This document shows, one piece after another, positions 1 through 64,000 of a stretch of DNA of 64,000 nt. The position numbers were made by a program, and so were the translations under genes. The notes below the pieces were generated by a model, which saw nothing but the letters and a program-made list of their open reading frames with translations, was not told the DNA's origin and did not search any database. Position 1 is the first letter of the stretch, and each line of letters opens with the position of its first letter. Source of the DNA: Microgenomates group bacterium Gr01-1014_5 (lineage in GTDB: Bacteria > Patescibacteriota > Microgenomatia > UBA8517 > UBA10165); contig VMGE01000003.1 in NCBI GenBank assembly GCA_007376395.1, positions 26,057 through 90,056 on the forward strand, written 5' to 3'.

Positions 1-588
1 CATAATATCTGAGGCACGGAAAGCGTCACGTCTATGAATTATAGTTATTTCTGAAGCATACTTGGTTAAAACCATAGCCTCTTCCATCGCACTATCACCT
101 CCACCGACAACAACGACACGCTTCTCTCTAAAAAACGGTGCGTCACAAGGAGCGCATGAAGAAATCCCTCGCCCAATTAATTTTTGCTCACTCTCTAGTC
201 CCAGCCAAATAGTGTCTGCTCCTGTAGCTATAATGACTGATTTACCCTCATATCCCATATTTCCCGCATTTACCTTAAACGGCCTTTGGGAAAAATCAAC
301 ACTTTCTACATCTTCAAGTTTAATTTCTGCGCCAAAACGGGCGGCTTGGGAACGAAACTTTTCCATTAATTCCAGTCCTTGTATTCCTTCTGGGAACCCT
401 GGATAGTTTTCAACTTCAGTTGTGAGCATTAATTGTCCACCCCACTTAGTGCCCCCTAGAATTAAAGTAGATAAAGCTCCGCGCGTTGTATAAATCCCGG
501 CAGTCAGTCCTGCAGGACCCGAGCCAATGATAATTGTGTCATAAGGAGCTCCGGTTTTTGGTTTTGGAGCAATGAAATTATCTGTCAT
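1..588 (-). CDS. trxB: Thioredoxin-disulfide reductase. The 5' end is complete with ATG at 588-586; the gene runs off the window start.
   Basis: Reverse translation gives MTDNFIAPKPKTGAPYDTIIIGSGPAGLTAGIY... with a CAPCDAPFF redox motif and a GGGDSA NADPH motif. It is not in the ORF track because it has no stop inside the window. Confidence 0.8.
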   Translation of the reverse strand, partial: MTDNFIAPKPKTGAPYDTIIIGSGPAGLTAGIYTTRGALSTLILGGTKWGGQLMLTTEVENYPGFPEGIQGLELMEKFRSQAARFGAEIKLEDVESVDFSQRPFKVNAGNMGYEGKSVIIATGADTIWLGLESEQKLIGRGISSCAPCDAPFFREKRVVVVGGGDSAMEEAMVLTKYASEITIIHRRDAFRASDIM

Positions 589-600
589 AAATAAACAGAG

Positions 601-672
601 AATTAGAGAATTAGAAATTAGAGATTAGATTGTTTTCTAATCAACTAATTAACTAATTCCCTAATTAACTAG
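601..672. repeat. AATTAG/CTAATT-rich intergenic element
   Basis: Seen directly in sequence. The same flavour of element recurs at 18731-18833 and 55168-55224. Confidence 0.5.
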
Positions 673-983
673 GCCTGACCTCCCTGTGCTGTTCCTTCGC
701 CTGCATCAGGAGCCGGCTCGCCTCGATTCGCATCGGGCGAAGCGGGTGTCGCCGGATCCGGAACCGGTGTTGGTTCTGGCGTTGGATTTACCACTTCTGT
801 AGGAGCGGGTTCACCTGCCGGAACCTCATTTAAAGGTGCTGCGGGCTCGCCTCGATTCGCATCGGGCGAAGCTGGTTCTGGTATGGTTGGCGCTGGTCCA
901 CCCATTGGAGCCGCGGGTTGCGGTCCGCCTGGTTGTGCCGGTTGTACTGGTTGTACTGGTTGATTTGGATCTGTTGGTTGCAT
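669..983 (-). CDS. Pro/Ala-rich low-complexity protein of about 104 aa with an internal repeat PASPDANRGEPA x2. It is hypothetical and could instead be a non-coding GC-rich repeat.
   Basis: ORF 669..986. A 28-nt near-perfect direct DNA repeat sits at about 709-741 and 840-872. There is no signal peptide and GC is atypically high. Confidence 0.3.
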   Translation of the reverse strand: MQPTDPNQPVQPVQPAQPGGPQPAAPMGGPAPTIPEPASPDANRGEPAAPLNEVPAGEPAPTEVVNPTPEPTPVPDPATPASPDANRGEPAPDAGEGTAQGGQA

Positions 984-989
984 CAAATA

Positions 990-1307
990 TCACCCCGCTT
1001 TCGAAATTAAATCTTCAAATGGTTTTTTACCGTTAAAGCCTACTTGCCTGCTAACTTCCTGTCCGCCTTTAAAAAGGATGGTTGTTGGGATAGAGAGTAC
1101 GCCATATTTTTGCGGAGTATTAGAGTTTTTGTCGACATCTAATTTTGCCATAACTACTTTATCTTGTGAATTTGACAGTTCTTCAAGAACCGGTTCCGCC
1201 AATTTACAAGGACCGCACCAGGTTGCAAAAAAATCTAAAAGCACTGGTTTGCCGCTTTGTAAAACCTTACTTTCAAAATCTTGGTCAGAAACTTCAATTA
1301 AAGCCAT
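990..1307 (-). CDS. trxA: Thioredoxin
   Basis: WCGPCK active-site motif; 105 aa. Confidence 0.9.
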   Translation of the reverse strand: MALIEVSDQDFESKVLQSGKPVLLDFFATWCGPCKLAEPVLEELSNSQDKVVMAKLDVDKNSNTPQKYGVLSIPTTILFKGGQEVSRQVGFNGKKPFEDLISKAG

Positions 1308-1353
1308 CGGCCTACAGACTACACAAAAGAAATATTCGGGTCAAGGGGAATTT

Positions 1354-3582
1354 TCACAATCTTGCGTTTTTCAGCCTCAAAGAGTTGGCCACAACCGAAA
1401 TAGAGCTTGCGGCCATAGCAAAAGAGGCAAGCGCTGGACTTAACAGCCAACCGGTAAGGGGATATAAAACTCCCATGGCAACAGGAATTAAAATAATATT
1501 GTAGCCAAACGCCCAAAAAAGATTTTGGCGGATTATACCCATTGTCTTTTTTGACAAATCAACTGCCCGGGCTACTGAGCGCAAATCACGATTTATCAGT
1601 GTTATGTTTCCTGCCTCAATTGCCACATCAGTTCCGGATCCCATGGCAATTCCGACGTCAGAAGCGGCAAGAGCCGGGGCGTCATTTATCCCATCCCCGA
1701 CCATCGCCACCTTTTTACCCTCTGCCTGGATTTTTCTCACTTCGGCTTCTTTATCTTGAGGTAACACTTCTGCTAATACTCTTTTTATCCCTACTTGCCC
1801 GGCGATTGCTTTGGCAGTTCGCGCGTTGTCACCGGTAATCATGACAGTTTCAATTCCCATCTTTTGCAGAGCCAAAACTCCGTCTTTGGCAGTATCTTTA
1901 ACGGTATCGGCAACTGCAACCAGTCCTATAAGTTTACCGTCAACAGCAAGCATCATTACTGTTTTCCCAGCACTCTCCAATCCTACAAGGTGAGACCTTG
2001 TAGGCTCAATATCTATCTTCTCTTTTTCCATCATCTTTCTGTTTCCCAAAAACACTTTCTGCTTACCCACCATTCCCTCCACCCCATGCCCGGGAATTGC
2101 TTTAAACCCTGTAACTTTGTATAAGGCGACCCCTTGTTCATCTGCTTTTTTCACAATCGCCTCAGCCAGAGAATGCTCTGAACCTTTTTCCAAAGATGCA
2201 GCCAGTTGTAGCAGTTTTTCTTTTGTTACTTTTGCCTTGTCACTTGTTACTATATCCGTGACGATTGGTTTTCCGTTTGTCAACGTCCCTGTTTTGTCAA
2301 AAATAACGACATTGATTTTATTCGCTATTTCCAAACTCTCAGCGTCTTTAATTAAAATTCCATGTTCCGCCCCGCGTCCTGTACCAACCATAATGGCAGT
2401 AGGCGTTGCCAATCCCATGGCGCAAGGACAAGCAATAATCAAAACCGCGATACTGTTTAGCATGGCAAATAAGAACGCGCTTTGCTGTCCAAAAACATAC
2501 CAGCTAACAAACGTGGCTATGGCCAGCATGATTACAACCGGCACAAAATAAGAAGAGATTAAGTCTGCCAAGCGCTGGATTGGAGCCTTTGAGCCCTGAG
2601 CTTCCTCAACCAGTTTTATAATTTGGGCGAGTAAGGTTTCTTGTCCAACTTTTTCTGCTTTATAAAGAAAAGAGCCGGACTTATTCATTGTCGCCCCAAT
2701 AACCTTATCTCCTCTGGTTTTATCAACAGGAATACTCTCTCCGGTAACCATCGACTCGTCAATCGACGATTCTCCTTCGGTAATTACCCCGTCTACGGGA
2801 ATCTTTTCACCCGGCCGGACACGGATTATATCCCCTATCTGTACTTGGTCAATAGAGATGTCAATTTCTTTACCCGCTCTCACAACCCGAGCAGTTTTTG
2901 CCTGCAAACCAATTAATTTTTTAATTGCCTCGCTCGTTCCCGCCTTTGCTTTTGCTTCAAAATATCGCCCCAAGAGAATTAATCCAATAATTACCGCCGT
3001 CACATCAAAGTAAGGCATTGGTTCAATTCCGGCTTGAGAGACCATTTGAGGAAAAAAAGTTACAACAGTAGAATAGATAAATGCCACAGATGTACCCAGA
3101 GCTACTAAGGTGTCCATATTGGCCGTTCTGTGGCGCAAAGCGGGAATTGTTGCCCGGTAAAACGTGAGTCCTGCCCAAAATTGAACAGGCAGGGCAAGGA
3201 GAAACTGGACAATAAAGTCTTGCAAAAAACTAGGCGAGGTCTGAATCAGTCCCGGGAAACTACCCCAGACAATCGGCGCCGCAAGCCCGAGACTTACCAG
3301 CACTTTTGTTCTTAGATCCTTTAGTTCACGAGTTTTTTGTTCTTTCTCTTCATCCAACGTCTGTTCTTGATGTCCCACCATTGCTTTGTAGCCAACATTA
3401 GCAACGGCAGAAGCCAGCTTTTCGTCAGTTACTTGTCCGCCGCAAACCACAGTAGCTTTACCGGTTGCAAGATTGACGCTTGCGCGCTCCACGCCGGGAA
3501 CTTTTCCGAGAGATTTCTCCAAAATACGCACACAAGAGGCACAATGCATTCCTTGAATAGAAAAGGTTTTAGTTTGTGCCAT
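1354..3582 (-). CDS. copA: Copper-translocating P1B-type ATPase. The likely start is MAQTKTF at 3582; the ORF track extends to 3627.
   Basis: N-terminal HMA domain GMHCASC. CPC transmembrane motif [18 protein letters not shown] phosphorylation site. GDGINDAP hinge. Confidence 0.92.
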
Positions 3583-3584
3583 AT

Positions 3585-3950
3585 TTACCTCACGATTATT
3601 TTTCCATGGTACATGTTCATACCGCATGAATAACCAAACTCACCAGATTTTTGGGGTGTAATTTCAATCGTAACTTTTTGGTTTAAAGGAAGATACTTTT
3701 TGATCTTGAAATCAGGCAGAACAACCTCTTCTAAGCACGAATTGGAATCTTTACGGATAAAGTTTATCTTTGTAGTTTTTCCTCTGGGTATAGAAATAAC
3801 TTCAGGGGAATAGCCGCCTTCTACAACAACATCTATCCCCTGCCCTCCCGTAGCTTCAGCGAAGGAGGGTTTTTTGCCCAAAAAAAACCAATAGGTAAAA
3901 ATAATACCGACAAAACCCAAACCTATAACCAATAGATCTTTTAATTCCAT
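3585..3950 (-). CDS. Membrane-anchored small protein with a cupredoxin-like C-terminal metal-binding motif ([10 protein letters not shown])
   Basis: N-terminal TM helix. C-terminal C-G-M-N-M-Y-H-G resembles the C-terminus of the ORF at 7323..8321 (YTCSMGMFTG). It is adjacent to copA. Confidence 0.5.
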
Positions 3951-3959
3951 GATTTTAAA

Positions 3960-4283
3960 TTACTTTGAGAATTTGTTGTAGAAATAAGCAATCGCATACC
4001 CGACCGTCCAGGAAAAAGCAGTTGAGGTTGCAAGGCCCCAAACAACAGTCCCCATCCCTATTTCTTTCCCGCTTCTCAAAGACTCAAGGTTCAAAGCATG
4101 AACCCAAGAGTTTGAAAGGCTTAGTAATAAATCAGGCGCAACCCAAGTTAGCACTAAGCAGACAATGTAAATAACTCCGGTAACTACTGCGGCGGCGTTC
4201 GCAAAAGCGGTTGTTTTTAACATCTTTCTCACCTCCTTTAGTGTTTGTGACCCTTCATCATAAAAATCATCATTATCGGACAA
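3960..4283 (-). CDS. Hypothetical membrane protein
   Basis: ORF track; hydrophobic segments; lies within the copper cluster. Confidence 0.4.
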   Translation of the reverse strand: MSDNDDFYDEGSQTLKEVRKMLKTTAFANAAAVVTGVIYIVCLVLTWVAPDLLLSLSNSWVHALNLESLRSGKEIGMGTVVWGLATSTAFSWTVGYAIAYFYNKFSK

Positions 4284-4386
4284 ATCAACAAAACCGCAAA
4301 AGGCAACACTGCATTAACATTGGTATTTTGCAACAAGAGCAACAGCAATAATACTCCTACAGCTGCGACCCATATTTGCCACATTG
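4238..4386 (-). CDS. Small membrane protein with a Met/His-rich C-terminus (MMIFMMKGHKH). Likely start is MWQIW at about 4386.
   Basis: One TM helix and a Met/His tail typical of Cu-binding peptides. The track ORF extends to 4453 in a region overlapping the neighbouring ORF. Confidence 0.35.
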
Positions 4387-4564
4387 TCAAATATTTTTTC
4401 ACAAAAAACACCTCCTTATTTTTTATTAATCTGTTTCCAGAGCCAAATTCCAAGCAGTGTTAAATCTACCAGTAAGACCAAAACAAAGAGCGTTCCTACG
4501 CCAAAACCTTGATACCCCATCATGTTTCCATAGTTCCATCCCATCATTTGCACTTCACCTCCTG

Positions 4565-5398
4565 TTAAACTTTTTTAAAAATATGCCCTAATAGATATAT
4601 TAACCCAACAACGAGGATTATGTTTATCAGGATATTGTTCCCTACAAACGAATCAATCAACTCTGCCGAACCGGTAATCATCTTTGTAAAACCTTCCATG
4701 TTGTCGATAGACAATTTTCCCGCCCTTTCAAGGCTAAGTATTAATACTCCTGTTACAAAGAAAATACTTGAGGCAATAAGATTGCCCAGAGTCACCACAA
4801 ACCTTCTGCCCCAAAAATTCAAGATTCCGATAGAGCGCCTTAAAACTGCCAATTTTTGGGCTTTTCCGTCCAAAAACAAAGAAATAAACAAAAGCGGCAC
4901 CACCATCCCCAAAACATACATGCCGCCAATTGCCAAAGCGCCCAAAAAGCTCGGAGATAAAAACGTTAGAGTTAATATTCCAATTAAAACCGGCGCACAG
5001 CAGGCGCTCGTTATTCCGGAAAAAACTCCAAGTGTAAAGATAGATAAAATGTCTGTTTTTTGCTGCCCGGATCTTGTTAGGTTCGGCATGGGCAATTTAA
5101 TTCCCAGGAAAGTAACGACGGCAACAACAAGCATGACTATTCCGCCGCTTAGGTAAATTTCGTTGTGATAACGGAACAGGGCTTGCGAAATAAAAGCAAC
5201 TCCCAAAACTGCCGGTAAGAGAACCACGAAAATTCCGGCGGCAAAAACTAAGGTTGCGAAAACTACTTTTTCTTTTTCTTTAAAAACAGACCCGAGGTAA
5301 GCCGGGAGCAGGAAAGTTATACAGCAGGGAGCAAATAGCGCAACCATACCCGCAACAAAGGCTGCGACTAAGGATGTTTGGAAAAGCATTTCCCCCAT
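4565..5398 (-). CDS. DsbD_2/CcdA-like thiol-disulfide membrane transporter
   Basis: Polytopic membrane protein with two Cys pairs in TM helices (FAPCCITFLLP and SACCAPVL). Confidence 0.5.
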   Translation of the reverse strand: MGEMLFQTSLVAAFVAGMVALFAPCCITFLLPAYLGSVFKEKEKVVFATLVFAAGIFVVLLPAVLGVAFISQALFRYHNEIYLSGGIVMLVVAVVTFLGIKLPMPNLTRSGQQKTDILSIFTLGVFSGITSACCAPVLIGILTLTFLSPSFLGALAIGGMYVLGMVVPLLFISLFLDGKAQKLAVLRRSIGILNFWGRRFVVTLGNLIASSIFFVTGVLILSLERAGKLSIDNMEGFTKMITGSAELIDSFVGNNILINIILVVGLIYLLGHIFKKV

Positions 5399-5401
5399 AT
5401 T

Positions 5402-6337
5402 TTAAGCTCCGCAGGATCCGCCTTTATTTTGGAAAGAGGGAATGTCCTGAACAGATTGTTTTATGCGCTGGGCACCAGTTGCAGAAGAATATTCCTGCGA
5501 CAAAGCAAGCTTTGCGTCCACTTTTTTCCAATCAATACCCTCTTTGTTAAAATATGCCGCCATTTCGACGTAAGTCTGCGGAAACCAAAAAGAGTTGAAA
5601 GCCAATAGGTCTTTATATATCTGGTCTTCGGGCAAACCTTTAGAAACCGCAAGCTGGATATATCCCAAAGCAGCCATGCCATGGTTGCAATCGGGAAAGG
5701 CTGTATTGTTGCCGCAGCAAGGCCGGTATACATTTCCGGCTATCTTTGTCACCAAGTCCTGCTGATCTTGAGTTAGAGGAATAATTACTTTTGAGGAGTA
5801 ATAACTCATTGCATCCTTTTTCCCCAGTGTCCAGCCGCCTGTTGAGGCAAAGTTTGCCGTTTGTTTCGGATCTTTCTGCATTTGACCTTTTGTCAAAACG
5901 TCGCTTTTATTAACAAGCCCCAACGCCCACAAAGTATTCACCATAAAATGCGCGTTCTTTTCGTTGATAACCATATAGTCCCCAGACTCTTCTTCTAAGT
6001 ATTTCATATAGTCTCCACCATTAGTGTTATCGGTAAATATCTTTTTGTATTTCTCTTCAGAGATAACCCCGGACTCAATCAGCTGTTTACCGATATTTCC
6101 CCAAGAAACCACTGTTCTAAAGCCGTCAGGCGGCAAAACTTCCTGTTTGAGAATGTTGACCAGCTCCTCGGGGTCTTTTGTCGACTTGGAAAGTTCAAGA
6201 AAATTTAGTTGGAGCTGTTTTTGGGAGAGATAATACTGAATTATGCCTGTATACAAAACCGAATTTAAAACAATTAAAATAACTGCCCAAAGGGGAATAG
6301 ATTTTGCGAGGATTTTTTTGATCTTTTTAAAGCTCAT
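5402..6337 (-). CDS. Membrane-anchored Cys-rich hypothetical protein
   Basis: N-terminal TM helix. Cys-rich segment PCCGNNTAFPDCNHGM and a C-terminal GGSCGA. Sits in the CsoR/CopA cluster. Confidence 0.5.
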   Translation of the reverse strand: MSFKKIKKILAKSIPLWAVILIVLNSVLYTGIIQYYLSQKQLQLNFLELSKSTKDPEELVNILKQEVLPPDGFRTVVSWGNIGKQLIESGVISEEKYKKIFTDNTNGGDYMKYLEEESGDYMVINEKNAHFMVNTLWALGLVNKSDVLTKGQMQKDPKQTANFASTGGWTLGKKDAMSYYSSKVIIPLTQDQQDLVTKIAGNVYRPCCGNNTAFPDCNHGMAALGYIQLAVSKGLPEDQIYKDLLAFNSFWFPQTYVEMAAYFNKEGIDWKKVDAKLALSQEYSSATGAQRIKQSVQDIPSFQNKGGSCGA

Positions 6338-6828
6338 TTAACTACAACTCCTTTTAAGGAAAATTCAAGTTTTGGTTTAATCTTATCATTAGTTTCTACA
6401 GAAACTAAACGCGTAATAGGGCCGACGCCGGTCGGACCATGAAAGGTCGGGTCGTAAATTACTGTCAATTGCGCCTCTTTTCCGGGAGACACCTCGCCGC
6501 TCCAGGAAGAGGTTGGGTGCATACTAAAATACGGGCTTTGTCCTTGTTCAGTTGTAATTTGCGCTTTGGTACAAGTGCACGAAGTTTTAATGTTTAGCAG
6601 TTTCAATGTTTCTGTGCCTTCATTTTTAATAACAAAGGTTTTTAGGGCGTTGCCGCCAGCATACGGTATTGTTCCCCAGTCAAAGGAAATTTCCGGCGTT
6701 ACAGCCTTTACATTGCTCGAGGATTCCAAAACAGCAGGTTTTCCGGTTAAGGCAGTTGCGAACCAAACAGCACCTGCAACTAAAGTTATTAAAGATAGTA
6801 CAAGCCAAAACACCAGTTTAAGGTTCAT
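6334..6828 (-). CDS. DUF1573-like beta-sandwich protein with an N-terminal TM anchor
   Basis: TSCTCT motif and size (164 aa) consistent with DUF1573. Has a 4-nt overlap with the downstream gene. Confidence 0.5.
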   Translation of the reverse strand: MNLKLVFWLVLSLITLVAGAVWFATALTGKPAVLESSSNVKAVTPEISFDWGTIPYAGGNALKTFVIKNEGTETLKLLNIKTSCTCTKAQITTEQGQSPYFSMHPTSSWSGEVSPGKEAQLTVIYDPTFHGPTGVGPITRLVSVETNDKIKPKLEFSLKGVVVK

Positions 6829-7154
6829 TGTTTGTTTTTAAAAATCTTTAAGATTTCTTTCAAAGATTCTTCTGTTTCCCCATTTTTTATTTGATCCGCG
6901 ACGCAGGTTTTTAAGTGGTTATCAAGAAGAACGCTGTCTGCTTCTTTTATAGCCTTTTGTACGGCACGCGATTGATGAATTACGTCTGGGCAATAATCTC
7001 CGTTATCCACCATTTGAATAACCTTGGCTAAATGTCCGCTGGCAATTTTTAAGCGGTGAAGAACCGCTTGTTTTATCGATGAATCTCTGGGAATTCCTTT
7101 TGGCATCTCGTCGTTTCCTCCACACGATGTAAACTTCTTCATTATATCCCCCAT
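6825..7154 (-). CDS. csoR: CsoR/RcnR-family copper-sensing transcriptional repressor. An alternative start is MKKF at 7142.
   Basis: YCPDVIHQ...KTC places the C-H-C ligand triad in the CsoR arrangement; about 105 aa; first gene of the copper operon. Confidence 0.85.
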   Translation of the reverse strand: MGDIMKKFTSCGGNDEMPKGIPRDSSIKQAVLHRLKIASGHLAKVIQMVDNGDYCPDVIHQSRAVQKAIKEADSVLLDNHLKTCVADQIKNGETEESLKEILKIFKNKQ

Positions 7155-7201
7155 ATGGGGATTAAGTCAAGACTACTGGTTTGTCTTTGGCAATACCGAT
7201 A

Positions 7202-7294
7202 TGACATCCTCCCCGCTCTGACGAGCGGGGTTTCCACCTCTAAAGGAGGATGACATATCAGCGTTCAATTCATCTCCCGGCTGTGAGCCGGGAG
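7202..7294. promoter_or_regulatory. Divergent promoter/operator region with a GC-rich hairpin ccccgctc-tgac-gagcgggg (about 7211-7230), flanking imperfect inverted repeat ATGACATCCTCC/GGAGGATGACAT, and a second hairpin ctcccggct-gtg-agccgggag (about 7274-7294) followed by TTTTCTT.
   Basis: Seen directly in sequence between csoR (minus) and the ORF at 7323 (plus). CsoR operators are typically C/G-tract pseudo-palindromes. Confidence 0.4.
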
Positions 7295-7322
7295 TTTTCT
7301 TGAATGCTGTTATAATAACGTT

Positions 7323-8321
7323 ATGCAAATTATCTGGCTTGCTTTTATCACCGGTTTAACCACAGGCGGGCTAACTTGTCTGGCGGTACAAGGCGGCCTT
7401 TTAGCCTCGGCTGTTGACCAGAAAAATAGAATTTCGACTAAGTATTTGGTGGGCACTTTTTTACTTACTAAACTTTTTGCCTATACCCTGCTCGGTTTTG
7501 GGCTGGGATCTCTCGGGTCTGTCTTAACTCTTTCCCCGACTACTCAAGGATGGATGCAAATCGCAGCCGGACTTTATATGCTGGCGACTGCGGCTAGACT
7601 CTTGGATTTACACCCAATTTTCCGTTATACCGCGCTCCAACCCCCTAAATGGGCGTTCTACGCCGCGCGTAAAATAACCAAAAATGAATCTCTTTTTACG
7701 CCAGGCATTTTGGGATTTATGACAGTATTTATCCCCTGCGGAGTCACACAAGCAATGATGGTTTTGGCAATCACCTCGGGCGACCCTCTAACAGGAGCCG
7801 GAATTATGTTTGCCTTTACCCTTGGTACCAGCCCGATTTTCTATGCCTTGGGAGCAGGCGCGGTCCAACTTATCCAGCGCAAGTCCTTTGCATATGCCGC
7901 CGCCTTACTGGTTGCCATACTGGGGGTAGGTTCGGTAAACAGCGGACAGGCTTTGCGCGGATCGGTGCACACCCTGCAAAACTACTGGCTGGCGGCTACA
8001 ACTGATACGCTGACGACTTATGCCCAAGGGACACGTGCAAAAATCAATTCAGAAGGTAAACAAGAGGTTACTATTAACGTTTCTGACCGCGGCTATTCTA
8101 CCCAAGTAGACACTTTAAAAGCAGGCATACCGGTTAAACTCACACTCGTTACAAACAACGTTCAGGGCTGTACACGGGCGTTCACCATCCCTTCTTTAAA
8201 CATGTCACGCGTCTTGCCGCAAACAGGAAAGGAAATGCTCGAATTTACGCCAACTCAAGCCGGCCGCCTGTCATACACTTGCAGTATGGGCATGTTTACA
8301 GGAAGCTTTCAAGTAATATGA
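7323..8321 (+). CDS. Polytopic membrane protein fused to a C-terminal cupredoxin-like soluble domain. Putative copper-related permease.
   Basis: Multiple TM helices at the N-terminus. The C-terminal roughly 90 aa end in YTCSMGMFTGSFQVI, paralogous to the end of the ORF at 3585..3950. Confidence 0.55.
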   Translation: MQIIWLAFITGLTTGGLTCLAVQGGLLASAVDQKNRISTKYLVGTFLLTKLFAYTLLGFGLGSLGSVLTLSPTTQGWMQIAAGLYMLATAARLLDLHPIFRYTALQPPKWAFYAARKITKNESLFTPGILGFMTVFIPCGVTQAMMVLAITSGDPLTGAGIMFAFTLGTSPIFYALGAGAVQLIQRKSFAYAAALLVAILGVGSVNSGQALRGSVHTLQNYWLAATTDTLTTYAQGTRAKINSEGKQEVTINVSDRGYSTQVDTLKAGIPVKLTLVTNNVQGCTRAFTIPSLNMSRVLPQTGKEMLEFTPTQAGRLSYTCSMGMFTGSFQVI

Positions 8322-8539
8322 AAAGGCTAGATTCTACAACCTACAAACTACCGACTAAAACCTTCTCCATAAAAGGTATGCATTGTTCATCTTGCGCCTC
8401 ATTGATAGAACTAGAGCTCGAAGATGTTGGAATTAAAGCCTCTTGCAGTTACCCCAAACAAGCTCTGGAAGTCGACGAGAATATTGATAAAGAGGAATTA
8501 AAAAAAGTTATCCAGCCTTTGGGATACGATGTCGAGTAA
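8318..8539 (+). CDS. copZ: Heavy-metal-associated (CopZ-like) copper chaperone. Start at MKRL overlaps the upstream stop as ATGA.
   Basis: GMHCSSC (GMxCxxC) motif; 73 aa from the ATG at 8318. The track ORF begins at 8279. Confidence 0.8.
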   Translation: MKRLDSTTYKLPTKTFSIKGMHCSSCASLIELELEDVGIKASCSYPKQALEVDENIDKEELKKVIQPLGYDVE

Positions 8540-9506
8540 TATCGTATACTCGGGTATTAGGAAGTTTGAGACCCAAGAGGTACCCGACATCCCGAAGACT
8601 AACATGGTCTGCAAGAAGATGAACCGCAAACGAGCGGCGTAGTGTATGGGTTGTAATATCTTCAGGCAATCCCACGGCTCTCACATAACCTTTAAAAATC
8701 AACCAAATACCTTGCCGGGTTAACCTTTCCTCACGGTGGCTGACAAAAAGAGCGTCTGTTTCGGCGTGCCACAAACCCGAGCGCGAGCCTTCTAGGTAAT
8801 TTTGGATTGCCTCGTGAGTTTTCAAATCAAACGGAATTTGTCTTTCACGCCCCAATCTTAAACACCGCACATAATCTACTCCTAGGTTTATGTCATCTTT
8901 ATTAAGACTTGCCATTTCCGAAACGCGCATACCGGTAGCATAGAATAACCTCAACATTGCCGAATCGCGCATTGCTTCAGGGCTTTTATTGGCTTCTGGC
9001 GCGGCCAGAAGAGCCGCAATTTCATTTTTACTCAAAACTCGAGGGAGAGCTCTGGAGGTTTTAGGTGTTTCTATATCCAGTAAGGGATTGGTTCTCATTA
9101 TCCCGTCTTCGATTTCCCAACGGAAAAAGGCTCTAGCCGAGGCAATTTTCCGTGCGATGGTTGCTGGAGCATATCTATGCTCCTCCAACGATAAGAGAAA
9201 TCCGCTCATATCTTCTTTAGTAACACTACTCCAGGTATGTGGACCCTTTCTCAGATCCAAATACCTGCCGAGTTGAGACAAATCACTGCGGTAGGCATCG
9301 ACCGTATTTCTTGGTGTCTTTATATCCTTTAGGCAATTAAGATAAGCCCTGACGCTCAGATCTGGAATTGGATACTCTGGATCTTTATAGAAAGGAAAAG
9401 AGCCGTTTGGCGCGGTGTCTCGTGGTGTTTGAAATAATTTTCGCCCGTGCTCTAACCCCATTTTAGTGTTTGAGCAGATATTAATACTAATCTGCAAGAC
9501 TTGCAA
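8508..9506 (-). CDS. Tyrosine site-specific recombinase (XerC/XerD-like)
   Basis: GMRVSEM (R box), HTLRRSFAVHLL (H-x-x-R) and a C-terminal LGLKLPNTRVYDITRH with the catalytic Tyr. Confidence 0.8.
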   Translation of the reverse strand: MQVLQISINICSNTKMGLEHGRKLFQTPRDTAPNGSFPFYKDPEYPIPDLSVRAYLNCLKDIKTPRNTVDAYRSDLSQLGRYLDLRKGPHTWSSVTKEDMSGFLLSLEEHRYAPATIARKIASARAFFRWEIEDGIMRTNPLLDIETPKTSRALPRVLSKNEIAALLAAPEANKSPEAMRDSAMLRLFYATGMRVSEMASLNKDDINLGVDYVRCLRLGRERQIPFDLKTHEAIQNYLEGSRSGLWHAETDALFVSHREERLTRQGIWLIFKGYVRAVGLPEDITTHTLRRSFAVHLLADHVSLRDVGYLLGLKLPNTRVYDITRHRIPKAG

Positions 9507-9511
9507 GCCCC

Positions 9512-10129
9512 CTACTCCTTTGTCTTTTCAGGACCTTGGTTGCGGAAAGCATCAATAAATTTTATAATCCGTTCTTCGTCAAAATCATCCAGCTTATCTA
9601 TTCTCGTCCAGGCAGTCAAAGCAATGCGCGCGTCTAAAGCAGGTCGCGGGACAACAATTAACCTGTCTTCTCCTTTTTTCTTGTAAACCCCGGCAAGTTT
9701 GGCGACTAATTCTTTACATTCCGGTAAATCCCAATCTCCTCCGGAAATTGTTGCGCTTGGCGTACTTTCAGCCGAACCTGTTGCCTCATCCTCTCCTGTG
9801 TGCGCAAGGGCTTGCGGAATAAGATTAAAGCTTTGCGGGTGCACTTCGCAGTTGTAGCTTATGATGATATAGCCGTGTTCTAGCGAGTGAATTAAATATC
9901 CATCCTCCTTAACAGCACTATAAACCCCTTTTTTAACCCAATCCGCATAATGGTTACCTGAAGTTGGCGGGTTGGAATTATAATTAACTTTTGTTCCCAG
10001 AGGGACGTGTTCACGCCCCAAATCAGCCATAACTTCTCCCGTTAACGGTTTTGAGGCTCCGTACCACATCCAACCAATACCGGCAATTACTAAAATTGCT
10101 AAAACTATCCAAACAAAACTGCCTTTCAC
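9512..10129 (-). CDS. DUF3105-like membrane-anchored protein
   Basis: N-terminal TM helix; NPPTSGNHY and HSLEHGY motifs. Confidence 0.45.
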   Translation of the reverse strand: MKGSFVWIVLAILVIAGIGWMWYGASKPLTGEVMADLGREHVPLGTKVNYNSNPPTSGNHYADWVKKGVYSAVKEDGYLIHSLEHGYIIISYNCEVHPQSFNLIPQALAHTGEDEATGSAESTPSATISGGDWDLPECKELVAKLAGVYKKKGEDRLIVVPRPALDARIALTAWTRIDKLDDFDEERIIKFIDAFRNQGPEKTKE

Positions 10130-10485
10130 GGCATCAGTTTACCTTTCTTTTTGCTTTTAAGCAACGCGTGTGGATTCTACTTGACTCCTGTGCGACAACA
10201 GTATAATTTAGGTTGTGTCTGCAGAAAATTTTAGAAAAATTATCTCTTCTACTTTCGCGCGAGCCGCATTTGCAACCAGTTCTTTAGGTGAAGTAAACAT
10301 CACAAGAACATTAGCTCGTTTCGCCAGCGCAACAGAAGCTAGGAAAAAAGCACTTCTTGTAATTGCCCATCGCGCCGCCGCCGCGAGATTAAGAGAGAAC
10401 GTGATAAGAGATACCGAAAGATTCAACGAACACAGAGTAATGGAGGCAAATCTTAGTGGAATACCTTTTCGACAACAAAGAAAAA

Positions 10486-10836
10486 TTACGGAAGATCAGC
10501 AAAACATTTCTCCAGATCAACCTCAAGATCGCTCTTAAAAACTACCCCCTCGGCTTCAAGCCTTCTTTTCTGCTCCACTGGTCCGCCGAAAGCAAATCCA
10601 GAGGCAACTCTTCCTTCTTTGTTTACCACCCTGTGGCATGGCACTTTATCTGACTTGTTTTGGTGCAGTGCCCAACCCACCATCCTTGCATCAATTTTGA
10701 CTTTTGAGTTTTGAATTTTGATTTCTCGTGCCAGCGCGCCATATGTCATCACTTTCCCTTTCGGAATTTTACACACAAAGTTGTGCACTTTTGTTATGTA
10801 ATTTTCACTTTTGACTTGTACTTTTGCCTTTTGCAT
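10486..10836 (-). CDS. MGMT-family (O6-alkylguanine-DNA alkyltransferase C-terminal domain) protein. Likely start is MQKAKV at 10836.
   Basis: PCHRVV active-site motif with the flanking DNA-binding helix. The track ORF extends N-terminally to 11013 through low-complexity sequence. Confidence 0.7.
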   Translation of the reverse strand: MQKAKVQVKSENYITKVHNFVCKIPKGKVMTYGALAREIKIQNSKVKIDARMVGWALHQNKSDKVPCHRVVNKEGRVASGFAFGGPVEQKRRLEAEGVVFKSDLEVDLEKCFADLP

Positions 10837-11116
10837 TTTGACTTTTGAGTTTAAGCTCCTCGCGGAGCTGTTTGACTTTCCACATAAAGAGCCTTGCCGG
10901 AGTTGCGGTGTTGGCGTCTTTGACAAACGAGCGGGCGCGTTCAAGAATATGGCGCGGAACGGTTTTGGCAAAGCGCATATAAATTGCCATGTGCTCCGTG
11001 TCGCGAAGTTCAAGAGCTAAGTCATATGCATATTTTTGAAACTCCCGAGAAATATACCGATCCTCAGTAGGGTCAAACTGCTTCAAAACACCTCTTACTG
11101 AATCAAAATCAGCCAT
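10805..11116 (-). CDS. Hypothetical protein
   Basis: ORF track. Its C-terminus is encoded by a dispersed A/T-rich repeat and overlaps the MGMT start by about 30 nt. Confidence 0.35.
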   Translation of the reverse strand: MADFDSVRGVLKQFDPTEDRYISREFQKYAYDLALELRDTEHMAIYMRFAKTVPRHILERARSFVKDANTATPARLFMWKVKQLREELKLKSQNAKGKSTSQK

Positions 11117-11522
11117 GGTTAGCCAAATACCTGTCTATCAACTCTATATCCTTCAAATCCTTTTCTCTCCCAAGTTTTTGCTTAAACTTTTTCAAGTAAG
11201 GTAAGTTGATAAAACATACTCCCTCAACTGCTTCTGCTGTTTGAATTAAAGTTTGAAGATCGGCAATATTTTCATCGCTAAAGACCGATCCCTTCCCTAA
11301 AATCTGGATATCTCCAAGATTAATATTTTCTATTCCTTCAGGAGTTATTTCAACTTTATAATTAGACGCCAACCTGTCCCATAATTGCTTTGTAACCAAA
11401 ACATCAAAATCATTTGCCTCTCTCATGCCCCGCGCGGCCAGAGCTCCAGATCCCACGACAACATGTTGGTCTTCTGGTAAGTTTAATTCCTTTAACTGTT
11501 TAACTAGTTTCTGAAATTCCAT
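11109..11522 (-). CDS. Hypothetical protein
   Basis: ORF track; 4-nt overlap coupling with the downstream ORF. Confidence 0.45.
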   Translation of the reverse strand: MEFQKLVKQLKELNLPEDQHVVVGSGALAARGMREANDFDVLVTKQLWDRLASNYKVEITPEGIENINLGDIQILGKGSVFSDENIADLQTLIQTAEAVEGVCFINLPYLKKFKQKLGREKDLKDIELIDRYLANHG

Positions 11523-11578
11523 ATAAATAATTATACATTAAGAGCTTCAACACACTTTTCGCTATAGCGAAAAGTGTG

Positions 11579-12061
11579 TTAGCCTGAAGATACAGAAAAA
11601 AATACTTCCTGAGAAGCTTTTTTGATAACTTCCTCAAGAATCTTATGCTCTTCAGGGGTAAAATCCTGTAAAACATATGCTTCGCCCGGAACTCTGTTTT
11701 GCGGATCACGGTTATCAACCCCAATGCGCACTCGCCAAAAGTTTATATCACTCAAAATCCCTTCAACAGAAATCAGGCCGTTGTGCACTTTCGGTCCTAC
11801 CCCTAACTGAATTTTGTACTGTCCCAAAGGGATATCTAAATCGTCATGAGCGATGTATAAATCATTTAATGAAACTTTGTAAAAATTCTTTAATCTCGAA
11901 ACCGCAATTCCAGAGTCGTTCATGAAGGTGTCGGTTTTTTTTGCCACAATCCCTTCTGGTAAACCTATCCGCTCTAAATACTCCACGACCACATACCCAG
12001 CATTGTGCCGGTTATTTCTATATTTTTCCCCTGGATTTCCGAGTCCCACTATGAGTTTCAT
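11579..12061 (-). CDS. pth: Peptidyl-tRNA hydrolase
   Basis: MKLIVGLGNPGEKYRNNRHNAGY N-terminal signature. Confidence 0.9.
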   Translation of the reverse strand: MKLIVGLGNPGEKYRNNRHNAGYVVVEYLERIGLPEGIVAKKTDTFMNDSGIAVSRLKNFYKVSLNDLYIAHDDLDIPLGQYKIQLGVGPKVHNGLISVEGILSDINFWRVRIGVDNRDPQNRVPGEAYVLQDFTPEEHKILEEVIKKASQEVFFSVSSG

Positions 12062-12693
12062 ATAATTTTTACTTCCTCTAACTTTTTTCTAACACGTTCA
12101 AAAATATACTCGTGACCTTGAGAATTTGGGTGCAAACCGTCTTCTAAACAGTCTTTACAATCAGTTCTGAATTTATCAAATGTATCTGCAAATGGTAAAC
12201 CGTTCTCTTCACAAAACTCTATCAAAATCCGATTGTATTCTTCGATTTCGCTGTTTAAATAAGCCTTTTGACGCAACAGACCCCAAGGGTTAGTTTTTGT
12301 TTCATCAACTGGAGTTAATCCAGCAAACAATAATTTCACAGAGTGTTTTTGAGCACAATCCGCAAGTTCTTTTATATTTCGGCGAAATGCTTCTTTGCTA
12401 ATACTATTTGTTTTATCTTTTGTCAAAAGAGCAGAATCATTTATTCCTACGGCGAACACAAAAACTGTCTCTTCGTTCTCATCACGTCTTGCTAAATATT
12501 CTCCTTCAAAACGCTCAAGTAAATCTTGGGTTGTATCCCCAGGAACACCCAAATTGTGAACTTCGTAGTAATTTTCTTGATTTGAAGTAATAGATCGGCT
12601 TGATAGGTCGTTTTTCAGCCTTTCTGCCCAACCGCCCTCTTTATCCCACTGGCCAAAAGTAATACTATCACCGAAGATAAAAATCTGCGACAT
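12058..12693 (-). CDS. SGNH/GDSL hydrolase. Likely start is MSQIF at 12693.
   Basis: FIFGDSITFG (block I), GINDS (block III) and DGLHPNSQGH (block V, DxxH). Confidence 0.85.
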   Translation of the reverse strand: MSQIFIFGDSITFGQWDKEGGWAERLKNDLSSRSITSNQENYYEVHNLGVPGDTTQDLLERFEGEYLARRDENEETVFVFAVGINDSALLTKDKTNSISKEAFRRNIKELADCAQKHSVKLLFAGLTPVDETKTNPWGLLRQKAYLNSEIEEYNRILIEFCEENGLPFADTFDKFRTDCKDCLEDGLHPNSQGHEYIFERVRKKLEEVKII

Positions 12694-12697
12694 GTGC

Positions 12698-14065
12698 TTA
12701 GAATATACTTTCTTGCCTAGGTTTTTCAACCTCCCTCCATATTTTGACTGTACCAAAGGTTCCGTCATATCCGGGTTTTACAAAAATATCTCCAGTCCTT
12801 ACTTTTCCTATCGCTTCCCTTAATCTTGTTCCGCCAGCCTTTTCGATGTCTTCTAAAGAAACATTAAGTAAAATTTGAAACTCTGGGGCAAGAGTCGAAG
12901 TAAGCCTTTCATATTCTGTTTGCACTTTTTTACTCCCTACCCCAACTTGCAAAACTTCAGACAAAATTTCTTGCAAAGGAACTAAGTTTACAAACGGCGG
13001 CCGGGAGCCTTTTTTGGAGTAAACCCATCGAACACTATTTTTATCCAATTTATGCTCCACGGCCTCTTCCCGCGACGAAAGGTCTTCCGTCCTCTGAAGC
13101 GCTCCGACTGTCAATTTCTTCCCGCAAACCGGACAAATCAAACCAACCTTTTTCGTCTCTGATGGCGAAAAACTCACCCCGCATTTTCTATGTCCTGTGT
13201 AGTGATACTTCCCCTCCTCCCGGTAAAATTCGAATGTGCAAGAGATTTGAGGCTGGAGACTAGAGGCTGGATTATTTTTCTTTCTAGTCTCTAACCTCTG
13301 ACCTCCAGCCTCAGGTTTGTTAACTATCGCCTCCCTAACATTCCCATACGTCAATTCCGGTACCTCAAACACCGTCGCTTCGCGGCCGATTTTTGGCAAA
13401 GAATGCGCGTCTGAAAAAGAAACAATGTTTCTATTATCAAGTTCTTTTATCCTCCAATTCATAGCTGGATCCGACCCAAGTCCCGTTTCAACCGCATAAA
13501 TGTATTTTGCATAATCTTTGAATGCATCGTCCAGAGAATCAAACCCGCCGTGTGCTCCGTAAAACCCAAACCAAGGAGTCCAGGCGTGAGCTGGAATTAA
13601 GAGACAGTTTGCGTCTATGTCTAAAACATGCGCAGTAAGATCGCGACAGGATAAATTTAGTATCGGTCGGCCATCAGATAGTAAATTTTGTCCCAACTCT
13701 TTTAATTTCTTGTTTATTTTACCAACAGTTTCTAAATTAGGAGCAAAAATTAAAATGTGAACTGCATGATACCGACCCTCCTGGTGGTAAGCACATGACA
13801 CCTCTGTTGATAACAAAAAATGTGGTTCGCTTACTTGGTCTAGCCTCTGACCTCCAGTCTCTAGCCTCAACTTAAAAATACCTTCATTCACTTCTATTAA
13901 ATTATTTTTAAGCTCTGCCAACCAAATCGGGTGTGTCCAATCCGCAGGAGTAATTAAATCTATCCCCTTTTTTTGCGCCCACTCTGCCATTTTTTCCAGC
14001 GTGATATTTTTCGACACCGCGCGCGCGTAGGGAGAATGAAGATGTAAATCAGCAATAACCTGCAT
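12698..14065 (-). CDS. PHP-domain nuclease-like protein with a C-terminal zinc ribbon (EndoQ-like architecture)
   Basis: N-terminal ADLHLHSPYA PHP motif and a C-terminal CTFEF...C / CPVCGKK zinc finger. The gene contains in-frame palindromic repeat insertions. Confidence 0.55.
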   Translation of the reverse strand: MQVIADLHLHSPYARAVSKNITLEKMAEWAQKKGIDLITPADWTHPIWLAELKNNLIEVNEGIFKLRLETGGQRLDQVSEPHFLLSTEVSCAYHQEGRYHAVHILIFAPNLETVGKINKKLKELGQNLLSDGRPILNLSCRDLTAHVLDIDANCLLIPAHAWTPWFGFYGAHGGFDSLDDAFKDYAKYIYAVETGLGSDPAMNWRIKELDNRNIVSFSDAHSLPKIGREATVFEVPELTYGNVREAIVNKPEAGGQRLETRKKNNPASSLQPQISCTFEFYREEGKYHYTGHRKCGVSFSPSETKKVGLICPVCGKKLTVGALQRTEDLSSREEAVEHKLDKNSVRWVYSKKGSRPPFVNLVPLQEILSEVLQVGVGSKKVQTEYERLTSTLAPEFQILLNVSLEDIEKAGGTRLREAIGKVRTGDIFVKPGYDGTFGTVKIWREVEKPRQESIF

Positions 14066-14121
14066 TTTATGTTGGGTATAAATAATTTACCTGCAATACG
14101 ACATATCGAATCTTTTATTCG

Positions 14122-15129
14122 CTATCTAAACAACCATACTGAAGGATTAAAGCCTGAAAGCTGAAGGTATACGAACAAAAGATAAATCCCCAGCAGTAAT
14201 CCCGACTCCAACCTCGCAATTCCCCTCTTTGTATGCGCAAAAAACCAGAAGAAAAGAATTGAAACCAAAAACATAATTGTCGTCAGCAGGTATTCCCTCC
14301 TGTACGGAATGGAAACAGGGGAAATAACCGCTACCAAACCAAGGATAAATGTCGCGTTGGCAATAATTGATCCCAGAGAATTGCCGATAAGCAAGGCCGG
14401 CTGTCCCCGCCGGATTGTCTCGTAGGAAAAAGCTAGCTCAGGCAGGGTCGTCCCCAAGGAAATAATCAGTAAACCAACGACAAAAAGCGGTATCCCCATA
14501 CTTGATGCCAAACCAGAGGAGAGCCGGACTATAAAATCTGCTGAAACTAAAAGCACGGCAGTGGAAAAGAAAAACCTGAATAATTCATGTCTAATATGTC
14601 CTGTGTCTTCCTCTATTTCGACAAAAAGTTTGTGTAGCTCGCTTTCTTTTTGATGGTGGCGGCCTACAGCTAAAAACCCGCGATGAAAAAGACCTGAGGC
14701 GTATAACCCGTATAACATTAATAAAATTAAGCCGTCGGTGCGCGATAATTCCCGATCCCAAAGCAGAATTATCGGCGCAAGGCCGGCAAACAGCGCTAAA
14801 GGAAGCTCTTGATTTAAAAATTTTTCGTCTTTAATGTTTATAGCCCCTCCAAAAAGCCCTGCCAAGCCGACGATTAGAGTAATATTGGCAATGTTAGCTC
14901 CAACTATATTTCCCAACGAAAGACTGGAAGCTCCACTCATTGCCGAGGTAACACCCACAAAAAGTTCAGGGAGAGATGTTGCCAAAGCCAGAATTAGTGC
15001 CGAGACAGCATACCCTGATAAGTTAGTGATTCTTGTCAAACGGCGTATTGCAACCACAACGCCATCTGCGGCTTTAATTAAGACTAAAGAAAGGAGAAAA
15101 ATAATTACTATCGTGACGAGAGGATTCAT
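14122..15129 (-). CDS. CaCA-family Na+/Ca2+ exchanger (YrbG-like)
   Basis: Two alpha-repeat signatures, ATSLPELFV and GTTLPELA; about 10 TM helices. Confidence 0.85.
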   Translation of the reverse strand: MNPLVTIVIIFLLSLVLIKAADGVVVAIRRLTRITNLSGYAVSALILALATSLPELFVGVTSAMSGASSLSLGNIVGANIANITLIVGLAGLFGGAINIKDEKFLNQELPLALFAGLAPIILLWDRELSRTDGLILLMLYGLYASGLFHRGFLAVGRHHQKESELHKLFVEIEEDTGHIRHELFRFFFSTAVLLVSADFIVRLSSGLASSMGIPLFVVGLLIISLGTTLPELAFSYETIRRGQPALLIGNSLGSIIANATFILGLVAVISPVSIPYRREYLLTTIMFLVSILFFWFFAHTKRGIARLESGLLLGIYLLFVYLQLSGFNPSVWLFR

Positions 15130-15240
15130 AATTAATTTTTAATTTGAAATTTGAAATTTGAAATGAAATTTAAATGATCAAATGTTTTAAACATTAAAAA
15201 ATTGAGATTTGATTAAAAATTAGAAATTGAAAATTTAAAA

Positions 15241-17001
15241 TTACTTACCGGTTTGCATTTTATAGAGTTCTTTTATTTCATGAACCGAAGTTGCCTGTTC
15301 AGGATTCTTATCATCCCTAACCCTAATAAGCCTAGGGAAGCGCAGTGAATAACCTACGGTGTGCCGCGGTGAAGGCGTTATTTCGTCTGCAAGTACCTCT
15401 AAAACAACTTTTGGGCGAACCCAAATATCAGGCTTGGTAATTTTGTCGACAGTATATTCAAACGGCTGTTTGTCAACTTTCAATTTCTCAACTATTTTGA
15501 ACATCTCCCGAAACTGTTCGTCAGTCAAACCTGTCCCTAAATTTGTCAGAGAATAATACTTTCCATCACCCCCCGGAACTCCAATTAAAACCCCGCCAAT
15601 TCCAAAAGTCGATCTTTTCCCGCGCCCTGCATAGGCTCCCATCAAAACCGTATCAATTGTATCTGTAACCTTTGACTCCTCGCCTTTAGTGTTTTCCGTA
15701 TGGCGCTTAAACTTTACCCAATGAAACCCTCTCCCTCCGGGCTGGTATGCAACGTCTAATTTTTTAACCATTGCGCCTTCTAAACCTTGTTTAAGATACT
15801 CATCAACTTTTGAGCGCAAATCCTCTGCATTACTAATTATTTCCTGATCGGTTAAAACAATCGTTCTCGTATCTGATTTACCAAGTATTTTTTCTAACTG
15901 TTTTCTCCTTTCAAAAAAGGGTCGGTCTAAAAGCGTTTCTCCGTCTAAATATAGAATGTCAAAAACAAATGACTTTAAAGGGATATCTATTACTGCCTGT
16001 TCTATCCCGTGTTTTCTTTTCCGCTGAACAGTATCTTGGAAGGGTAAAAGTTTTTGAGTTGCAGGATTATAAGCAATCGATTCTGAGTCAAAGATAGCTG
16101 ATTCAACCGGAAGTTTCTTTACCGCCGAGACAATCTCCGGGAACATATGGGTTACATTCTCAAGGTTCCTCGAGAAGATTCTGACTTCTTTACCCCGCGA
16201 AGCATTAGCGGAGTGGGGCCACAAGTGTATTTGTGTCCTAAAACCATCAAATTTAGGTTCAACGGCGAATTTACTCCCCATTTTTTCGGCTATCTTTTCT
16301 GCTGATGCCAGTCTTTCTGCTAAGGCACACCTTATAGGAATTCCCGGCTCTGCTCTAATCCTTCTAATCCCTTCTAATCCCCCCACTTTTACCTTCTGGG
16401 CTATTTTCCCTATATCTGCTGTTACGCTAAACGCTGCTTCTATTTGTTTTCTTGCGCTTTTGTCACCCTTTTCCAACACAGACAAAGCGTCCAATATCGT
16501 CATGTCGGAAAATCCGAGCCTTAATTTTCCTGTTGGAATTCTGGTTACGTATTTTGCAGAAAGTGGATCAATTCGGCTCAAAAGATTTGCCATTTTAGTC
16601 AGCTTCCTTTCCTGGCTATCCTTTCCGCTCTCCAAAGCTATCTCTTTTAAGAGCTCAAATACCTGTCCGACTGAAAGTTTTGACTTTTGAATTTTAACTT
16701 TTGAGTTTGCGAGAGCGCTTGCCACGTCTCCCAAATCTCCCGCTTTTTTATATTGTTCCGTCACTTTCTCTATGTCTACCTTGTAGGCAAGCGCAATTGC
16801 GCGCGCAACCATCTTCTCTGCTAATTGAAACTCTAACCCTTCGTAATTTGGAGCAACTCTGCCTAAAACGAGGTAGCAAATTTTATCGATTTCCCTTGCA
16901 TCGGCTTTTTTAAACAACTCAGCCAGTATTTGGGTTATTTCGTTTCTTGAAGCGGTTTTTTCTAACCGACTGAGAAATTCGGAAAATTCTTGGAAAGACA
17001 T
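15241..17001 (-). CDS. lig: ATP-dependent DNA ligase. ATG start at 17001; the track begins at a GTG at 17022.
   Basis: Motif I EPKFDGFRTQIH (KxDG) with downstream adenylation and OB-fold motifs. Confidence 0.9.
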   Translation of the reverse strand: MSFQEFSEFLSRLEKTASRNEITQILAELFKKADAREIDKICYLVLGRVAPNYEGLEFQLAEKMVARAIALAYKVDIEKVTEQYKKAGDLGDVASALANSKVKIQKSKLSVGQVFELLKEIALESGKDSQERKLTKMANLLSRIDPLSAKYVTRIPTGKLRLGFSDMTILDALSVLEKGDKSARKQIEAAFSVTADIGKIAQKVKVGGLEGIRRIRAEPGIPIRCALAERLASAEKIAEKMGSKFAVEPKFDGFRTQIHLWPHSANASRGKEVRIFSRNLENVTHMFPEIVSAVKKLPVESAIFDSESIAYNPATQKLLPFQDTVQRKRKHGIEQAVIDIPLKSFVFDILYLDGETLLDRPFFERRKQLEKILGKSDTRTIVLTDQEIISNAEDLRSKVDEYLKQGLEGAMVKKLDVAYQPGGRGFHWVKFKRHTENTKGEESKVTDTIDTVLMGAYAGRGKRSTFGIGGVLIGVPGGDGKYYSLTNLGTGLTDEQFREMFKIVEKLKVDKQPFEYTVDKITKPDIWVRPKVVLEVLADEITPSPRHTVGYSLRFPRLIRVRDDKNPEQATSVHEIKELYKMQTGK

Positions 17002-17039
17002 ATCTCGTGCTAAATATATCACAAATGAAGCTGTTTTAC

Positions 17040-17561
17040 TTACTCTTTTTCTACTCCAGAACGCGGGTTATCTTGATAGCATTTTAAGCTTTCAAAAAAA
17101 TCTCTCCCTTCCCCTTCGTCTTCTTCTTCAAGGTTTCTTAAAAAAAGTTCCATTGTCCGCTCTGCTTCAGCGTTAGTGTAAGGCATAAACTCCTGTGTTT
17201 CGGTGTTAAAACTCCCAACGATCTTGGGAAGCGACTCCGCTTCTCCGTTTTTGTTTAACGGAGAAAGCTTAAAAACAAGCACCATGGAGTTGAAATCTAA
17301 ATCAGTTAAACCAGCCATTAGCGCGCTCGCAAGAACGCTATGTTTTTCTCTTTCTAGGGTAATTTCGCCCAACTCCTTTGTCCTTGTTAATAAACCGTAA
17401 GGCTTAAGCCAATCTCTCGGTTGAGTATTCTCTGGAAGATCTAATTCGCTACCTAACAAACAATGTTCTTGTGGAGTCAAACAACCTCTATTAATACCCT
17501 CTGATCCAAACCCAATTGAGTATCTCTCTCCTGCAAATTCAAACTGTATAGGTTTTCGCAT
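17040..17561 (-). CDS. Hypothetical protein
   Basis: ORF track; acidic C-terminus; immediately upstream of the ligase on the same strand. Confidence 0.45.
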   Translation of the reverse strand: MRKPIQFEFAGERYSIGFGSEGINRGCLTPQEHCLLGSELDLPENTQPRDWLKPYGLLTRTKELGEITLEREKHSVLASALMAGLTDLDFNSMVLVFKLSPLNKNGEAESLPKIVGSFNTETQEFMPYTNAEAERTMELFLRNLEEEDEGEGRDFFESLKCYQDNPRSGVEKE

Positions 17562-17595
17562 TCAATTAATGTATCACAATATTAAGTTTTAAGCG

Positions 17596-18465
17596 TTGAG
17601 GATACTGGGCAAGTTGGCTAAAGAGTATATGTCCAAACTATATCACAATTCTGAACCTAACTTGAAATTTTTCGTATTTAAGAGTATCGTGTGTCGCATG
17701 ATAGAGTTTCCCCTCTTCGGTGAGCCATGGGATAGTAAAATTGCTAGCGAGCTGAAAGGTTTCAACACACAAGCGGCAAGCGCAGTTTCTTTTTACCACG
17801 ATTTGGCCACAACCTCCCCGACTGCAGCACTTCAAAGATTTTCTTCAGCTCTTGAAGTGGTAAGAAATGCAAACCCCAAGCGAGCACTGGTAGAAGCGAT
17901 AGCTACCGGTCCAAACCCCGACTGGACAGGACCCATACTTAAAATCATGGGGCATATTTATCCTAATTTAGATAAAGACACACGGAAAATTGCTCTTGTT
18001 AAGAGCCTTGATTTTTTAGATGGTCTAAGATGTGATGTTGCCCAAGAAAACGTTGCTCACGTCACTGAGCCATGGCTGGTTGCTGATATCATCATTAACA
18101 GATGGATTTACAACCCGGGATACGAACAGGCTGATGAGTTATTAAAAAAATACAGAACATGGGCCGACCTTTACCCGCATTTAGAATCTACTTCCCCTTT
18201 TTGGATTTGCTTTGCGATGATCTTAGAAAACCGAGCTTCTAATGAAATTAGAGCCCGTTTTTTTCAGTTATTCCCCAAACTAGCAGACAGAACGCTTGAT
18301 GCCGCAGCCGGTTTTACCGAAACTTATGCCAAAATGGATCACAAAAAACAAGGGGTTCCGCAAGAGGCAGCCAGAGAGAACTGTCTCCAAGATTACTGTT
18401 GGGAAATCCACGATCAAATTAGAAAAAAGATTAGTGAAGAAAAGTGGATAGCCCTCGAAACCTAG
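17596..18465 (+). CDS. Hypothetical protein
   Basis: ORF track; no recognisable motif. Confidence 0.45.
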   Translation: MRILGKLAKEYMSKLYHNSEPNLKFFVFKSIVCRMIEFPLFGEPWDSKIASELKGFNTQAASAVSFYHDLATTSPTAALQRFSSALEVVRNANPKRALVEAIATGPNPDWTGPILKIMGHIYPNLDKDTRKIALVKSLDFLDGLRCDVAQENVAHVTEPWLVADIIINRWIYNPGYEQADELLKKYRTWADLYPHLESTSPFWICFAMILENRASNEIRARFFQLFPKLADRTLDAAAGFTETYAKMDHKKQGVPQEAARENCLQDYCWEIHDQIRKKISEEKWIALET

Positions 18466-18659
18466 CTTTTAATCATGCTAGAAAAGAAAAAATAAGCAAA
18501 AACAACGACTCCTATAAACATCAAGCCAAAAACAATGCTCAGCCAGCCTCCTTTGTCTTCGTGCAGAATTTTAGTCAAACCCTCGCCGATTAAAGTCAAG
18601 CCAAAAAGACTGGGTAAAATCAAAATCATGTAAAGAAACTGCGGGTCGTTAGGTGTCAT
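18462..18659 (-). CDS. Small two-TM membrane protein
   Basis: ORF track. Its 5' end is duplicated about 70 nt upstream. Confidence 0.3.
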   Translation of the reverse strand: MTPNDPQFLYMILILPSLFGLTLIGEGLTKILHEDKGGWLSIVFGLMFIGVVVFAYFFFSSMIKS

Positions 18660-18730
18660 ATATTTATAAAGAGCAATTTCTTTGAAACATAAATGTTATA
18701 AAGAAACTGCGGATCAGATGCTGACATATA

Positions 18731-18833
18731 CTTAAATTTCTAATTACTAATTAACCTAATTTCTAAAAAAATCCCAAGTACCAATTTCCTAAATATTTAG
18801 GTCAATTAGAACAATTAGGGCAATTTTTACGAA
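18731..18833. repeat. AATTAG-rich intergenic element sharing about 45/60 nt with 55168-55224 (TCTAATTACTAATT...CTAAATAAATCCCA...TTAGGTCAATTAG)
   Basis: My direct comparison of the two intergenic regions. Both lie between tandem minus-strand genes and contain TTGACC on the coding strand. Confidence 0.55.
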
Positions 18834-19946
18834 TTAGGTAACTAATTCGTAATATGCCCCTTTAGTCTTTCCTTTTTTCCTAAGAATTTTCTTTTTAACC
18901 AAATCCTGCAGTTCGCGCAAAACCGTATCTTCAGAAATCATCGAAAAAACAGAACGCAAGTCAGACATTGACGCTCTTTGGTTGTCTGACAAATACTCGG
19001 CTATTCTAATTTGGCGGTCTGACAAGAGCACTTGCTGTCCGCGTTTTGTTTTAATCCGCGCGTCCACCGACAACTTTCTTACTTTGTCTCTTACTCTTAC
19101 CAATTCTATAGATAATCCATGGGTAAAATACTCTATCCAGCCGGTAAGATCCCGTTCGTTTAATTCCCGAGACTGGTTAGAAGTTTGAATTAAAGCCGTG
19201 TAATAACTTTCTGCGTCCCGGTCAAAATACTCTTCTAAGGCAAAAAGGCGTTTAATGTCATAGCCCTCGATAAACATGACTAAGGTAGCGTATGCGCGGG
19301 CTGTACGGCCGTTGCCCTCAACAAAAGGGTGGATGGCGGCCAAGGCATAATGGGCAACCGCGGCACGGATTACGGGGTGAATATCGCGAGCTTGATTGTT
19401 GTTCAGCCAAGAGAGAAAATCTTCCATCAAGTAAGGCACTTCGAGGGCTGGAGGAGGGCGGAAAGTTATTTCGTTTGTTCGCGAATCGCGCAGGACAACC
19501 TGAGTCTTTCTGTATTCACCGGCTAATTCTTCGGCGACAATTCTGTGGACTGCCTGTTTGTGCAGTTCTTTTACTTGTGCTTCTGTATATTTCAAATCTT
19601 GTCCCCTGTGATCCTGAAAAAGCTTATCGACAAGGAGCATTACTGCCCGGTAATTAATAATTTCCTGGATATCGCGCTCGCGAGCCACAACATTTACCTT
19701 TTCCGCCACCACTTCGGCCTGTGTTTCGCTCCCAGCCCCTGCCATAACTTTTCCTGCCTGATCTAGCGATAAATCATTGCCTTCGATGTGAGTTCCGTGG
19801 TGAACAGTCCGGATTAAAGCATCTTCTCTAAACTGCCGCTCGTAGCCCGGGATAATCGGCGCGTTTTCCACCACTTCGCGGCAGGCTTCTATCGTCCCGA
19901 TATTTTTCAGGATGTTATTTGTGATAGTATATTTAGGAGAATACAT
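18834..19946 (-). CDS. Fic/DOC family protein (AMPylator) with a C-terminal winged HTH
   Basis: HPFVEGNGRTAR matches the Fic motif HPFx[DE]GNGR. Confidence 0.88.
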   Translation of the reverse strand: MYSPKYTITNNILKNIGTIEACREVVENAPIIPGYERQFREDALIRTVHHGTHIEGNDLSLDQAGKVMAGAGSETQAEVVAEKVNVVARERDIQEIINYRAVMLLVDKLFQDHRGQDLKYTEAQVKELHKQAVHRIVAEELAGEYRKTQVVLRDSRTNEITFRPPPALEVPYLMEDFLSWLNNNQARDIHPVIRAAVAHYALAAIHPFVEGNGRTARAYATLVMFIEGYDIKRLFALEEYFDRDAESYYTALIQTSNQSRELNERDLTGWIEYFTHGLSIELVRVRDKVRKLSVDARIKTKRGQQVLLSDRQIRIAEYLSDNQRASMSDLRSVFSMISEDTVLRELQDLVKKKILRKKGKTKGAYYELVT

Positions 19947-20057
19947 AGTTCAGATAATCAGGTCGCCAGATTTCGGATTGCCAGACTGCCAGATCTGAAA
20001 ATCTGATCATCTGATAATCTGGGTGTCTGAATATATCTTACGGTAATATTGCGTTAA

Positions 20058-20339
20058 ATGCCAACAAAAAAAACTAAGTCGCAGACCCACAGAGGTTTCT
20101 TGGGTTCAATCACCAACGAAATGCTCAAACTCTCAACGACCGGGTTTGGCTTGGTTGCCGCCTTGGCATGGAACGAGGCTGTCAAAACTTTTATTGAGGA
20201 TTATGTTAAACCTTACACTCCAGGGTCTGGCTTAGTTTCCCAAATTATTTATGCTGTCATCATCACCCTCCTTGCTGTTACTATCACCTATCAGCTCACA
20301 GTCCTCAAACGCAAATTCACAAGCAAAAGCTCAAAGTAA
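20058..20339 (+). CDS. Small membrane protein
   Basis: ORF track; TM segments; conserved-looking. Confidence 0.45.
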   Translation: MPTKKTKSQTHRGFLGSITNEMLKLSTTGFGLVAALAWNEAVKTFIEDYVKPYTPGSGLVSQIIYAVIITLLAVTITYQLTVLKRKFTSKSSK

Positions 20340-20342
20340 CCT

Positions 20343-21542
20343 TTGACACTAAGTAGAATTTTTGACGAGCAAGCTTCAAACCTATACAATCAAGCCATGC
20401 AAGGTAAAGATTTACTCGACCGGCGCGTTGCCAATGTTTTGCCGTCAAAAGATGGTTTGGCGGATTTGATGGGTAAGAAAAAAATCCGTCTCTATCAGGG
20501 TTTTGACCCAACAGGAACAAGGCTTCATCTTGGACATTCGGTCGGCATCCGCAAACTGATGGATTTTGCGAACGCGGGTCACGAAGTCATTTTTCTTTTC
20601 GGCACAGGAACAGTACTCGCCGGCGGAGGTGACCCTTCTGGGCGCGAGACCGGACGGAAAATGATCACCCAGGAAGAAATTGACGAAAACATTAAAGGGT
20701 GGAAGGATCAAGTTGCCCCGCTTGTCGACTGGGACAAGGTCTCAATTAAACAAAACGGTGATTGGTTAGTACCATTATCTTTAAAAGATATTCTAAGTGT
20801 TGCATCCCACCTCTCGGCGGTTCAGTTGTTCAAGCGGGAAATGTTCCAGCGCAGAATAGAAAACGGCGACACCGTCTCGTTTGCCGAAACTTTCTATCCC
20901 ATGCTCCAGGGATATGATTCTGTAGTTATGGATGTTGACCTTGAAATCGGGGGCACTGATCAAGAATTTAACATGCTCATTGGGCGCGAACTAATGAGAA
21001 AAATTAAGGGTAAAGAAAAATTCGTTTTAACAACTCCTATGATCCTCGGTACCGACGGTCAACAAATGAGTAAGACGCGAGGCAATGCCGTATGGCTCGA
21101 CGACACGGCAGAAGATATGTTTGGAAAACTAATGGCTCTTCCTGATGAACATGTTGCAAGTTATATTGAGTTAGTTACCGATCTTCCAATCGATAGCACT
21201 AAAGATCTGCACCCAATGGAAGCTAAAAAAGTATTAGCTTTTGATGTTGCAAAACAATTCCACGGAGAGGAAAAAGCTCAAGAAGCGAAAAGTATATGGG
21301 AATCAACATTCCAAAAAGGCGAGGTTCCGACTGATATTCCAACCCATAAATTAAACGGAGAAGAGAATGTTGTTGATATTCTCGTCAATTCAGGAACAGT
21401 TTCAAGTAAATCAGAAGCCAGGCGCTTAATCGAACAGGGTGGAATTGAGCTAGACGGAACCAAAGTTACAGACCCGACTATAAACTTAGATGCCTCAGGC
21501 ACCCTCCGCATCGGCAAACATCGTTTCCTCAAAGTGCAGTAA
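20343..21542 (+). CDS. tyrS: Tyrosyl-tRNA synthetase
   Basis: HIGH motif (TRLHLGHSVG), KMSKS motif (QMSKTRGN) and a C-terminal S4 domain. Confidence 0.93.
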   Translation: MTLSRIFDEQASNLYNQAMQGKDLLDRRVANVLPSKDGLADLMGKKKIRLYQGFDPTGTRLHLGHSVGIRKLMDFANAGHEVIFLFGTGTVLAGGGDPSGRETGRKMITQEEIDENIKGWKDQVAPLVDWDKVSIKQNGDWLVPLSLKDILSVASHLSAVQLFKREMFQRRIENGDTVSFAETFYPMLQGYDSVVMDVDLEIGGTDQEFNMLIGRELMRKIKGKEKFVLTTPMILGTDGQQMSKTRGNAVWLDDTAEDMFGKLMALPDEHVASYIELVTDLPIDSTKDLHPMEAKKVLAFDVAKQFHGEEKAQEAKSIWESTFQKGEVPTDIPTHKLNGEENVVDILVNSGTVSSKSEARRLIEQGGIELDGTKVTDPTINLDASGTLRIGKHRFLKVQ

Positions 21543-21579
21543 AACCAGCCTCAAAAGGTGAGACCCTGCGAACCTAAAA

Positions 21580-22650
21580 TCACAACTCGATAATTTGTGC
21601 GGATTTGCGCCATTCTTCTATCGTATGCGGGTCGGCTGTCGTAATAATCGTTTGTTGTCGACCAATTGTTTTCATTACTTCTTCCCTGTGTTTGTGATCC
21701 AATTCGGAAAAAACATCATCCAGCAAAAGTACCGGGCGCGAGCCGCTTTTTCCGTCGATAAAGGCAAGCTCTGCCAATTTTAGCCATAAAACAACCATTC
21801 TTTGCTCGCCCCGTGAGCCGTATATCGCCAGGTTTCTTTTTTCCTGTGCGCTGTTCCCTATGCCCTGTGCCCTAAAACCAAAATCATCCCTATGCGGTCC
21901 AACCAATGTCGCTCCGGCCGCGACCTCTTCTGCTTCGTATTCTTTAATCCTCGCCGGAGAAATCGTACTGCGGTCATACTCCAAAGATAATTCCTCACTA
22001 TCTAAAGGCTCGGTCATATTCACAAAATCAATAAATTCTTCTCTTACATGAGTTAAATATTCGCCATTCTTAATTAAAAGCTGATCCCAAAACATTAATT
22101 GCGAACGTTTGGCTTCTCCTTCCCGAATGCGCTGTAAAAGTTTGTTTCTTTGTCTTACTCCTTTTTCGTAAGACAAAAGAGAACGGCGGTATTCGCGGTC
22201 AACCTGCGAACAAACGGAATCCAAAAATCTGCGCCTTGCAGACGGAGAGCCGGTAACCAAATCAACATCCCAAGGACCAAAAAGCACAGTTTTTAAAGTT
22301 CCGACAAAGTCATAGAAACGCTTTGGTGTTTCGTTAATCATTAATTTCTTTCTGGGGATTTTCTCGCCATTCAACTCCCCCCTTGTTACCACTACTTCCA
22401 ATCCCACTTCCCCTTCATCTCCCCCTCCAGCTTCACACATCACACGTCCCACTTCTTCGGTACTTTTAATCATCTCCGCTTCGACACTTGCCCGAAAAGA
22501 TTTCCCGGTTGAAAGTAAAGAAATTGCCTCTAAAATGTTTGTTTTCCCGGCAGTATTTGGCCCAACAATAATGGTTGTTTCTTCCGAGAACGTAAATTCT
22601 TTTTTCCCAAAACTCCTAAAGTTTTGTAATACAAGATTTTTAATTAACAT
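21580..22650 (-). CDS. recF: DNA replication and repair protein RecF
   Basis: N-terminal MLIKNLVLQNFRSF...GPNTAGKTNILEAI Walker A and a C-terminal SMC-like signature. Confidence 0.9.
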   Translation of the reverse strand: MLIKNLVLQNFRSFGKKEFTFSEETTIIVGPNTAGKTNILEAISLLSTGKSFRASVEAEMIKSTEEVGRVMCEAGGGDEGEVGLEVVVTRGELNGEKIPRKKLMINETPKRFYDFVGTLKTVLFGPWDVDLVTGSPSARRRFLDSVCSQVDREYRRSLLSYEKGVRQRNKLLQRIREGEAKRSQLMFWDQLLIKNGEYLTHVREEFIDFVNMTEPLDSEELSLEYDRSTISPARIKEYEAEEVAAGATLVGPHRDDFGFRAQGIGNSAQEKRNLAIYGSRGEQRMVVLWLKLAELAFIDGKSGSRPVLLLDDVFSELDHKHREEVMKTIGRQQTIITTADPHTIEEWRKSAQIIEL

Positions 22651-22697
22651 TTGGATTTAAAATTATACACCCCTATGTAGGAGTGTATAATACAAAG

Positions 22698-23558
22698 CTA
22701 TATCTGGCAGTGGGGGCAGAAAAAAGTACCGCGGCCGCCAATTTTCATTGTAGAAATTTTTCCACCACACCTTGAACAAGGCTTTTTGTAAAAACCATAG
22801 ACTAGAAAATATTTTTGGTATTCACCCGTTTCTCCTAGAACGTTAACGTAAGTGAATTCCGAAGATCCGCCGTATTTCAGACCTTGTTTGAGCACTTCTT
22901 CTATAGATTGATATAACTTTTTGGTTTCATTAGTTGACAGTGATTTTGCCTGCCTCCTTGGATCAATACCGGCCAAGAAAAGGGCATCGTTGGCATAAAT
23001 ATTCCCTACTCCCCCAATTCTTTTCTGATCCATTAAAAGCACTTTAATTTTTGTATTTTTCCCAGAAACGATTTGCTTAAATTTCTCCGGGGTAAGAATT
23101 TCTCTTTCTCCGTCTCTGTTTCCAATCGGGGGCTCTGGGCCGAGTTCGCGGACAAATGGCATCTGTTCCACATCAGATGTGGATATTATTTTCAGCCACC
23201 CAAACTGCCTTATATCGTTGTAATACAAACTACCCTTATCTAACTTAAAAATCACATGCGTAAACTTGTTTGGCAGTTGTCCTACTGCCTTTGATACTCT
23301 TGATACTTTTGATTCATCTGATACCCAAATTAATTGTCCCGTCATTTTGACATGTATAGCTATTGAGTAATTATTGTCTAAGTCTAAACTTAAAGCTTTT
23401 CCAAACCTTCGGATTTTTTTAAATTTAGCACCTGTTATTTTTGTAATATCTCCCTGAAGAATTTTCTTGAGGCGCACTTCAACTTCGACAATTTTCTTGC
23501 CGACGACATATCTTTCCAAACCCAGTCTAATTGTCTCAACTTCAGGTAATTCTGGCAT
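22698..23558 (-). CDS. mutM: Formamidopyrimidine-DNA glycosylase. Start at MPELPEVE (23558).
   Basis: PELPEVE N-terminus and a C-terminal zinc finger CSRCGG...CPHCQ. Confidence 0.9.
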   Translation of the reverse strand: MPELPEVETIRLGLERYVVGKKIVEVEVRLKKILQGDITKITGAKFKKIRRFGKALSLDLDNNYSIAIHVKMTGQLIWVSDESKVSRVSKAVGQLPNKFTHVIFKLDKGSLYYNDIRQFGWLKIISTSDVEQMPFVRELGPEPPIGNRDGEREILTPEKFKQIVSGKNTKIKVLLMDQKRIGGVGNIYANDALFLAGIDPRRQAKSLSTNETKKLYQSIEEVLKQGLKYGGSSEFTYVNVLGETGEYQKYFLVYGFYKKPCSRCGGKISTMKIGGRGTFFCPHCQI

Positions 23559-23666
23559 AATTAATTGTTCTTGCCACGTAAATGCGCTCTTGTGACGCGA
23601 GGATGTAAACCTCGGGAACAAGTAAGCATTTTACTGTGGTCAACTTCGGGAAGTTCAGGCATTTAA

Positions 23667-24122
23667 TTAAAATCTTAACTCTTCTAATGGGGAATTTGTT
23701 CCGATTTTCCGCCTTACCTCCTGAAGAACTAACCACGGCCAGACTGAATCTGGATTATGTTGCTTGCACCTGTTCCAAATCTCAAAATACAAAGCAAACC
23801 TTCTTAGTTTCTCTGGGTCAAGATACTTTCGAACCATTATTCTATCTCTGCCCCTTGCTGTCTCCACCAAAGGAACCATAATTCCCCAATCTACAGCTTC
23901 TTTAAAAACTCCCCTTGTTTCGCTGGAATTAGTGTGAAGAATTTTAAGAAATGCTTGATTACCAGGAAGCTGACTTATCCTCATCCGGCCATCTTTTATA
24001 TTTGAAATTACCCTCATTTCAACGCTTTCCATGACCCGGCGAAGACCGGGATCAAGAATAAAACTATAGTCTGGTCCGGAAAACACAACCACTTCTCTTT
24101 CCCGCTCTTTTGTGTTTAGCAT
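23667..24122 (-). CDS. Hypothetical protein
   Basis: ORF track. Confidence 0.4.
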   Translation of the reverse strand: MLNTKEREREVVVFSGPDYSFILDPGLRRVMESVEMRVISNIKDGRMRISQLPGNQAFLKILHTNSSETRGVFKEAVDWGIMVPLVETARGRDRIMVRKYLDPEKLRRFALYFEIWNRCKQHNPDSVWPWLVLQEVRRKIGTNSPLEELRF

Positions 24123-24132
24123 AATATTGTCT

Positions 24133-25251
24133 TTAAATTACATCACTTATCAATTTTGTAATTTTCTTCTCAAAATTTTCCCTGGAAAAACGCTTGGCAT
24201 TTTCCTGAATTTCTTCTTTTTGCCACTTAATTCTCTCAAATTTGCCGAAAGCTCTTTTTAGACCTTCTAGGCTTGTATCATCTATTAAAAGCCCCGTTGA
24301 ACCGTCAACAACCGTTTCACGGAATCCTCCGCCGTTGTAAGCGATTACAGGAGTCCCTGCGGCTTGTGCTTCGACTACCGTCATCCCAAAATCTTCGTTT
24401 CGAGCGAATGCGAGAAACCCTTTTGCACGGGCGTATAACTGGTAAAGTTCTTCATCGTTTACCCTCCCTAATAATTCCAAATTGTTTCCCCCTCTTACTC
24501 TATCTCTTACTTTGGAAAACCCAGCCGCTTCCCCCACAACTCGCAACTTAAACCCTATCTTATTTGCCGCTTCTGCCGCTTCTTCTATTCCCTTGCCGCC
24601 CACCAATCTCGAAACAAGCAAAAAGAAGTCGTCTTTCTTTGTGCGGCGTGTTGTTTCAATAATCTTTTTAACTTCAACAGGAGGATAAATAACAATTGCT
24701 TCCTTCCTATAAAATTTTTGAATTCGTGCGCGAACTTCTTCAGAATTAGCAATAAATTGATCAACCTTTTGCGCAGACCAAAAATCATACATCCGCAAAA
24801 AGTGGTTAACAATGGCCGCATACACTTTAACCGGCCAGTATTTCATGACGTTAATACTTGTTTCGTAACCATAAAGATAACGCGGCGGAGTGTGACAATA
24901 ACAAATAACTTTCGTATATTTTCCTACCTTAAAACCGCGGGTTATGTTGAAACCTTTGGTTATAAACCAACTTGATGAGGCGATAACTAAATCGTATTCT
25001 GAAAAATCAAAACTACTCCAAACAAAAGGAGCCAAAAAACGTAAAGGGCTGTAAAGTTTTCCTACCCGCAAAATTGGCGCTAAAAAACTTTCGCGGATTT
25101 CCCGGTCTGCAAAGGATTTATCCATCAGAGAACCTTTTACTTTAAACGCGATATAGATAGGAGCGTCCGGAAACATATCAGACAAAACGCGTAAAACGCG
25201 TTCTGCGCCTCCAAATTCCGAAAAATAATCGTGAACAAGCGCTATTTTCAT
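24133..25251 (-). CDS. GT4-family glycosyltransferase
   Basis: EDFGMTVVEAQAAGTPVIA (E-x7-E) GT-B C-terminal motif. Confidence 0.85.
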   Translation of the reverse strand: MKIALVHDYFSEFGGAERVLRVLSDMFPDAPIYIAFKVKGSLMDKSFADREIRESFLAPILRVGKLYSPLRFLAPFVWSSFDFSEYDLVIASSSWFITKGFNITRGFKVGKYTKVICYCHTPPRYLYGYETSINVMKYWPVKVYAAIVNHFLRMYDFWSAQKVDQFIANSEEVRARIQKFYRKEAIVIYPPVEVKKIIETTRRTKKDDFFLLVSRLVGGKGIEEAAEAANKIGFKLRVVGEAAGFSKVRDRVRGGNNLELLGRVNDEELYQLYARAKGFLAFARNEDFGMTVVEAQAAGTPVIAYNGGGFRETVVDGSTGLLIDDTSLEGLKRAFGKFERIKWQKEEIQENAKRFSRENFEKKITKLISDVI

Positions 25252-25256
25252 AAATT

Positions 25257-26219
25257 CTAAATCAATCCAATTTGACCACCACTGCCGTTACCTGCTCTGG
25301 GATTTTTCTTTACAGATTTTGAGTTAATTTCAGCAGTGGCATTGCCGGTAACTCTTACAATAAGACTGCGAAATCCCAGTTCTTTGAGCTTGTTAATTAA
25401 TCTTTTGTTCTCTTTAAATCCATTAAGTTTGGCTCGTTCTAAATCAAACTCCAACGGCACGTCGTCTCTTATTGTTGCTAATTCTTTTGACAGCACCCCG
25501 CTCTCCTGTCCTTCTACTAGTTTCTTTGCGATATTCTTGCCCAACTTCCAATCTCTAGCCTCTAACCTCTTGTAGATATTTTCCAGCGTGCCATATTCTT
25601 CAATAAGCGTAACAGCCGTCTTTGGGCCAATTCCGGGAACACCCGGGTAATTATCTGACGGATCGCCAGTTAAAGCTTTGTAATCAACTACTTGACCCGG
25701 AGTCACACCCAAATACTCCCGCACCCCCGCACTATCAAAAATACGCGTCTGGCTAATACCTTTGGCTGGCATACAAATCTTAACGCCTTCGCCAACCAGC
25801 TGCAGCATGTCCCTGTCTCCAGTAACCACAATTACCTCGTTTACATCTTTGTGCTCTATGGCTTGGCGCGCAACAGTGGCAATCACATCGTCTGCTTCAA
25901 AACCCGGGGCTGTAAAAATAGGAATGTCTGCCGCCTCTACTACTTCCTGCACTATAGATATTTGGTCTTTCATCTCAAGATCCATGGATTTTCTTTTTGC
26001 TTGATAAGCAATATAAGCCGCGTGGCGAAACGTCGGAAACGGAAGGTCGAAGGCAACCGCTAAATAGTCAGGTTTTAATTCATCTATGGTTTTTAAAAGT
26101 AAGGCGGTGAAGCCATATACTGCATTGACTAACTTGCCAGAAGGTGAAGACAGCGCAGGATATGCATAATACGCCCGGTAAACCATCGCATGGCCATCTA
26201 TTAAAACTAATCTTTTCAT
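25257..26219 (-). CDS. Standalone 5'-3' exonuclease (Pol I N-terminal/FEN-like domain)
   Basis: MKRLVLIDGHAMVYRAYYA and the H3TH motif GVPGIGPKTA; about 320 aa with no polymerase domain. Confidence 0.9.
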   Translation of the reverse strand: MKRLVLIDGHAMVYRAYYAYPALSSPSGKLVNAVYGFTALLLKTIDELKPDYLAVAFDLPFPTFRHAAYIAYQAKRKSMDLEMKDQISIVQEVVEAADIPIFTAPGFEADDVIATVARQAIEHKDVNEVIVVTGDRDMLQLVGEGVKICMPAKGISQTRIFDSAGVREYLGVTPGQVVDYKALTGDPSDNYPGVPGIGPKTAVTLIEEYGTLENIYKRLEARDWKLGKNIAKKLVEGQESGVLSKELATIRDDVPLEFDLERAKLNGFKENKRLINKLKELGFRSLIVRVTGNATAEINSKSVKKNPRAGNGSGGQIGLI

Positions 26220-26348
26220 TTAACTGAGGCTAATTGTAACACGCCTACTCTTGTGAAGTGAAAAAATTAACCTGCTATAGCGTGCAAACGCTTCAAGTTT
26301 TGCTTAATACGAGCTTGTACGAGTATCAAGCTTTGCTTATACTAACTC

Positions 26349-26801
26349 ATGTCTTCTTTTGTCCTTTTTTACTTAGTACTTCATCTATTTCTTTTTGCTC
26401 TCTCTTTTTACAAAGTCTTTAAAAGCAAAGAGAAATTGGAGTTTATTTACGCATGGGCATTTATCTTCGGAGCGTTTGTTTGGGAAGATCTTTTGGTTCT
26501 TAGCCTTTTTAACGTTTTCTTTGCTTTTGTTGTTTACATTCTTGGTGATATTAAGATAGGAATTATCTTCCTGCTTGTTTTCTTTATCGTCCGTGCGTTT
26601 GGTGAAACAATTTATTACTTTCTTCAGCAATTTAACTCGCTTCCCCCCTATCCGCACAGACTTCATGCTCATTTTAAGGCTTTGAGGAGTATCTTGGGAG
26701 ACATCTCTGACCAAAAGTGTTTTATCCTCGGCCAAGTCCTTTTCCAGTGCATAACTGTACTTTCGGCTGTTTTACTAATTCTTTTTCTCCGGGGTTCTTA
26801 A
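26349..26801 (+). CDS. Hypothetical polytopic membrane protein
   Basis: ORF track; 4-5 hydrophobic helices. Confidence 0.45.
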   Translation: MSSFVLFYLVLHLFLFALSFYKVFKSKEKLEFIYAWAFIFGAFVWEDLLVLSLFNVFFAFVVYILGDIKIGIIFLLVFFIVRAFGETIYYFLQQFNSLPPYPHRLHAHFKALRSILGDISDQKCFILGQVLFQCITVLSAVLLILFLRGS

Positions 26802-26813
26802 TATACAGAAGTG

Positions 26814-28727
26814 TCAAGCACCAACCACGGCAAGCGCCGCCTTGGCCTCTTTATTTAGACGAATTTTTTCTCCTACTATCTTCTCAAATTCATCACGGTC
26901 TAAGGTCTCGTTTTTTATCAAAGCCTCGGCAACTTCTTTCAATTTTGACCTTAGCGACTTAAGGATTTTTATTGCTTGCTTGTGGCAGGTCTCAACAATC
27001 TCAGACACTTCGCGGTCAATTTTATCCTGCATCGAAGGAGAAACATTAATTGGTTCCATAAAACGCATGCGCTCGTCAATCTGCGGACTCCAGTTAACCG
27101 GACCAAGCTTACTCATTCCTAGTTCTAAAACCATACTGCGGGCAACATCGGTTGCCTTCTGAATATCAGAAGCAGCTCCTGCCGTCATTTCGTTAAAAAC
27201 CAAGGTTTCGGCCGCTCTTCCACCCATCATTACGGTAATCATTTGCAAAAGCCGGGTTTTTGTTTCGTGGATGCGATCCATTTCTGACGGAATATAAGTG
27301 TGACCTAAGCTTTTTGAGCGGGCAACAATCGAAATTGAATGGACAGGATCAACGTGCGGCAAGACATGTGCAACCATAGCGTGTCCCGCTTCGTGGAAAG
27401 CGGTAATCTCACGGTCTTCTTTGGTCTGTAAACGGTGTTTTGCAGGCCCAAGTTTTACTTTAGTCGCCGCCTCTTCGGTATGAAGAAAACTTATTTCCTT
27501 TGCGTTCTCACGTGCGGCAAAAATTGCCGCCTCGTTAAGCATGTTTTCTAAATCCGCGCCGGAAAATCCGACAGTACGCGAAGCTATTCTTTCCCAAGAA
27601 ATGCCATGAGCAAATTTTTTACCCTTGGAATGAATCTTTAGAATAGCGAGGCGACCCTCGCGGTCCGGCATATCAAGTGTTACTTCGCGGTCAAAGCGGC
27701 CGGGACGGACAAGAGCGCTGTCTAACAGATCGCGGCGGTTAGTGGCCGCGAGAACTATGACGTTATCGTTTGGAGTAAACCCATCCATTTCAACCAAGAT
27801 TTGGTTTAAAGTTTGCTCGCGTTCGTCATGCCCCCCGGCAAGTCCGTGTCCGCGCTGGCGCCCAATAGCGTCAATTTCATCGATAAAGATAATTGAAGGA
27901 GCCGCCTTTTTGGCAGTAGAAAAGAGATCACGAACTCTTGACGCCCCAACACCCACGAGCATTTCCATAAATTCGCTCCCTGCCATGGAGAAGAAAGGGA
28001 CTGCCGCCTCTCCTGCAACGGCGCGGGACAAAAGTGTTTTTCCGGTTCCTGCCGGACCGACAAGAAGAACTCCTTTTGGCGTGCGTGCGCCGAGCGCTTT
28101 GTATTTGCCTGGATTTTTTAAGAAATCGACAATCTCTTCCAGTTCCCGCTTTGCCTCGTCCACTCCGGCAACATCTTTAAAGGTTACATTTTGTTTACCC
28201 TTGGCAAAGACTTTTGCCCCGGATTTACCAAAGGAAAAAACCGAGTCTTGTGCCCCTCGGGCTTGTCTAAAAATAAAAAGGAAGAAAAGGGCCATTAACC
28301 CTACAGGCAAAAGAATACCTAAAATATCTAACCAGACACGGGAAAGGAGCTTATCTTCTATAGCAAACGACGTGACCGAAGGGTCTATCCCTGAATTCTT
28401 AAGAATTGTAGAAAATGACTCGCCCGACTCTTTAATCGAAGTCTTCTCTCCTCCGTCTTTATATTTAACCGTCAGGCGTTCTTCAGAAATACCCACCTTT
28501 TCAACTTTGTTTTCTTTAATATCTGCCAAAACTTGAGAGAGGGGAATATTTTCTTGACCCGATCGATAACTTGAGAAAGATAAAAGAAAGGGGCCGATAA
28601 AAAGAAGAGCCAAAGAAAGCAGTAAGAGATTTTTCAAATTAAATTTGAATTTAAGCTGTAGTTTTTTCCGGGTGTTTTTCCCGTTTCCCAGAATTTTAGG
28701 TAGTTTTGGTAAGTTTTTTATGGCCAT
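26814..28727 (-). CDS. ftsH: ATP-dependent zinc metalloprotease FtsH
   Basis: Walker [15 protein letters not shown] region and an HEAGHA zinc site. Confidence 0.93.
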
Positions 28728-28794
28728 AGCAATTAATTTTTAATTTATAATTTTCAATTTTTAATCAATATTTAATGTTTTAAATTTAGATTTA

Positions 28795-29178
28795 TTAACT
28801 CAATTTATCTCCAGGATCAGACCCAACGGGCGCTTCAACAGGCAAGGGTTTATCTTCGCCACCAACCGCTAACAACATTCCTTGCGATTCTTCACCGACC
28901 ATTGGTTTCGGTTCTAGATTGTAAACAAAGACAAACAGCTTGCCGAGAAAATGTTCTGATTCATACCATTTTGCTAATCCTGTAAAAATAGTTCTTTGTT
29001 CTTCTCCGAAGTCTACACTTAGTTTTATTAGTTTGCTACTTCCACTAACCTCAGAGGTCACGGTTACTTTTCCTACCCTAAGGTCAATTTGCGCAAAATC
29101 CTCGATTCCGATTGTTGCCTTCACAGGTTCAAAGTATATCACACACTGAGGCTGTTTTGAAGTTGACGATCTACGCAC
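28795..29178 (-). CDS. tRNA-binding domain protein (CsaA/EMAP-like)
   Basis: IDLRVGKV...EPKPMVGEESQGMLLA matches the Myf/tRNA-binding domain. Confidence 0.7.
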   Translation of the reverse strand: MRRSSTSKQPQCVIYFEPVKATIGIEDFAQIDLRVGKVTVTSEVSGSSKLIKLSVDFGEEQRTIFTGLAKWYESEHFLGKLFVFVYNLEPKPMVGEESQGMLLAVGGEDKPLPVEAPVGSDPGDKLS

Positions 29179-29244
29179 ATGCTCAGGTCTACGTCCGTCT
29201 TGCTGAGGCGGAAATCCGCCGCAGCTTTAGCGTAGGCGGACTAA

Positions 29245-30231
29245 TTACCGACCCAGACCCATTGCGGTTTTTACCTCTTGGAGAGTTTGCGAGGCAACCT
29301 GACGGGCTTTTTGGGCTCCTTCAGTAATTACTTTATCAACATACTCAGGATTGGCTTCTAATTCTTTCCTTTTTTCTTGGATAGGCGTTAATTCCTCAAA
29401 AATTGCTTGTGCGAGCCCGTTTTTAAGGTCTCCGTACCTGATTCCATCTCCTGTGTATGCTTTTTCGTATTCTGCGCACTTGCCAGCACCTTGGAATAGC
29501 TCCACAAACTTCAGTAAAGTTGCTACTCCTCCTTTTGAAGGGACACTCTCACCTTGACCCGAGTCTGTAGGCGCCGCCGCCAAGCGTTTCTTAATCGTTT
29601 CTAAATCATCGTTTAGGTTGATAAAACTCCCCTCAACCGATTTGCTCATCTTACCTTCACCAACCAAAGAAGGTATGTATTCCCCTTTTGTGGCAAAACG
29701 TTGGGGTTCGGGAAAATCTAATTTAAATCTTTCGTTAAGTTTTCCGGCAATCTCTCGGGAGACCTCAAGATGCGGCTCCTGATCAACCCCAACCGGAACC
29801 AAACTAGCCTTGTAAATTAAAATGTCTGCAGCCATCAAAACCGGATAGTACAAAAGCGCCATGGAAACATTTTCAGGGTGTTGTTTTACCTTTTCTTTGA
29901 ATGTCGGCAAATGCTGCATGCGTGCAACCGTTACTGCGGTTGAAAAAAGGTAAGACAGTTCTGTGTGTTCTGGAATTTGGGATTGGATGAAAATCGTAGA
30001 TTTTTCAGGATCTATGCCTATGGCTAAATAATCAATAATCACTTCTCGGGTGTTTGAAGCCAAAGTTTTAGGATCATATGGAGTTGTTATGGCATGCAAA
30101 TCCGCCACCATATAAAAGGTTTCGTAATTCGGGTCGCTTTGCAGTTCCAGCATACCCTTCACCGCCCCAAGATAATTTCCCAAATGCAATCGTCCTGTGG
30201 CTCTGATTCCTGATAGTACTCGTTTTTGCAT
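29245..30231 (-). CDS. trpS: Tryptophanyl-tRNA synthetase. ATG start at 30231.
   Basis: ATGRLHLGNYLGA (HIGH-like) and a KMSKS motif. Confidence 0.92.
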   Translation of the reverse strand: MQKRVLSGIRATGRLHLGNYLGAVKGMLELQSDPNYETFYMVADLHAITTPYDPKTLASNTREVIIDYLAIGIDPEKSTIFIQSQIPEHTELSYLFSTAVTVARMQHLPTFKEKVKQHPENVSMALLYYPVLMAADILIYKASLVPVGVDQEPHLEVSREIAGKLNERFKLDFPEPQRFATKGEYIPSLVGEGKMSKSVEGSFINLNDDLETIKKRLAAAPTDSGQGESVPSKGGVATLLKFVELFQGAGKCAEYEKAYTGDGIRYGDLKNGLAQAIFEELTPIQEKRKELEANPEYVDKVITEGAQKARQVASQTLQEVKTAMGLGR

Positions 30232-30293
30232 ATGTGTATATTCTAACAAAAAACCACCAAAAAGGTGGCCGTTTACTCTGAACAGAGTTGAAA

Positions 30294-30370
30294 GGTGGCT
30301 AGGGTGGGAGTCGAACCCACAAACCTTCGACGTATGAAGTCGCTGCTCTAGCCAGTTGAGCTACCCAGCC
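30294..30370 (-). tRNA. tRNA with anticodon CAU (elongator Met or Ile2 type; the G1-C72 pair argues against an initiator)
   Basis: Hand-folded cloverleaf GGCTGGG-TA-GCTC-AACTGGCTA-GAGC-A-GCGAC-TTCATAC-GTCGA-AGGTT-TGTGG-TTCGACT-CCCAC-CCTAGCC-A-CC. A TATAAT box sits about 12 nt upstream. Confidence 0.8.
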
Positions 30371-30407
30371 AATAAGGTGAATTATAACATATCAACCTCT
30401 AAAGAAT

Positions 30408-31100
30408 TTAATTGTGCTGTTTTAAACCTTCAATTAATCCCATGATCTTATAATGTAGATAAGTAGTTTTTTGTGGACGAAGAGTTAATGTTCCGAAATG
30501 TTGTTCAAAATTCTCATAAAATTTATATAATTTCGAGATTTTAAAGTTTGTTTTTTGGAAATTTGATTGAGGTATTCCAGTTAATTCAGCCCAATAATCC
30601 TTAACTTTTTGTTCTCTTGAACGATGTATCTCATTAATTCCAATATAACAACTAATAAGAGTTTCGTCTATTTTGAAACACTTTTTGAGCCAATATAGGG
30701 CAAAGCTAATTAGTTTTGGGTCTGAATTACTAATTTCTAATCTACCCATTTTTTTGCTTCCTTCTCCCCAATAAAGCGCAAGTCCAGCAATCAACAACTC
30801 TCTTTCGTTTAAAGTTTTTAAACTGGATTTTCCTAAATTTTCAAATTTTTGTATAATGTCAAGCCTTTGATTTTTTAAAAATAATGAATGTATTAGATTT
30901 CCCCGTTCGCGACCTTTTATTTCTTTTTGTCTAAGTACTTCTAATTGTTCTATCGATAAAATAATGTCCCGAACCCAGATACTTGCAGTACCCTTTGAAA
31001 CAGCCAATTTAACAGCAATATCTTTAACACTTTTTCCCTGGGAACGAAGTTCTCGGGCTTTTAGTCTAAGCGCAGATTTAGCCACAACTAAGTTTCCCAA
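30408..31100 (-). CDS. Fusion of an HTH domain and a single-motif LAGLIDADG-like homing endonuclease (paralog A)
   Basis: N-terminal HTH ELRSQGKSVKDIAVKLAVSKGTASIWVR and an LAGLIDADG-like LIAGLALYWGEGSK. Paralogous to the ORFs at 41734..42423 and 48228..48908. Confidence 0.6.
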   Translation of the reverse strand: MGNLVVAKSALRLKARELRSQGKSVKDIAVKLAVSKGTASIWVRDIILSIEQLEVLRQKEIKGRERGNLIHSLFLKNQRLDIIQKFENLGKSSLKTLNERELLIAGLALYWGEGSKKMGRLEISNSDPKLISFALYWLKKCFKIDETLISCYIGINEIHRSREQKVKDYWAELTGIPQSNFQKTNFKISKLYKFYENFEQHFGTLTLRPQKTTYLHYKIMGLIEGLKQHN

Positions 31101-31136
31101 ATTTAACCCGAATTTGTCAAGATGTAACTTCGAAGC

Positions 31137-31565
31137 TCAATCTAAGTTTGCTACGACTAACTTGAATCCCTCTTTAGAATACCAACTGTCAAATGAGAAA
31201 ATATACTCTGCTCCAAGCTCAACTGCTGTTTCAGCAACAATTGCATCAAAAATGGTGTTTTTCTTAGAATTTGTACGACTAAACCTTTGACTAGCTAATT
31301 TTTGTATTTTTTCATCTATATACTCAATACTTAAAGTCCCTTGCAAGTAACGTGTATTAACAAGTTCGGCTTTGTCAGGTAAATTTAAAGCTCTTTTTAG
31401 AGTTGTGATTGTTTCTAAAATAGCGGTGTTTGGATAAACAACCTCATACCCCTGAGAAAGTAGCCATTTACTAATATTTTTAGCTTTAATATGGTTAGCA
31501 TCCTCTTTACACACTAAAGCGATGAGGGAGTCCGTATCACCGACTGCTATTTTACTTTTTGCCAT
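31137..31565 (-). CDS. PIN-domain toxin (VapC-like). Start at MAKSKIAV.
   Basis: Conserved acidic residues (IAVGDTDSLIAL...FDA...FSFD); overlaps the upstream RHH gene. Confidence 0.65.
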   Translation of the reverse strand: MAKSKIAVGDTDSLIALVCKEDANHIKAKNISKWLLSQGYEVVYPNTAILETITTLKRALNLPDKAELVNTRYLQGTLSIEYIDEKIQKLASQRFSRTNSKKNTIFDAIVAETAVELGAEYIFSFDSWYSKEGFKLVVANLD

Positions 31566-31827
31566 TACTCCTCTTTTCCCCACCCCAAGCATAATAGTCA
31601 TGATTTTCAGATATATCACTTGGAGTATTGGAGTTAGACGGCAATTTCTCTGCAAAGCTCGCAAGTTCAACTAAAGCTTTTACAGAACTAGATTTAGGGT
31701 AAATGACATCCAGACCGGTATTTAGAGCTTCCCGGATTAACTCGGATTCAATTTTTCGCTTGGCTTTTGCAGCTAGGTCAATCCTTTGCTTAGTTTCATC
31801 AGAAATATGTACGCTTATTCTTTGCAT
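31552..31827 (-). CDS. Ribbon-helix-helix (CopG/VapB-like) antitoxin
   Basis: ISVHISDETKQRIDLAAKAKRKIESELIREALN is a typical RHH fold. It overlaps the PIN gene. Confidence 0.65.
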   Translation of the reverse strand: MQRISVHISDETKQRIDLAAKAKRKIESELIREALNTGLDVIYPKSSSVKALVELASFAEKLPSNSNTPSDISENHDYYAWGGEKRSNGKK

Positions 31828-31990
31828 ATCTCTATATTATCATACGTATTACGTATGTCAAGCGATAAAAAGGCTACGCTTATTTCGAGCTTGCGAGAAA
31901 CAAGGTTCGCTTATACCAGATTGAAGGTAGATTGTTTATTAAACTCGCATTCGATTGGAAAATTAAGCAATTCAGGCTTATAATATTCTT

Positions 31991-32926
31991 ATGGACGAGT
32001 TAGTAAACTCCAACGAAGCCTCTCGTCAAGTTCTAGATGCCTATAAAAAGGCGGAAAATTTATTGGGTGGTTTTGAATCTGGTAGGTTTGAAACAGAGAT
32101 TCCTGGACAAGCCGAGGTAAGAAGTTTTGAAATTACCCAACGTTATTCTGGAAAGAAACAAACACCCCTTATTGTCAAACTTCCTGAGGCCGATTTCTAC
32201 CTAGACCCTAGAAACCCTTTTATTGTCACTATGCATGACAAAACTCCACAACCTGAGCTAAGTTTTTGGGACAAGTTGAAAGGCAAAACACACACCCCTC
32301 GAACAAAAGCTACTACCAAAGAAATAGGCATGCTTTCAGAACTTATTGCGAATGCAAAACCAACTCAAAAAGAACAAAATCGCAGAAAAATAACAAACGA
32401 TTCACGAGAGGTGTTTTCGTCTAATACAGAAAGAGAGGTAAAAGGTTTACTGGAAAAATTAAAACAAAAAGGAGAAAAGACTGTTTTGGTATTCATTATC
32501 GACAACTCAATCGAAAAGACACACTATATTAAAAGTGATTTTGTCGAAAAACATGCCCAAAAAAGCGGTTTCGGTTATGTTGTAGGTTATAAATATGATG
32601 GGGAAGAAGCAATACAATTCTTCAAAGCATTCAAACAACAGGCTCCAGTTGACCTTCCAATCGTTGTTTATTTAGATAACAACCTTGTTAATGGTGGAGA
32701 TCACAATCCTAAATACAGAATTGGTATGGATGTAATAAAGCGAATTGATGAATTGTGTAAAGAAAATGGTTGGACTATGCCTTACTTAATTGGTGGTTCT
32801 TCAGACAAGGAGCCAAACGAAGCCTTAAAAGAAGCGTACCCCGACCTTTATGTTGGTAGAATTTATGATTTTAGTACTCTCAAAGACCCTCTAGAAAATT
32901 TAGAAGAAAGATTAGCTTCCAAATAA
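31991..32926 (+). CDS. Hypothetical protein with a possible C-terminal receiver-like (REC) domain
   Basis: VLVFIIDNS ... VVYLDNNLVNGGD ... PYLIGGSSDKE resembles the acidic pocket, phospho-acceptor Asp and S/T-K positions of a REC domain. The N-terminal 150 aa are unknown. Confidence 0.4.
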   Translation: MDELVNSNEASRQVLDAYKKAENLLGGFESGRFETEIPGQAEVRSFEITQRYSGKKQTPLIVKLPEADFYLDPRNPFIVTMHDKTPQPELSFWDKLKGKTHTPRTKATTKEIGMLSELIANAKPTQKEQNRRKITNDSREVFSSNTEREVKGLLEKLKQKGEKTVLVFIIDNSIEKTHYIKSDFVEKHAQKSGFGYVVGYKYDGEEAIQFFKAFKQQAPVDLPIVVYLDNNLVNGGDHNPKYRIGMDVIKRIDELCKENGWTMPYLIGGSSDKEPNEALKEAYPDLYVGRIYDFSTLKDPLENLEERLASK

Positions 32927-32954
32927 TTTTTTCCTAGCCTCGCCAGACCTTAAA

Positions 32955-33224
32955 TTAATCAGATTTGATTTTGAGAAGAAAGTATTTGAGTTGTTTTTTT
33001 AAAACCCGTTTCCCCATTGAAGTTTTTAGGTATTTTTCTCTTGCTTCAGTATCTTTCTTCAATAGATAAGCTTCATAGTAAATAAGTTTTAGGGGTTTGT
33101 AGGGAGCAGTCGAGAAATTATTTCCTGCATTATGTTCTTTTACCCTTTTCCTAAGATCAGAAGTTGAACCTTTATAAAACCATCCCGTCTTTTTCAAAGA
33201 TTGTAAAACATAAACATAGTACAC
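32955..33224 (-). CDS. Small GIY-YIG nuclease-domain protein
   Basis: YYVYVL...WFYKGSTSDLRKRVKEHN (GIY-YIG plus a conserved Arg and Glu); 89 aa. Confidence 0.75.
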   Translation of the reverse strand: MYYVYVLQSLKKTGWFYKGSTSDLRKRVKEHNAGNNFSTAPYKPLKLIYYEAYLLKKDTEAREKYLKTSMGKRVLKKQLKYFLLKIKSD

Positions 33225-33239
33225 TCAATTGATTTTATA

Positions 33240-33400
33240 CCCTTAGGGGTATTATGTCAGGGTGGTGTGCACAAAGTGCACATAATATCCCGACACCACC
33301 CCCACGAGGTCGGAAGAAAAAAGGCCCTGTTGGGGTTATTATGTGAACTTCGTTCACACCAACCCCATGAGGGTGGAATGAAAAAAGCCACCCTACCGGT
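33240..33400. repeat. Two tandem ~70-bp hairpin-forming units (GGG-TATTATGT...GTGCAC-aaa-GTGCAC-ATAATA...CCC, followed by CCCCA(C/T)GAGG(T/G)(C/T)GGAA(G/T)GAAAAAAG)
   Basis: Seen directly in sequence. The predicted ORF 33257..33439 merely translates this repeat (AFFIPPSWGWCE / AFFLPTSWGWCRD). Confidence 0.55.
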
Positions 33401-33425
33401 GGCTTTTGAATTTGATACCCTCAGT
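33386..33425. terminator. Bidirectional rho-independent terminator AAAAAAGCCACC-ctacc-GGTGGCTTTTGAATTT
   Basis: Perfect 8-bp GC-rich stem with an A-run before and a T-run after; downstream of the minus-strand gene 33538..34068. Confidence 0.55.
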
Positions 33426-33537
33426 TGCGAGGGATACAAGAAATAAGAACCTACTTCCTAGCCTCGCCTGACCCTGTATTTATACCAGATTTACGCTGAT
33501 TTTACCAGGGATTAGTTGACTGTGTTGGAACTTATTA

Positions 33538-34068
33538 CTACTGTCCATGACTTGCCATATAACTTACGATATCAGTAATGGCTTTGTTGTTTTTATTTAC
33601 CAAGTCATCCAGTGTACTTAACTCTACATTTGTAATTGCTTTCGAGAAGTCGAAATAATGCCCTCTTGAATATCCGCGCCTAACATTAATTTTTTGAGTT
33701 GATGGAGGAATACCCTCCTCGATATTGCCATACTGGATAAACCACTGTGAATGTGCTACGTCATTTCTTCCTTCTATGCACTCTTTGACCAAATTATAAG
33801 TGGGCAAGAATCTTTTTTGTGATTCTACCCCAATTCTTTGTACAATAAGATCACGTACTAAATCTAATTTTTCTAAAAATTCCATATTTTTTGCAATGGA
33901 ATTAGTAACATTTTGCTTTACTATTGATTCACCTTCTGGATTAATAAGATCTCCCATAAAAAATTCAAGGATCGATTCTAAATGTCGCGATAGTACAACC
34001 ACTTCACCAATTTTAGAAAGAAACTCTTTTGTTTTTGGATCAGAAGTATCTAAAAGAGTGGCATTCAT
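33538..34068 (-). CDS. Hypothetical protein, possibly HEPN-like (Rx4H: GRNDVAH)
   Basis: Alpha-helical 176-aa protein with a single R-x4-H motif. The call is weak. Confidence 0.35.
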   Translation of the reverse strand: MNATLLDTSDPKTKEFLSKIGEVVVLSRHLESILEFFMGDLINPEGESIVKQNVTNSIAKNMEFLEKLDLVRDLIVQRIGVESQKRFLPTYNLVKECIEGRNDVAHSQWFIQYGNIEEGIPPSTQKINVRRGYSRGHYFDFSKAITNVELSTLDDLVNKNNKAITDIVSYMASHGQ

Positions 34069-34145
34069 AAGTATATTTTATCATATTTGAAGCTAGTGGC
34101 TTTGCACACAGAAGCATGTATTTAACGCACCCCATAGAAATATTC

Positions 34146-34751
34146 TTAATAGAAGCCATTATATTTTTTTGTTAAATTAGAAACAGTTTCTAGTCGATCT
34201 TTTCTATAATAATATTTGTCAATTTTGTATTCGCTTGGGGAGATCTTTACAAGCTCAAAGATTAAATCATCTATACTTGCAAAATAGTCAGGAGTAGAAT
34301 TGTCGCGTGCTGTTCTTAACTCTTTAACTAGTACAACATAAACATCGGCTTTTTTTGTTATGTCGATAACATAGTACCAATTGAGTTTGAAGTCTAGACC
34401 TGCAGTTCCATACATTCGCAGAGATGTCGGTTGAGTTAAGTCTTTTCCTGTTAAAAAGTTGTATCCCTGTTGTTCTTTGTCGCTTGAAGGAGCCGTAAAC
34501 ATATTAAGAACTTCCTTACCATCTCTTTTAGCTTGGTATATTTCGAACGTCCTAATGGTTGATAATATAGAGATTGCCTCAGCTTCGCTCACAAAAGTTT
34601 TTGAGTATTCAAACTGAAGTTCCAAGTCTAGCTTCGATATTTCTTCAGACTTTGTCGCTTGCTCAGGTTGAACCTGTTGGTTATTAGTGGGCAAATAGTT
34701 TGCTACCAAAAAACCGATGATAATACCGGTCACAAGAATCAGAAGCCTCAT
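34146..34751 (-). CDS. Membrane-anchored hypothetical protein
   Basis: N-terminal TM helix then a soluble domain. Confidence 0.45.
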   Translation of the reverse strand: MRLLILVTGIIIGFLVANYLPTNNQQVQPEQATKSEEISKLDLELQFEYSKTFVSEAEAISILSTIRTFEIYQAKRDGKEVLNMFTAPSSDKEQQGYNFLTGKDLTQPTSLRMYGTAGLDFKLNWYYVIDITKKADVYVVLVKELRTARDNSTPDYFASIDDLIFELVKISPSEYKIDKYYYRKDRLETVSNLTKKYNGFY

Positions 34752-34884
34752 GATATATATTCATTCTACTATATACATAATTTGGTAAAATAAGAGTAGG
34801 TCTATTAGGCTTGGAAGATATAATAACAACTAGAAATATTCATTTTAGAGACAATTATAACGAGGGTACACCTATAACTAAGTT

Positions 34885-35091
34885 ATGAATAAAGCACAAA
34901 TCAAGCAACTCAATAAAAAAATTAACCAGTTACTTGAGCGCAGAAAAGCAACGGAAGATCGTGTCATACCGATCCTTACGGCAATAAAGTATGGTATCAA
35001 CTATACTACTAAATATAGTGAGCTTAAGGAAGAAGATTTAGATCGAATGATTAATGGTGAAAGTAGCAATAGAGATATAATTGCGCAATGA
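34885..35091 (+). CDS. Small hypothetical protein
   Basis: ORF track; 4-nt overlap with the next ORF. Confidence 0.35.
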   Translation: MNKAQIKQLNKKINQLLERRKATEDRVIPILTAIKYGINYTTKYSELKEEDLDRMINGESSNRDIIAQ

Positions 35092-35456
35092 AAAAATCAT
35101 GTTTGTTTATCAGAACTAACGGTTTACCATGCAAGGCTAAAACATTAATAAATGGAAACTTATGCTTCAGGCATGATCCAGACAAGGTAAGCATGGCACT
35201 TAATGCATCACGCAAAGGTGGAGAAAATAGAGCACTACAAGGGGTTTATGGTGAACCTATTACACTGAAAAACCCAGATGATGTTAAAAGATTTTTAGGA
35301 CAAGTTATAAATGCTGTTTGGTCAGAGGGTGTGCCGGTACAAGTAGGTAGCTCGATGGGCTTTTTAACAAGATGCTGGTTAGATGCTTATGAGGCTTCGG
35401 ATGTAATTAAAAGGTTAGATGAAATAGAAGAAAAATTAGACCTCATAAATCCCTAG
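35088..35456 (+). CDS. Hypothetical protein with an N-terminal C-x9-C-x9-C-x2-H cluster
   Basis: CLFIRTNGLPCKAKTLINGNLCFRH is a possible zinc ribbon. Confidence 0.4.
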   Translation: MKKSCLFIRTNGLPCKAKTLINGNLCFRHDPDKVSMALNASRKGGENRALQGVYGEPITLKNPDDVKRFLGQVINAVWSEGVPVQVGSSMGFLTRCWLDAYEASDVIKRLDEIEEKLDLINP

Positions 35457-35713
35457 TACTTATATTTTTTAGGAGTTATTTTAAAAGGATTAACAGTTCC
35501 CTTTTTACCGGTGAAAGGATTTATATTCCCTTTCGCAGAAAAATTATCAAACTTCGATTTATTTGGTGATGATTTATAGTGAGGTGCAACGTAAGTACCA
35601 CTCTTTTTTGTGTAGCCTCCTACTCTTTGTAGTGCTTCAGCTTTTGAAGCTGTAGCTAGAGAAAATGAGAATATCAAGAACAAAGCAACTAAACTAAAAA
35701 TAATCTTTTTCAC
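35453..35713 (-). CDS. Small secreted Lys-rich protein
   Basis: Signal-peptide-like N-terminus MKKIIFSLVALFLIFSFSLATASKA. Confidence 0.45.
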   Translation of the reverse strand: MKKIIFSLVALFLIFSFSLATASKAEALQRVGGYTKKSGTYVAPHYKSSPNKSKFDNFSAKGNINPFTGKKGTVNPFKITPKKYKY

Positions 35714-35769
35714 GGTCTGATTATATCACGGAAGTATCCTACATAATAATCCCGTGCAGAAACTATTTA

Positions 35770-36156
35770 TTACTCATTATCGTCAACATATGATTGCATG
35801 CCTTCCATGAAGGAATTGGAATTACCTGAATAGTTGTCAACATCGTCTTGTGTTATGCCACGTTCTTCTGCCCATTTATATCCCGCTTCGTGTCCACTAC
35901 AATCAACAGTGCAGGGGTACCCATTAAATAGTGGTGGGTCAGAATTTATATTAACATCTTCTTCTGCTTGATTGAGTTCAATATTTTCATTAGAAGAAGT
36001 AGTGGAATCAACTATAGGGGTGGCTGACCTATCATTTGTTGTGGTGCCAGAATTTGACGAGGAATTAAATAAAGAAAAAATTAAAAGAAAAAAAGCAGCA
36101 ATTCCTATAACCCATAAAACTTTCTTAACAGAAATATCGCTCATATTACTTTTCAC
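35770..36156 (-). CDS. Membrane-anchored protein with a Cys/His motif GYPCTVDCSGHEAGYKW
   Basis: TM anchor, Ser/Thr-rich linker and a small C-terminal domain. Confidence 0.45.
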   Translation of the reverse strand: MKSNMSDISVKKVLWVIGIAAFFLLIFSLFNSSSNSGTTTNDRSATPIVDSTTSSNENIELNQAEEDVNINSDPPLFNGYPCTVDCSGHEAGYKWAEERGITQDDVDNYSGNSNSFMEGMQSYVDDNE

Positions 36157-36204
36157 ACGAGAAACTGAACCATTTAGGATCTTAAAATTGGCTTTGTCTA
36201 GAAT

Positions 36205-36867
36205 TTATCGACAATACTTATCAAGTAAGCCATTTAAGCTATTTGTAGCATTTGATGAGCCAATTTCACACACTTGTCGTCCTAATTTAGCAAGATCGCC
36301 GTTATAACATTTATCAATACAATCTAGTGACTCTTGTCCTCTTCTTGTTACACAATCATCATAGCTTGAATAACCATACGAGGTTCTTGTCATTTCGTAA
36401 TTGCAAATATCTAGAGTGATATTTTTACAACCATTGACGCAATTTTGAGTATTGGCCTGTTGGCTATCTTGGCATTGAATATAGTCATTTGTTGAGCTCT
36501 TTACAGCAGTAGAAGCGTCCTTTACAGATTGAACTACTGAAGGATCGCAATAATAAGTGAGCCCATTATGAGATAACACTACCGGTACTTTTTGTGGGGT
36601 AACCGGTTGCGGTGTTGATTTGGAGGTAGGAATATCAATAGTTTTAGAACCTTGAGGATTTTTTATAGAGGTGGGTATTGTAGTTGGAATTAGAGTTGGT
36701 GACGGCGTAGATGTTACGTCAACTTTTTGAATTAAAGGTTGATTACCACTCAAGTTAATTTTTACAACACCATTTTTTACAGCAGCAGTTCCGACAAATA
36801 AAAGAATAACAGTCCAAATTAAGATAGGTATAAAAGCAATACCTTTTTGATTAGTCATTATGGTCAA
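36205..36867 (-). CDS. Membrane-anchored cysteine-rich secreted-type protein
   Basis: TM anchor, Pro/Thr-rich linker and about 12 Cys in the C-terminal 120 aa. Confidence 0.5.
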   Translation of the reverse strand: MTIMTNQKGIAFIPILIWTVILLFVGTAAVKNGVVKINLSGNQPLIQKVDVTSTPSPTLIPTTIPTSIKNPQGSKTIDIPTSKSTPQPVTPQKVPVVLSHNGLTYYCDPSVVQSVKDASTAVKSSTNDYIQCQDSQQANTQNCVNGCKNITLDICNYEMTRTSYGYSSYDDCVTRRGQESLDCIDKCYNGDLAKLGRQVCEIGSSNATNSLNGLLDKYCR

Positions 36868-36890
36868 TTATACTCTTAATTATCTTCGGT

Positions 36891-37238
36891 TCAGTCAGAA
36901 CGCTCAGGTAAAGATTCGCAGGCAATACCATCAGAATCACGATCAAGTCCAAATTTATCATAACCGAAGCAATCTATCTCTGCCTTGTAGAATCCTTTAG
37001 CAGTATCTTTATCGGGAAAATCAGAGCAATCCATGTCTTCTTCATCCTGAACCATAAGGCAATTGAGTTTATTGAGTTCTATCTTCCTTTCGGGGGTCAT
37101 TGGTGGCGGTGTAACAATCTTTACAGTCTCCTGCGAATTTTGATAATCATTATTTGAAAACTGATTATTCAAATTTCTATTTAGAAATAAAATCCCTATT
37201 AGTACCACAACAACCGTTATAAATAAATATTTACTCAT
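36891..37238 (-). CDS. Excalibur calcium-binding domain protein
   Basis: C-terminal DRDSDGIACE matches the Excalibur DxDxDGxxCE motif; N-terminal TM anchor. Confidence 0.6.
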   Translation of the reverse strand: MSKYLFITVVVVLIGILFLNRNLNNQFSNNDYQNSQETVKIVTPPPMTPERKIELNKLNCLMVQDEEDMDCSDFPDKDTAKGFYKAEIDCFGYDKFGLDRDSDGIACESLPERSD

Positions 37239-37329
37239 AGTTCTGATCTAAATATAGCTCAAAAAGATATAAAATGCTAGTTATTGTCTGTAGAGCTATT
37301 GACTACATTTAGCTACAGTTTTAGCTACT

Positions 37330-37542
37330 ATGTTAGCCACTCCTACAAGAAAACAGCTCGGTAAAAAGTTAAGAGAGTTAAGAAAGAAGGCGGGTTTATC
37401 ACAGGAAGAACTTGGATTCCGTGCAGGACTACACAGGACATACATTGGGGCTATTGAAAGAAGCGAACAAAATGTATCGGTTGATAATGTTCATAAGCTG
37501 GCTAAAGCACTTAAAATTCTTGTAAAAGAGCTGTTTGGATAG
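37330..37542 (+). CDS. XRE-family (Cro/C1-type) HTH transcriptional regulator
   Basis: LRELRKKAGLSQEELGFRAGLHRTYIGAIERSEQNVSVDNVHKLAKAL. Confidence 0.8.
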   Translation: MLATPTRKQLGKKLRELRKKAGLSQEELGFRAGLHRTYIGAIERSEQNVSVDNVHKLAKALKILVKELFG

Positions 37543-37807
37543 TATTTCCCCCACTGAGCCAAAATTAGGAGTGTTGACAAATACCCCAAATATGTTTTAT
37601 ACTACATCTATGCTAACAGTAGATCAGGTAGCCGAAAAACTAAATGTTCATAGAAATACAGTTATTAATCTTATAAAGCAAGGAAAAATTCGAGCTATTA
37701 GGATTGGCGATCAGTACAGGATACCAGAGGAGACGTATAGTCAGTTTATTACCGCTTCTGAAGTAAGGCCAGATAATGTGGTCGCAGGGAGCAAAGTTTT
37801 AGGTTAA
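37535..37807 (+). CDS. Excisionase/MerR-type HTH DNA-binding protein
   Basis: LTVDQVAEKLNVHRNTVINLIKQGKIRAIRIGDQYRIPEE is an Xis-family HTH. It overlaps the XRE gene. Confidence 0.65.
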   Translation: MDSISPTEPKLGVLTNTPNMFYTTSMLTVDQVAEKLNVHRNTVINLIKQGKIRAIRIGDQYRIPEETYSQFITASEVRPDNVVAGSKVLG

Positions 37808-37834
37808 TTAGGTTTATATTTAGGTATTTTTAGG

Positions 37835-39376
37835 TTGTCCGGAGTAACCCCGTATTTACGGAAGGTATGCCGCCAAGCGAACAGAAACAGTCGCTGGGCG
37901 GTTTTTTTGTGGCTTTTTTCTGGATGGGAGTTAAAAGCCCTCGTTAGGGTCTCTACCCAGGACGAGAGTTTTTATTTAGAAAAAATGGACAATAAAACTA
38001 ATAAGGAAATCAAAAGATGGTTCGATAGGAACCCGATAACCGAGACGCAAACTCCACAGTGTACTTCGCTTGAAGAAGCGCTGGAAGCTGTCGAGAGAGC
38101 GTTACCAGGTAAGAGAGATATGGCTCTTTTGGCAATGGCTGTTTATATAAGTCGCTTGGTTGATCTGAAAACCCCTTTATGGCTTATGTTCGTTGGTGTT
38201 CCCTCAAGTGCAAAAACAGAAATTGCTCGCATGCTTACTTATGCTCTCTGTATATATTTTCTTGATAGCTTAACCGAAAATGCTTTTGTTAGTGGCTCTA
38301 AAACTAAAACTGGCGAAGAGCCCAAAGATTTATTACCACTTTTAGATGATAAGTGCTTTGTTATTAAAGACTTCACTACAACTTTGTCCCAGAGAGAAGA
38401 GTCTGTAAGGAAGATACTTGGCGATTTAACCTCAATATACGATGATTCTTTTGCTAAACATTCACCTGTAAGAGGCACGATAGAATACCACGCTTTCTTC
38501 TCCCTTTTGTGTTGCGTAACACCGCAGGCTCTAAATCGTCATCAAAGGTATATGAATCAGATTGGCCCAAGATTTTTGTTTTACAGAGTACCGGCCAGTA
38601 TAGAGGAGGAGGTAAATAAAGGATTGGAAGTTTTGTGGTCTTCAGAAGATAGCCGGTCTAGAGTCCGCGAGGCACAAGAGAAAGTCTCCTCTTATTGTAA
38701 CTATATTGAAGAATCGGTTTCAGAGAAACGGCTAGAAAAGGAGAGCAAAGAAGTTATTAGCTACTTGAATAATCTTGCCAAATTTATAGCAAGAGCTAGA
38801 GGGATGGTTTTAACCAGAAATGCAGAGTTTGTAAATAAAGAAGGCGAGACGATTTCTTTTTATGAGCCGGTAGAGATACAGATTGAAGACCCATATAGAG
38901 CGTTGTTGCAATTAAGAGTTTTGGCCAGGTCGTTAGCTACGGTTAAAGGTAAGAGCTCTGTAGCGTTCTCTGAGATGGATTTGGTTAAACAGGTGGCTCT
39001 ATCTTCCATGCCAGCAGACCGCTCACTGCTACTTTCTGTTATTGCCAGAGAAAACAAAGACTGGACTGCTAAGGAAATTGCAGATAACTTGGGTATTTCT
39101 CATAAGACGGCACTCCGGCAACTAGACGAGTTAGTTTCCCTCAAGGTAGTAGTTAAGAGCGAGGGAGGGCTGGGATTAGCTCATATATATAGAATTAAGC
39201 CTGTCTTTGAATCCTTACTTTATAGCAGTACGGAGTTTATGTCCCACCCACCAACCGAGACACAAACTCCACAAGAGACAGTTGTTTCCTCCAATAAAAC
39301 TTCTGACCAGTTAACAGACGGAGAATTACTGAAAATCTTTCTGGGAGCAACGATTAAGGAGTCGATCCATGATTAG
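37835..39376 (+). CDS. Putative replication/primase-associated P-loop ATPase with a C-terminal winged HTH (mobile-element replication protein)
   Basis: Variant Walker A FVGVPSSAKTE, a C-terminal HTH (KEIADNLGISHKTALRQLDEL), and context between Xis and the serine recombinase. Confidence 0.45.
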   Translation: MSGVTPYLRKVCRQANRNSRWAVFLWLFSGWELKALVRVSTQDESFYLEKMDNKTNKEIKRWFDRNPITETQTPQCTSLEEALEAVERALPGKRDMALLAMAVYISRLVDLKTPLWLMFVGVPSSAKTEIARMLTYALCIYFLDSLTENAFVSGSKTKTGEEPKDLLPLLDDKCFVIKDFTTTLSQREESVRKILGDLTSIYDDSFAKHSPVRGTIEYHAFFSLLCCVTPQALNRHQRYMNQIGPRFLFYRVPASIEEEVNKGLEVLWSSEDSRSRVREAQEKVSSYCNYIEESVSEKRLEKESKEVISYLNNLAKFIARARGMVLTRNAEFVNKEGETISFYEPVEIQIEDPYRALLQLRVLARSLATVKGKSSVAFSEMDLVKQVALSSMPADRSLLLSVIARENKDWTAKEIADNLGISHKTALRQLDELVSLKVVVKSEGGLGLAHIYRIKPVFESLLYSSTEFMSHPPTETQTPQETVVSSNKTSDQLTDGELLKIFLGATIKESIHD

Positions 39377-39554
39377 TCAGGAAGCCATTGTGGAATTCAA
39401 AGAGTTGTATTTTCAGGAGTACAAAGTAAAACTTACTGACGAGCAGGCACTTGATTATGGAACAAGGCTTGTAGGACTAGTAAAAGCTGTTTATGGCAAG
39501 AATTTGCCAAAAGTGAATTTTATTGACAAGGATAACAAGAAAGAGAATAATTAA
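39369..39554 (+). CDS. Small hypothetical protein
   Basis: ORF track; 8-nt overlap with the upstream gene. Confidence 0.3.
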   Translation: MISQEAIVEFKELYFQEYKVKLTDEQALDYGTRLVGLVKAVYGKNLPKVNFIDKDNKKENN

Positions 39555-39558
39555 AGGG

Positions 39559-39625
39559 TACTCAAACGGCTGATTGCTTTTTTTGATGGCCGTCTTGGAC
39601 AACCTGAGCAATCAGTTTGAGTACA
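39559..39625. promoter_or_regulatory. Imperfect inverted repeat GTACTCAAACGGCTGATTGCT ... AGCAATCAGTTTGAGTAC (about 28-nt spacer) upstream of the serine recombinase. It is a candidate attP-like site or operator.
   Basis: Seen directly in sequence; 18/21 matched arms. Coordinates are within ±2 nt. Confidence 0.4.
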
Positions 39626-41386
39626 ACCAGGGCGGCCTTTAAAGATTTTATGGAAGAAAAACAAATCTATCTTCGCTATTTGGGGTATGTTCGCAAGAGT
39701 TCAGAAGATAACAAGGAGCGACAAGCCGCTTCCCTCCCCGAGCAGTTATATGTACTCGAAGGAATTAAAGCAAAACACAACTTAACTCTCGTTGATACTC
39801 TCCAAGAATCAAAATCGGCACACAAGCCTGGGCGGGAAATCTTTAACAATATGCTTGCCCGAATAGAGAGCAGTGAAGCAAACGCAATTTTAACCTGGCA
39901 CCCCAACAGGCTTTGCCGTAACGCACTTGATGCTGGACAACTTCTTTATCTCATGGACGAAGATAAATTAGTCGAAATTCGCACACCTTCGCGGACATAT
40001 CGAAATACCCCAGAAGACAAATTTATGTTGACCCTTGAATTTGGTATGTCCAAAAAAGACTCGGACGATAAAAGCATTGTTGTTGAAAGAGGTTTGGAAA
40101 AGAAAGCAAGGGACGGCTGGAGGCCAGGTGTTGCTCCACAAGGATACTTGAATGATAAAACAACAGAGAGTGGCTTTAGAAAGATACTGACTGACCCTGA
40201 AAGGTTGTCCTTTATTAAGAAAATCTTTGAGCTTTTTTCCAATGGAACTTCTGTAGTTGAAATCCACAGAATTGCCAAAGACGAATGGAAATTTCTCTCA
40301 AGACAAAAGAAACGAAGCGGTGGTATACCGCTTTCTTTGAGCATGATTTATAAGATGTTGACTAACCCTTTTTATTGCGGAAAGTTTGAGTATCCAGAAG
40401 GAAGCGGCAAATGGTACGAAGGCGCACACGAACCAGCAGTAGACCAAAAGATATTTGACGAAATACAGGTCAAATTAGGCCGCAGAAGCCAATACAAGCT
40501 CCAACATCACAACTTTGCCTATACAGGTAGTATGGTTCGCTGTGGTTCGTGTAATTCAAGCATAGTAGCCGAGCAAAAATGGCAGTGTATTTGTACCAAG
40601 TGCAAGCTAAAATTCTCGCTTACCAAGAAAAATAAAGAAAGGTGTACTGGTTGTGGGACTCTTATCAAGAATATGTCCGACCCAACTATTCTCCACTATG
40701 TCTATTATCGTTGCGGACGGAAAAAGAATCCGAATTGTAGGGAGCGTGCAGAAAGAGTTGATAGGCTTGAGAAGCAAATTGATGAAAAACTCTCTCAAAT
40801 TGAAATCTCACCCTTGTTTATGGACTGGGCAATACGCCAAATCCACAAGATGAATGATAGTAATAAAGATTTTACAGAAGAAGCCATAGAGAGCATTAAA
40901 CGAGCCCATGACGGATGCAGGGCAAAGCTTACTAACTTACTGCAACTTAAAATTTCACCTGCAAATAGCGATGGTGGCCTTATCAGCGACGAGAAATACA
41001 AGGAAGAAAAGGATAAATTAGAAATAGAGTTAAAAGGAGTAGAAAAACAACTTGTTAATACTGACGACAGAATGTTGCAGGCAAATGAAGAGACTGTAAA
41101 AGCGTTTACTTTTGTTGCCAGAGCAAAAGAAAGGTTTGCAACTGATGATTTGAAAATAAAACGAGATATTTTTTTGGGACTTGGGTCGCACCTAACTTTG
41201 CAAAATAAAACAGTCGGAATTATAGCACCAAAATACATTTATACGATCGAAAAAATGAAAGAAGCTGAGCCGATTATCGCAGAACGGGTCGCACCTGGAA
41301 ATCAGCCTGAATATACGCACCAAATGGAGACATATTTTGCCTCCAATCCTACTCTGTTGCGGGGCCGGGAGTCGCGCCCGGCCTAG
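39617..41386 (+). CDS. Large serine recombinase (phage-integrase type)
   Basis: N-terminal resolvase catalytic domain YLGYVRKSSEDNKERQAASLPEQ with the catalytic Ser. A recombinase domain, a Cys-rich zinc ribbon (CGSCNS...CTKCK...CTGCG) and a coiled-coil follow. Confidence 0.88.
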   Translation: MSTTRAAFKDFMEEKQIYLRYLGYVRKSSEDNKERQAASLPEQLYVLEGIKAKHNLTLVDTLQESKSAHKPGREIFNNMLARIESSEANAILTWHPNRLCRNALDAGQLLYLMDEDKLVEIRTPSRTYRNTPEDKFMLTLEFGMSKKDSDDKSIVVERGLEKKARDGWRPGVAPQGYLNDKTTESGFRKILTDPERLSFIKKIFELFSNGTSVVEIHRIAKDEWKFLSRQKKRSGGIPLSLSMIYKMLTNPFYCGKFEYPEGSGKWYEGAHEPAVDQKIFDEIQVKLGRRSQYKLQHHNFAYTGSMVRCGSCNSSIVAEQKWQCICTKCKLKFSLTKKNKERCTGCGTLIKNMSDPTILHYVYYRCGRKKNPNCRERAERVDRLEKQIDEKLSQIEISPLFMDWAIRQIHKMNDSNKDFTEEAIESIKRAHDGCRAKLTNLLQLKISPANSDGGLISDEKYKEEKDKLEIELKGVEKQLVNTDDRMLQANEETVKAFTFVARAKERFATDDLKIKRDIFLGLGSHLTLQNKTVGIIAPKYIYTIEKMKEAEPIIAERVAPGNQPEYTHQMETYFASNPTLLRGRESRPA

Positions 41387-41733
41387 GAGATTATGCATCT
41401 GTAATCTCTAATTACTCAGAGTGTCGGACTATATCTTCACCCCGATTAAATCGGGGGCTCGGCGTGTAGTCTCTACGGTGTCCCTCCGAAACTTTAGTGA
41501 AGGAGGGTTCCCTCGGTATTACCCTCTATAAGAGTAGGGTTTCACCGATATAGCCAAGTTATCAAGAAACATTACTGTTAAATGTGCCCAATTTGAGCCT
41601 CCTGTGCAACTCTACACTACCCCGCATGTCTCTTACCAACTGAATTATAACAGATGCAGGCTCGAATTAAAAGCCTCTTGACTACCAATAGAATAGCTGT
41701 TATGGTGATAGTTAAACCACATAACTTTATACA
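41387..41733 (+). other. Highly structured ~345-nt non-coding region with several perfect hairpins. Candidate ncRNA or attachment-site region.
   Basis: Hairpins CCCCGATT-taaa-ATCGGGG, CCCTCC-gaaactttagtga-GGAGGG and CTCT-ata-AGAG; no ORF; GC is higher than in surrounding intergenic DNA. Confidence 0.3.
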
Positions 41734-42423
41734 TTGATCAGGAAACCCCTAGAAAAACAAAAAGCTCAAGAGCTACGAAAGCAAGGCAAGAGTATCGGAG
41801 AAATAGCACAAGAACTTGGAATTTCAACCTCAACAGTTAGCTTGTGGGTAAGAAATATTACTTTAACAACTGAGCAGAAAAAACGGCTTGAAAATAAGGT
41901 GTTTACTACCCTACAGAAAGGTAGGATTATCGCCCAGGAGGTTCAAAAACAATTAAGAGACAATCTCAAAAGAGAAATCTCTGCCGAAGCCGTACTACAA
42001 CTCGGAAAACTCTCAAAAAGAGACCTTTTTATTGCCGGAATTATCCTATATTGGACAGAGGGTTTTAAAAAAGATAATCGGTTAGGATTTGCAAATTCCG
42101 ACCCACAAATGGTCAAGTTATTCTTAAAATGGCTTTATACCTTGGGAGTACCAAAAAATAGTATCCGTTTAAGAGTTGGGATAAATATTAGCCACAAAAA
42201 GAGAGTTAAGGTTATAGAAAAATATTGGTCTAAACAAACCAACATCCCCCTTTCTCAATTTCAGAAGCCCTTTTTTCAAAAATTTATATGGAAAAAAGAA
42301 TTTCCTGATCCAAACTTATACCATGGAGTTATAAGAGTGCGTGCCATAAACCAAGGCAGATTGTTCATAAAAATACTTAAATGGATAGCATTGGTAAGAA
42401 CTTCAAATAATACTTTGCTATAA
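41734..42423 (+). CDS. HTH plus LAGLIDADG-like homing endonuclease fusion (paralog B; TTG start)
   Basis: ELRKQGKSIGEIAQELGISTSTVSLWVR HTH; FIAGIILYWTEGFKK. Confidence 0.6.
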   Translation: MIRKPLEKQKAQELRKQGKSIGEIAQELGISTSTVSLWVRNITLTTEQKKRLENKVFTTLQKGRIIAQEVQKQLRDNLKREISAEAVLQLGKLSKRDLFIAGIILYWTEGFKKDNRLGFANSDPQMVKLFLKWLYTLGVPKNSIRLRVGINISHKKRVKVIEKYWSKQTNIPLSQFQKPFFQKFIWKKEFPDPNLYHGVIRVRAINQGRLFIKILKWIALVRTSNNTLL

Positions 42424-42429
42424 TAAAGT

Positions 42430-42780
42430 GTGGCTCTGGTTCTAATAGCTCTCTTCTGGTTTTGGCCAATACTTCTTTCCTTTGCCACAATTTTTATTTA
42501 CGGATTACTGACCCAAAAAATCGGGAACGAAAGGTTTGTATATTTGGTAATTATTAGCTTGGTTTTGGCACCAATTGCGCTATCTGCACAAGCCTTCTAT
42601 GTTTGCGGGTTGGATATTGACTATTACCATAATTGTAGCTTGAGCGAACGCTTAAACGAGGTTAGTAAATTTCTTCCTTCGATTATTAGAGGTTCAACTT
42701 TTTTATTAAGCGGTGTTTACTTTTCAATTTTTTACCTCGCAATACTTGCTAAACACTTAAAAAACAAGTACTTGCATTAA
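42430..42780 (+). CDS. Hypothetical membrane protein
   Basis: ORF track; 3 TM helices. Confidence 0.4.
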   Translation: MALVLIALFWFWPILLSFATIFIYGLLTQKIGNERFVYLVIISLVLAPIALSAQAFYVCGLDIDYYHNCSLSERLNEVSKFLPSIIRGSTFLLSGVYFSIFYLAILAKHLKNKYLH

Positions 42781-43130
42781 AAAAATAGTCTCATCCAGCG
42801 TTGGTATATTGGCTCTTCTTCAGCAAAATGCTCCTGGTCAAACTCCGGAGCAAGACGCCGCAAAACCTCATCTGCCGGCAAAACCACAACCACTTCCCCG
42901 GGTTTGGCTAAGCCTAGCTTCTCCCGAGCCTCTTTTTCCATAAATTCTTGGGATTCTACTTGTTCTTTAACTTCCAAAAGACGAGCCTGTTCTGCCTCTA
43001 ACTCGCGGACTCTAACTTCAGCCTCTTTAGTCGCGTCACCCCGCCCCAAGAGCTGAAATGTCGAACGCCCCATAGAAACTATCAAAAAGAGCGATAATGC
43101 CAAAACTATCCAATGTGTATATTTCTTCAT
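42777..43130 (-). CDS. ftsB: Septum formation initiator FtsB/DivIC-like
   Basis: N-terminal TM helix, a coiled coil and the conserved EKEAREKLGLAKPGEVVVVL C-terminal motif. Confidence 0.7.
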   Translation of the reverse strand: MKKYTHWIVLALSLFLIVSMGRSTFQLLGRGDATKEAEVRVRELEAEQARLLEVKEQVESQEFMEKEAREKLGLAKPGEVVVVLPADEVLRRLAPEFDQEHFAEEEPIYQRWMRLFF

Positions 43131-43227
43131 CTATCTTCAAATACCCCTTGCAGTCATGTCTATTTTTTGATAATATAGGTTATCCTAAAGGATAACCAAT
43201 TCCTAAAAGGAATTTAGGCTACTAATT

Positions 43228-44094
43228 ATGGCTACAACTAAAACATTAACCGATTTAAAACTGGACTTTGTTCGTAATCTTGAAAATACAGGACGTGCCT
43301 CAGCTACCATTCTAGCTTACAGAAAAGACCTTGAGCAACTTATTGAGTATTTAGAAAAACAAGGGAAAAACACCATTGAGCCTATCAGACCTCTCGACAT
43401 CGAGGCTTTTCGTGATTCCTTAAGGAGCCAAAATTATACTGACAAATCAGTCTCCCGCAAGCTAAACGCGGTCAAAACTTTCTTTGGCTGGCTGGTAACC
43501 CAGAAAATTTTAGAAAATGACCCAGCAGCGCCCGTTGCCCACCCCCGCTACGAGAATCCACCCCCAAGAATTCTTACCCGCATGGAGTACAGGGCTTTGC
43601 GTGACGCCGCCCGCGGAGATTTGCGCATTAGCGCTATTATCGAGTCAATGCTGCAAACCGGAATCCGTATTGGCGAGGTTTCCAATCTAAGACTAGAGGA
43701 CGTCCAAGGAGATAAAATTTTAATCAAGGCGTATGAATCTCAACCAGAACGCGAGATTCCCTTAAACGAGCCGGCAAAACAAGCTTTACATCAATACTTA
43801 GCAATCCGCCCCAAGGCACAAACTACTCACGTCTTTGTGACTAAAACAGGCCGTCCGCTACTCGTCCGCAACATAAGGAGTGCTATTGACCGCTATTTTA
43901 AAGAAGCCGGCATAGAAGACGCCAAAGTAAACGACATGCGCAACACCTTTATCGCCCACCAACTAAAGTCGGGTGTCGATATTGTCACGGTCTCCAAAAT
44001 TGCCGGGCACAGAAGACTCTCAACCACAGAGCACTATCTTCAGTTTGTTGAAAGAAAAGAGTCCCGCCGCGGAGCAAAACTAGACGAGCTCTAA
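43228..44094 (+). CDS. Tyrosine recombinase (XerC/XerD-like)
   Basis: R...H-x-x-R...Y pattern: GIRIGEVSNLRL, ...HQLKSG..., and C-terminal IAGHRRLSTTEHYLQ. Confidence 0.85.
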   Translation: MATTKTLTDLKLDFVRNLENTGRASATILAYRKDLEQLIEYLEKQGKNTIEPIRPLDIEAFRDSLRSQNYTDKSVSRKLNAVKTFFGWLVTQKILENDPAAPVAHPRYENPPPRILTRMEYRALRDAARGDLRISAIIESMLQTGIRIGEVSNLRLEDVQGDKILIKAYESQPEREIPLNEPAKQALHQYLAIRPKAQTTHVFVTKTGRPLLVRNIRSAIDRYFKEAGIEDAKVNDMRNTFIAHQLKSGVDIVTVSKIAGHRRLSTTEHYLQFVERKESRRGAKLDEL

Positions 44095-45881
44095 ATAATT
44101 CCGCATAGATATAGCGCTCTTCTTTGGTTTTGGCTATATTGATCCATATTACCCCAAATAAATGATTTTTCAATTGACCGAACTTCTTCTTTAGAATAAG
44201 TCTGCCCTCCCATAGAATAACCATTAGAATACATGTACCGAATCCCATGATCTTCCGCCCTATTAGTGGGGTGATCGGTATGATTTCCCGAGCGAGTTCC
44301 CAACTCAATTGCTAATTTAACAGTTTGCCATGTAGCCTCCCAACTATCTCTATCCCAAGCCCACATCCCTCCCGTGTGGATTCGAAAACCTAACCTCTTT
44401 AATGTATCCACAACTGCAACATCTCGAACTTTTGAAGCAAGAACCTCCCTGATAGATTGCAAACCGTTATTAAACTCAGTCGCACTAACAACCCCTGCAG
44501 GAAAAAGACTGTAAGCCTCTGACGCTAAATCCTGAATTGTATGGTTCTTAAAGTACTCTTGAAGGTCTATTCCCTCCCAAAGATTCCATATGCTTTCCCA
44601 GAGAGCATTATTTTTTGTGTCGTATACCTCAAGACCTTTTTGATATCTTATTCGATCAAACAATCCATCTCCTATTTCCCTCTTCATGTATTGCACAAAA
44701 CTAGACTTGTCGTCTTTAACTCTTTCAAATAGCTGATTAATCGTCACCGGTGAAAGAGACTGGTCATACTTAATTCTGGTTATTCTCTCTTCTTGTAATT
44801 CCTCTCCTTGTAAACTTTGAGTTTTTCCACCTTCAACAAATACGCTTCCTTCTGGCATTTCAAAACTTCCACCAACGGGCAGTTCCCAAAAGGAATCAAC
44901 TGTATTAAGCTGGGTTGGTTTACCGTTGGCTTCCAAAGCTGACTTAAAAGGGATAATAACAGCATATCCAGCTCCTTCCCAGGAACCATACATATGAGAC
45001 ACAACCGGGTGGTTCATTGAAAAATGTAGTGTTGTGCGAGGAGATAAACCTCTTGTTGAATCAAAGGTAGAGCGAATTTCATATCGCCCAGTTTCAGGAT
45101 TCATTACTGGTTTAAACCTTGTCAAGTGCACACAAACCAACTCCTCTACTTTTAAGGCTTCCTGGGTGACTGGAAAATTTTTGGAGTGCTCGAGAAGTTT
45201 TTCATTTGCTTGGGCGTCTCTTTCTTGGTCATGTTTTTCTAGCTGAGCCAACTTTTCAGAAGATAAAGTTTTCGCAGCTTCATCACCTATTAACAAAAGC
45301 ACTGCTAAAACCTCGCCTTCTCTTTTGTTTTCCTTATTAGCCGCAACTCCGTTTGTATCAACAATATTTCCAGCTACTACCCTATCAATTAAATCTCTAA
45401 CTTGCGGGGTAAACTTCCAATTAACCACTGTTAATTTTCTTGCTTCTCTAATTTGAGAATCATTCCCGCCCAAATGGAAATATAAATCCAGTAAACCCTG
45501 AGGGCTTGATTCAACAAGAAAAGTCGCTTTTCCGTCGTTTAAAGCTTTTTGGTATTCAGGACCGCTCGATCCGCTTGTTTGTTCGCTTTTAATTATTCTG
45601 GCAGCTTGGGGTACTTTTTCTTGTCCTTCACGGGTTTTTAAGCTTCCTACGGGTACAACCAATCTATCTTTTACCAAATCCCCGCCACTGGTCGGTTCAC
45701 CGCGGCTAAAAAATATAGCTTCGACTTTTTGCCCCTGTTTCGTTGTAAATTCGTAAGCATAAATCGCTCTTCCCTCCTCGTCAACCCCTTCTCTTCTTTG
45801 GAAAGGATATTCTTTCGGAGGTTCTGACGGCTTAATTAATTCACTTTGTGAAGCAGTTAATGTTTCAGCTACTTCTGGCAT
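44091..45881 (-). CDS. Large hypothetical cytoplasmic protein (596 aa)
   Basis: ORF track; no TM helices; no motif I can recognise. Confidence 0.5.
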   Translation of the reverse strand: MPEVAETLTASQSELIKPSEPPKEYPFQRREGVDEEGRAIYAYEFTTKQGQKVEAIFFSRGEPTSGGDLVKDRLVVPVGSLKTREGQEKVPQAARIIKSEQTSGSSGPEYQKALNDGKATFLVESSPQGLLDLYFHLGGNDSQIREARKLTVVNWKFTPQVRDLIDRVVAGNIVDTNGVAANKENKREGEVLAVLLLIGDEAAKTLSSEKLAQLEKHDQERDAQANEKLLEHSKNFPVTQEALKVEELVCVHLTRFKPVMNPETGRYEIRSTFDSTRGLSPRTTLHFSMNHPVVSHMYGSWEGAGYAVIIPFKSALEANGKPTQLNTVDSFWELPVGGSFEMPEGSVFVEGGKTQSLQGEELQEERITRIKYDQSLSPVTINQLFERVKDDKSSFVQYMKREIGDGLFDRIRYQKGLEVYDTKNNALWESIWNLWEGIDLQEYFKNHTIQDLASEAYSLFPAGVVSATEFNNGLQSIREVLASKVRDVAVVDTLKRLGFRIHTGGMWAWDRDSWEATWQTVKLAIELGTRSGNHTDHPTNRAEDHGIRYMYSNGYSMGGQTYSKEEVRSIEKSFIWGNMDQYSQNQRRALYLCGII

Positions 45882-45933
45882 AAGACAGTAGACTAGTTTA
45901 CCATCAATTAAAAGCGGCGCAAAGCTCGACGAA

Positions 45934-47844
45934 TTATTCCGTTCTCTTTTGGCTTACTGCTCCGGGGATTTTTTCCCAATCGCGATTCTTCCTTACTTTT
46001 AAGTTCTTGTTCCAAATAGACTCAAATACAGATAAATCCACTTGTAAAGCTCGAGCTAAGCCCAAAAAACCAACAAGGTCTTTAGGAAAACAGTTATGGA
46101 CAACTGCATCTGCTAAGACGTATGTGTGATTTTTACTAACCTCAAAGTTATAAACTTTTCCTTCATAATCAACCTCAGTAATTTCTTTAATAGGTATAAA
46201 AAAGAAGTCTTTCTCGAAAAAAGAAGTCTTACGTAGAAGTTTAAGGTCTTTTTCTAGTTTGTCGTCGATAATCTGACTAAATTTCTGAATATCGGAATAA
46301 TTCCTAATCCTAATAAAGTAGGCTGTCTTATGATTTACTCCATCCCTACCTGTTCTCTCTTGTGCGATCCTGGTAGAAAAACCAATTTCCAAGCTTAGTA
46401 AAATCAATTTTAATTGATAAAATAAATCCTGAGAAATAGTCGCCATACTATAAACTCCGGTTGATTTGCTACCGTCACCTCTAAAATAACCTTTCATAAA
46501 CTCAGTTAAACCCTTTCTGTTTGATGATAAAATTTTTACACTTAGACGTTTTTTCGCACTCATTTTACCGCAATTTTCCTCAAGTAAGTTAGCTAGTTTC
46601 TGTGAACTACACCGTAGATTAAGTGCATTTCCTACCCCTCTTCTGTGTGTAACTAAGCTGAAATTCAGCTTCAATATTTTCTCAATATCCTCTACATAAG
46701 TAGATTCGTTTTTGTGGAACCCAAATGTTATTCTGTTTTTCACACCTATGTGTCCCTCTGCTACATAATATCCAAAGAGCCGCATAACACTATTATTAAA
46801 ATTTTTCGTACCATTTTTAACTTTAGGTAAAACTATAAAATCTCCTTTTTGTAATTCTCGAGCTGGTACCCACTCTAAATTAAGATTGCCGTTATAATTA
46901 GTAAGCTTTTGTCTTTTAATTCCATTATATTTTCTTCCGGTTTTTACAGCATATACAGGATGTTCACTTGTAAGGGTAAATCCCTGCAACCCCTGTCCTC
47001 TTATAAAAATAAGTTTCTCATTTACCTCTCTTTCGTGCCTTTCTAAAACTTTTTGACAACTTCCATCTATTGTTAGAACAGAATCGCCAAATTCTACTTC
47101 TCGAACGAATTTTATTCCTCCGTTTACATAGACTTTTGTTTCAGGATGTAAACATTTCCCGCCAAATCCCATATCCCCGTCCGGGCCGGGAACTTTCAAA
47201 TGCCCTCCAATTCTCGGGTCTGCCTGTACCATTTCGCGGACATCGTCATAATTTACTTTTAATTTATCTGCTAAACCATGTATTTCATTTGCCAAAATAA
47301 TTTTGGCGGACAATAGCGCGTTGGAAGCAAATTTTGCAAGTTCAACAGTCGTTGGATCACTTAAGAAATATTTCGCGTCCTGGGGGTAAATTGCCTCGTA
47401 TAAAGCCTTGATTCTTTCAGCGATACTTTTATCAAGAGCTCCTATCAAGGTTCTGTCTGGGTGTAAAAAGTCATTTTCTGGCTGTTTTTCAGTTAAAAAT
47501 TCGGGGTTGAAGGCAAAATTTACATTAGAATATTTTTCGCTGAAACTTTTAGTTGTTCCGGGGATAACTGTTGATTTGATAATTAATACTTTTTCCGTAT
47601 TAACCAAAAGTGGAGCAAAATTACTGACTGCCTCCTCTACTACAGAAATATCTGTTCCGGAATAATCAGAAAACATAGGTGTGGGGACACAGACAAATAG
47701 AAAATCTGAAGCCTCGACCAATTCTTCGACACTTAGCCCGCCTTCTTTATATGGGTCGTGCCACGCAACCTCGTGTGAGCTTTGAAAACCCTTACCTGTT
47801 GCTTGTCCTACAACTCCCCAACCAATAATACCAACCTTTGCCAT
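45934..47844 (-). CDS. Nucleotide-sugar (UDP-glucose/GDP-mannose) dehydrogenase-family protein interrupted by an intein. The C-terminal extein is unusually short (52 aa).
   Basis: N-terminal Rossmann GIIGWGVVG, and a catalytic-site GFGGK-[C...VVHN]-CFPKD split by the intein. Confidence 0.8.
   Translation of the reverse strand: MAKVGIIGWGVVGQATGKGFQSSHEVAWHDPYKEGGLSVEELVEASDFLFVCVPTPMFSDYSGTDISVVEEAVSNFAPLLVNTEKVLIIKSTVIPGTTKSFSEKYSNVNFAFNPEFLTEKQPENDFLHPDRTLIGALDKSIAERIKALYEAIYPQDAKYFLSDPTTVELAKFASNALLSAKIILANEIHGLADKLKVNYDDVREMVQADPRIGGHLKVPGPDGDMGFGGKCLHPETKVYVNGGIKFVREVEFGDSVLTIDGSCQKVLERHEREVNEKLIFIRGQGLQGFTLTSEHPVYAVKTGRKYNGIKRQKLTNYNGNLNLEWVPARELQKGDFIVLPKVKNGTKNFNNSVMRLFGYYVAEGHIGVKNRITFGFHKNESTYVEDIEKILKLNFSLVTHRRGVGNALNLRCSSQKLANLLEENCGKMSAKKRLSVKILSSNRKGLTEFMKGYFRGDGSKSTGVYSMATISQDLFYQLKLILLSLEIGFSTRIAQERTGRDGVNHKTAYFIRIRNYSDIQKFSQIIDDKLEKDLKLLRKTSFFEKDFFFIPIKEITEVDYEGKVYNFEVSKNHTYVLADAVVHNCFPKDLVGFLGLARALQVDLSVFESIWNKNLKVRKNRDWEKIPGAVSQKRTE
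46093..47154 (-). mobile_element. Intein (354 aa) with a LAGLIDADG homing-endonuclease domain, inserted at the catalytic Cys of the dehydrogenase
   Basis: Begins with Cys (CLHPE...) and ends ...VVHN followed by a +1 Cys. Contains LAGLIDADG-like LFGYYVAEGHIG. Confidence 0.75.
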
Positions 47845-48101
47845 TATTTTTGTGTCCTTAATGAGGTTATCTCCTCGTCTAATGTATGTATATATCCTTC
47901 CAAAACCTTAATCTGTGAGTATTTTATTTCAGAAGATGCGTTTTCGTGCCTGACGCCATGAAAATACTTGTAACGCTCTGTGAGTTCTGCCTCAGCTTCC
48001 ACTCTTTTCTTTTCAAGCTCCTTAATTCTTTTACCCGGCGCCATTTTACGCAAAGCTATAATTTCCTTAATTGTTGTTCTCTTGGGACGATAATTAGGCA
48101 T
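47844..48101 (-). CDS. Small hypothetical protein
   Basis: ORF track. Confidence 0.4.
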   Translation of the reverse strand: MPNYRPKRTTIKEIIALRKMAPGKRIKELEKKRVEAEAELTERYKYFHGVRHENASSEIKYSQIKVLEGYIHTLDEEITSLRTQK

Positions 48102-48125
48102 AGTTTACCCTGAGTGAAACCGAAA

Positions 48126-48203
48126 GGTGGGCCCAGTTGGACTCGAACCAACAAAACCTTCTAGGTATAAGCTAGACGCTCTGGCCAATTGAGCTATGGG
48201 CCC
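48126..48203 (-). tRNA. tRNA with apparent anticodon UAU (Ile, AUA-decoding type) and an atypical 7-nt variable region
   Basis: Hand fold GGGCCCA-TA-GCTC-AATTGGCCA-GAGC-G-TCTAG-CTTATAC-CTAGA-AGGTTTT-GTTGG-TTCGAGT-CCAAC-TGGGCCC-A-CC. A TAAAAT box sits about 13 nt upstream. Confidence 0.7.
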
Positions 48204-48227
48204 CAACCATGGCTATTTTATCATATT

Positions 48228-48908
48228 TCAAGTCCGAAGTCTCCTGACATATTCGTCAGATACAACCTCTATGCTCATTAAAATCTTCTCGATCAGATCC
48301 CTGCCGTTTACTATCAAATTACAAGTGCCGTGACCGATACCCTTATAAGTTAAGCCTCGTAGTGTTGTTTCTTTTATATAAGGTTTTATAAATTTGCCCT
48401 CAGGAATCCTTAGCTCCTTACTCCAAAATGCAATTTCCATCTTTTGATCCATATCTTTATATAGATGCAACCTAATAGTTATTTTATCTTTTGGAACTTT
48501 AAGAATTTTAATTAGCCAGTAAAGAAAAAATTTTACTACTTTAGGATTAGTGTTACTCAAACTCGTTGCAAATGGCGTAGTCTTTGCTCCCTCACCCCAA
48601 TAAAGAAATAGTCCTGCAATTAACAGTTCTCGCTTCGTTAAGGGCAGTAATAATTTCTTTTGGTGGTCATATACAGCTTTCCGTCTAGTAGTAGTTTTTA
48701 TTCTCCATGTCTCTCTAAATCTCTCAATACGTTTTTCGCTATTTGCCCTCAGTTTATTTATTTGCTCTCTACTTAGAGGATATCCGCGAAGCCACAAACT
48801 AAGACTGCTTTTACTTACTTGAAGTTGTTCTTTTATATATGAATAGCTAAAACCTTGCTTCCTTAATTCTAAGGCTTGAAGTCTCTTCTCAGTCAGTGGA
48901 GCAACCAT
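48228..48908 (-). CDS. HTH plus LAGLIDADG-like homing endonuclease fusion (paralog C)
   Basis: ELRKQGFSYSYIKEQLQVSKSSLSLWLR HTH; LIAGLFLYWGEGAK. Confidence 0.6.
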   Translation of the reverse strand: MVAPLTEKRLQALELRKQGFSYSYIKEQLQVSKSSLSLWLRGYPLSREQINKLRANSEKRIERFRETWRIKTTTRRKAVYDHQKKLLLPLTKRELLIAGLFLYWGEGAKTTPFATSLSNTNPKVVKFFLYWLIKILKVPKDKITIRLHLYKDMDQKMEIAFWSKELRIPEGKFIKPYIKETTLRGLTYKGIGHGTCNLIVNGRDLIEKILMSIEVVSDEYVRRLRT

Positions 48909-48967
48909 ATAAACCAGTAAATACTAAATAAGAAACTACTAATTTAGTGTACGAATAATTGGGGGTA

Positions 48968-49011
48968 ATGTCAATTAGAGCTTCGCGCTACCACCACTGA
49001 GCTACGGGCCC
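48968..49011 (-). pseudogene. tRNA-like 5' fragment (GGGCCCGTAGCTCAGTGGTGGTAGCGCG...) resembling the 5' half of the adjacent intact tRNA
   Basis: About 23/28 identity to the 5' end of tRNA 48126..48203. No convincing anticodon or T arm follows. Confidence 0.45.
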
Positions 49012-49026
49012 GTGCCTGCAATTATA

Positions 49027-49434
49027 TCACTCCATGCCATTAGATTCTAGCTTCGCAAAGGCTTTCTGAAGTTTTTCATCGAATGTTGCAAATTTATCTG
49101 CATTGTTTTTCTTTGCATAAAAAAGATTGAAGGAATCTGGTAAATTAAATCTTGTTGTAGAATAGTGCTCAACAGCCAGAGTTAGTGACTCTCTATAATC
49201 AAGTTGAATAAACTTTAGGTCTAAAATTTGTCTCAATTCTTTCACTAATTCCCTTCTGTCTTTTTTATAGACGCTTTTCAACACCCAATAAACTTCAAAA
49301 ATTACAATAACAGAAGTAAAAAGTTTAACTTCTTCTTTCGCCCCCCTTAAAAGAAGTTTTTCTGCTTGTTTATGTTGAGAAAGATTATCTTTTAGAAGAA
49401 AGCGCAAGAATAAATTAGTATCAATAAAGATCAT
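49027..49434 (-). CDS. PIN-domain toxin (VapC-like)
   Basis: MIFIDTNLF... first-strand Asp and downstream acidic residues; overlaps the antitoxin gene by 4 nt. Confidence 0.75.
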   Translation of the reverse strand: MIFIDTNLFLRFLLKDNLSQHKQAEKLLLRGAKEEVKLFTSVIVIFEVYWVLKSVYKKDRRELVKELRQILDLKFIQLDYRESLTLAVEHYSTTRFNLPDSFNLFYAKKNNADKFATFDEKLQKAFAKLESNGME

Positions 49435-49709
49435 TTTTCGTATTTTGCAGAATAATGTTCTTTAATTGCCAATTCTATAATCTCATCATCGCTCATTCCT
49501 CTAAATCTCTTTGGCTTCTTTACAGACCCTGCAAGACGTTTAACTAAAGCAACCGCAGACTCGACTTTTAAAATTCCATTGTCTTCATTGACTACAACTC
49601 TATCCCCCACTTTAAGCCCTGCTTTTCTGAAGACTTTTACAGGAATTGTAAGTTGTCTTTTACTGGTAATAGTAGCCATTGACATTGTAAGGAAATTATA
49701 TAAAAACAA
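49431..49709 (-). CDS. AbrB/MazE/SpoVT-type antitoxin
   Basis: SKRQLTIPVKVFRKAGLKVGDRVVV swapped-hairpin motif. Confidence 0.7.
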   Translation of the reverse strand: MFLYNFLTMSMATITSKRQLTIPVKVFRKAGLKVGDRVVVNEDNGILKVESAVALVKRLAGSVKKPKRFRGMSDDEIIELAIKEHYSAKYEK

Positions 49710-49763
49710 GGAAATATTGTCAAGGTAAGGAAAATTTTGAGTCTAATATATAATGAAAACTTT

Positions 49764-52700
49764 TTAAGAAAGTAAAGTTCCTGTTTGTTTGCTTAAGATT
49801 ACTGCGTTTAAGTCATGATATCCGCCAAACCAACTCATTAAACCCCCCAAAGTATCGCTGTATTCAGAAGTATTGTTGCTTGGCGGCAAATATACGCTTA
49901 CCGTACGCTTGTCGGAATTAAACCCTGCTTTTGCCGCTTCTTGGGGGAGAAGTGAAACCGTCTTTGAACTGTCTGCGCCGGTGGCGACAACTATTTCACT
50001 TCCTACAACCAACACAGCGCCAATTGCTTCTGCTTTTTCCAAAGCAAGGCGAATTATAGCACGGTAAATATCTGGCGTCTCGGAAGCGGTGTAGACCGGC
50101 TCAAGCAAGATTGCCGGTTGTTTTTGCCCATCATTTGTTTGAATGTGAGTCAATTTGGCCATTGCACGACCCAGCACCTCTCTTCTCTCGTTTTCCACAT
50201 TAAAAACGCGCTTATTGGCGTCCACCACATAAGCCGGCAAGCAATAGTTGAATGCTCCACCCCGCCAAGACTGACATGTTTCCCGAGGCTCAATTCCCGC
50301 TTTCAATAAAGCTACCGGGTCGTCCGAATCGTATGCCCGCAAGACAGCAACAGTCTCTAATTTTGCTTGGGTAGTAAACACTTTTTCTATTTGATCCAAA
50401 TCCCGCATGGGCTGTTCCAGACCGGACAGTACACCCATAGCGCTCTTTGTTTTTGCCGCGATTGATAAAATATCTTGAGGTTTAAGCGAATCAGGGCTTG
50501 CCGATTCAAGCTGAATAAACCCTTCAATTAAGCGCAGTTCGGCGTCAACAGACCGCTTTCTTACACCTAGTTCTCTTTTCTCATCCTCTTGGGAATTTGC
50601 TTTTATCTCTCTGATCAGGGTTTTTTGCATTTCTCCAAGCTGACGAGCCCTGTCCGGCGAAAAGTCTACTTTATATATATCCTGAACATGAGCCCGCGCT
50701 TCACCAACAATGCGTTTTATAGCGTCAACCGTGGCTTGGCGCGCCTCCGCTCCTTTTTGCGCCTGAACACTCAAGACTACCTCTGGTACCGGTTCGAGCC
50801 AAGCATTCCTCTTGTCTTCTGCTAAAATACTAAGCTGTTCTTTAGACGCCTCAAGGCCCTCTCTCCACGCCTTAAAATCTCCAAAGACAATATGCCTGCC
50901 TATTTCCCGCACCACCCCTTCTTCACTTGAACGGGATAACTTACTCATTTGAGATAGAAGACTGGGTATTATTTCAACAATATTGCTCTCGACTAAATAA
51001 GGAAGTTTCTCATTAACTAAAGCTTTCTCAGCTTCTCCCAACTCCATCTTTTCTGCAACAACGGCAACAACTTTTTCTTTAAGATCGGCAATTGTTTCCT
51101 GAAGCGTAGCTTTGGGGTCGTAAGAAAATTTACCCAATCCGTCTAACGTTTGTAACAGCCGGAAAACTTCCCTTACTCTGGCCGAATCTTCCCTAGCACC
51201 TGTGACAAAACCCAAAACAGACTCTGCAATTTCCCTACCGTTTTCTTTTCCGCTCAACATCAACAGACCCTCAGACATGGCGTTTCTGGCCATTATGCCC
51301 ACTTTCAAGTCCCGTGTATTATAAAGTTCGCGCAACTTAGCAATTAAGGCTTCGTCTAATTTAATTCCTTCGCGAGCAACAATTTCAGGAAACCAAGCGT
51401 AATTGCCATTTTCAGGGTGAACAAGAGCTTTAAAAATGTCAGGTGTGTTAATTCTCCAATCCGCAACACCGCTGGCTGCAACTACCGGCGCAACGCTCTC
51501 GATATTTTGTATTAATAAGTCTTCTACTTTATTAGTAGTGTCTGCCCAACCACCAGCAAAGAAAAATGCGCGCAATTCAGTATCAGTTAAATCTACCCCT
51601 TGTTGTTTACCAATAGTTTTGGCAATTTGGGTCATTTTTTCCAGCGCGAGATATTTTGGAGCTTGCGAGAGAAGACCTGACATACCATAACCATCAAATT
51701 GCTGATAAACACTGTCGCGATTCAGCAACCACTCGGTTATAATCCGTTTATCAAGAGGAGAAGAAGCTTCTATGACTTTATGTAAATCTTCTTGTGTAAG
51801 CGGGTTTTGAGCTATTTTATCTATTGTATAGGCAACTGAATTACTTGTATGCCCACCCGGAAAACGCCGAAGATATTCTATCAAGTGCGGTATTGCGCGA
51901 GGGTCGCGCATAAGATAAAAACAATGACTTGCACTCGTTCCGTCCCAACTTTCTGCTCTCCCATTAAAGAGATCTTGTAAGAACTTTATGTGAACAACAT
52001 CATATAAAGCTCTTGTTTGTTCAGGAGTTGGATTAATCGCTTCCCATTCTTCTTTCTGAAAATCTTTCATCACCCTATATATTGCTTCACCTTTAGCATG
52101 AAACGAATCGGGTAAAAGTTGTGTAAAGTAAGTAAACTGGTTCGACTTATTTTCATAATCTGTCTGTAGTTTTGTAATTTGCTCGAATGTTGCTTGATAA
52201 GCTTTTTTGGTGTCATCGTCTGAAACTGCCGTTGCTAATATTTTGATTGATTCTGCCATTTTCAAACCTTCTTTGTAAGGAAACTTACCTACAATATCCT
52301 TGCCAAACAAATCGCGACCGTATCTTCCTAAAGCTTCAAGACAAATTTCCTGAAGTTCCACTTTTACTTGCTCCATGCGTTGATATAATTCAGAATTTTC
52401 TTCCCGGCGTTTTGGCGAAAACAAAAAGTGCTGTGTCATTGCAACTGCTCTAAATGCCTGAAGGGTGCTTTTGTATGCTTCTTCCGGATTTTCCACTCCA
52501 TCCCTATCAAATTTATGCCGCCTTGACCATATTTCTTCATTTTGTTTGTCTAAAAATAATTGCAGTTTCTCGGTATTTACAGGATCTCCCTGAACCGGCA
52601 TAAACTCAGCACTTGCTACCCCGAAAGGAGACAGCGCAAGGTCAACATCTTCTCGAACAATATTTCCCGGTTTAAGTACAAATCTTAATAAAGGGTTTTT

Positions 52701-52817
52701 AACTCTTGTTTCAACCGCCGCTTTATAATTAGCAACCGCGTTTTTAAGAAGTTTTAAGTTTGGAGATTCAGGCTTTTCAAGCTCTCGATTTTCAATTGGG
52801 GCAGTAGAAACTTCCAT
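49764..52817 (-). CDS. Giant hypothetical protein (1017 aa) with no recognisable domain. Last gene of the ATPase operon.
   Basis: ORF track; 3-nt gap to the upstream ATPase gene; no TM helices or signal peptide. Confidence 0.6.
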   Translation of the reverse strand: MEVSTAPIENRELEKPESPNLKLLKNAVANYKAAVETRVKNPLLRFVLKPGNIVREDVDLALSPFGVASAEFMPVQGDPVNTEKLQLFLDKQNEEIWSRRHKFDRDGVENPEEAYKSTLQAFRAVAMTQHFLFSPKRREENSELYQRMEQVKVELQEICLEALGRYGRDLFGKDIVGKFPYKEGLKMAESIKILATAVSDDDTKKAYQATFEQITKLQTDYENKSNQFTYFTQLLPDSFHAKGEAIYRVMKDFQKEEWEAINPTPEQTRALYDVVHIKFLQDLFNGRAESWDGTSASHCFYLMRDPRAIPHLIEYLRRFPGGHTSNSVAYTIDKIAQNPLTQEDLHKVIEASSPLDKRIITEWLLNRDSVYQQFDGYGMSGLLSQAPKYLALEKMTQIAKTIGKQQGVDLTDTELRAFFFAGGWADTTNKVEDLLIQNIESVAPVVAASGVADWRINTPDIFKALVHPENGNYAWFPEIVAREGIKLDEALIAKLRELYNTRDLKVGIMARNAMSEGLLMLSGKENGREIAESVLGFVTGAREDSARVREVFRLLQTLDGLGKFSYDPKATLQETIADLKEKVVAVVAEKMELGEAEKALVNEKLPYLVESNIVEIIPSLLSQMSKLSRSSEEGVVREIGRHIVFGDFKAWREGLEASKEQLSILAEDKRNAWLEPVPEVVLSVQAQKGAEARQATVDAIKRIVGEARAHVQDIYKVDFSPDRARQLGEMQKTLIREIKANSQEDEKRELGVRKRSVDAELRLIEGFIQLESASPDSLKPQDILSIAAKTKSAMGVLSGLEQPMRDLDQIEKVFTTQAKLETVAVLRAYDSDDPVALLKAGIEPRETCQSWRGGAFNYCLPAYVVDANKRVFNVENERREVLGRAMAKLTHIQTNDGQKQPAILLEPVYTASETPDIYRAIIRLALEKAEAIGAVLVVGSEIVVATGADSSKTVSLLPQEAAKAGFNSDKRTVSVYLPPSNNTSEYSDTLGGLMSWFGGYHDLNAVILSKQTGTLLS

Positions 52818-52820
52818 TTT

Positions 52821-55166
52821 TTATAGTTTTGCCCGTCTTCCAATTTCTGCCTCAACCAAAGCCTTATCTCGGCCGTACTTGAGGCGGGACATTTCTTTGA
52901 TAATTTGGGCTACCCGGTCATTTTTACTTGCATTCACCTGAACCATGTCGCGCGTTAGATCGACTGAGAATGGAGGAACAGGCTCGTTATTCACAATTGT
53001 CTTCGTGTAGACATTGAAGCGCTCGATATTTAAGAGATCGTCTTCGTCAAAAACCGGCTGGAATTCGCGAGCCAAATAATTAGCGTCTGTCACACCCACA
53101 CGGAAAGCCATTAATGTTCCGACATTGCCGAAGACTGCGTTTTTGACCTCCTCGTCCATCTGTCCTATAAATTGGTTGGCAACACAAAGTGAAAGTCTAA
53201 ATTTGCGCGCCTCAGAAAGAATTTGGGCAAAGTCAGGCGTCGCAAAGTTTTGGAACTCGTCAACATACATGTAAAAATCTGTACGCTGATTCTCGGGAAC
53301 GTCAGCGCGCGACAAGGCAGCCATTAAAATTCTAGGAATAAGAATTAGTCCCAAGAAACTTGAGTTTTCCTCCCCCAAGCGCCCTTTGGAAAGATTAATC
53401 AAAAGAATTTTTCTGTTGTCCATTACTTCGCGCAGATTGAGCGTGGAGGTGCTTTGACCAATGATATTTCTAATTAATTTATTGGTAACAAAGCGTCCGA
53501 ATTTAGAAACGATATAGTCCAAAACCTCGGATTTGTGGAACTCTGCAGTTTGGGCAATCTGGTCTGTCCAATAGCGGCGGATCATCGGGTCTTTTAGCTT
53601 GGGAATAAGCTCTTGAACAAAGGCCGGATCGGTTAAAATGCGGACGACCTCGACAAAGGTTGCCCCCGGCACTTCGTATGCGGTCAACATCGCGTTGCGG
53701 ACTGAATGCTCAAAACGCGGACCGATAATGCCAGTTTTATACGGATCGTAAAGTTTATACATCAAGTTGATGATGGCGGACGACACAAAGTGCATCTGCT
53801 GTTCACTTACTGCCTCCAGAAGGTTTAGACCTATTGGCCGCTCTTCATCAGCCGGGTCAAAGTAGATAACATCTTCTGCGCGTTCTGGCGGAATCATTTT
53901 CAAGATGTCTTCTATGGCGTCGCCGTGTGGATCCATAAAGCAAAGTCCGCGCCCTCCTCTAATATCTTGCATAATTAAATCCTTCAAAAGCTCTGTCTTG
54001 CCAGTTCCTGTTTTACCGATAATGTACATATGACGGCGCCTGTCGTCGTCCTCGATATAAACCGGGCGCTCTACTCCCCGATACGCACTCTGGCCGATAT
54101 AAAGACCGCTTGTTGCAATCTGCGCCGGAGCCGGAGCGCGCTTGGCATTAAGCCAATAAATGTGCGGGGTTGTAATTTGTTTATTAGGGAGATGGAAAAC
54201 CGTGGCCAACTCCTCTGAATTTAAGACCATCTTTTGGTTGCCAAAAAAGTGCACCATCGGGTGGTAGCGGTAAAGGAAATCAGAAACAAAAGCACCTTTG
54301 TTGCGGATTTTTCTGCCTTTAAATCCATTTAATTCTCCTGAAAACTGTTCAAAAGCAGATTTTATATTAGCTAAATGTGTTTTTGCGGCCGACTCGTCGC
54401 GGGCAACGACAACCGTCCTAATTGTCACTTCAAACCCGGGCTTGGAAAGCTTGTTGTTAATCGCTTCCATTGTTTTTGCGTCGACTTTATAAGAAGCTTT
54501 TTCCGGGTCTGCTTCTGACTTTTTAACCCGGGAGAGATACCCCTTACCTTCTTTTTTCCAATCGCTGTCGGCTGGCGAAAGTAGAATCTGGATGCCAACT
54601 GCTTCCCCCTCCCCCATTTTGGCCAAAGACGAAGTTAAGGAAGAAAGCGGATCAGTGGCTAAATCTTTATAGATTTTGATCGGGTTGAAGCTGGGACTTC
54701 TTAATTGCACAGTCGAGTAGGCAACCTTGCCGTTTTCAGTAAACAGGTTATACTCCGGAACCTCAATGATTTCCGCGTCGGTGTATGCCCCGTAAATTTG
54801 TTTTTCAACTAAATCGTGCAGACGGCGCGGGCACCAAACATAAAAACGGATATCTTCGGATCTGGCGACAATCTCAAAAGAGATTGTTTCTTGGGTATCA
54901 AACCTTTGCTTCCAACCGCCCTTTTTTATTGAATAAAGAGCCGCGAACATTTGTTCTGCCGCGTCAATTTTTACTTCACTGTCGCGCGGAACAGCAATTT
55001 GCAAAAGAATTGAGTCTAAAGACCTTGATTCTCTTTTTCTGTGTTTGAAGATTGTCAAAACCCAGTAAGCTAAGATCGACAAGACTAGGCTTAAAAGGCC
55101 AAAGACGATCAAAACCATGAAGGCGCTAATTACTAATTCTGTCAGTCTGGTGGTAACATCATCCAT
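52821..55166 (-). CDS. Membrane-anchored FtsK/HerA/TraD/VirD4-like P-loop ATPase (coupling-protein-like)
   Basis: N-terminal TM helices. Walker A IIGKTGTGKTE, Walker B FYMYVDEFQNFAT and a downstream ARKFRLSLCVANQ. Architecture is like T4SS coupling proteins. Confidence 0.7.
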   Translation of the reverse strand: MDDVTTRLTELVISAFMVLIVFGLLSLVLSILAYWVLTIFKHRKRESRSLDSILLQIAVPRDSEVKIDAAEQMFAALYSIKKGGWKQRFDTQETISFEIVARSEDIRFYVWCPRRLHDLVEKQIYGAYTDAEIIEVPEYNLFTENGKVAYSTVQLRSPSFNPIKIYKDLATDPLSSLTSSLAKMGEGEAVGIQILLSPADSDWKKEGKGYLSRVKKSEADPEKASYKVDAKTMEAINNKLSKPGFEVTIRTVVVARDESAAKTHLANIKSAFEQFSGELNGFKGRKIRNKGAFVSDFLYRYHPMVHFFGNQKMVLNSEELATVFHLPNKQITTPHIYWLNAKRAPAPAQIATSGLYIGQSAYRGVERPVYIEDDDRRRHMYIIGKTGTGKTELLKDLIMQDIRGGRGLCFMDPHGDAIEDILKMIPPERAEDVIYFDPADEERPIGLNLLEAVSEQQMHFVSSAIINLMYKLYDPYKTGIIGPRFEHSVRNAMLTAYEVPGATFVEVVRILTDPAFVQELIPKLKDPMIRRYWTDQIAQTAEFHKSEVLDYIVSKFGRFVTNKLIRNIIGQSTSTLNLREVMDNRKILLINLSKGRLGEENSSFLGLILIPRILMAALSRADVPENQRTDFYMYVDEFQNFATPDFAQILSEARKFRLSLCVANQFIGQMDEEVKNAVFGNVGTLMAFRVGVTDANYLAREFQPVFDEDDLLNIERFNVYTKTIVNNEPVPPFSVDLTRDMVQVNASKNDRVAQIIKEMSRLKYGRDKALVEAEIGRRAKL

Positions 55167-55167
55167 C

Positions 55168-55224
55168 TTTTGAGAATTTCTAATATCTAATTACTAATTT
55201 CTAAATAAATCCCAATTAGGTCAA
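55168..55224. repeat. AATTAG-rich intergenic element (copy 2), immediately upstream of the membrane ATPase gene
   Basis: See the 18731-18833 entry. Confidence 0.55.
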
Positions 55225-55584
55225 TTAGGAATTATTTTTGTAGATAACTTTTACTCCTGCCAACGCCGCTTTTTTTGCAATTCTTACACACCACGCCGCT
55301 AGCCAGTAAATTGCGTCGACTATCTTGTGGTGCAAACCATGTTTAATTTCATCTTCAGCCAAAGGCAAGGTGATGGTTACCTGCTGACTACCCGAAGGGG
55401 TTAAAACGACTTGCCCAGAGTCATCGGTTACCGGTTCACTTCCGGGATCGCGCTCTATTTTGTCCAAATACCCCTCAATCGCCTGCTCTTGGTCTTCAAT
55501 CCGCGCCGCCTCGCCAGGTTCTCTTAGTTTTTCTTCAATTAACGGATGTCCTTCTTTTTCCGGAGCAGAAACCATACAAATCAA
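55225..55584 (-). CDS. Small acidic hypothetical protein
   Basis: ORF track; first gene of the operon. Confidence 0.4.
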   Translation of the reverse strand: MICMVSAPEKEGHPLIEEKLREPGEAARIEDQEQAIEGYLDKIERDPGSEPVTDDSGQVVLTPSGSQQVTITLPLAEDEIKHGLHHKIVDAIYWLAAWCVRIAKKAALAGVKVIYKNNS

Positions 55585-55610
55585 TTATAACGCATTTATA
55601 CAGCAGAAGA

Positions 55611-56180
55611 TTACTTAGCTTTCCATATTTCCTCTTTCTTTTTCTCTAGCCTATTTACTTCTCTGGCAAGCATGAAAAGAGTGTCTGAGAGACGGTTAAT
55701 ATAAATCAAAATATTTGGTTCGACTTTTTCTTTTTCTGCAAGTTTGACTACTTCCCGTTCTGCGCGCCGAGTCACTGAACGGGCAACATGCAGAGCCGCT
55801 CCCGATCTGGAACCTCCGGGAAAGATGAAATTTGCCAAAGCTGGCAAAGATCCTTCAAGGCCATCGATTATCTTTTCTAATCGACGCACCCGATCTAAAC
55901 CAATTTCAAAGGGAAGTTTGTTTCCAGGCAGAGTTGCTAAACACGCGGCTATTTCGAAGAGGTCGCTCTGGATTTGGGTTATTTCTGCTCTGATTCCAAC
56001 AAATCTGGCTTGCTTCGATCCTCGTCCAGAGGCGAGAAGACTAGAAACGAAACCCAGGTGTGAATTGAGTTCGTCAATTGACCCAAGAGCGATGATTCGC
56101 TGGTCAGACTTTGATCTCGCGACTTTTTCTCCATATAAATGCGTAGTGCCGCGATCCCCTTTTTTGGTATAAACAGCCAT
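55611..56180 (-). CDS. pduO: PduO-type ATP:cob(I)alamin adenosyltransferase
   Basis: MAVYTKKGDRGTTHL N-terminus (xYTxxGDxGxTxL) and size. Confidence 0.75.
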   Translation of the reverse strand: MAVYTKKGDRGTTHLYGEKVARSKSDQRIIALGSIDELNSHLGFVSSLLASGRGSKQARFVGIRAEITQIQSDLFEIAACLATLPGNKLPFEIGLDRVRRLEKIIDGLEGSLPALANFIFPGGSRSGAALHVARSVTRRAEREVVKLAEKEKVEPNILIYINRLSDTLFMLAREVNRLEKKKEEIWKAK

Positions 56181-56294
56181 AGTTTGGGATAAGTATATCG
56201 TAGTGGGTAGTAAGAAGAAAAAAGGTGTATTACTTCATGCACCCCAGGGCAGGCGTACATTCCTAACTACTCACAACTCACTACTTATCCCTTC

Positions 56295-59200
56295 CTAGCA
56301 TTCTGAGTGTCCACAGCCGTAGCATTTTGAACAACCTTCTTCGTGAACAAATGCGGCTGCGCCGCACATCGGACAAAGGTCGGCTGCGGTTTTTTTAAAG
56401 TCAGCAGCTGGGGCCGGCGTGGGGTCAGGGTTGTGCGCCGCCATGACAGCCCCAGCTTGCAAATTAGGTGTCGATTCAGAGAAGCCATTTTTCTCTGAAA
56501 CCGAGTCAGACTCGGTGGTGTGTTTCCCGTTCAGCCCGAAATGGCGCGAAAGCGCGAGGGCGATGGCGTCTGGAACCGAGCGCACCCGATTAGGTCCAAA
56601 CCCAATTGAGTTGCGTCCTCCAATTCCCGATAACTGGTGAATAATCTCGTGTACTTTACCTAAAGGCTTACTGTTGCCGCGAATCCTAAAAGTCATCGAG
56701 AGTAATCTGCCAAACGCTTCTGCCATGGCGTTAACGTCAGAACCAGCTTTGCCGATATTGATAAAAACTTCGACCGGGTTGCCGGTAGGGTCTGTATTGA
56801 TCGTTATAAACGCACTGCCCAGAGGAGTCGCCATGCGGTAGGTTACGCCTTCTAACTTTTCCGGTCTTTGCACTAAAAGCTCATGTGATTCAACCGCCGC
56901 AGCCGGCGTAAGAGTAAGTTGCTGAGTTAAACCTCCCTCTTCTGCCGTAGCTTGAGCTTCGGTTTTTACAGGTTCCTCTTTGGAAAGCACACCGGGACGA
57001 CTGCCGTCTCTAAAGAAAGTTATCCCTTTGCATCCCAAGTCGTAAGCCATCATGTAAAGTTTTTTGACGTCGTCTACTGTATATTCATTTGGCGCATTCA
57101 CGGTTTTAGAGATTGAGGCGTCAACATAACGCTGAACAGCCGCCTGTACTTTAACGTGGTCTTCAGGAATTAGGTCACTCGATGAAACAAAATAATTTGG
57201 AATCTCTTCTCCTGGGTGCGCTTCTTTCCACGCTTGGAATAACGGGTGATAAATGTTGTGCTCCCCAATTCTGTCGCGTCGGACAAATGAAAACTCATAT
57301 ACCGGCTCAATACCCGAAGTTACCTCTGACATCAGAGAAGTTGAACCAGTTGGCGCCTGCATTAAAAGAACCGAGTTTCTGATCCCCTGTTTTTTAATCA
57401 TTGCCTGGATTCTTTCTGGTAATTGGCGGATAAATAATCCTTGAGCATATTTTTCGCGGTCAAATTTAGGGAAAGATCCTTTTTCGCGGCCAATTTCTGA
57501 AGACTCCTCAAAGGCCGCGTCACGGATTAATTTATAGATTTTCTCGACTACTTCAATTGATTCGTCAGACCCGTAACGAATCCCCATTTTAATTAATGCG
57601 TCTCCCAGCCCCATGGTTCCAAGACCAATTCTTCTTTCCCCGTCCAATTGCGTCTTGCGGATTCCGTCGAAGATATAGATATCTCCATCAATAACATTGT
57701 CTAAAAACCGCGTCGCAACTTTAGCGTGTTCTTCCAAGGATTTGTAATCCATAACACCTGTTTCATTGACAAAAACAGCCAAGTTTAAAGAGCCTAAGTT
57801 GCAAACTCCGTACGGCGGCAACGGTTCCTCACCGCAATTTGAAATAATAAGACCGTTAGCTGCAAACTGGTGAATTTCTGCTACGGTAATATCAAACACC
57901 TCTTCTACCCTATCTTTCTCTAAGCTCTCAAATGTTGCTTCAAAAGTATTTTTATAAGGCCCTTTTTTGTAAAGCGCCAAACTTGTACGTAATTTTTCCT
58001 GCTTTTCTTCTTGCAAAAAGCCAATAAATGCGGCAAAGCTGGCAACTCCCTCTCCAGAAATTACTAAATCGTGATACGCTTGGGTTGGATAAAGTTTTTT
58101 ACCTCCTTTACCGTCGGGCATCATCCGGTCCTGAGCCAGCCTGCGGTTTTTATAAATTCGGCTAACAATTCCAAAGTTTATTAATAATCTCTGGACATTT
58201 ACCAAAAGCTCTTCGCTCACCGATGTTAGTCTTACGCTTACTCCTTTTTCCGGGGTTCCTGCAACGTGTCCGTCACTTGAGAAAATACCCTGCAAAAATC
58301 CTCTCTGCAGGGCCTCTGACCCGCCAAAAATAGCGTCCGGAACGATAAGTTTCGCGCCGTGAGCAAAGCCCAAAGACTGAGCAAGTTTTAATAATCTTTC
58401 TGATTTAACAACTGCCTTGTTTTCTTTTTGAACATAGATTGGAGAAACTGTATATGCTCTGCCATTAACTCCCGTGTCCCCTACCATTGCTTGTACTGCC
58501 GCAGCAAACTGAGGTGCAAGTTCTGTTTTTTCTTGCTGATAAAAGAAAAGTTCCGCTCTTTCTTTTTTTACCGAACCGTCACCTACAAGCCAGCCCCAAA
58601 CTCTTCCTTCTTCAACCGTACCCACACTTCCAAAAGCGCCATATTTATTAAGTAAAATTTTATCACCTGTTTTAAGTTTTCCTGCTTCTACTTTTCCGGC
58701 AGGAGTATAAACTTTATGGTCCTGGGTTAGTCGAAGGCGATAACCTTCTTTAGTTTGCAATTTATATACTTGTTTAACTCCGGTTAGAAAAGGTTGCGAA
58801 GAAAGATACTCTTTGCCGCCGACCACTGCTTTGAAAGGCTTGCCTGCCTCATAAAGCTTACGCATCGGGAAAATTCCTTGGCTTGTGGTAATCAGCGTGT
58901 CTCCTGTAACACAAGGATTAGTGCAATTCAGATAATTGAAGTAATAGTTGGAAGAAAGCTTGTTTGTCCTTTCCATAAAATGAAGTCCAGGCTCTGCAGA
59001 TTGCCAAGCCGCCTCACAAATAAGATCCCAGAGCTCGCGAGCTTTAATAGTTTTGTAAATTTTTACCTTACCGCCTGATTTAATCCAGTTATCAAGAATG
59101 CCGTCCCATGCCGTGTCATAAAGCGGGTCATCTAAATCCGGAAAGAGTAATGGCCAATCTTCGTCTTTTTTAACTGCCTCCATTAAACGGTCAGAAACAC

Positions 59201-60020
59201 AAATGGATAAATTTGCCCCCTTAATTCGGGCAAGATCGCGCTTGACTGTTATAAATTCTTCAATATCCGGATGCCAATCCCAAAGCATGAGCATAAGGGC
59301 GCCGCGGCGCGTTCCGCCTTGCTGAATAACGTCATGGGTTGCCACAGAATACATTTCCGCCCAATTCATAGGTCCTGAAGAAAATCCGTTAACCTTTTTA
59401 ACCCGGGAACCACCTGGGCGTAGAGAAGAAAGGTTAACCCCTACCCCACCGCCGCGTGCCATGATATCGATCATCTCAGTTAGGTTTTCCATAATTCCGT
59501 GACGAGAGTCGCCGGGTGAAGGTAGAACATAGCAGTTGTAATAGGTCACCTGATAACCAGTACCGGCTCCAGACAAAATTCTTCCACCGGGAACAAATTT
59601 AAATTCTTCCATCGCCTGATAAAACTTATCTTCCCATTCTTTTTGTTTTTCATTTGTCTTTTCAACACGGGCAATAGCGCGTGCAACTCTGCGCCACATT
59701 TGTTCCGGGTGTTGTTCAAGAGGGTTGCCTAGTTCGTCTTTTAACGAATAGCGGTCAAGAAAAACTTTTTGACTAACACCTTCCAGCACAGTTCCGTTTG
59801 TTAAAGGTTCGGGGTCAACTCTAATCAAGGTTGGGTTAAGAAGATTTGGGGTTTCTGTCTTAAATTTAACTCCTGCTTGTCTGGCCAGTTCGAGACGGGC
59901 GTGTCCATTACCATTTACAACATGGCCATTGCTGTGACCATTAGAATGCCCGTTAGACTGACGGCCTACGCGGCTTTTATTCTTTTTCTTAAGCTCTGTT
60001 GTGATTGCAGTTTGTGCCAT
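56295..60020 (-). CDS. nrdJ: Class II (adenosylcobalamin-dependent) ribonucleotide reductase NrdJ containing an intein. Likely start is MAQTAI at 60020.
   Basis: Active site ...LNCTNP-[intein]-CGEEP..., a C-terminal zinc ribbon CPMCG...CSKCYGCGHSEC, and an N-terminal His/Asn/Gly low-complexity tract. Confidence 0.9.
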   Translation of the reverse strand: MAQTAITTELKKKNKSRVGRQSNGHSNGHSNGHVVNGNGHARLELARQAGVKFKTETPNLLNPTLIRVDPEPLTNGTVLEGVSQKVFLDRYSLKDELGNPLEQHPEQMWRRVARAIARVEKTNEKQKEWEDKFYQAMEEFKFVPGGRILSGAGTGYQVTYYNCYVLPSPGDSRHGIMENLTEMIDIMARGGGVGVNLSSLRPGGSRVKKVNGFSSGPMNWAEMYSVATHDVIQQGGTRRGALMLMLWDWHPDIEEFITVKRDLARIKGANLSICVSDRLMEAVKKDEDWPLLFPDLDDPLYDTAWDGILDNWIKSGGKVKIYKTIKARELWDLICEAAWQSAEPGLHFMERTNKLSSNYYFNYLNCTNPCVTGDTLITTSQGIFPMRKLYEAGKPFKAVVGGKEYLSSQPFLTGVKQVYKLQTKEGYRLRLTQDHKVYTPAGKVEAGKLKTGDKILLNKYGAFGSVGTVEEGRVWGWLVGDGSVKKERAELFFYQQEKTELAPQFAAAVQAMVGDTGVNGRAYTVSPIYVQKENKAVVKSERLLKLAQSLGFAHGAKLIVPDAIFGGSEALQRGFLQGIFSSDGHVAGTPEKGVSVRLTSVSEELLVNVQRLLINFGIVSRIYKNRRLAQDRMMPDGKGGKKLYPTQAYHDLVISGEGVASFAAFIGFLQEEKQEKLRTSLALYKKGPYKNTFEATFESLEKDRVEEVFDITVAEIHQFAANGLIISNCGEEPLPPYGVCNLGSLNLAVFVNETGVMDYKSLEEHAKVATRFLDNVIDGDIYIFDGIRKTQLDGERRIGLGTMGLGDALIKMGIRYGSDESIEVVEKIYKLIRDAAFEESSEIGREKGSFPKFDREKYAQGLFIRQLPERIQAMIKKQGIRNSVLLMQAPTGSTSLMSEVTSGIEPVYEFSFVRRDRIGEHNIYHPLFQAWKEAHPGEEIPNYFVSSSDLIPEDHVKVQAAVQRYVDASISKTVNAPNEYTVDDVKKLYMMAYDLGCKGITFFRDGSRPGVLSKEEPVKTEAQATAEEGGLTQQLTLTPAAAVESHELLVQRPEKLEGVTYRMATPLGSAFITINTDPTGNPVEVFINIGKAGSDVNAMAEAFGRLLSMTFRIRGNSKPLGKVHEIIHQLSGIGGRNSIGFGPNRVRSVPDAIALALSRHFGLNGKHTTESDSVSEKNGFSESTPNLQAGAVMAAHNPDPTPAPAADFKKTAADLCPMCGAAAFVHEEGCSKCYGCGHSEC
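57837..58913 (-). mobile_element. Intein (359 aa) with a double LAGLIDADG homing-endonuclease domain at the NrdJ catalytic Cys
   Basis: Starts CVTGDTLITT and ends GLIISN followed by +1 CGEEP. Contains WGWLVGDGSV and FLQGIFSSDGHV. Confidence 0.8.
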
Positions 60021-60259
60021 ACAAAAACTCGAGGATCGAGAAATCTCTTCGTCATATTCTAATAACACATGATATGTAGTCAACTGGTAACTTCTGTATC
60101 AAATAGCTTCATTTATACGGCTAGGCTGAGTAGAAACAGCTTTAAAAAACTTTAGAAAAAATGGCCGCTAAACCGTGTTTTTTCTTCACCTTAAAAATTA
60201 GGGGTTAAAAAAGAAGCAAGAAAATACCCAAACATTAACTTACTGAAGTATTTTTTGAC

Positions 60260-60877
60260 TCATTCTCGAGTTGTTGTTGAGGGAACATCTATCCCTTTTC
60301 TAATTAGTTCACGTACCGTATCTTCATAAAGCGTTTTAGGGGTATTTAATGTTTCAACAATTACAGACTTGGCGTCGTTCGGAGCAGTATTTTTAAATTC
60401 TTCTAGCATTTCCCTGTGTTTTAAAGAGGCTCGGGTAAGTTTTTGCAAAAAATCAGCCGTATCCATCCCTAATTTTTCTGCTTCTTGGTACTGAATAAAT
60501 GATTCTTTAAGATATTGTTCTGCTTTAACTGCCGTTGACACTCCGAGCTCCCCTTCTCTGTTTTGGAGCAATTCCTGAGCCATACTAATGCGCTTGTCTG
60601 CAAACAAAAGCAGAAGTTGTGCGCGTTTTATCGGATCGCGCGTTAGTTGAACCCAAACTTTGTCACGTAGCGCCTTGATAGGCCAAAAAGGGTGATCGGG
60701 CAAAAGCCCATGATGCGGCAGGTAATATTCAACAGGAGAAACAAATCCTTTTTGAGAATAAGTGTCGCTTGACTGATAGAAAATAAAATCTGGAGTAGAA
60801 GTACGCAATAATGAGATTCCTAAAATGCTAAAAGCAAAGATCAACGAACCGAGAATGTATATAACACTGCGTAACAT
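60260..60877 (-). CDS. Membrane-anchored hypothetical protein
   Basis: ORF track; N-terminal TM helix. Confidence 0.45.
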   Translation of the reverse strand: MLRSVIYILGSLIFAFSILGISLLRTSTPDFIFYQSSDTYSQKGFVSPVEYYLPHHGLLPDHPFWPIKALRDKVWVQLTRDPIKRAQLLLLFADKRISMAQELLQNREGELGVSTAVKAEQYLKESFIQYQEAEKLGMDTADFLQKLTRASLKHREMLEEFKNTAPNDAKSVIVETLNTPKTLYEDTVRELIRKGIDVPSTTTRE

Positions 60878-61072
60878 GCGGTAACATACATTTTAATACA
60901 TTCGGTCAATGTCGGGTGGTCGGAAAGCTCAGCAAACCAGGGTGTCAGTAGTCAGCACTCCTGTAATTCAGTGAGTCAGCACGTCTGACACAACCGACAA
61001 ACCGACTTTCTGATAATACTGGCTTACAGAGTATTCTGATTAACTGAAGTACCGAGTTCTCTGACCCCCTGA

Positions 61073-61735
61073 TTATCTAAATAAAATTATCGGCCAACTC
61101 CAAAAAACGTTTAAGAGAACAGGTGCCAGAATGTTACCTGTCCGTCCATAGACAAAACCTGCTCCAAGGCTAAAAACAAAACTCAAGAGAGCGCGTGCCG
61201 GTAACTCGCTAAGCGACAAATCATACACGAAAAACAAAACCGGTAAATGAATTATCACCCAGCCGAAACTCACCAGAATATTTGCAGACCACTCGCTTTT
61301 TAAAGCTTTAACCGCCCGGGAGAAAAAATATCCGCGGAAGACTGTCTCTTCTGAAATTGCAGTGATAAAGGAAAGGGAAAGTCCTCCCAAAAGCGAATTG
61401 GCAGTAAAACCAAAGTCTGCAAGAGCAATTGACTCGTATTTAAAAATATTACTGATAAGACCGACAACGGCAAATACCATACCTAAACCAACTCCGAGAT
61501 AAATACTGTTAAAGAGATTTTTTGCTGTCCAGCCGACCGAGGCGAATCCGCCCGCTGACCCAGCCTTCTCTTTTTGTAAAAACCAATATAAAGCTCCCAG
61601 CCAAAGCAGGGGTTTGAAAACCAGCTCTTCGATATAGTCTGGAAGTTTAAAAAGGATGCGGTAAAATCCCCAAACCAGCAAGAGGATAACGTAGAGTTTA
61701 ATTACATTCTGAAGTTTGGTCGTTTTGACAACCAT
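61073..61735 (-). CDS. CPBP-family (CAAX/Abi) intramembrane metalloprotease
   Basis: ISEETVFRGYFF (EExxxR) and SFGWVIIH (FxxxH) motifs. Confidence 0.75.
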   Translation of the reverse strand: MVVKTTKLQNVIKLYVILLLVWGFYRILFKLPDYIEELVFKPLLWLGALYWFLQKEKAGSAGGFASVGWTAKNLFNSIYLGVGLGMVFAVVGLISNIFKYESIALADFGFTANSLLGGLSLSFITAISEETVFRGYFFSRAVKALKSEWSANILVSFGWVIIHLPVLFFVYDLSLSELPARALLSFVFSLGAGFVYGRTGNILAPVLLNVFWSWPIILFR

Positions 61736-61962
61736 ACCCTAGTATAACTTAATTATTAATTTTTAATTCTCAATTTTCAATGAAGCTTCACAGCTTTACA
61801 GCCGTGGTATCTTCAGCTTCATACCGAATCGCACTCGCTTTGCTCGTACTCTCGGTATGCACTTCGCGCAACGCTTCATCCTCGGACTGACGTCCGAGGT
61901 TTTCGCGATTCGCTATAAATGAAACAATGTGACATTGAAAATTTAAAATTGCAAATTGAAAA

Positions 61963-62454
61963 CTATTGCATCTTGCATTCCAACAGTGATTTTTCAATCG
62001 CCTCAAGAATCATTTGCTGTCTTTTTTTTGCCTCGACCAGGGTCACAAAGTTTTTGTGGCGCGGAAACCAGTGAAAGACTAAATTGCGGGACCGCCGCCA
62101 AGTATCCCAAAGCATGTTTGGAGTTTCTCTGTTGCAGTAAGTACTCAGGCGGTCATAGACCCAATCGTGCCCACGAAACTTAATCGGTAAATCTGGATTT
62201 AAAGCCCGACCCACACGAAAGTGATTACTGTTGTATTGTTCGCGGGTTATAATTCCTAAGTCGTAGAACAGTTTTTTTAAAAAACCTTCGTAGGCTTTGG
62301 CTGCAGGAAAAAGCGCAAAGGCGTAATCGTGGAAATGGTCTCTGCCGTATTTTTCCTCCCGCTCCAGAAGAATTTGCGACTGCGAGAGAAGATCACGCTG
62401 GTTTTCAGTTAAATAATTCCACCAGACCTTATTGGTTAGATTGTTACCAGCCAT
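61963..62454 (-). CDS. Hypothetical protein
   Basis: ORF track; alpha-helical, basic. Confidence 0.45.
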   Translation of the reverse strand: MAGNNLTNKVWWNYLTENQRDLLSQSQILLEREEKYGRDHFHDYAFALFPAAKAYEGFLKKLFYDLGIITREQYNSNHFRVGRALNPDLPIKFRGHDWVYDRLSTYCNRETPNMLWDTWRRSRNLVFHWFPRHKNFVTLVEAKKRQQMILEAIEKSLLECKMQ

Positions 62455-62462
62455 ACATTTAA

Positions 62463-62861
62463 TCAGCTTACCCGCAAAGCGGGTAATATTTCAATAACGC
62501 GCTTTCTGTAACTCAGTTTAACATCAAAATGATCAAAGAAGCCCTTAGTGCCTAAAATCCCTTGGCTAACATCAACCGTATCTACAAAAAGCGCCTTAAT
62601 TTTGTAACTTTTTCCCGCCACTTTAATTATCAGTGCTCCCCATTTGCCATTTACCAGCTCACTGCCTATACCTTTGATAGTTCTACTTTTAGAGGACAAC
62701 CCAACACTAAGTATCTTCGCTGTTTGTGTATTAAAAACACAACAATCAGATCCTGAATCTATCAAAGCAGAGCCTAGTATGAATTTTTGTCGAGATTTTA
62801 AAATAATAGGGATTACTGGCCTGCCAAGCTGTGAAGTTACTCTTCGATAAGTGAAGATCAT
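62463..62861 (-). CDS. Retropepsin-like (clan AA) aspartic protease domain protein
   Basis: ALIDSGSD matches the D-S/T-G-S/A active-site motif; about 130 aa. Confidence 0.65.
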   Translation of the reverse strand: MIFTYRRVTSQLGRPVIPIILKSRQKFILGSALIDSGSDCCVFNTQTAKILSVGLSSKSRTIKGIGSELVNGKWGALIIKVAGKSYKIKALFVDTVDVSQGILGTKGFFDHFDVKLSYRKRVIEILPALRVS

Positions 62862-63079
62862 TTAACCAAATGGAAACCACCAACAAAAGGTATAATCTCT
62901 CTTGGTATCCGATCTACGAGCGGGTGTTCATATCCCTTCTTTGCGGCTCTATCAAGCACCTCTTGAAGTGTCTTCCCAGAGGCAACAACGACTGGCACTG
63001 TTTGGTCAGTGTCAGGGTCAACTGCGACCCACTTCCCTTTATAGTTTTTATAAACCTTTGTCCAGTCAGCAGCTTTCAT
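62858..63079 (-). CDS. Small hypothetical protein, translationally coupled (ATGA) to the retropepsin-like gene
   Basis: ORF track; 4-nt overlap. Confidence 0.45.
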   Translation of the reverse strand: MKAADWTKVYKNYKGKWVAVDPDTDQTVPVVVASGKTLQEVLDRAAKKGYEHPLVDRIPREIIPFVGGFHLVK

Positions 63080-63087
63080 ACTTTTAT

Positions 63088-63190
63088 TTTATCACGTAGT
63101 GACAAACTTGTTTATCACGTAGTGACAAACTTGTTTATCACGTAGTGACAAACTTGTTTATCACGTAGTGACAAACTTGTTTATCACAAA
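63088..63190. repeat. Tandem array of 4 perfect copies plus 1 degenerate copy of a 23-bp unit TTTATCACGTAGTGACAAACTTG (iteron-like)
   Basis: Seen directly in sequence in the divergent intergenic region between 62858..63079 (minus) and the PBP gene (plus). Each unit contains TCAC..GTGA. Confidence 0.85.
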
Positions 63191-63272
63191 CAAAGTTGAC
63201 AAGCGTGCTAATATAGTCCTTTGTAAACTGGGAACGCCAACCAGGTAACTCCAAGTCTGGTAAAATATATTC

Positions 63273-64000
63273 ATGATGCAAAGTTTGACTAATGCCGCAA
63301 GACGTTTTTTTGGTCTTTTAGAAAAGCCCAGAGAGTATATTTTCCGAATTCCAGGATTACGCAGATTGCCTGAGAGGGCTCAGCGCGTTGTATATTTTTC
63401 CCTATCTCCCGCAATAATCTTGCTCTGGCTCTTACTCTATCTTTATTGGGGTCTACCCTTTCCTAATCAGATCACCTCTGAATTAAGAAATCCTGTTTCC
63501 ACTCAACTCTTAGACCGTAACGGTAAATTAATCTATGAAATTTTTGAGGAAAAGCGGCGCTCTCCTATTAAACTTGAAGACCTGCCGCCTTATGTTGCCC
63601 AGGCAACAATCGCGATTGAAGATAAAGACTTTTATAATCATTACGGCCTCTCCCTAACCGGAATTTTGCGCGCATTCTTCAAAACCACTACCGGCCAACA
63701 ACTACAAGGAGGGTCAACCATTACCCAACAACTAGTTAAAACCACACTTCTGTCCCCTGAACGAACTTTACGCCGCAAAATAAGAGAGGTTACTTTAACT
63801 TTAGTTATTGAAATTATTTATTCTAAAGACCGCATTTTGGAGATGTATTTAAATAACATTCCCTATGGCGGAACAGCCTGGGGAATAGAGGCTGCGGCCC
63901 AAGCTTATTTTGATAAACCTGCACGCGAGCTGACTCTTTCTGAAGCCTCTTTGCTTGCAGGTCTGCCGCAGCGTCCAACTTCATACTCCCCATTCGGAAC
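63273..64000 (+). CDS. Penicillin-binding protein 1A-type peptidoglycan glycosyltransferase (GT51). 5' part only; continues beyond the window.
   Basis: My translation from the ATG at 63273 gives an N-terminal TM helix, then EDKDFYNHYG and GGSTITQQL GT51 motifs. It is absent from the ORF track because it has no stop. Confidence 0.85.
   Translation, partial: MMQSLTNAARRFFGLLEKPREYIFRIPGLRRLPERAQRVVYFSLSPAIILLWLLLYLYWGLPFPNQITSELRNPVSTQLLDRNGKLIYEIFEEKRRSPIKLEDLPPYVAQATIAIEDKDFYNHYGLSLTGILRAFFKTTTGQQLQGGSTITQQLVKTTLLSPERTLRRKIREVTLTLVIEIIYSKDRILEMYLNNIPYGGTAWGIEAAAQAYFDKPARELTLSEASLLAGLPQRPTSYSPFG

Follow-up and report, generated by a model that had tools for sequence, protein, structure and literature searches.

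A predicted CsoR-controlled copper-defence island in a Microgenomates bacterium, and its possible coupling of Cu(I) efflux to an envelope thiol relay

What is a copper pump doing in the company of cysteine-containing envelope proteins that have little place in textbook copper resistance? The question is raised by a stretch of 64,000 nt from Microgenomates group bacterium Gr01-1014_5 (GCA_007376395.1, VMGE01000003.1:26057-90056), hereafter the window, whose positions 1354-8539 form a compact island headed by a csoR gene. CPR cells probably lack a classical periplasm. A first-pass annotation had read the island as an extended envelope-facing copper handling or thiol-redox system, and comparison (synteny, the CsoR box, the x-C-H-C motif, conserved residues and CcdA homology) supports this as a prediction. 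From its sequence, we interpret the island as a copper-defence cluster under CsoR, joining an ordinary copper pump to three undescribed envelope cysteine proteins, DUF1573, P311 and CcdA-CC. Hundreds of genomes of ultra-small bacteria (Patescibacteria/CPR) conserve this cluster. We consider a copper response of the operon almost certain.

Layout of the island and its copper switch

All the reading frames proposed earlier are present in the window sequence. The features are as follows, in window coordinates:

990..1307, minus strand: cytoplasmic thioredoxin (WCGPC); PF00085, 5.2e-28; 47 nt downstream of copA, same strand
1354..3582, minus strand: copA, predicted P1B-1 Cu(I)-exporting ATPase, 742 aa; TIGR01511 (Cu subfamily), 643 bits against a cut-off of 397
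3585..3950, minus strand: membrane-anchored Cupredoxin_1 protein; PF13473, 1.7e-22
3960..4223 (ORF to 4283), minus strand: DUF5676 two-TM protein, ~87 aa; PF18926, 4.5e-19
4238..4384 (ORF to 4453), minus strand: DUF2933 small membrane protein, ~48 aa; PF11666, 1e-7
4416..4553, minus strand: 45-aa single-pass membrane protein, Met-rich N-terminus (MQMMGWNYGNMMGY) predicted outside the cell
4565..5398, minus strand: CcdA-CC, CcdA-family membrane protein, 277 aa; both active-site positions occupied by Cys-Cys doublets (APCC, SACC), C-terminal extension of ~100 aa
5402..6337, minus strand: P311, extracytoplasmic protein with a membrane anchor, 311 aa, family undescribed; signature RPCCxN...DCNHG, ASTGGW, C-terminal GGxCG tail
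6334..6828, minus strand: DUF1573 protein, N-terminal signal-anchor, Ig-like domain, invariant S-C-x-C-T; PF07610, 1.1e-12
6825..7106 (ORF to 7154), minus strand: csoR, predicted Cu(I)-sensing repressor; Pfam PF02583 (Trns_repr_metal/CsoR), 1.7e-22
7141..7170, minus strand: operon promoter; -35 TTGACT 7170-7165, spacer 18 nt, -10 TATAAT 7146-7141
7145..7163, no strand assigned: predicted CsoR-type operator, G/C-tract palindrome TATCCCCCATATGGGGATT, within the promoter spacer between -35 and -10
7323..8321, plus strand: DsbD_2 six-TM protein fused to a C-terminal Cupredoxin_1 domain; PF13386 4.4e-25, PF13473 2.4e-10; divergent from csoR
8318..8539, plus strand: copZ, HMA metallochaperone, 73 aa, GMHCSSC; PF00403, 4e-9; its ATG overlaps the TGA of the preceding gene

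Several details differ from the first-pass annotation. It had counted two tiny membrane proteins and we found three (45-aa Met-rich, DUF2933 and DUF5676), all of which recur in related loci. The families given for copA and csoR hold, as does the csoR reading frame (6825..7154), with starts most likely at 3582 for copA (ORF 1354-3627) and probably at 7106, not 7154, for csoR. The ATGA overlap between the DsbD_2-cupredoxin gene and copZ is real (8318-8321), with the copZ start most likely at 8318 (previous ORF 8279-8539). Concerning csoR, ATG 7106, which would give a protein of 93 aa, is the most likely start because the promoter and operator occupy the sequence upstream and because the gene is called at 93 aa in the close relative L085; GGAGG lies ahead of this ATG.

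The operon promoter matches 11/12 consensus positions in a consensus scan, and promoter and palindrome are identical in L085. The box pattern occurs once in the window, against 0.01 matches expected by chance, and resembles the published Streptomyces CsoR consensus ATATACCCCTNAGGGGTATAT (PMC3902906). The same box heads the cluster in many other loci, and with a stringent pattern over 1.17 Mb, 19 of 20 boxes lie at cluster gene starts. Where DUF1573-P311-CcdA is apart from csoR-cupredoxin-copA, the box precedes DUF1573 (L012, L027, L030, L063, L069, L070 and L075), and three of these loci (L012, L070, L075) carry a second box ahead of csoR. CsoR may also control the divergent DsbD_2-cupredoxin and copZ pair of the window, though the start codon of the DsbD_2-cupredoxin gene is ~160 nt from the box, with a structured 125-nt insert in between.

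The CsoR residues C55, H80, C84, Y54 and E100 are kept in 50-56 of 57 homologues, and the last two lie at an exact offset of 19 from what we take to be the second-shell residues Y35 and E81 of the M. tuberculosis protein. In this regulator family x-C-H-C marks Cu(I) sensors and x-C-x-C persulfide sensors (PMC8643695); the window regulator carries a site of predicted Cu(I) type, whose His is kept in 56/57 homologues.

The efflux part of the island is of familiar type. CopA has HMA, E1-E2_ATPase and Hydrolase domains, and its translation shows GMHCASC, CPC, DKTGT, YN and MxxSS. The adjacent cupredoxin gene, whose stop codon lies 2 nt ahead of the copA start, encodes a conserved C72 and C109-x-M-x-M-x-H115. 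Homologue alignments reveal conserved Cys, Met or His residues in every partner protein: C42 and H62 of DUF5676 are kept in 46/46 sequences; DUF2933 has a Cys-Pro within the membrane and a Met/His-rich C-terminus (C58, P59 and H69 conserved); the 45-aa protein matches no Pfam family, and its homologues in 16 related loci conserve M3, M4, M11, M12, D30 and WLWKQ (W37-Q41); and the DsbD_2-cupredoxin protein, whose Cupredoxin_1 domain is predicted outside the cell, conserves C19, C139, C283, C320, M322 and M324. The thioredoxin gene is possibly co-transcribed with copA, and its product is a candidate electron donor for CcdA-CC. A thioredoxin gene also follows copA in seven other loci and in L084, where a TrxB-like gene (Pfam Pyr_redox_2) comes next; in the window, a TrxB-like ORF on the same strand downstream of copA runs off the window start.

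A conserved neighbourhood and its envelope triad

For synteny we compared 83 loci with a P311 homologue, 43 of them well-flanked, from Davies-, Levy-, Curtiss-, Beckwith-, Chisholm-, Ames-, Roizman-, Woese- and Gottesmanbacteria, Parcubacteria and Peribacteraceae. Among the 83, we found DUF1573 in 71, CcdA-CC in 61, CopA in 61, CsoR in 56, DUF5676 in 45 and the cupredoxin protein in 33; another 29 is the count for a DsbD_2-cupredoxin gene linked to the cluster, where it lies behind copA or diverges from csoR. For the 43 well-flanked loci, the counts inside 5 kb of P311 are 40 for DUF1573, 35 each for CcdA-CC and CopA, and 31 for CsoR. The clustering is far beyond chance. A fortuitous adjacency of unrelated genes to a standard csoR-copZA unit, for which we found no support and which we consider practically negligible, is refuted: dozens of genomes of several CPR classes show this linkage, in many cases with one gene order, and separate triads have CsoR boxes of their own. 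The first-pass annotation had named a lack of conservation beside copA or csoR as what would refute it; the partners are in fact kept beside both. The statement that nothing beyond CopA, CopZ and CsoR is a standard copper-resistance component was too strong, as CopA-cupredoxin-DUF2933 is found in Gammaproteobacteria (PMC8478169) and DsbD-type proteins have an established role in copper tolerance through the Scs system (PMC10907172).

The DUF1573 domain is predicted to lie outside the cell since the N-terminus of the protein is positively charged. C84 is conserved in 81/81 sequences, C86 in 80/81, M103 in 72/81 and H130 in 77/81. Selenocysteine sites are usually redox-active. The DUF1573 family includes selenoproteins with U-G-C at the position of the CxC motif (PMC9312934; also NF041425), which argues for a redox-active site here.

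P311, earlier called a Cys-rich membrane protein, in fact has four cysteines, each invariant or nearly so; RPCCxN...DCNHG and the C-terminal Cys are near-invariant in the family. We found 6175 homologues (583 clusters at 50% identity), none of them named, and no match in Pfam, NCBIfam or PDB sequences. A Foldseek search of the PDB with its AlphaFold2 model (mean pLDDT 79) gave no match (best E = 2.1), and with a fold that has no known relative, any chemistry assigned to P311 is a guess. In other lineages it is fused either to a multi-TM domain that carries CPxCG within the membrane (12/133 representatives) or, in 11/83 loci, to a rhodanese domain that is extracytoplasmic and has its active-site loop (YCKTGRMS) intact. 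The rhodanese fusions are anti-correlated with CcdA-CC (Fisher p = 6e-5, phylogeny not corrected for). The window P311 has no rhodanese domain.

CcdA-CC, annotated at first as a DsbD_2/CcdA-like transporter, is by profile comparison a CcdA relative. The protein itself has no Pfam match, even at E<=10, and 2/20 of its relatives match PF02683. Its family profile matches the solved Thermus thermophilus CcdA (5VKV) at E = 8.8e-8, with the first Cys of each doublet aligned to a CcdA active-site Cys. The doublets are conserved, the second site in 61/64 sequences. The AlphaFold2 model is poor (pLDDT 59.7) and gives no structural confirmation. L002 has a further CC-type CcdA, and after it comes an extracytoplasmic Redoxin (CYPAC motif), which makes a classic CcdA-plus-partner pair.

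Efflux, a putative thiol relay and competing explanations

We propose that these genes form one copper-stress regulon in which Cu(I) efflux is coupled to an envelope thiol relay, a reading to which we give a probability of about 0.5. CsoR bound to the G-tract palindrome between -35 and -10 would repress a single promoter, and with it a ten-gene minus-strand operon (csoR, DUF1573, P311, CcdA-CC, three small membrane proteins, cupredoxin and copA, the thioredoxin gene perhaps being co-transcribed), until Cu(I) binding at the Cys-His-Cys site releases it. CopZ would then pass Cu(I) to the P1B-1 ATPase CopA in an ordinary efflux module, with the cupredoxin-like proteins (Cys/Met/His sites) and the small Met/Cys/His membrane proteins possibly serving as acceptors or buffers at the membrane. 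In the second module, CcdA-CC may move reducing equivalents outward from cytoplasmic thioredoxin and so keep DUF1573 (CxC) and P311 (CC...CxH plus a flexible C-terminal Cys) reduced outside, where they could bind Cu(I) or reverse disulfides that copper has catalysed in surface proteins. We infer which way the electrons flow, in what order the relay runs and what P311 acts on, and hold this mechanism (Trx to CcdA-CC to DUF1573 CxC to P311) as tentative, at somewhat below even odds. In its favour are the CcdA homology, the Redoxin pair of L002, the U-G-C selenoproteins of the DUF1573 family, the P311 fusions and the anti-correlation of the rhodanese ones with CcdA-CC, the thioredoxin and TrxB-like genes downstream of copA here and in L084, and the precedent of Scs. 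Against it, the window cluster has no thioredoxin-fold extracytoplasmic partner, while every characterised CcdA or DsbD pathway has one, and seven loci with thioredoxin after copA have no CcdA-CC.

Also counting against a relay, CcdA does not typically have Cys-Cys doublets within its membrane helices, whereas thiophilic-metal transporters (MerT and MerF, for example) typically do, and the CPxCG that P311-fused relatives have in the membrane looks like a metal site. The doublets and this motif might be ligands in a Mer-like translocation, in which Cu(I), or else Ag(I) or Hg(II), would cross the membrane towards DUF1573 and P311 or away from them; these two would be metallochaperones or sinks outside the cytoplasm instead of redox proteins. 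Strictly conserved vicinal Cys pairs in two helices, the existence of TM-CPxCG::P311 fusions, soft-ligand motifs in every partner, the Met-rich small proteins and the placement of the entire unit under a Cu(I) sensor all fit. However, CcdA-CC is homologous to an electron carrier with its active-site cysteines aligned, matches no Mer family even at E<=10, and has a CC-type paralogue paired with a CxxC Redoxin, a redox partner, in L002; moreover, a dedicated Cu(I) pump is already in the cluster, and copper import upon CsoR derepression would be counter-productive. We regard metal translocation as unlikely, at perhaps one chance in four.

Clearly less probable is a role in cuproprotein maturation, in which the relay, instead of serving defence, would reduce cupredoxin-like or other surface cuproproteins and load them with copper, as CcdA/TlpA-Sco-PCuAC does for cytochrome oxidase. 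Sco and PcuC loading needs TlpA-type reductants, and the cluster offers both CcdA homology and two cupredoxin-domain proteins; but these domains conserve one His and lack the two-His type 1 ligand set, roughly half of the triad-bearing loci have no cupredoxin protein, and a repressor released at high Cu(I) and shared with an efflux pump points to detoxification. We give still less credence to reactive-sulfur handling, in which the regulator would be a CstR-type persulfide sensor and the rhodanese fusions and DsbD_2 protein would act on sulfane sulfur or sulfite, with copper perhaps being precipitated as its sulfide. The rhodanese::P311 fusions with their intact loop and the DsbD_2 protein of the cluster, whose clan presumably also holds the TauE sulfite exporters, are in line with it, and CstR and CsoR do belong to the same regulator family (PMC8643695). 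Against it stand the all but universal His of the x-C-H-C site, which defines Cu(I) sensors, the position of the regulator beside copA and copZ, the rhodanese-free P311 of the window, and the lack of any sulfide:quinone oxidoreductase or persulfide dioxygenase among the called genes of L001, L002, L003, L084 and L085.

Comparison with known copper and thiol systems

The island shares with the csoR-copZA operons of Firmicutes and Actinobacteria (B. subtilis, M. tuberculosis, Streptomyces lividans) an x-C-H-C CsoR, a promoter overlapped by a G-tract palindromic operator, a P1B-1 CopA and an HMA-type CopZ (PMC8643695; PMC3902906). It differs from them in its transcription unit, where seven further genes separate csoR from copA, and in the place of copZ, behind the DsbD_2-cupredoxin gene in a divergent pair. 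The MerR-CopA-cupredoxin-DUF2933(-ICMT) clusters of Alteromonas, Vibrio and Pseudoalteromonas likewise set a small cupredoxin-domain protein and DUF2933 directly beside CopA (PMC8478169). Unlike the window, they have a MerR-type regulator and an isoprenylcysteine methyltransferase, and lack DUF1573, P311, CcdA-CC and DUF5676.

In the CcdA-ResA/StoA and CcdA/TlpA-Sco-PCuAC pathways, electrons from thioredoxin pass outward through a six-TM CcdA and reach extracytoplasmic thiol proteins anchored in the membrane, some of them copper-handling. The window resembles these in its CcdA-type membrane component (homology by family profile), whereas their acceptors are thioredoxin folds serving cytochrome maturation and those proposed for the window are different and placed under a copper-stress repressor. 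The MerT/MerP/MerF mercury uptake system, like the island, places under a metal sensor both membrane helices with vicinal cysteines and a Cys protein outside the cytoplasm. The two are unrelated in sequence, MerA is absent from the cluster, and the membrane protein of the cluster is a CcdA homologue.

The periplasmic domains with which DsbD and ScsB pass electrons on are Ig-like, as is predicted for DUF1573. In the copper-induced envelope thiol systems Scs (ScsABCD) and DsbD-DsbC, a DsbD/CcdA-type membrane protein feeds reducing power to Cu(I)-binding extracytoplasmic Cys proteins, which in Scs are thiol oxidoreductases acting under copper stress, an arrangement like the one proposed here (PMC10907172; PMC8900818). 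In contrast, the window has no thioredoxin-fold counterpart of ScsC or DsbC, its proposed acceptors being the DUF1573 CxC protein and P311, whose fold has no known relative; its membrane component has Cys-Cys doublets and no fused soluble domains; and control is by CsoR instead of envelope-stress or MerR-type regulators. The hosts of those systems are Gram-negative, whereas the window comes from a CPR bacterium, and CPR bacteria are not known to have an outer membrane. The relay would work like Scs or DsbD-DsbC, yet consist of different proteins.

Gene content and conservation of the cluster

All the ORFs listed by the first-pass annotation are present in the window, although what it had described as two tiny TM proteins corresponds in fact to three genes, coding for a 45-aa Met-rich protein, a DUF2933 protein and a DUF5676 protein. 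The genes for DUF1573, for a 311-aa protein (P311) and for a CcdA-like protein of 277 aa are hereafter called the triad.

Genes of the cluster, in window coordinates, with strand and database support
6825-7154 (-): CsoR family regulator, ORF (PF02583; Pfam 1.7e-22, 80 bits against a cut-off of 22.8)
6334-6828 (-): DUF1573 protein (PF07610; Pfam 1.1e-12, 48.2 bits against a cut-off of 26.1)
5402-6337 (-): P311 (no family match)
4565-5398 (-): CcdA-like 277-aa protein (no Pfam match of its own even at E<=10)
4416-4553 (-): 45-aa Met-rich protein
4238-4384 (-), most likely limits: DUF2933 protein (1e-7)
3960-4223 (-), most likely limits: DUF5676 protein (4.5e-19)
3585-3950 (-): Cupredoxin_1 protein, the free cupredoxin (Pfam 1.7e-22)
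1354-3627 (-): CopA, P-type ATPase with an HMA domain, ORF (TIGR01511, 643 bits against a cut-off of 397)
7323-8321 (+): DsbD_2 fused to Cupredoxin_1 (Pfam 4.4e-25 and 2.4e-10)
8279-8539 (+): CopZ, HMA, ORF (Pfam 4e-9)

The ATGA overlap reported between the DsbD_2-cupredoxin gene and copZ is real (8318-8321), and overlaps of 4 nt also join csoR to DUF1573 and DUF1573 to P311 in ORF coordinates; copA has an ATG at 3582, with the cupredoxin stop codon 2 nt before it. By both the TIGR01511 cut-off and its motifs (GMHCASC, CPC, DKTGT, YN and MxxSS in the translation, with an N-terminal CxxC HMA domain at 4.2e-14), CopA is a P1B-1 Cu(I)-ATPase, and the translation of copZ contains GMHCSSC. A thioredoxin gene lies 47 nt past copA, and a TrxB-like ORF further on. 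Past copA and the thioredoxin gene, the same strand also carries a Pro-rich 105-aa ORF (669-986(-)), and the thioredoxin-reductase-like ORF (GSGPAG...SCAPCD, minus strand) runs off the window start. In L084, a 94%-identical relative, copA is followed by a 249-aa gene, Trx, an 89-aa gene, a thioredoxin-reductase-like gene (Pyr_redox_2) and a DsbA-like gene, and copA followed by thioredoxin occurs in 7 other loci.

P311 has 6175 homologues, and the named ones all belong to Microgenomates or other Patescibacteria (CPR), which identifies the source of the window as a CPR bacterium. The family consists of 583 clusters at 50% identity, and a scan of one genome per species identified a relative in at least 587 genomes. 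When six-frame ORFs of 83 related loci were searched with the window proteins, we found homologues of DUF1573 (71 loci), the CcdA-like protein (61), CopA (61), CsoR (56), DUF5676 (45), the cupredoxin protein (33), DsbD_2-cupredoxin (29) and CopZ (26). When the count is restricted to the 43 loci in which P311 is flanked by at least 5 kb in either direction, a homologue lies within 5 kb of it in 40 cases for DUF1573, 35 for the CcdA-like protein, 35 for CopA and 31 for CsoR. Gene order is reshuffled among lineages, but linkage is kept. For example, one strand of locus L001 encodes CsoR, DUF1573, P311, a 264-aa membrane protein, a 50-aa protein, DUF5676, a cupredoxin, CopA, DsbD_2-cupredoxin and an HMA protein, and distant P311 homologues have neighbourhoods with the same gene series; the DsbD_2-cupredoxin/CopZ pair is found either after copA or, as in the window, divergent from csoR. 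The partner genes suspected from the sequence to form a unit with copA and csoR are indeed linked across related loci, and this clustering goes beyond chance adjacency, which is excluded.

The Curtissbacteria version of the cluster (locus L002, 9994-16325) adds a YHS-domain protein, a second CcdA-like protein with Cys-Cys doublets (CC-type), a Redoxin/AhpC-TSA protein and three unknown genes, and also contains a Lycopene_cyc-domain protein and a CopA with an HMBD-type N-terminus. Several loci (L005, L007, L008, L013, L014 and others) come from MAGs of binchicken assemblies titled 'uncultured Gammaproteobacteria', 'Pseudomonadales' or 'Brocadiaceae'. Their cluster is of the same CPR type, with proteins about 60% identical, and these titles are probably placeholders or wrong taxonomic labels.

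The idea of a copper 'island', in the sense of a mobile or horizontally acquired element, was not borne out, because the base composition of the cluster does not differ from that of its flanks and an integrase stands beside it in just 1 of the 83 related loci. For this last reason, the cluster probably has no connection with the XerC/D-type tyrosine recombinase that converges on copZ (8508-9506(-); Phage_integrase, 4.1e-33) and whose ORF shares 32 nt with the end of copZ. One kb from copZ lies a gene for a DUF3105 protein (9512-10129(-); PF11303, 1.6e-28) with PPTSGNH and SLEHGY motifs and an N-terminal membrane anchor; homologues recur near the cluster in 7/83 related loci, which makes it a candidate for an additional envelope protein linked to copper. 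The window also contains a group I catalytic intron at 41405-41605(-) (Rfam, 68.2 bits against a gathering threshold of 50).

A CsoR-type operator and the probable extent of the regulon

The residues C55, H80 and C84 of CsoR are kept in 56, 56 and 50 of 57 homologues, respectively, together with Y54 and E100. These five lie at a constant offset of 19 from Y35, C36, H61, C65 and E81 of the M. tuberculosis CsoR, of which we take Y35 and E81 to be second-shell residues. By the ligand numbering established for the latter protein, and given the lack of an N-terminal 'W' ligand, the window CsoR displays the x-C-H-C fingerprint of Cu(I) sensors, x-C-x-C being that of persulfide sensors (PMC8643695). 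From these residues, the regulator is predicted to carry a Cu(I)-type site.

The operon has a near-consensus promoter on the minus strand, made of TTGACT (7170-7165), an 18-nt spacer and TATAAT (7146-7141). Inside the -35/-10 spacer we identified the palindrome TATCCCCCATATGGGGATT (7145-7163), which occurs only once in the window. The same promoter and palindrome are found exactly in L085, a close relative (87% identical), directly before a called csoR of 93 aa. This, along with a GGAGG before the ATG at 7106, led us to place the csoR start of the window at 7106 rather than at 7154. In L085 (2580-2630) the csoR ATG comes only 6 nt after TATAAT, so that the mRNA would be leaderless there; the window has about 32 extra nt, including the GGAGG ribosome-binding site, before csoR.

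Published CsoR operators are G-tract pseudopalindromes, with the consensus ATATACCCCTNAGGGGTATAT in Streptomyces (PMC3902906), and the palindrome at the csoR promoter of the window is of this kind. The counterparts of the palindrome (boxes) in L025, L059, L064 and L065 match this consensus nearly exactly, and most others read ATATCCCC-N3-5-GGGGGATAT. With a stringent pattern applied to 1.17 Mb of locus sequence, 19 of 20 boxes fall within -250 to +80 nt of the start of a cluster gene. Moreover, in seven loci (L012, L027, L030, L063, L069, L070 and L075) the triad is located apart from csoR-cupredoxin-copA and has a box upstream of DUF1573, with a second box upstream of csoR in L012, L070 and L075. 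Together with the stringent scan, these detached triads argue, at the sequence level, that the triad is itself a member of the CsoR regulon.

No second box for the divergent gene pair was found in the window within 3 mismatches, and the single box lies about 160 nt from the start of the DsbD_2-cupredoxin gene, beyond a strongly structured insert of about 125 nt that separates the csoR promoter from this gene (7171-7322). The insert contains nested hairpins (7198-7259) and, on the + strand, a terminator-like hairpin (7274-7294) followed by TTTTCTT; its MFE is -66.4 kcal/mol (z = -6.5 against shuffles). It is missing from L085, where the intergenic region is just 90 nt, and has no further copies in the window. 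Rfam returned only sub-threshold matches (HgcC at 29 bits, where the gathering score is 50). Candidate explanations for the insert are an attenuator or leader serving the + strand genes, a small RNA and a MITE-like insertion. A TGnTATAAT at 7308-7316, 6 nt before the ATG at 7323, hints by its position at a leaderless DsbD_2-cupredoxin transcript.

Cysteine-bearing proteins of the cluster

P311 consists of an N-terminal membrane anchor and a mostly helical domain of about 250 aa. Over 25 close and 134 representative sequences, there is little or no variation in R205-P206-C207-C208-x-N210, D216-C217-N218-H219-G220, A164-S-T-G-G-W169 and C309, the last in a Gly-rich C-terminal tail, and the motif was found in all 83 loci. 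Nothing consistent emerged from a profile search against the PDB, from Pfam (25 aligned members, E<=1) or from NCBIfam (E<=10). The AlphaFold2 model has a mean pLDDT of 79; the tail is disordered, most 10-residue blocks in the core exceed 85, and Foldseek retrieved no match to it in the PDB.

In 12 of 133 representatives, P311 is preceded by a multi-TM domain that bears G-C-P-x-C-G within the membrane. Four such proteins of about 470-550 aa (P0256, P0258, P0273 and P0324) have in-membrane GCPVCG or ACPACG and no Pfam match in their multi-TM domain; in their full sequences, the last helix is followed by a CxxC- or CxxxC-type pair in three of them (P0256, P0258, P0324) and by a single Cys in P0273. 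In 11 of the 83 loci, P311 is instead fused to an extracytoplasmic rhodanese with an intact active-site loop (YCKTGRMS). These fusions (L037, L041, L051, L053, L054, L061, L068, L069, L073, L078 and L083, and also protein P0248) have the rhodanese between the membrane anchor and the P311 domain and occur in Woese-/Gottesmanbacteria-type loci. The CcdA-like gene is absent from 9/11 rhodanese-fused loci versus 13/72 unfused ones (Fisher p = 6e-5, ignoring phylogeny). P311 is thus repeatedly coupled to a cysteine-bearing 'feeder', which may take three forms: a CcdA-type protein encoded separately or, fused to P311 itself, a CPxCG membrane domain or a rhodanese.

The 277-aa protein itself matches neither PF02683 nor PF13386 even at E<=10. 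Among 20 close relatives, only 2 match PF02683, and some close homologues go under the name 'CcdA' in their sources. A profile built from 20 members of the family aligns with Thermus thermophilus CcdA (5VKV) over residues 8-181 (E = 8.8e-8), with the first Cys of APCC on the TM1 active-site Cys (PC motif) and the first Cys of SACC on that of TM4. The family thus has the conserved Cys in both repeats that is expected of CcdA/DsbD homologues. It differs from CcdA by Cys-Cys doublets at both sites, which are kept in cluster-linked copies (61/64 at the second site), and the 277-aa protein has a C-terminal extension of about 100 aa. Its AlphaFold2 model is poor (pLDDT 59.7), with non-specific Foldseek matches, all at E >= 0.48. 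BLASTP finds no similarity between this protein and the DsbD_2 protein of the window. The window cluster encodes no extracytoplasmic acceptor with a thioredoxin fold; in L002, the second CC-type CcdA is followed by the Redoxin, which is extracytoplasmic and carries a CYPAC motif, a pairing that places CC-type CcdAs beside classical thiol-disulfide partners.

In DUF1573, S-C-x-C-T is invariant (C84 in 81/81, C86 in 80/81), and M103 and H130 are conserved. The free cupredoxin has conserved candidate ligands at C72 and C109-x-M111-x-M113-x-H115, and the fused cupredoxin retains equivalents (C283, C320, M322 and M324). Although the fold family Cupredoxin_1 matches, only one His is conserved, so that this is not a classical type 1 (blue) copper site with a His-Cys-His-Met ligand set. 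The DsbD_2-cupredoxin protein matches no named NCBIfam family, such as that of the SO_0444-type efflux proteins, even at E<=10. Concerning the small membrane proteins, DUF5676 has C42 and H62 in 46/46 homologues, DUF2933 has an in-membrane Cys-Pro and a tail rich in Met/His, and the 45-aa protein combines an N-terminal MMGWGYG..MM and a basic C-terminus with a membrane helix that contains an Asp. Charge distribution and inspection predict that the DUF1573 and P311 domains, the Met-rich segment and the fused cupredoxin domain lie outside the cell; for the free cupredoxin, charge distribution is ambiguous as to orientation.

Possible function and comparison with known systems

The comparison establishes a conserved regulon with CsoR boxes, in which a Cu(I) pump and its chaperone are joined by two proteins with cupredoxin domains, three small membrane proteins containing Met, Cys or His, P311, a CcdA homologue and an Ig-like protein with a CxC motif. 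Whatever is said of its function that goes further than homology, synteny and the conserved operator is interpretation. Our best reading, to which we give a probability of roughly 0.45-0.5, is that it combines Cu(I) efflux with a thiol relay under copper stress. Cu(I) would be exported via CopZ and CopA, and reducing equivalents would meanwhile pass from thioredoxin to the CcdA-like protein, then to DUF1573 and finally to P311; the reduced thiols would sequester Cu(I) at the surface or undo copper-catalysed disulfides. This reading builds on the CcdA homology, on the Redoxin pairing in L002, on DUF1573 relatives that contain selenocysteine, and on the precedent of the Scs and DsbD-DsbC envelope thiol systems. 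Selenocysteine sites are usually redox-active. The selenocysteine-type relatives (NF041425) have U-G-C at the CxC motif (PMC9312934). In Scs and DsbD-DsbC, thiol oxidoreductases that bind Cu(I) receive their reducing power from a DsbD-type protein during copper stress (PMC10907172, PMC8900818).

The main competing explanation takes the Cys-Cys doublets and CPxCG as metal ligands and the triad as a relay for Cu(I) translocation or chaperoning, with a Mer-like logic; the membrane proteins have no Mer match in Pfam or NCBIfam, and we regard it as rather unlikely. Handling of reactive sulfur is suggested by the rhodanese fusions of P311 but contradicted by the x-C-H-C sensor, and appears very improbable, slightly more so than a role of the cluster in cuproprotein maturation, for which we also see little chance. 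The most novel proposal, which we consider doubtful, is that the triad might be an undescribed CPR-wide envelope machine, in which P311 would be a new fold with a buried CC...CxH centre and a flexible C-terminal Cys 'arm'. P311 would perform a chemistry new to copper defence, for instance trapping Cu(I) at the surface by means of thiols or persulfides. Its feeder would be a CcdA-type conduit or, depending on the lineage, a rhodanese (extracytoplasmic) or CPxCG domain (in-membrane) fused to it.

CPR bacteria have tiny genomes, and their envelope biology is mostly unknown. Of the multi-gene units encountered in this analysis, the operon is one of the better conserved, and it gives several function-less families (DUF1573 in this context, DUF5676 and P311), as well as an unusual CcdA subtype, a testable setting, namely predicted copper induction through a recognisable CsoR operator. 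Should the thiol relay be true, a coupling of efflux with surface-thiol repair or protection would have arisen independently of the proteobacterial Scs/DsbD, with different proteins, and would offer a new cysteine-based fold for biochemical study. Should the metal relay be true, a CcdA scaffold would have been turned into a Cu(I) conduit.

Our search of the literature on copper or CsoR with DUF1573, DUF5676 or CPR found no description of the cluster. Its csoR-copA-copZ core is ordinary, an arrangement of CopA, cupredoxin and DUF2933 is known in Gammaproteobacteria (PMC8478169), and Scs already embodies the principle that copper tolerance can be tied to a reductant pathway of DsbD type (PMC10907172). 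With respect to MerT/MerP/MerF, only a generic HMA-domain similarity is present, in CopZ and CopA. The likeness to Scs or DsbD-DsbC is one that we infer: Scs has ScsC, a Cu(I)-binding oxidoreductase of thioredoxin fold, and ScsB with fused periplasmic domains, whereas the cluster proteins include neither a thioredoxin-fold ScsC/DsbC nor ScsB-type fused domains, and we therefore consider the cluster an analogue of these systems rather than a member. The new actors are the CC-doublet CcdA subtype, DUF1573 as a likely shuttle, and P311, a large undescribed family with no structural relative; that CPR lineages bring them together under CsoR is likewise new.

Follow-up and report, generated by a model that had tools for sequence, protein, structure and literature searches.

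Two CupA-type cupredoxin domains in a Microgenomates copper gene cluster and a possible CsoR-linked transmembrane Cu(I) relay

Two proteins encoded in one copper gene cluster of a Patescibacteria (Microgenomates) MAG share a C-terminal domain of ~80 aa, and we found that both copies are CupA-type cupredoxin domains (Pfam PF13473, Cupredoxin_1). The 121-aa protein (ORF 3585-3950, minus strand) is a CupA homologue with one N-terminal membrane helix and a cytoplasmic domain. In the 332-aa protein (ORF 7323-8321, plus strand), the domain is fused to a DsbD_2 membrane domain and is predicted to lie outside the cell. We propose that these two CupA domains, one cytoplasmic and one outer, belong to a CsoR-linked transmembrane copper relay, an account of the cluster that we place just short of an even chance. 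The features are listed below by position in the window, i.e., the whole stretch of 64,000 nucleotides that was analysed.

990..1307, minus: thioredoxin, immediately 3' of copA (TIGR01068, E 1e-33, above the cutoff)
1354..3582, minus: CopA, Cu(I)-exporting ATPase of type P1B-1; CPC motif, single N-terminal HMA domain (NCBIfam CopA/TIGR01511)
3585..3950, minus: CupA-like membrane-anchored Cu(I) chaperone, 121 aa (PF13473, E 1.7e-22)
about 3879-3944, minus: its TM anchor, aa 3-24 (AF2 helix)
3591-3839, minus: its cupredoxin domain, aa 38-120
3735-3737, 3624-3626, 3618-3620 and 3612-3614, minus: its ligand codons C72, C109, M111 and M113
3960-4283, minus: DUF5676 (Pfam)
4238-4453, minus: DUF2933 (Pfam)
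4565-5398, minus: CcdA-like 277-aa membrane protein with PCC/ACCAP motifs (relatives named CcdA by NCBI)
5402-6337, minus: unclassified 311-aa protein
6334-6828, minus: DUF1573 protein (Pfam)
6825..7106, minus: CsoR-family Cu(I)-sensing repressor (PF02583, E 1.7e-22; best NCBIfam match, RicR)
7146..7162, no strand assigned: CsoR-type operator palindrome ATCCCCCATATGGGGAT, found in the sequence
7323..8321, plus: fusion of DsbD_2 and CupA-type cupredoxin, 332 aa (PF13386, E 4.4e-25; PF13473, E 2.4e-10)
7323-7958, plus: its six-helix membrane domain, aa 1-212
7377-7379, plus: its intramembrane C19, motif C-x-A-V-Q-G-G
7737-7739, plus: its intramembrane C139, motif P-C-G-x-T-Q
aa 213-245 of the fusion, plus: linker
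8058-8318, plus: its cupredoxin domain, aa 246-332
8169-8171, 8280-8282, 8286-8288 and 8292-8294, plus: its ligand codons C283, C320, M322 and M324
8318..8539, plus: small cytoplasmic HMA (CopZ-like) protein, 73 aa, MHCSSC motif (PF00403, E 4e-9)

Identity and ligands of the shared domain

A preliminary description of this DNA had proposed that two different copper-cluster proteins carry one small metal-binding domain. Both ORFs (121 aa, minus; 332 aa, plus) are present with the termini quoted there, and the likeness reaches far beyond the 8-residue tail, as seen by BLASTP, Pfam and PDB matches. Pairwise alignment of the tails by BLASTP gave a 79-residue ungapped match between residues 42-120 and 253-331 (28% identity, E 9e-14), while a tblastn search of the whole window with the 89-aa domain failed to recover the other copy at E ≤ 10; the pairwise sequence signal between the copies is modest and depends on the method. 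Their relationship is secure because of the profile and structure evidence. Each tail separately matched PF13473 above the Pfam gathering cutoff of 27 (79.8 bits for the 121-aa protein and 40.8 bits for the 332-aa protein), and the two matched the same PDB chains. The closest solved relatives of both are Streptococcus pneumoniae CupA (4F2E/2MRY) and the N-terminal domain of CopA (4F2F), the latter with E-values of 1.8e-9 and 1.4e-4 and TM-scores of 0.84-0.86. The 121-aa protein is 46% identical to CupA over 89 aa (4F2E/2MRY, E 2.2e-24), and the fusion matched CupA with E 4.7e-8 as a single sequence and 3e-13 as a family profile.

The AF2 models of both proteins superpose on 4F2E/4F2F with TM-scores of 0.84-0.90. 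That of the 121-aa protein (TM-score 0.84 and rmsd 1.8 Å against 4F2E) has one helix at 3-24, in agreement with the single TM helix described earlier, and strands at 30-120. That of the fusion (pLDDT 86) shows six long helices and then a beta domain with strands at 247-331, and its best Foldseek matches are 4F2F and 4F2E (TM-score 0.86-0.90). The prediction of beta-rich tails was therefore borne out. The fusion partner, first called a permease, is indeed a polytopic membrane protein and more exactly a six-helix DsbD_2 domain (Pfam, AF2); no solved structure was matched by its sequence profile. The structure of a CupA-type copper(I)-binding cupredoxin domain was reportedly solved in 2013. PF13473 is the family of the Cu(I) chaperone CupA (PMC5552934), and the domain is thus already described and not new: the earlier claim of an undescribed domain gives way to confident matches to a known family and to solved CupA structures, with ligands largely as guessed.

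The known four-ligand Cu(I) site maps to C72/C109/M111/M113 in the 121-aa protein and to C283/C320/M322/M324 in the fusion. The upstream Cys (C72, C283) matches the ligand that bridges the two Cu(I) ions. This second conserved Cys, ~37 residues before the motif, belongs to the known set of four ligands and had been overlooked; the published set in CupA is C74/C111/M113/M115 (PMC5646241), and the motif is given in PMC5552934. The idea of a Cu(I) site made of the Cys and Met of the motif was right, whereas the additional His/Thr ligand is absent from the published ligands and varies as T/S/G/R in the fusion family. When the window was translated in all six frames (128,000 residues), only three C.M.M sequences appeared, and two of them are these sites.

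Ligand conservation was observed in both families. The four ligands of the 121-aa protein, C72/C109/M111/M113, are unchanged in 121/121 sequences (the query and its 120 closest homologues). In the fusion, all six Cys/Met, i.e., C19, C139 and the four ligands, are invariant among close relatives. Among the query and 150 diverse cluster representatives, 114 sequences cover all six sites and 106 of these have the joint CCCCMM pattern; seven of the eight exceptions keep all four Cys and lose Met-pair ligands. At least 584 species genomes, from Patescibacteria and Anaerolineae, encode the fusion, and our literature search found no paper and no experiment on any member of this widespread family.

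Gene neighbourhood and the CsoR operator

The HMA gene begins with an ATG that overlaps the fusion stop codon (ATATGA; sequence 8310-8325), and the two genes form an operon divergent from csoR-copA. This linkage was seen repeatedly: an HMA ORF lies directly 3' of the fusion gene in 67/77 related loci, and HMA is fused N-terminally to the same DsbD_2-cupredoxin architecture in other lineages. Of 80 related loci, 65 have CopA and 29 have thioredoxin no more than 6 kb from the fusion gene. The accessory genes of 3960..6828 also recur in related copper loci.

The likely start of csoR is M17 of the listed ORF 6825..7154, as supported by 92-aa homologues in two related loci (L001 and L003) and by a predicted -10 box that overlaps the upstream ATGs. 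The C-H-C fingerprint of CsoR is present (DYC...NH-x3-C). The operator is placed between the -35 (7170-7165) and -10 (7146-7141) elements of the csoR-side promoter (promoter scan, 11/12 match), within the intergenic region that separates the divergent genes; about 160 bp lie between it and the fusion gene downstream. Operator enrichment was evident in related loci: 34/77 have the same ATCCCC-N-GGGGAT box in the 260 bp before the fusion gene, frequently at -24 to -90, and the background frequency is 0.01 per 260 bp.

The 121-aa protein resembles S. pneumoniae CupA in having a single N-terminal TM helix before a ~90-aa cupredoxin domain and in being encoded directly upstream of copA, and most likely it would take cytoplasmic Cu(I) at the membrane and hand it to CopA. 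The likely start of copA is the ATG at 3582, 2 nt past the cupA-like stop, while the listed ORF reaches 3627. In S. pneumoniae, the matching of cupredoxin to cupredoxin, CupA with CopA, has been emphasised (PMC7558416). The CopA of this cluster offers no such match, since a ferredoxin-like HMA domain takes the place of the cupredoxin MBD: its Pfam content is HMA (21-81), E1-E2_ATPase and Hydrolase, and the Pfam search found no PF13473 domain in it. The cluster further differs in its regulator, which is CsoR and not CopY, in its host, and in the second copy, which has the fold and all four ligands of CupA and yet is joined to a six-helix membrane protein, with a predicted outward position. Reviews describe CupA as limited to a few streptococci (PMC5646241, PMC7558416).

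Copper transfer or electron transfer across the membrane

We tentatively propose that the fusion takes part in a CsoR-controlled Cu(I) thiolate relay, a mechanism that we rate somewhat below an even chance. Cu(I) would move through the membrane by thiolate ligand exchange: the CxxC of the HMA protein would give it to the intramembrane C19/C139, from which it would reach the high-affinity site (C283/C320) and M322/M324 on the outside. If true, this would be a copper-induced, ATP-independent route of export and sequestration beside CopA. The enriched CsoR box and the proximity of CopA count for copper regulation of the fusion, and the HMA partnership counts for the relay. Retention of the Met pair in 106/114 fusion sequences supports metal transfer, because Met adds nothing to disulfide chemistry. 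The LysE-superfamily relatives of DsbD are mostly metal or amino-acid exporters (PMC4608589). ATP-independent export needs a thermodynamic sink, given the femtomolar-or-tighter Cu(I) affinities of chaperones. Also against the relay, characterised members of the DsbD/CcdA lineage move, to our knowledge, electrons and not metal ions.

The main rival, which we consider unlikely but deserving of more weight than the others, is an electron relay: the DsbD_2 domain would be a CcdA/DsbD/ScsB-like reductase that passes electrons from cytoplasmic thioredoxin via C19-C139 to the outer C283/C320, which would be kept reduced or recycled after Cu(II) reduction. Cu(I) that CopA releases might in this case be bound by the outer domain, with the HMA protein as a cytoplasmic copper sensor or regulator or as a servant of CopA. 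The membrane domain belongs to PF13386, many of its relatives also match PF02683 (DsbD_TM), and a single Cys in each of TM1 and TM4, invariant at both positions, is the signature of DsbD/CcdA. The fusion shares with DsbD/CcdA/ScsB (PF02683, PF13386; TC 5.A.1) the six-helix 3+3 plan and a predicted N-out/C-out arrangement, and an acceptor domain is joined after the last helix, as is DsbD-gamma. The Cys residues outlast the Met pair, a pattern that agrees with thiol-disulfide chemistry no less well than with metal transfer. The enrichment of thioredoxin near the fusion gene counts against the copper relay; here the thioredoxin (990..1307) adjoins copA and is a possible electron donor for Cys-based sites. 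CupA cysteines have been proposed to be oxidised in Cu(II) reduction, with thioredoxin as a possible reductant (PMC5646241), and ScsB-type DsbD proteins support copper tolerance (PMC3322552, PMC4608589). However, the tightest and most conserved partner of the fusion is an HMA metallochaperone and not thioredoxin, and the cluster already has a separate CcdA-like gene (4565-5398). Unlike that of DsbD/CcdA/ScsB, the acceptor is a Cu(I)-binding cupredoxin without a thioredoxin-fold CxxC, and its Met pair, kept in about 93% of sequences, argues that the domain is maintained as a Cu(I) site.

Orientation of the fusion and less probable readings

The charge distribution of the membrane domain suggests, with fairly good confidence, an N-out/C-out core that places the C-terminal CupA domain outside the cell. 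Across 115 sequences of the fusion family, loops 1-2, 3-4 and 5-6 have a mean K+R of 2.8, 6.4 and 2.8, and the N-terminus and loops 2-3 and 4-5 have 0, 0.6 and 0.03. A single additional TM helix precedes the DsbD_2 core in all 17 N-extended relatives examined, of which 12 carry a CxxC/HMA domain; a cytoplasmic HMA domain and an outward core N-terminus require such a helix. If this topology were wrong, the fused CupA domain would be cytoplasmic, on the same side as the HMA protein and CopA, and the protein would be a polytopic, membrane-tethered CupA whose membrane part serves only as an anchor or is an unrelated permease. CupA and the CopA MBD of S. pneumoniae are both cytoplasmic (PMC7558416, PMC9470648), and the segment after TM6 is somewhat positive (2.55 K+R over 32 residues). 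We nevertheless regard this arrangement as improbable: the five-loop bias is strong and consistent, the extra helix would be needless if the core N-terminus were already cytoplasmic, and the invariance of the intramembrane Cys speaks against a mere anchor.

Still less probable is copper import, in which Cu(I) caught by the outer CupA domain would travel inward via the Cys pair to the HMA protein in the cytoplasm and supply cuproproteins, by a MerP/MerT-like logic. The parts are arranged as a mirror image of MerP-MerT, and the HMA protein has a weak, sub-threshold MerTP match, but the CsoR operator and the adjoining exporter CopA imply induction by copper excess, when import would be harmful. 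The reading of a previously undescribed domain, or of a type 1 or CuA cupredoxin, has next to no likelihood: the fold, the C-terminal Cys/Met motif and distant structural matches of the models to CuA domains and nitrous oxide reductase are in its favour, but a curated Pfam family and solved CupA structures match confidently, and aa 246-332 of the fusion contain no histidine, which makes the His-Cys-His-Met set of classical blue-copper proteins and the CuA set of electron-transfer cupredoxins impossible.

Several known systems resemble the fusion in part. The S. pneumoniae CopA domain (4F2F) has the same fold and Cys...CxMxM site and is attached to a membrane transporter, but it is N-terminal and cytoplasmic on a P-type ATPase, whereas the domain here is C-terminal and predicted to be extracytoplasmic on DsbD_2. 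MerT/MerP and the COG2836 HMA-DsbD_2 proteins likewise combine HMA, a membrane protein with intramembrane Cys and a soluble thiol site opposite, a plausible path for ligand exchange; relative to MerT/MerP, the orientation is reversed here (HMA inside) and the metal is copper. With the COG2836 proteins, the system here has in common HMA, DsbD_2 and predicted CsoR control; they have been assigned to the CsoR meta-regulon of Firmicutes (PMC4938975), but their third domain is DUF2318 instead of Cupredoxin_1. The third-best structural match (TM-score 0.7-0.8) is a Bacillus anthracis Cupredoxin_1 protein from structural genomics (4HCF/4HCG/4HCI), of the same Pfam family and fold; it is only 17-19% identical, is barely detectable by profile (E 1.1) and, as far as the alignments show, falls outside the CupA ligand subgroup.

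Two CupA-type cupredoxins in one copper cluster

Two proteins encoded in the copper cluster share a C-terminal domain:

3585-3950, (-), 121-aa CupA-like protein with one TM helix
7323-8321, (+), 332-aa fusion protein with a six-helix DsbD_2 domain

Both ORFs end as quoted in the preliminary description (17 protein letters in the 121-aa protein and LSYTCSMGMFTGSFQVI in the 332-aa protein), and the similarity noted there is real and extends beyond the tail motif: BLASTP aligned residues 42-120 with residues 253-331 without gaps (28% identity, E 9e-14). Of the three C.M.M patterns in the six-frame translation of the window, two are the cupredoxin sites. A tblastn search of the whole window with the CupA-like domain did not recover the second copy; the pairwise signal between the two domains is therefore modest, and the case for their relationship rests on profiles and structure. 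For this relationship we relied on BLASTP, Pfam, and PDB profiles.

Both proteins match PF13473 (Cupredoxin_1, the family of CupA) in Pfam above its gathering threshold of 27 bits, the 121-aa ORF with 79.8 bits (E 1.7e-22) and the fusion protein with 40.8 bits (E 2.4e-10). Among PDB entries, the 121-aa protein matches CupA, the Cu(I) chaperone of S. pneumoniae (2MRY/4F2E; E 2.2e-24, 46% identity over 89 ungapped residues), and the N-terminal, cupredoxin-like domain of CopA from the same species (4F2F; E 1.8e-9). The fusion protein matches the same structures, with E values of 4.7e-8 (single sequence) and 3e-13 (family profile) for CupA and of 1.4e-4 and 2e-11, respectively, for 4F2F. Likewise, 4F2E and 4F2F are the best Foldseek matches of both AF2 models (pLDDT 86 for the fusion protein and 80 for the 121-aa protein), with TM-scores of 0.84-0.90 and rmsd values of 1.5-1.9 Å; the B. 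anthracis 'Cupredoxin_1' structures 4HCF/G/I come next. We identify both domains as CupA-type cupredoxins, with a predicted cupredoxin-like beta-barrel superposable on 4F2E. Given that the domain is thus already known from a Pfam family and from the structures of CupA, the proposal that it was undescribed is refuted. The periplasmic copper chaperones CusF and CopC, suggested at that stage, are absent from the Pfam matches, the PDB sequence matches, and the top Foldseek matches and were rejected.

S. pneumoniae CupA takes up two Cu(I) ions and passes Cu(I) on to CopA. In it, site 1 consists of C74 and C111 and site 2 of C74, M113, and M115 (PMC5646241), which makes a binuclear cluster with one bridging Cys (PMC7558416); the Cu(I) affinities are about 10^-17.9 M for S1 and about 10^-14.8 M for S2 (PMC9470648). 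The PDB alignments place the equivalents of these ligands at C72, C109, M111, and M113 in the 121-aa protein and at C283, C320, M322, and M324 in the fusion protein, and in the 120 nearest homologues of either protein none of the four varies. The Cys/Met site originally proposed stands in that its C-terminal ligands align with those of CupA, but the upstream Cys had been overlooked. The additional His/Thr ligand lies outside the published set, and its position varies among T, S, G, and R in the fusion family. The sole His of the 121-aa protein, H115, is not at a canonical ligand position. Residues 246-332 of the fusion protein contain no histidine, which excludes a type 1 blue-copper (His-Cys-His-Met) or CuA (Cys2His2Met) site in the fused domain. 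When the query is aligned with 150 diverse cluster representatives of the fusion family, the two cupredoxin Cys are kept in 138/138 and 136/137 sequences and the two Met in 127/137 and 128/138. The joint CCCCMM pattern is found in 106 of 114 sequences, and seven of the other eight keep all four Cys and lose Met.

In the AF2 model of the 121-aa protein, a single N-terminal helix (residues 3-24) is followed by a conserved KK, and the K+R value rises from 0.92 ahead of the helix to 3.15 behind it; these features would fit a cytoplasmic (C-in) cupredoxin domain, as in CupA. The protein is 100% identical to one from 'Microgenomates group bacterium Gr01-1014_5'. At least 2,488 homologues, mostly of Patescibacteria, were found at E <= 0.001; among the best 120 of these, every organism-named one belongs to Patescibacteria, and the name given by NCBI is 'cupredoxin domain-containing protein'. 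In the CopA of the cluster (1354-3582), residues 21-81 form an HMA domain (residue numbers refer to the 757-aa ORF, 1354-3627), and Pfam found no PF13473 match; the same holds for CopA in two related copper loci, L005 and L007. Unlike in the S. pneumoniae CupA system, CopA here carries an ordinary HMA domain instead of a cupredoxin domain, and the regulator is CsoR with a C-H-C fingerprint instead of CopY. The fusion protein also departs from the single-TM-anchor layout of CupA, as it has six helices and a domain predicted to lie outside.

Reviews up to 2022 call CupA 'singular' or confine it to a few streptococci, and they emphasize the pairing of one cupredoxin with another (PMC5646241, PMC7558416, PMC9470648). 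The locus in the window fits neither statement: CupA is more widespread than the reviews state and occurs here with a full ligand set and an HMA-type CopA as its predicted partner. A CupA-like protein beside such a CopA calls into question the need for a cupredoxin-type partner domain. The stand-alone cupA-like gene adds to the CupA family a new member whose partner is non-canonical.

Topology, distribution, and neighborhood of the fusion protein

Residues 1-212 of the fusion protein match PF13386 (DsbD_2; Pfam, E 4.4e-25) and are modeled by AF2 as six long helices, the fourth of which is broken at P138-C139-G140. Two cysteines of this domain are invariant among the query and diverse cluster representatives: C19 of the motif C-x-A-V-Q-G-G (128/128 aligned sequences) and C139 of the motif P-C-G-x-T-Q (147/147). 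A membrane domain of DsbD type whose TM1 and TM4 each hold one conserved Cys (helix boundaries taken from the AF2 model) is shared with the DsbD/CcdA transmembrane electron transporters, whereas the fused acceptor is a cupredoxin and not a thioredoxin-fold CxxC domain. A PDB profile search with the fusion-family alignment matched only the cupredoxin part and returned no CcdA or DsbD structure.

Across the fusion family, the mean K+R values of loops 1-2, 3-4, and 5-6 are 2.8, 6.4, and 2.8, and those of the N-terminus, loop 2-3, and loop 4-5 are 0, 0.6, and 0.03, respectively. This distribution predicts an outside N-terminus and, with six helices, an outside C-terminus as well. Independently of the charges, each of the 17 N-extended relatives examined has a single additional hydrophobic helix ahead of the DsbD_2 core, and 12 of them carry an N-terminal CxxC/HMA domain; one extra helix is what a cytoplasmic HMA domain and an outward-facing core N-terminus require. 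From the charge pattern and the extra helix, we infer that the CupA domain of the fusion protein is most probably extracytoplasmic, in which case the two CupA domains of the cluster would lie on opposite sides of the membrane.

More than 5,300 proteins in a set of 5.8 billion sequences match the fusion family, and NCBI names them 'sulfite exporter TauE/SafE family protein'; at E<=1e-30, there are 277 clusters at 50% identity. The fusion is present in at least 584 GTDB species genomes. The carriers are mostly Microgenomates, but Chloroflexota are also included, among them the cultured Anaerolineae Longilinea arvoryzae KOME-1 and Anaerolinea thermolimosa IMO-1. Many third-party-assembled MAGs (L010, L014, L019, L020, and others) with relatives of 50-63% identity are titled 'uncultured Gammaproteobacteria/Pseudomonadales bacterium'; these records are probably mislabeled. 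Among the protein variants of the family (P0245, P0256, P0355, P0365, P0382, P0390; P0314, P0325, and others), some have two or three tandem CupA-type cupredoxin domains behind the DsbD_2 core, and others have an N-terminal HMA domain, an extra TM helix, and an unassigned C-terminal extension of about 120 aa. Our literature search found no paper on the DsbD_2-cupredoxin architecture; the nearest, a computational study, assigned HMA-DsbD_2-DUF2318 proteins (COG2836) to the Firmicutes CsoR meta-regulon (PMC4938975). The fusion is an uncharacterized variant in which known parts are newly arranged.

The stop codon of the fusion gene overlaps the ATG of a gene for a 73-aa HMA protein without a hydrophobic segment, and the two genes are divergent from csoR-...-cupA-copA-trx. 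Three mechanical ORF calls in the cluster were over-extended at the 5' end, and the likely starts are as follows:

3582 (listed as 3627), ATG of copA, 2 nt past the stop codon of the cupA-like gene
7106 (listed as 7154), M17 of csoR, the promoter -10 of which overlaps the upstream ATGs
8318 (listed as 8279), ATG of the HMA gene, overlapping the fusion-gene stop (ATATGA)

The neighborhood was surveyed in 80 species-representative loci with the fusion gene, 77 of which were scored for HMA and the palindrome described below. In contrast to DsbD/CcdA, for which thioredoxin is the donor, the conserved cytoplasmic neighbor is an HMA protein: the ORF behind the fusion gene encodes an HMA protein in 67/77 loci, whereas thioredoxin lies within 6 kb in only 29/80. 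Within the same distance are CopA (65/80), CsoR (45/80, divergent and adjacent in 36 of these), and a stand-alone CupA-like gene (28/80). In other Patescibacteria, a single operon contains csoR, HMA-DsbD_2-cupredoxin, (DUF2933), HMA, cupA-like, and copA.

The palindrome ATCCCC-N-GGGGAT, which has the form of known CsoR operators, occurs in 34/77 loci within the 260 bp ahead of the fusion gene, often at -24 to -90, against a background of 0.01 per 260 bp. With a spacer of N(2-5), it lies in the csoR/fusion-gene intergenic region of the window, of the related loci L001 (5929-5947) and L003 (5925-5941), and of 34 of the loci L009-L088, and it probably serves Patescibacteria as the CsoR operator. 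In the window, two long hairpins (7198-7313) separate it from the fusion gene:

7146-7162, palindrome ATCCCCCATATGGGGAT, candidate CsoR target between -35 and -10 of the csoR promoter
7198-7259, hairpin 1, with the inner stem CCCCGCTC/GAGCGGGG
7255-7313, hairpin 2, holding the terminator-like CTCCCGGCT-GTG-AGCCGGGAG-TTTTCTT

Both hairpins are missing from the intergenic regions of L001 and L003 (about 85 bp). Rfam gave only sub-threshold matches in the hairpin-rich region (e.g., HgcC, 29 bits against a gathering score of 50), which we treated as chance. A TATAAT lies only about 9 nt ahead of the fusion-gene ATG, and this spacing suggests a leaderless mRNA.

Copper or electrons as the possible cargo of the fusion protein

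Beside the observed domain identity, the conservation of the ligands and TM cysteines, the linkage to HMA, CopA, and CsoR, and the enrichment of the operator, we infer a role of the fusion system in copper defense. We tentatively favor a Cu(I) thiolate relay, while regarding it as short of probable. In such a relay, the CcdA-like elevator domain would carry Cu(I), not electrons, on its two intramembrane cysteines: copper would be taken from the CopZ-like chaperone inside and handed to the CupA-type domain outside, from the HMA CxxC through C19/C139 to the outer C283/C320 and M322/M324. It is favored because the cytoplasmic partner, conserved and in some relatives fused, is a metallochaperone, because the Met pair is retained, and because the relatives of DsbD in the LysE superfamily mostly export metals or amino acids (PMC4608589). 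A further reason is that the cluster already has a separate CcdA-like gene:

4565-5398, (-), 277-aa polytopic membrane protein with doubled cysteines in two motifs, APCC (first helix) and ACCAP (further along)

This protein has no Pfam or NCBIfam match of its own, but some of its 2,768 relatives are named CcdA by NCBI, and a few have borderline PF02683 matches. An hhalign comparison with the DsbD_2 fusion was not significant (probability 0.6%), with no relatedness detectable. The 277-aa protein is a candidate for a second thiol relay in the copper cluster.

The main rival, which we consider rather unlikely, is that the fusion protein relays electrons in the manner of CcdA or ScsB and keeps the outer thiols in reduced form. 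This reading accords with the DsbD lineage of the membrane domain, with the stronger conservation of Cys than of Met, and with the enrichment of thioredoxin near the fusion gene; the cysteines of CupA have also been suggested to need a reductant (PMC5646241). The metallochaperone partner, the retained Met pair, and the separate CcdA-like gene count against it. An inverted topology of the fusion protein, contrary to its charge pattern and the extra helix of its N-extended relatives, is improbable. Copper import is very improbable and was rejected because the CsoR context contradicts it.

Under the copper relay, the DsbD_2-CupA fusion with its cytoplasmic HMA protein might represent a new exporter class that moves copper independently of ATP. 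Such a system would be common in Patescibacteria and Anaerolineae and controlled by CsoR, and one lineage of the DsbD family would have been repurposed from electron transport to metal transport. The fusion joins a cytoplasmic-type Cu(I) site, predicted outside the membrane, to a CcdA-like Cys pair and a cytoplasmic CopZ. It would be a new type of exporter if it carries copper and a new self-recharging extracellular copper chaperone if it carries electrons; its function is testable, as cultured Anaerolineae carry the gene.

Other genes and elements in the window

Further genes lie in or beside the copper cluster:

5402-6337, (-), 311-aa protein with an N-terminal TM helix and the motif CCGNNTAFPDCNHG
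6334-6828, (-), DUF1573 protein with a C-T-C motif
8508-9506, (-), putative tyrosine recombinase

The 311-aa protein has no family match in Pfam, NCBIfam, or PHROGs, and 15/80 loci have a homologue no more than 6 kb from the fusion gene. The DUF1573 gene shows translational coupling on both sides, with csoR upstream and the 311-aa gene downstream; its product matches the NCBIfam model 'OS_HP2 family (seleno)protein' below threshold. DUF5676 and DUF2933, both small membrane proteins (3960-4453, (-)), are also found in L001, L005, and L007 and recurrently adjoin CopA and the fusion gene in several copper loci of Patescibacteria. The recombinase, which we take from the appearance of its sequence to be XerC-like, is encoded convergently with the HMA gene, and the two genes share about 30 nt at the 3' end of the latter; the recombinase is followed by a DUF3105 protein, and this region may be the boundary of a mobile copper island.

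A predicted group I intron (41405-41605, (-); Rfam 68 bits, above gathering) sits in the gap between the ORFs 39617-41386 and 41734-42423; no rRNA was detected in the window. A tRNA-Ile with the anticodon TAT (UAU), an uncommon bacterial route to reading AUA, is encoded at 48126-48203 (-).

What the first reader, a model, noticed from the sequence alone, without database searches (positions are those of the whole stretch)
30408..48908. Three paralogous HTH plus LAGLIDADG-like genes dispersed over 18 kb
ORFs 30408..31100, 41734..42423 and 48228..48908 share one architecture. Each has an N-terminal sigma-70 region-4/resolvase-like HTH (ELRKQG.S...I...L.VS..S.S.W.R). Each also has a single LAGLIDADG-like block (L[IF]AG[LI].LYW[GT]EG.K). 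Single-motif LAGLIDADG enzymes (I-CreI type) act as homodimers. A pre-fused HTH domain is not the usual organisation. Three diverged copies in one neighbourhood, next to tRNAs and a serine recombinase, suggest an actively spreading free-standing homing-endonuclease family. Alternatively, the LAGLIDADG fold may have been domesticated as a regulator.
Basis: partly seen in the sequence, partly recalled or inferred. Interest (0 to 1): 0.75.

Follow-up and report, generated by a model that had tools for sequence, protein, structure and literature searches.

The report
tRNA-linked HTH-LAGLIDADG homing endonuclease genes
The three genes are real paralogues of a large, unnamed family of likely DNA-cutting selfish genes that sit beside particular tRNA genes, and one type is almost always paired with a self-splicing intron in the initiator tRNA gene, which may be how such 'immobile' introns spread.

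Summary

- c1 ends 37 nt before tRNA-Met(CAU).
- c3 ends 24 nt before tRNA-Ile(UAU).
- c2 lies 107 nt from, and divergent to, an initiator tRNA gene split by a 200-nt ORF-less group I intron.

In 80 homologue loci, 65 of 81 family ORFs abut a same-strand tRNA, against 13 of 328 control ORFs. Protein subfamily tracks tRNA identity.

In an ORF-blind metagenome sample of this initiator tRNA the counts were:
- intron with ORF: 10
- intron without ORF: 17
- ORF without intron: 0
- neither: 33 (Fisher p=1e-4)

Empty and filled sites differ by a clean ~700-bp insertion between two divergent tRNA genes.

Best reading: free-standing homing endonuclease genes living in tRNA spacers, with the c2 type in a collaborative-homing partnership with the tRNA-fMet intron. 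Cleavage and target are untested. A branch that looks fixed in Streptomyces argues for some domestication. I found no published description.

The parts
30408..31100 (-). c1: HTH + single LAGLIDADG-like gene. 230 aa from TTG; NCBI aa starting at 31085. Motif LIAGLALYWGEGSK lies at 30753..30794, with Glu113.
30294..30370 (-). Elongator-type tRNA(CAU), 37 nt downstream of the c1 stop on the same strand.
   Evidence: ARAGORN and Rfam. It groups with the 'DOWN' tRNAs of c1-like loci.
30381..30389 (-). Extended -10-like element TGTTATAAT, 10 nt upstream of the tRNA and inside the c1-tRNA spacer.
   Evidence: Sequence read. The same element sits at the same distance in filled and empty sites of other loci. 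It is a consensus match only.
41734..42423 (+). c2: HTH + single LAGLIDADG-like gene (229 aa, TTG). Motif FIAGIILYWTEGFK lies at 42028..42069, with Glu109.
   Evidence: (P0001).
41678..41706 (+). Promoter-like site (TTGACT-17-TATGGT, preceded by TG) in the divergent spacer, upstream of c2.
   Evidence: Consensus scan only.
41644..41652 (-). Extended -10-like element TGTTATAAT, 17 nt upstream of the initiator tRNA.
   Evidence: compare the empty and filled spacers.
41596..41626 (-). Initiator tRNA(CAU) 5' exon, nt 1-33, ending in U33.
   Evidence: Initiator-type sequence ((C/A/T)GCGGGG...CCCCGCAA) in the alignment.
41396..41595 (-). ORF-less group I intron (200 nt) between tRNA nt 33 and 34. 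It ends in G.
   Evidence: Rfam RF00028, 68.2 bits, full-length match at 41405..41605. In-silico splicing gives a 71-nt tRNA(CAU) that ARAGORN accepts.
41357..41395 (-). Initiator tRNA 3' exon, starting with the anticodon CAU.
48228..48908 (-). c3: HTH + single LAGLIDADG-like gene (226 aa, ATG). Motif LIAGLFLYWGEGAK lies at 48582..48623, with Glu106.
   Evidence: (P0003).
48126..48203 (-). tRNA-Ile(UAU), 24 nt downstream of the c3 stop on the same strand.
   Evidence: All 19 c3-like relatives in the genome set have tRNA-Ile(UAU) in this position.
48215..48223 (-). Extended -10-like element TGATAAAAT, 11 nt upstream of tRNA-Ile.
   Evidence: the same element appears at empty tRNA-Ile sites.

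Best explanation
c1, c2 and c3 are free-standing homing endonuclease genes of a large, so far unnamed HTH-LAGLIDADG family. Their genomic niche is the promoter-proximal 5' flank of particular tRNA genes.

Shown:
- Each protein has a three-helix HTH, a long linker helix and one LAGLIDADG-fold core with an invariant Glu/Asp-Gly-x-Lys/Arg.
- Each subfamily sits at its own tRNA locus: c1 type at the elongator tRNA(CAU), c2 type at the initiator tRNA, c3 type at tRNA-Ile(UAU). Other branches sit at tRNA-Gln and tRNA-Gly.
- At the tRNA-Met/tRNA-fMet locus the ORF is a discrete ~700-bp insertion that is present in some genomes and cleanly absent in others.

Inferred:
- The protein dimerises through the LAGLIDADG helices, as I-CreI-type enzymes do, with the two HTH domains extending the DNA footprint. 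It then makes a staggered double-strand break in alleles that lack it.
- Repair copies the gene in, using the highly conserved flanking tRNA genes as homology arms.
- For the c2 type, the target is at or near the intron insertion site in the anticodon loop of the initiator tRNA gene. The resident intron then splits the site and protects the host, and intron and ORF spread together by co-conversion (collaborative or trans homing).
- c1 and c3 move by intronless homing. Their exact targets are unknown.
For: Fold and active site:
- The profile aligns LYWgEGxK with I-DmoI LYVAEGDK. PDB entry titles name E117A and Q42A/K120M mutants of I-DmoI, so E117 and K120 were mutated in structural studies of cleavage.
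- E/D is kept in 81 of 81 relatives and K/R at +3 in 81 of 81.
- Tandem-fused relatives of 500-576 aa carry two EG.K cores. This mirrors the dimer-to-monomer route known for this enzyme class.

tRNA linkage:
- 65 of 81 family ORFs against 13 of 328 other ORFs have a same-strand tRNA start within -45..+60 nt of the stop (p=1e-46).
- Subfamily tracks tRNA identity.

Mobility:
- The empty site has divergent tRNA-Met and tRNA-fMet 50-146 nt apart with back-to-back -10 elements. The filled site has the ORF inserted between them. Empties hold no remnants.
- tRNA-Ile(UAU) genes met incidentally in c1-type loci have the c3-like ORF in 2 loci (L009, L043) and lack it in 6.
- Degenerate copies exist: L119 is frameshifted and L025 has an in-frame stop.

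Intron link:
- The 2x2 table is 10/17/0/33, Fisher p=1.1e-4.
- 22 ORF-selected loci, counting the window's c2, have a divergent upstream group I intron.
- No c2-like ORF was seen beside an uninterrupted initiator tRNA.
- The introns are 176-230 nt, too short to encode a protein.

Precedent:
- Collaborative and trans homing in phages (PMC3984707, PMC2790892).
- The free-standing endonuclease SegB is associated with, and cuts, tRNA genes in phages (PMC13096335).
Against: - No cleavage, target site or transfer event has been shown.
- No Pfam LAGLIDADG model matches at E<=1, and Foldseek gives nothing significant.
- Five c1-like loci (L003, L006, L016, L035, L039) combine an intact ORF with an uninterrupted initiator tRNA. 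The intron therefore cannot be a universal immunity device.
- Filled and empty tRNA-Ile alleles can have identical anticodon arms, so no resistance polymorphism is visible there.
- The Streptomyces branch is 74-89% identical across many species at one locus next to glmU-prs-rplY-pth. That looks like vertical inheritance under purifying selection rather than a selfish cycle.
- About 95% of copies are intact.
- There are no homologues in phage or plasmid collections.
- The 2x2 sample is not phylogenetically controlled. Empty sites could also reflect deletion rather than absence of invasion.
Confidence: 0.58

Rival explanations
1. Domesticated DNA-binding factor. The LAGLIDADG core serves as a dimerisation and DNA-binding scaffold and the HTH reads a site at the tRNA promoter. 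The protein regulates or marks its neighbouring tRNA gene, analogous to WhiA, and no longer moves.
For: - The Streptomyces orthologues are 74-89% identical across many species at a fixed locus 15 nt upstream of tRNA-Gln(UUG).
- Most copies are intact.
- The ORF end lies against, or over, the tRNA's -10 element or the tRNA itself. That is where a cis-acting regulator might bind.
- There are no homologues on phages or plasmids.
Against: - The acidic residue and the +3 Lys/Arg are invariant. From my own knowledge, WhiA has lost the catalytic acidic residues.
- In the CPR (Patescibacteria) loci the gene is dispensable: 0 of 33 intron-less and 17 of 27 intron-containing initiator-tRNA loci lack it, and most tRNA-Ile(UAU) genes lack it.
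- A regulator of tRNA transcription gives no reason for the intron association.
Confidence: 0.2
2. Host-beneficial nuclease. It is an active endonuclease kept because breaks near tRNA genes drive recombination that repairs, homogenises or amplifies tRNA genes, as shown for phage SegB under tRNA-targeting defences.
For: - SegB is a free-standing endonuclease that is statistically linked to tRNA genes, cuts inside them and drives their amplification (PMC13096335).
- The catalytic motif is invariant.
- The Streptomyces branch looks long retained.
- PIN-domain genes, possibly tRNA-cleaving toxins, lie next to c1 and c3.
Against: - No tandem amplification of tRNA genes is seen in the window or in the loci examined.
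- The PIN neighbours are not recurrent.
- The sporadic distribution and the intron link are explained more simply by selfish homing.
Confidence: 0.12
3. Intron maturase. The protein binds the tRNA-fMet group I intron RNA and helps it splice, as some mitochondrial LAGLIDADG proteins do.
For: In an ORF-blind sample the ORF occurs only beside intron-containing initiator tRNA genes. The c2-like clades are nearly always beside the intron.
Against: - 17 of 27 intron-containing loci have no adjacent ORF.
- The c1, c3, tRNA-Gln and tRNA-Gly branches sit beside intron-less tRNAs.
- Patescibacterial tRNA introns self-splice in vitro (PMC13011429).
- A maturase role needs neither an invariant catalytic Glu nor a DNA-type HTH.
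Confidence: 0.06

Closest known systems
Single-motif and archaeal LAGLIDADG homing endonucleases (I-CreI, I-CeuI, I-DmoI second domain, I-Tsp061I, I-Vdi141I)
   Different: No Pfam LAGLIDADG model recognises it. It has an N-terminal resolvase/IS630-like HTH plus a ~30-residue linker helix. It is free-standing in bacterial chromosomes rather than encoded in an intron or intein. Its site is the 5' flank of a tRNA gene.
Collaborative or trans homing in phages (F-CphI with the psbA intron; T4 mobE with the I-TevIII intron)
   Same: A free-standing endonuclease gene lies beside a gene that carries an ORF-less (or defunct-ORF) group I intron. The two are expected to move together by co-conversion (PMC3984707, PMC2790892, PMC6083498). 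c2 and at least 21 other loci have this layout.
   Different: Those cases are in phages, use other nuclease folds (Endo VII-like, HNH) and involve protein-coding genes. Here the host is a cellular genome (CPR, i.e. Patescibacteria), the nuclease fold is LAGLIDADG and the intron host is the initiator tRNA. The target site has not been determined here.
I-Ssp6803I and the cyanobacterial tRNA-fMet intron
   Same: The host gene and the insertion position (nt 33/34 of tRNA-fMet) are the same (PMC13011429). [quoted passage not shown]
   Different: I-Ssp6803I is a PD-(D/E)XK enzyme encoded inside the intron. Here the intron is ORF-less and the candidate nuclease is a LAGLIDADG protein encoded ~100 nt outside the tRNA gene on the other strand.
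SegB (GIY-YIG) in T-even phage tRNA clusters
   Same: It is a free-standing endonuclease gene statistically associated with tRNA genes and embedded among them, and it cuts within tRNA genes (PMC13096335).
   Different: The fold differs, the host is a phage, and no isotype preference was reported. Here each subfamily keeps to one tRNA species and one position, immediately 5' of it.
WhiA (DUF199)
   Different: WhiA has two LAGLIDADG domains followed by a C-terminal HTH and lacks the catalytic acidic residues (my own knowledge). This family has one domain, an N-terminal HTH and an invariant Glu/Asp.

Membership tests
LAGLIDADG homing endonuclease superfamily | alpha-beta-beta-alpha-beta-beta-alpha core fold | tested here: met
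LAGLIDADG homing endonuclease superfamily | Motif helix ending in a conserved acidic residue followed by Gly (metal ligand) | tested here: met
   The motif is [LF]IAG[LI]xLYW[GA]EGxK. E occurs in 80 of 81 relatives, D in 1 of 81, and G in 81 of 81. It is present in c1 (E113), c2 (E109) and c3 (E106).
LAGLIDADG homing endonuclease superfamily | Significant match to a curated LAGLIDADG sequence profile (PF00961, PF03161, PF14528 and the like) | tested here: not met
   No Pfam LAGLIDADG family matches at E<=1 for any of the three. Profile searches against PDB sequences reach only E=0.01-0.03 to I-DmoI. PADLOC 'HEase' gives E=0.006 for c2 only.
LAGLIDADG homing endonuclease superfamily | Two cores form the active enzyme (homodimer or tandem fusion) | tested here: inconclusive
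   No multimer model could be run. Natural tandem fusions with two intact EG.K cores exist: P0270, P0283 and P0303.
LAGLIDADG homing endonuclease superfamily | Site-specific double-strand cleavage of a long DNA target | not testable with these tools
   This needs purified protein and substrates.
Free-standing homing endonuclease gene (mobile element) | Presence/absence polymorphism at one conserved genomic site with clean boundaries | tested here: met
   Empty and filled tRNA-Met/tRNA-fMet spacers are shown. Empties hold no remnants. tRNA-Ile(UAU) sites are also filled or empty.
Collaborative / trans homing unit | [quoted passage not shown] | tested here: met
   Window: a 200-nt intron lies 107 nt plus one 31-nt exon from c2. 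2x2 table: 10/17/0/33, p=1.1e-4. A further 21 ORF-selected loci show the layout.
Collaborative / trans homing unit | The endonuclease cuts the intron-less allele at or near the intron insertion site | not testable with these tools
   This is inferred only. Against a universal rule, five c1-like ORFs sit beside uninterrupted initiator tRNA genes.
WhiA-type domesticated LAGLIDADG regulator | Two degenerate LAGLIDADG domains without catalytic acidic residues, plus a C-terminal HTH | tested here: not met
   This family has a single core, an N-terminal HTH and an invariant acidic residue.
Intron-encoded endonuclease / maturase | The ORF lies inside the intron | tested here: not met
   The ORFs lie outside the tRNA gene and mostly on the opposite strand. 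The introns are 176-230 nt.

The most novel reading that the evidence does not exclude
A widespread, undescribed class of tRNA-gene-specific LAGLIDADG endonucleases (more than 1,000 clusters at 50% identity) colonises the spacers of tRNA genes in cellular genomes. The flanking tRNA genes would act as universal homology arms.

One lineage would be the missing mobility engine for the ORF-less group I introns of patescibacterial initiator tRNA genes. That would be the first case of collaborative homing outside phages.

Another lineage appears fixed, and presumably co-opted, upstream of tRNA-Gln in Streptomyces.

A homodimer with a central LAGLIDADG core and two distal HTH arms could read the nested dyad symmetry that every tRNA gene has around its anticodon. 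That would explain the isotype specificity.
Probability: 0.4. Interest if true: 0.8.

Novelty: new variant of a known kind. Interest (0 to 1): 0.7.

Why it matters
If the proteins are active, three things follow.

- **Intron mobility in Patescibacteria.** A recent survey concluded that tRNA introns there have limited mobility because they lack endonuclease genes (PMC13011429). The endonuclease may simply be encoded next door, and that conclusion would need revision.
- **Collaborative homing in cells.** This proposed route to composite mobile introns has so far rested on a few phage cases. It would extend to cellular genomes, with many natural intermediates to study: empty site, intron only, and intron plus ORF.
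- **A new endonuclease scaffold.** It would add an HTH-fused single-core LAGLIDADG protein with natural specificities for different tRNA genes. This is of interest for meganuclease engineering.

The apparently fixed Streptomyces branch offers a culturable, genetically tractable system. There one can ask what a retained LAGLIDADG nuclease does next to a tRNA gene.

Tried and rejected
- **Family libraries.** Pfam, NCBIfam, PHROGs and PADLOC scans found only generic HTH matches and no named family for the C-terminal domain.
- **Phage and plasmid collections.** tBLASTn of the Streptomyces protein against both collections, and of c2 against phages, found no homologues. The family is therefore not obviously phage- or plasmid-borne.
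- **Foldseek.** The PDB search gave no significant hit; the top hit was YfiB at E 0.018. The afdb50 library was unavailable.
- **PIN-domain neighbours.** I considered a link to the PIN-domain genes upstream of c1 and c3, as possible tRNA-cleaving toxins or protein-only RNase P. I rejected them as part of the unit because homologues are absent from all other loci.
- **Serine recombinase.** I asked whether the recombinase abutting the tRNA-fMet 3' end marks an island with a repeated attachment site. The tRNA 3' end is not repeated anywhere in the window.
- **Degenerate ORF remnants.** I looked for remnants at empty sites, upstream of tRNA-Ile and upstream of tRNA-fMet. None were found.
- **Resistance polymorphisms.** I looked for differences between filled and empty tRNA-Ile alleles. 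None were evident, and the anticodon arms can be identical.
- **Literature.** Searches for the Streptomyces gene (SCO312x guesses) and for a tRNA-linked LAGLIDADG family found nothing relevant.
- **Pattern false positive.** One match to the tRNA-fMet pattern (L134) is a tRNA(CAC). I removed it from the counts.


Full report
**1. Observation**

The three ORFs are present at the stated coordinates. c1 is 30408..31100 on the - strand, c2 is 41734..42423 on the + strand, and c3 is 48228..48908 on the - strand. tblastn of c3 on the c1 locus gives E=9e-23, and there are no further copies in the window. The proteins are identical to three proteins of 'Microgenomates group bacterium Gr01-1014_5' deposited as hypothetical or uncharacterized proteins. 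The window is therefore from a CPR (Candidate Phyla Radiation, i.e. Patescibacteria) bacterium.

**2. Domains**

The N-terminal 45 residues match HTH_23 and related resolvase/IS630-type HTH models. c2 is above Pfam's cut-off, and c1 and c3 are just below it.

No Pfam LAGLIDADG model matches at E<=1. NCBIfam, PHROGs and PADLOC have no model for the C-terminal part either.

Family profiles searched against PDB sequences find the second LAGLIDADG domain of I-DmoI at E=0.01-0.03. The alignment puts LYWgEGxK on LYVAEGDK.

Across 81 family members from CPR, Actinobacteria and Chloroflexi the motif is [LF]IAG[LI]xLYW[GA]EGxK. Glu occurs in 80 and Asp in 1, Gly is invariant, and Lys/Arg at +3 is invariant. 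These align with I-DmoI E117 and K120, residues that were mutated in deposited I-DmoI structures (entry titles).

Tandem-fused relatives of 500-576 aa carry two complete HTH-core units, each with the EG.K motif. This is the classic dimer-to-monomer path of this enzyme class, and it indirectly supports dimerisation of the single-core proteins.

**3. The link to tRNA genes**

ARAGORN and Rfam find two tRNA genes in the window:
- tRNA(CAU) at 30294..30370 (-), 37 nt after the c1 stop.
- tRNA-Ile(UAU) at 48126..48203 (-), 24 nt after the c3 stop.

Rfam also finds a full-length group I intron at 41405..41605 (-). Reading the sequence and splicing it in silico shows that it interrupts a 71-nt tRNA(CAU) between nt 33 and 34. 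The intron is 41396..41595. The 5' exon ends in U and the intron ends in G. By alignment this tRNA is the initiator type. Its 5' end lies 107 nt from the c2 start, on the opposite strand.

So all three tRNA genes in this 64-kb window have one family member beside them.

**4. The linkage is conserved and specific**

A scan of GTDB species genomes gave 80 homologue loci. Most are CPR, and the rest include a Streptomyces, another actinobacterium and an Anaerolineae genome.

- Of the family ORFs, 65 of 81 have a same-strand tRNA starting within -45..+60 nt of their stop. The figure for other ORFs of at least 150 aa in the same loci is 13 of 328 (Fisher p=1e-46).
- In about 35 loci the stop codon lies inside the tRNA gene. 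Most often it is the TAG formed by tRNA nt 8-10.
- Clustering the proteins shows that subfamily tracks tRNA identity. c1-like proteins precede an elongator-type tRNA(CAU), often followed by tRNA-Asp. c3-like proteins precede tRNA-Ile(UAU) in all 19 cases. Actinobacterial members precede tRNA-Gln(UUG), and single cases precede tRNA-Gly.
- Many c1-like loci also have the initiator tRNA about 60-115 nt upstream, in either orientation.

**5. The intron partnership**

Loci that lacked a downstream tRNA turned out to have a group I intron on the opposite strand about 100-300 nt upstream of the ORF, as c2 does. So do many c1-like and other c2-like loci. In total 22 ORF-selected loci, counting the window's c2, have this layout. 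No c2-like ORF was seen next to an uninterrupted initiator tRNA.

To remove the selection bias I scanned metagenome contigs for the 5' exon (nt 2-33) of this initiator tRNA type, blind to ORF and intron. Among loci with at least 850 nt of upstream flank, after removing one false positive, the counts are as follows.

| Initiator tRNA | ORF present | ORF absent |
|---|---|---|
| With intron | 10 | 17 |
| Without intron | 0 | 33 |

Fisher p=1.1e-4.

The introns are 176-230 nt, too short to encode a protein. The adjacent ORFs belong to both the c1-like and the c2-like lineages. One of them, L119, is frameshifted.

**6. Empty and filled sites**

In empty loci the elongator tRNA-Met and the initiator tRNA are divergent. 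Their 5' ends are 50-146 nt apart, with back-to-back extended -10 elements between them.

In filled loci a ~700-bp ORF lies between them. It abuts or overlaps the tRNA-Met 5' end and ends 78-124 nt from the initiator tRNA, whose -10 element is retained. Sensitive searches find no ORF remnants in empties.

tRNA-Ile(UAU) genes met incidentally in c1-type loci have the c3-like ORF in 2 loci and lack it in 6. In the empties an unrelated gene and the same kind of -10 element lie directly upstream.

In the window the canonical locus appears split. c1 keeps the tRNA-Met side and c2 keeps the initiator-tRNA side, about 10 kb apart.

**7. Interpretation**

The pattern has five parts:
- a nuclease-type fold with an invariant active-site motif;
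- a fixed, highly conserved insertion niche;
- clean presence/absence polymorphism;
- several diverged lineages occupying the same site;
- occasional decay of individual copies.

Added to this are three observed states (empty, intron only, intron plus ORF) and the absence of 'ORF only'. This is what the homing cycle predicts. It matches the 'collaborative' or 'trans' homing layout described for phages, in which a free-standing endonuclease gene lies next to an ORF-less intron and targets its insertion site (PMC3984707, PMC2790892, PMC6083498).

The same tRNA and the same position (33/34) host an intron-encoded PD-(D/E)XK endonuclease in cyanobacteria (PMC13011429; Bonocora and Shub 2001, cited in PMC3984707).

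tRNA genes make good landing places for two reasons. They offer conserved targets, and they offer conserved homology arms on both sides. The phage endonuclease SegB shows that free-standing endonuclease genes do associate with, and cut, tRNA genes (PMC13096335).

What is shown is the anatomy, the distribution and the associations. What is inferred is dimerisation, cleavage, the target at the anticodon loop for c2, protection by the intron, and co-conversion.

**8. Evidence against, and rivals**

- Five c1-like ORFs coexist with uninterrupted initiator tRNA genes, so the intron is not a universal shield.
- Filled and empty tRNA-Ile alleles can share identical anticodon arms.
- The family is absent from the phage and plasmid collections.
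- Most telling, Streptomyces orthologues (~290 aa, with two HTH units) are 74-89% identical across many species. They always sit 15 nt upstream of tRNA-Gln(UUG), next to glmU-prs-rplY-pth. That looks like vertical inheritance under selection.

A domesticated role therefore remains a real possibility for part of the family. Candidates are regulation of the neighbouring tRNA or SegB-like stimulation of recombination at tRNA loci.

A maturase role is unlikely. Most family members sit beside intron-less tRNAs, 17 of 27 intron-containing loci lack the ORF, and related introns self-splice in vitro (PMC13011429).

The 2x2 sample is not phylogenetically controlled.

**9. Novelty**

The family is large: 1,054 clusters at 50% identity score E<=1e-30, and 4,357 score E<=1e-10. 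Databases label it only 'hypothetical' or 'HTH domain-containing'.

I found no paper describing it or its tRNA linkage. The recent survey of patescibacterial tRNA introns looked for endonuclease genes only inside introns. It concluded that mobility is limited.

The components are known: the LAGLIDADG fold, free-standing endonuclease genes, collaborative homing, and tRNA association of SegB. The combination is new. It joins an HTH-fused single core, an isotype-specific position 5' of tRNA genes in cellular chromosomes, and partnership with a tRNA intron. I rate it a new variant of a known kind.

Noticed in passing
window 45934..47844 (-): A UDP-glucose/GDP-mannose dehydrogenase gene is interrupted by an intein that carries a canonical LAGLIDADG_3 endonuclease domain (Pfam E=1.5e-8). 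This is a second, unrelated LAGLIDADG element 300 nt from tRNA-Ile and c3.
   Followed up: no
window 39617..41386 (+): A large serine recombinase (589 aa; Resolvase plus Recombinase domains) has a 3' end that overlaps the 3' end of the intron-containing initiator tRNA by 30 nt on the other strand. It may be the edge of an integrated element. The tRNA 3' end is not repeated elsewhere in the window.
   Followed up: partly
window 31137..31670 (-) and 49027..49434 (-): PIN-domain genes lie directly upstream of c1 (36 nt) and c3 (118 nt). The second has a small upstream partner ORF at 49431..49709. They have no homologues in any of the 160 other loci, so this is probably coincidence or lineage-specific.
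   Followed up: yes
L001-L080, e.g. L006 3681, L013 3675, L060 3648: In about 35 of 80 loci the family ORF reads into the downstream tRNA gene. It stops at TAG (tRNA nt 8-10), TAG (nt 19-21) or TAA (nt 36-38). RNase P cleavage of a co-transcript would then remove the stop codon, giving a non-stop mRNA.
   Followed up: partly
L057, L082 (Streptomyces); P0121-P0240: An actinobacterial branch of ~290 aa, with two HTH units and one LAGLIDADG-like core, is 74-89% identical across many Streptomyces species. It lies 15 nt upstream of tRNA-Gln(UUG), followed by glmU-prs-rplY-pth, and is annotated only as hypothetical.
   Followed up: partly
P0270, P0283, P0303: GC-rich relatives of 500-576 aa are tandem fusions of two complete HTH-LAGLIDADG units, both keeping the EG.K motif. 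They look like single-chain versions of the presumed dimer.
   Followed up: partly
L077 2630..2877 (+): A group I intron lies between tRNA-Val(UAC) and a family ORF that is followed by tRNA-Gly(GCC). The interrupted host gene was not identified. It suggests intron partnerships beyond the initiator tRNA.
   Followed up: no
window 48126..48203 (-): The genome uses a tRNA-Ile with a UAU anticodon for AUA codons, which is an uncommon solution in bacteria (my own knowledge). The same tRNA is common in the related CPR loci.
   Followed up: no
L060, L078, L079, L071: c3-like ORFs also sit between two tRNA genes: a divergent tRNA-Val(UAC) ~100 nt upstream and tRNA-Ile(UAU) downstream. This mirrors the tRNA-fMet/ORF/tRNA-Met layout. 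In L071 no tRNA directly follows the ORF.
   Followed up: partly
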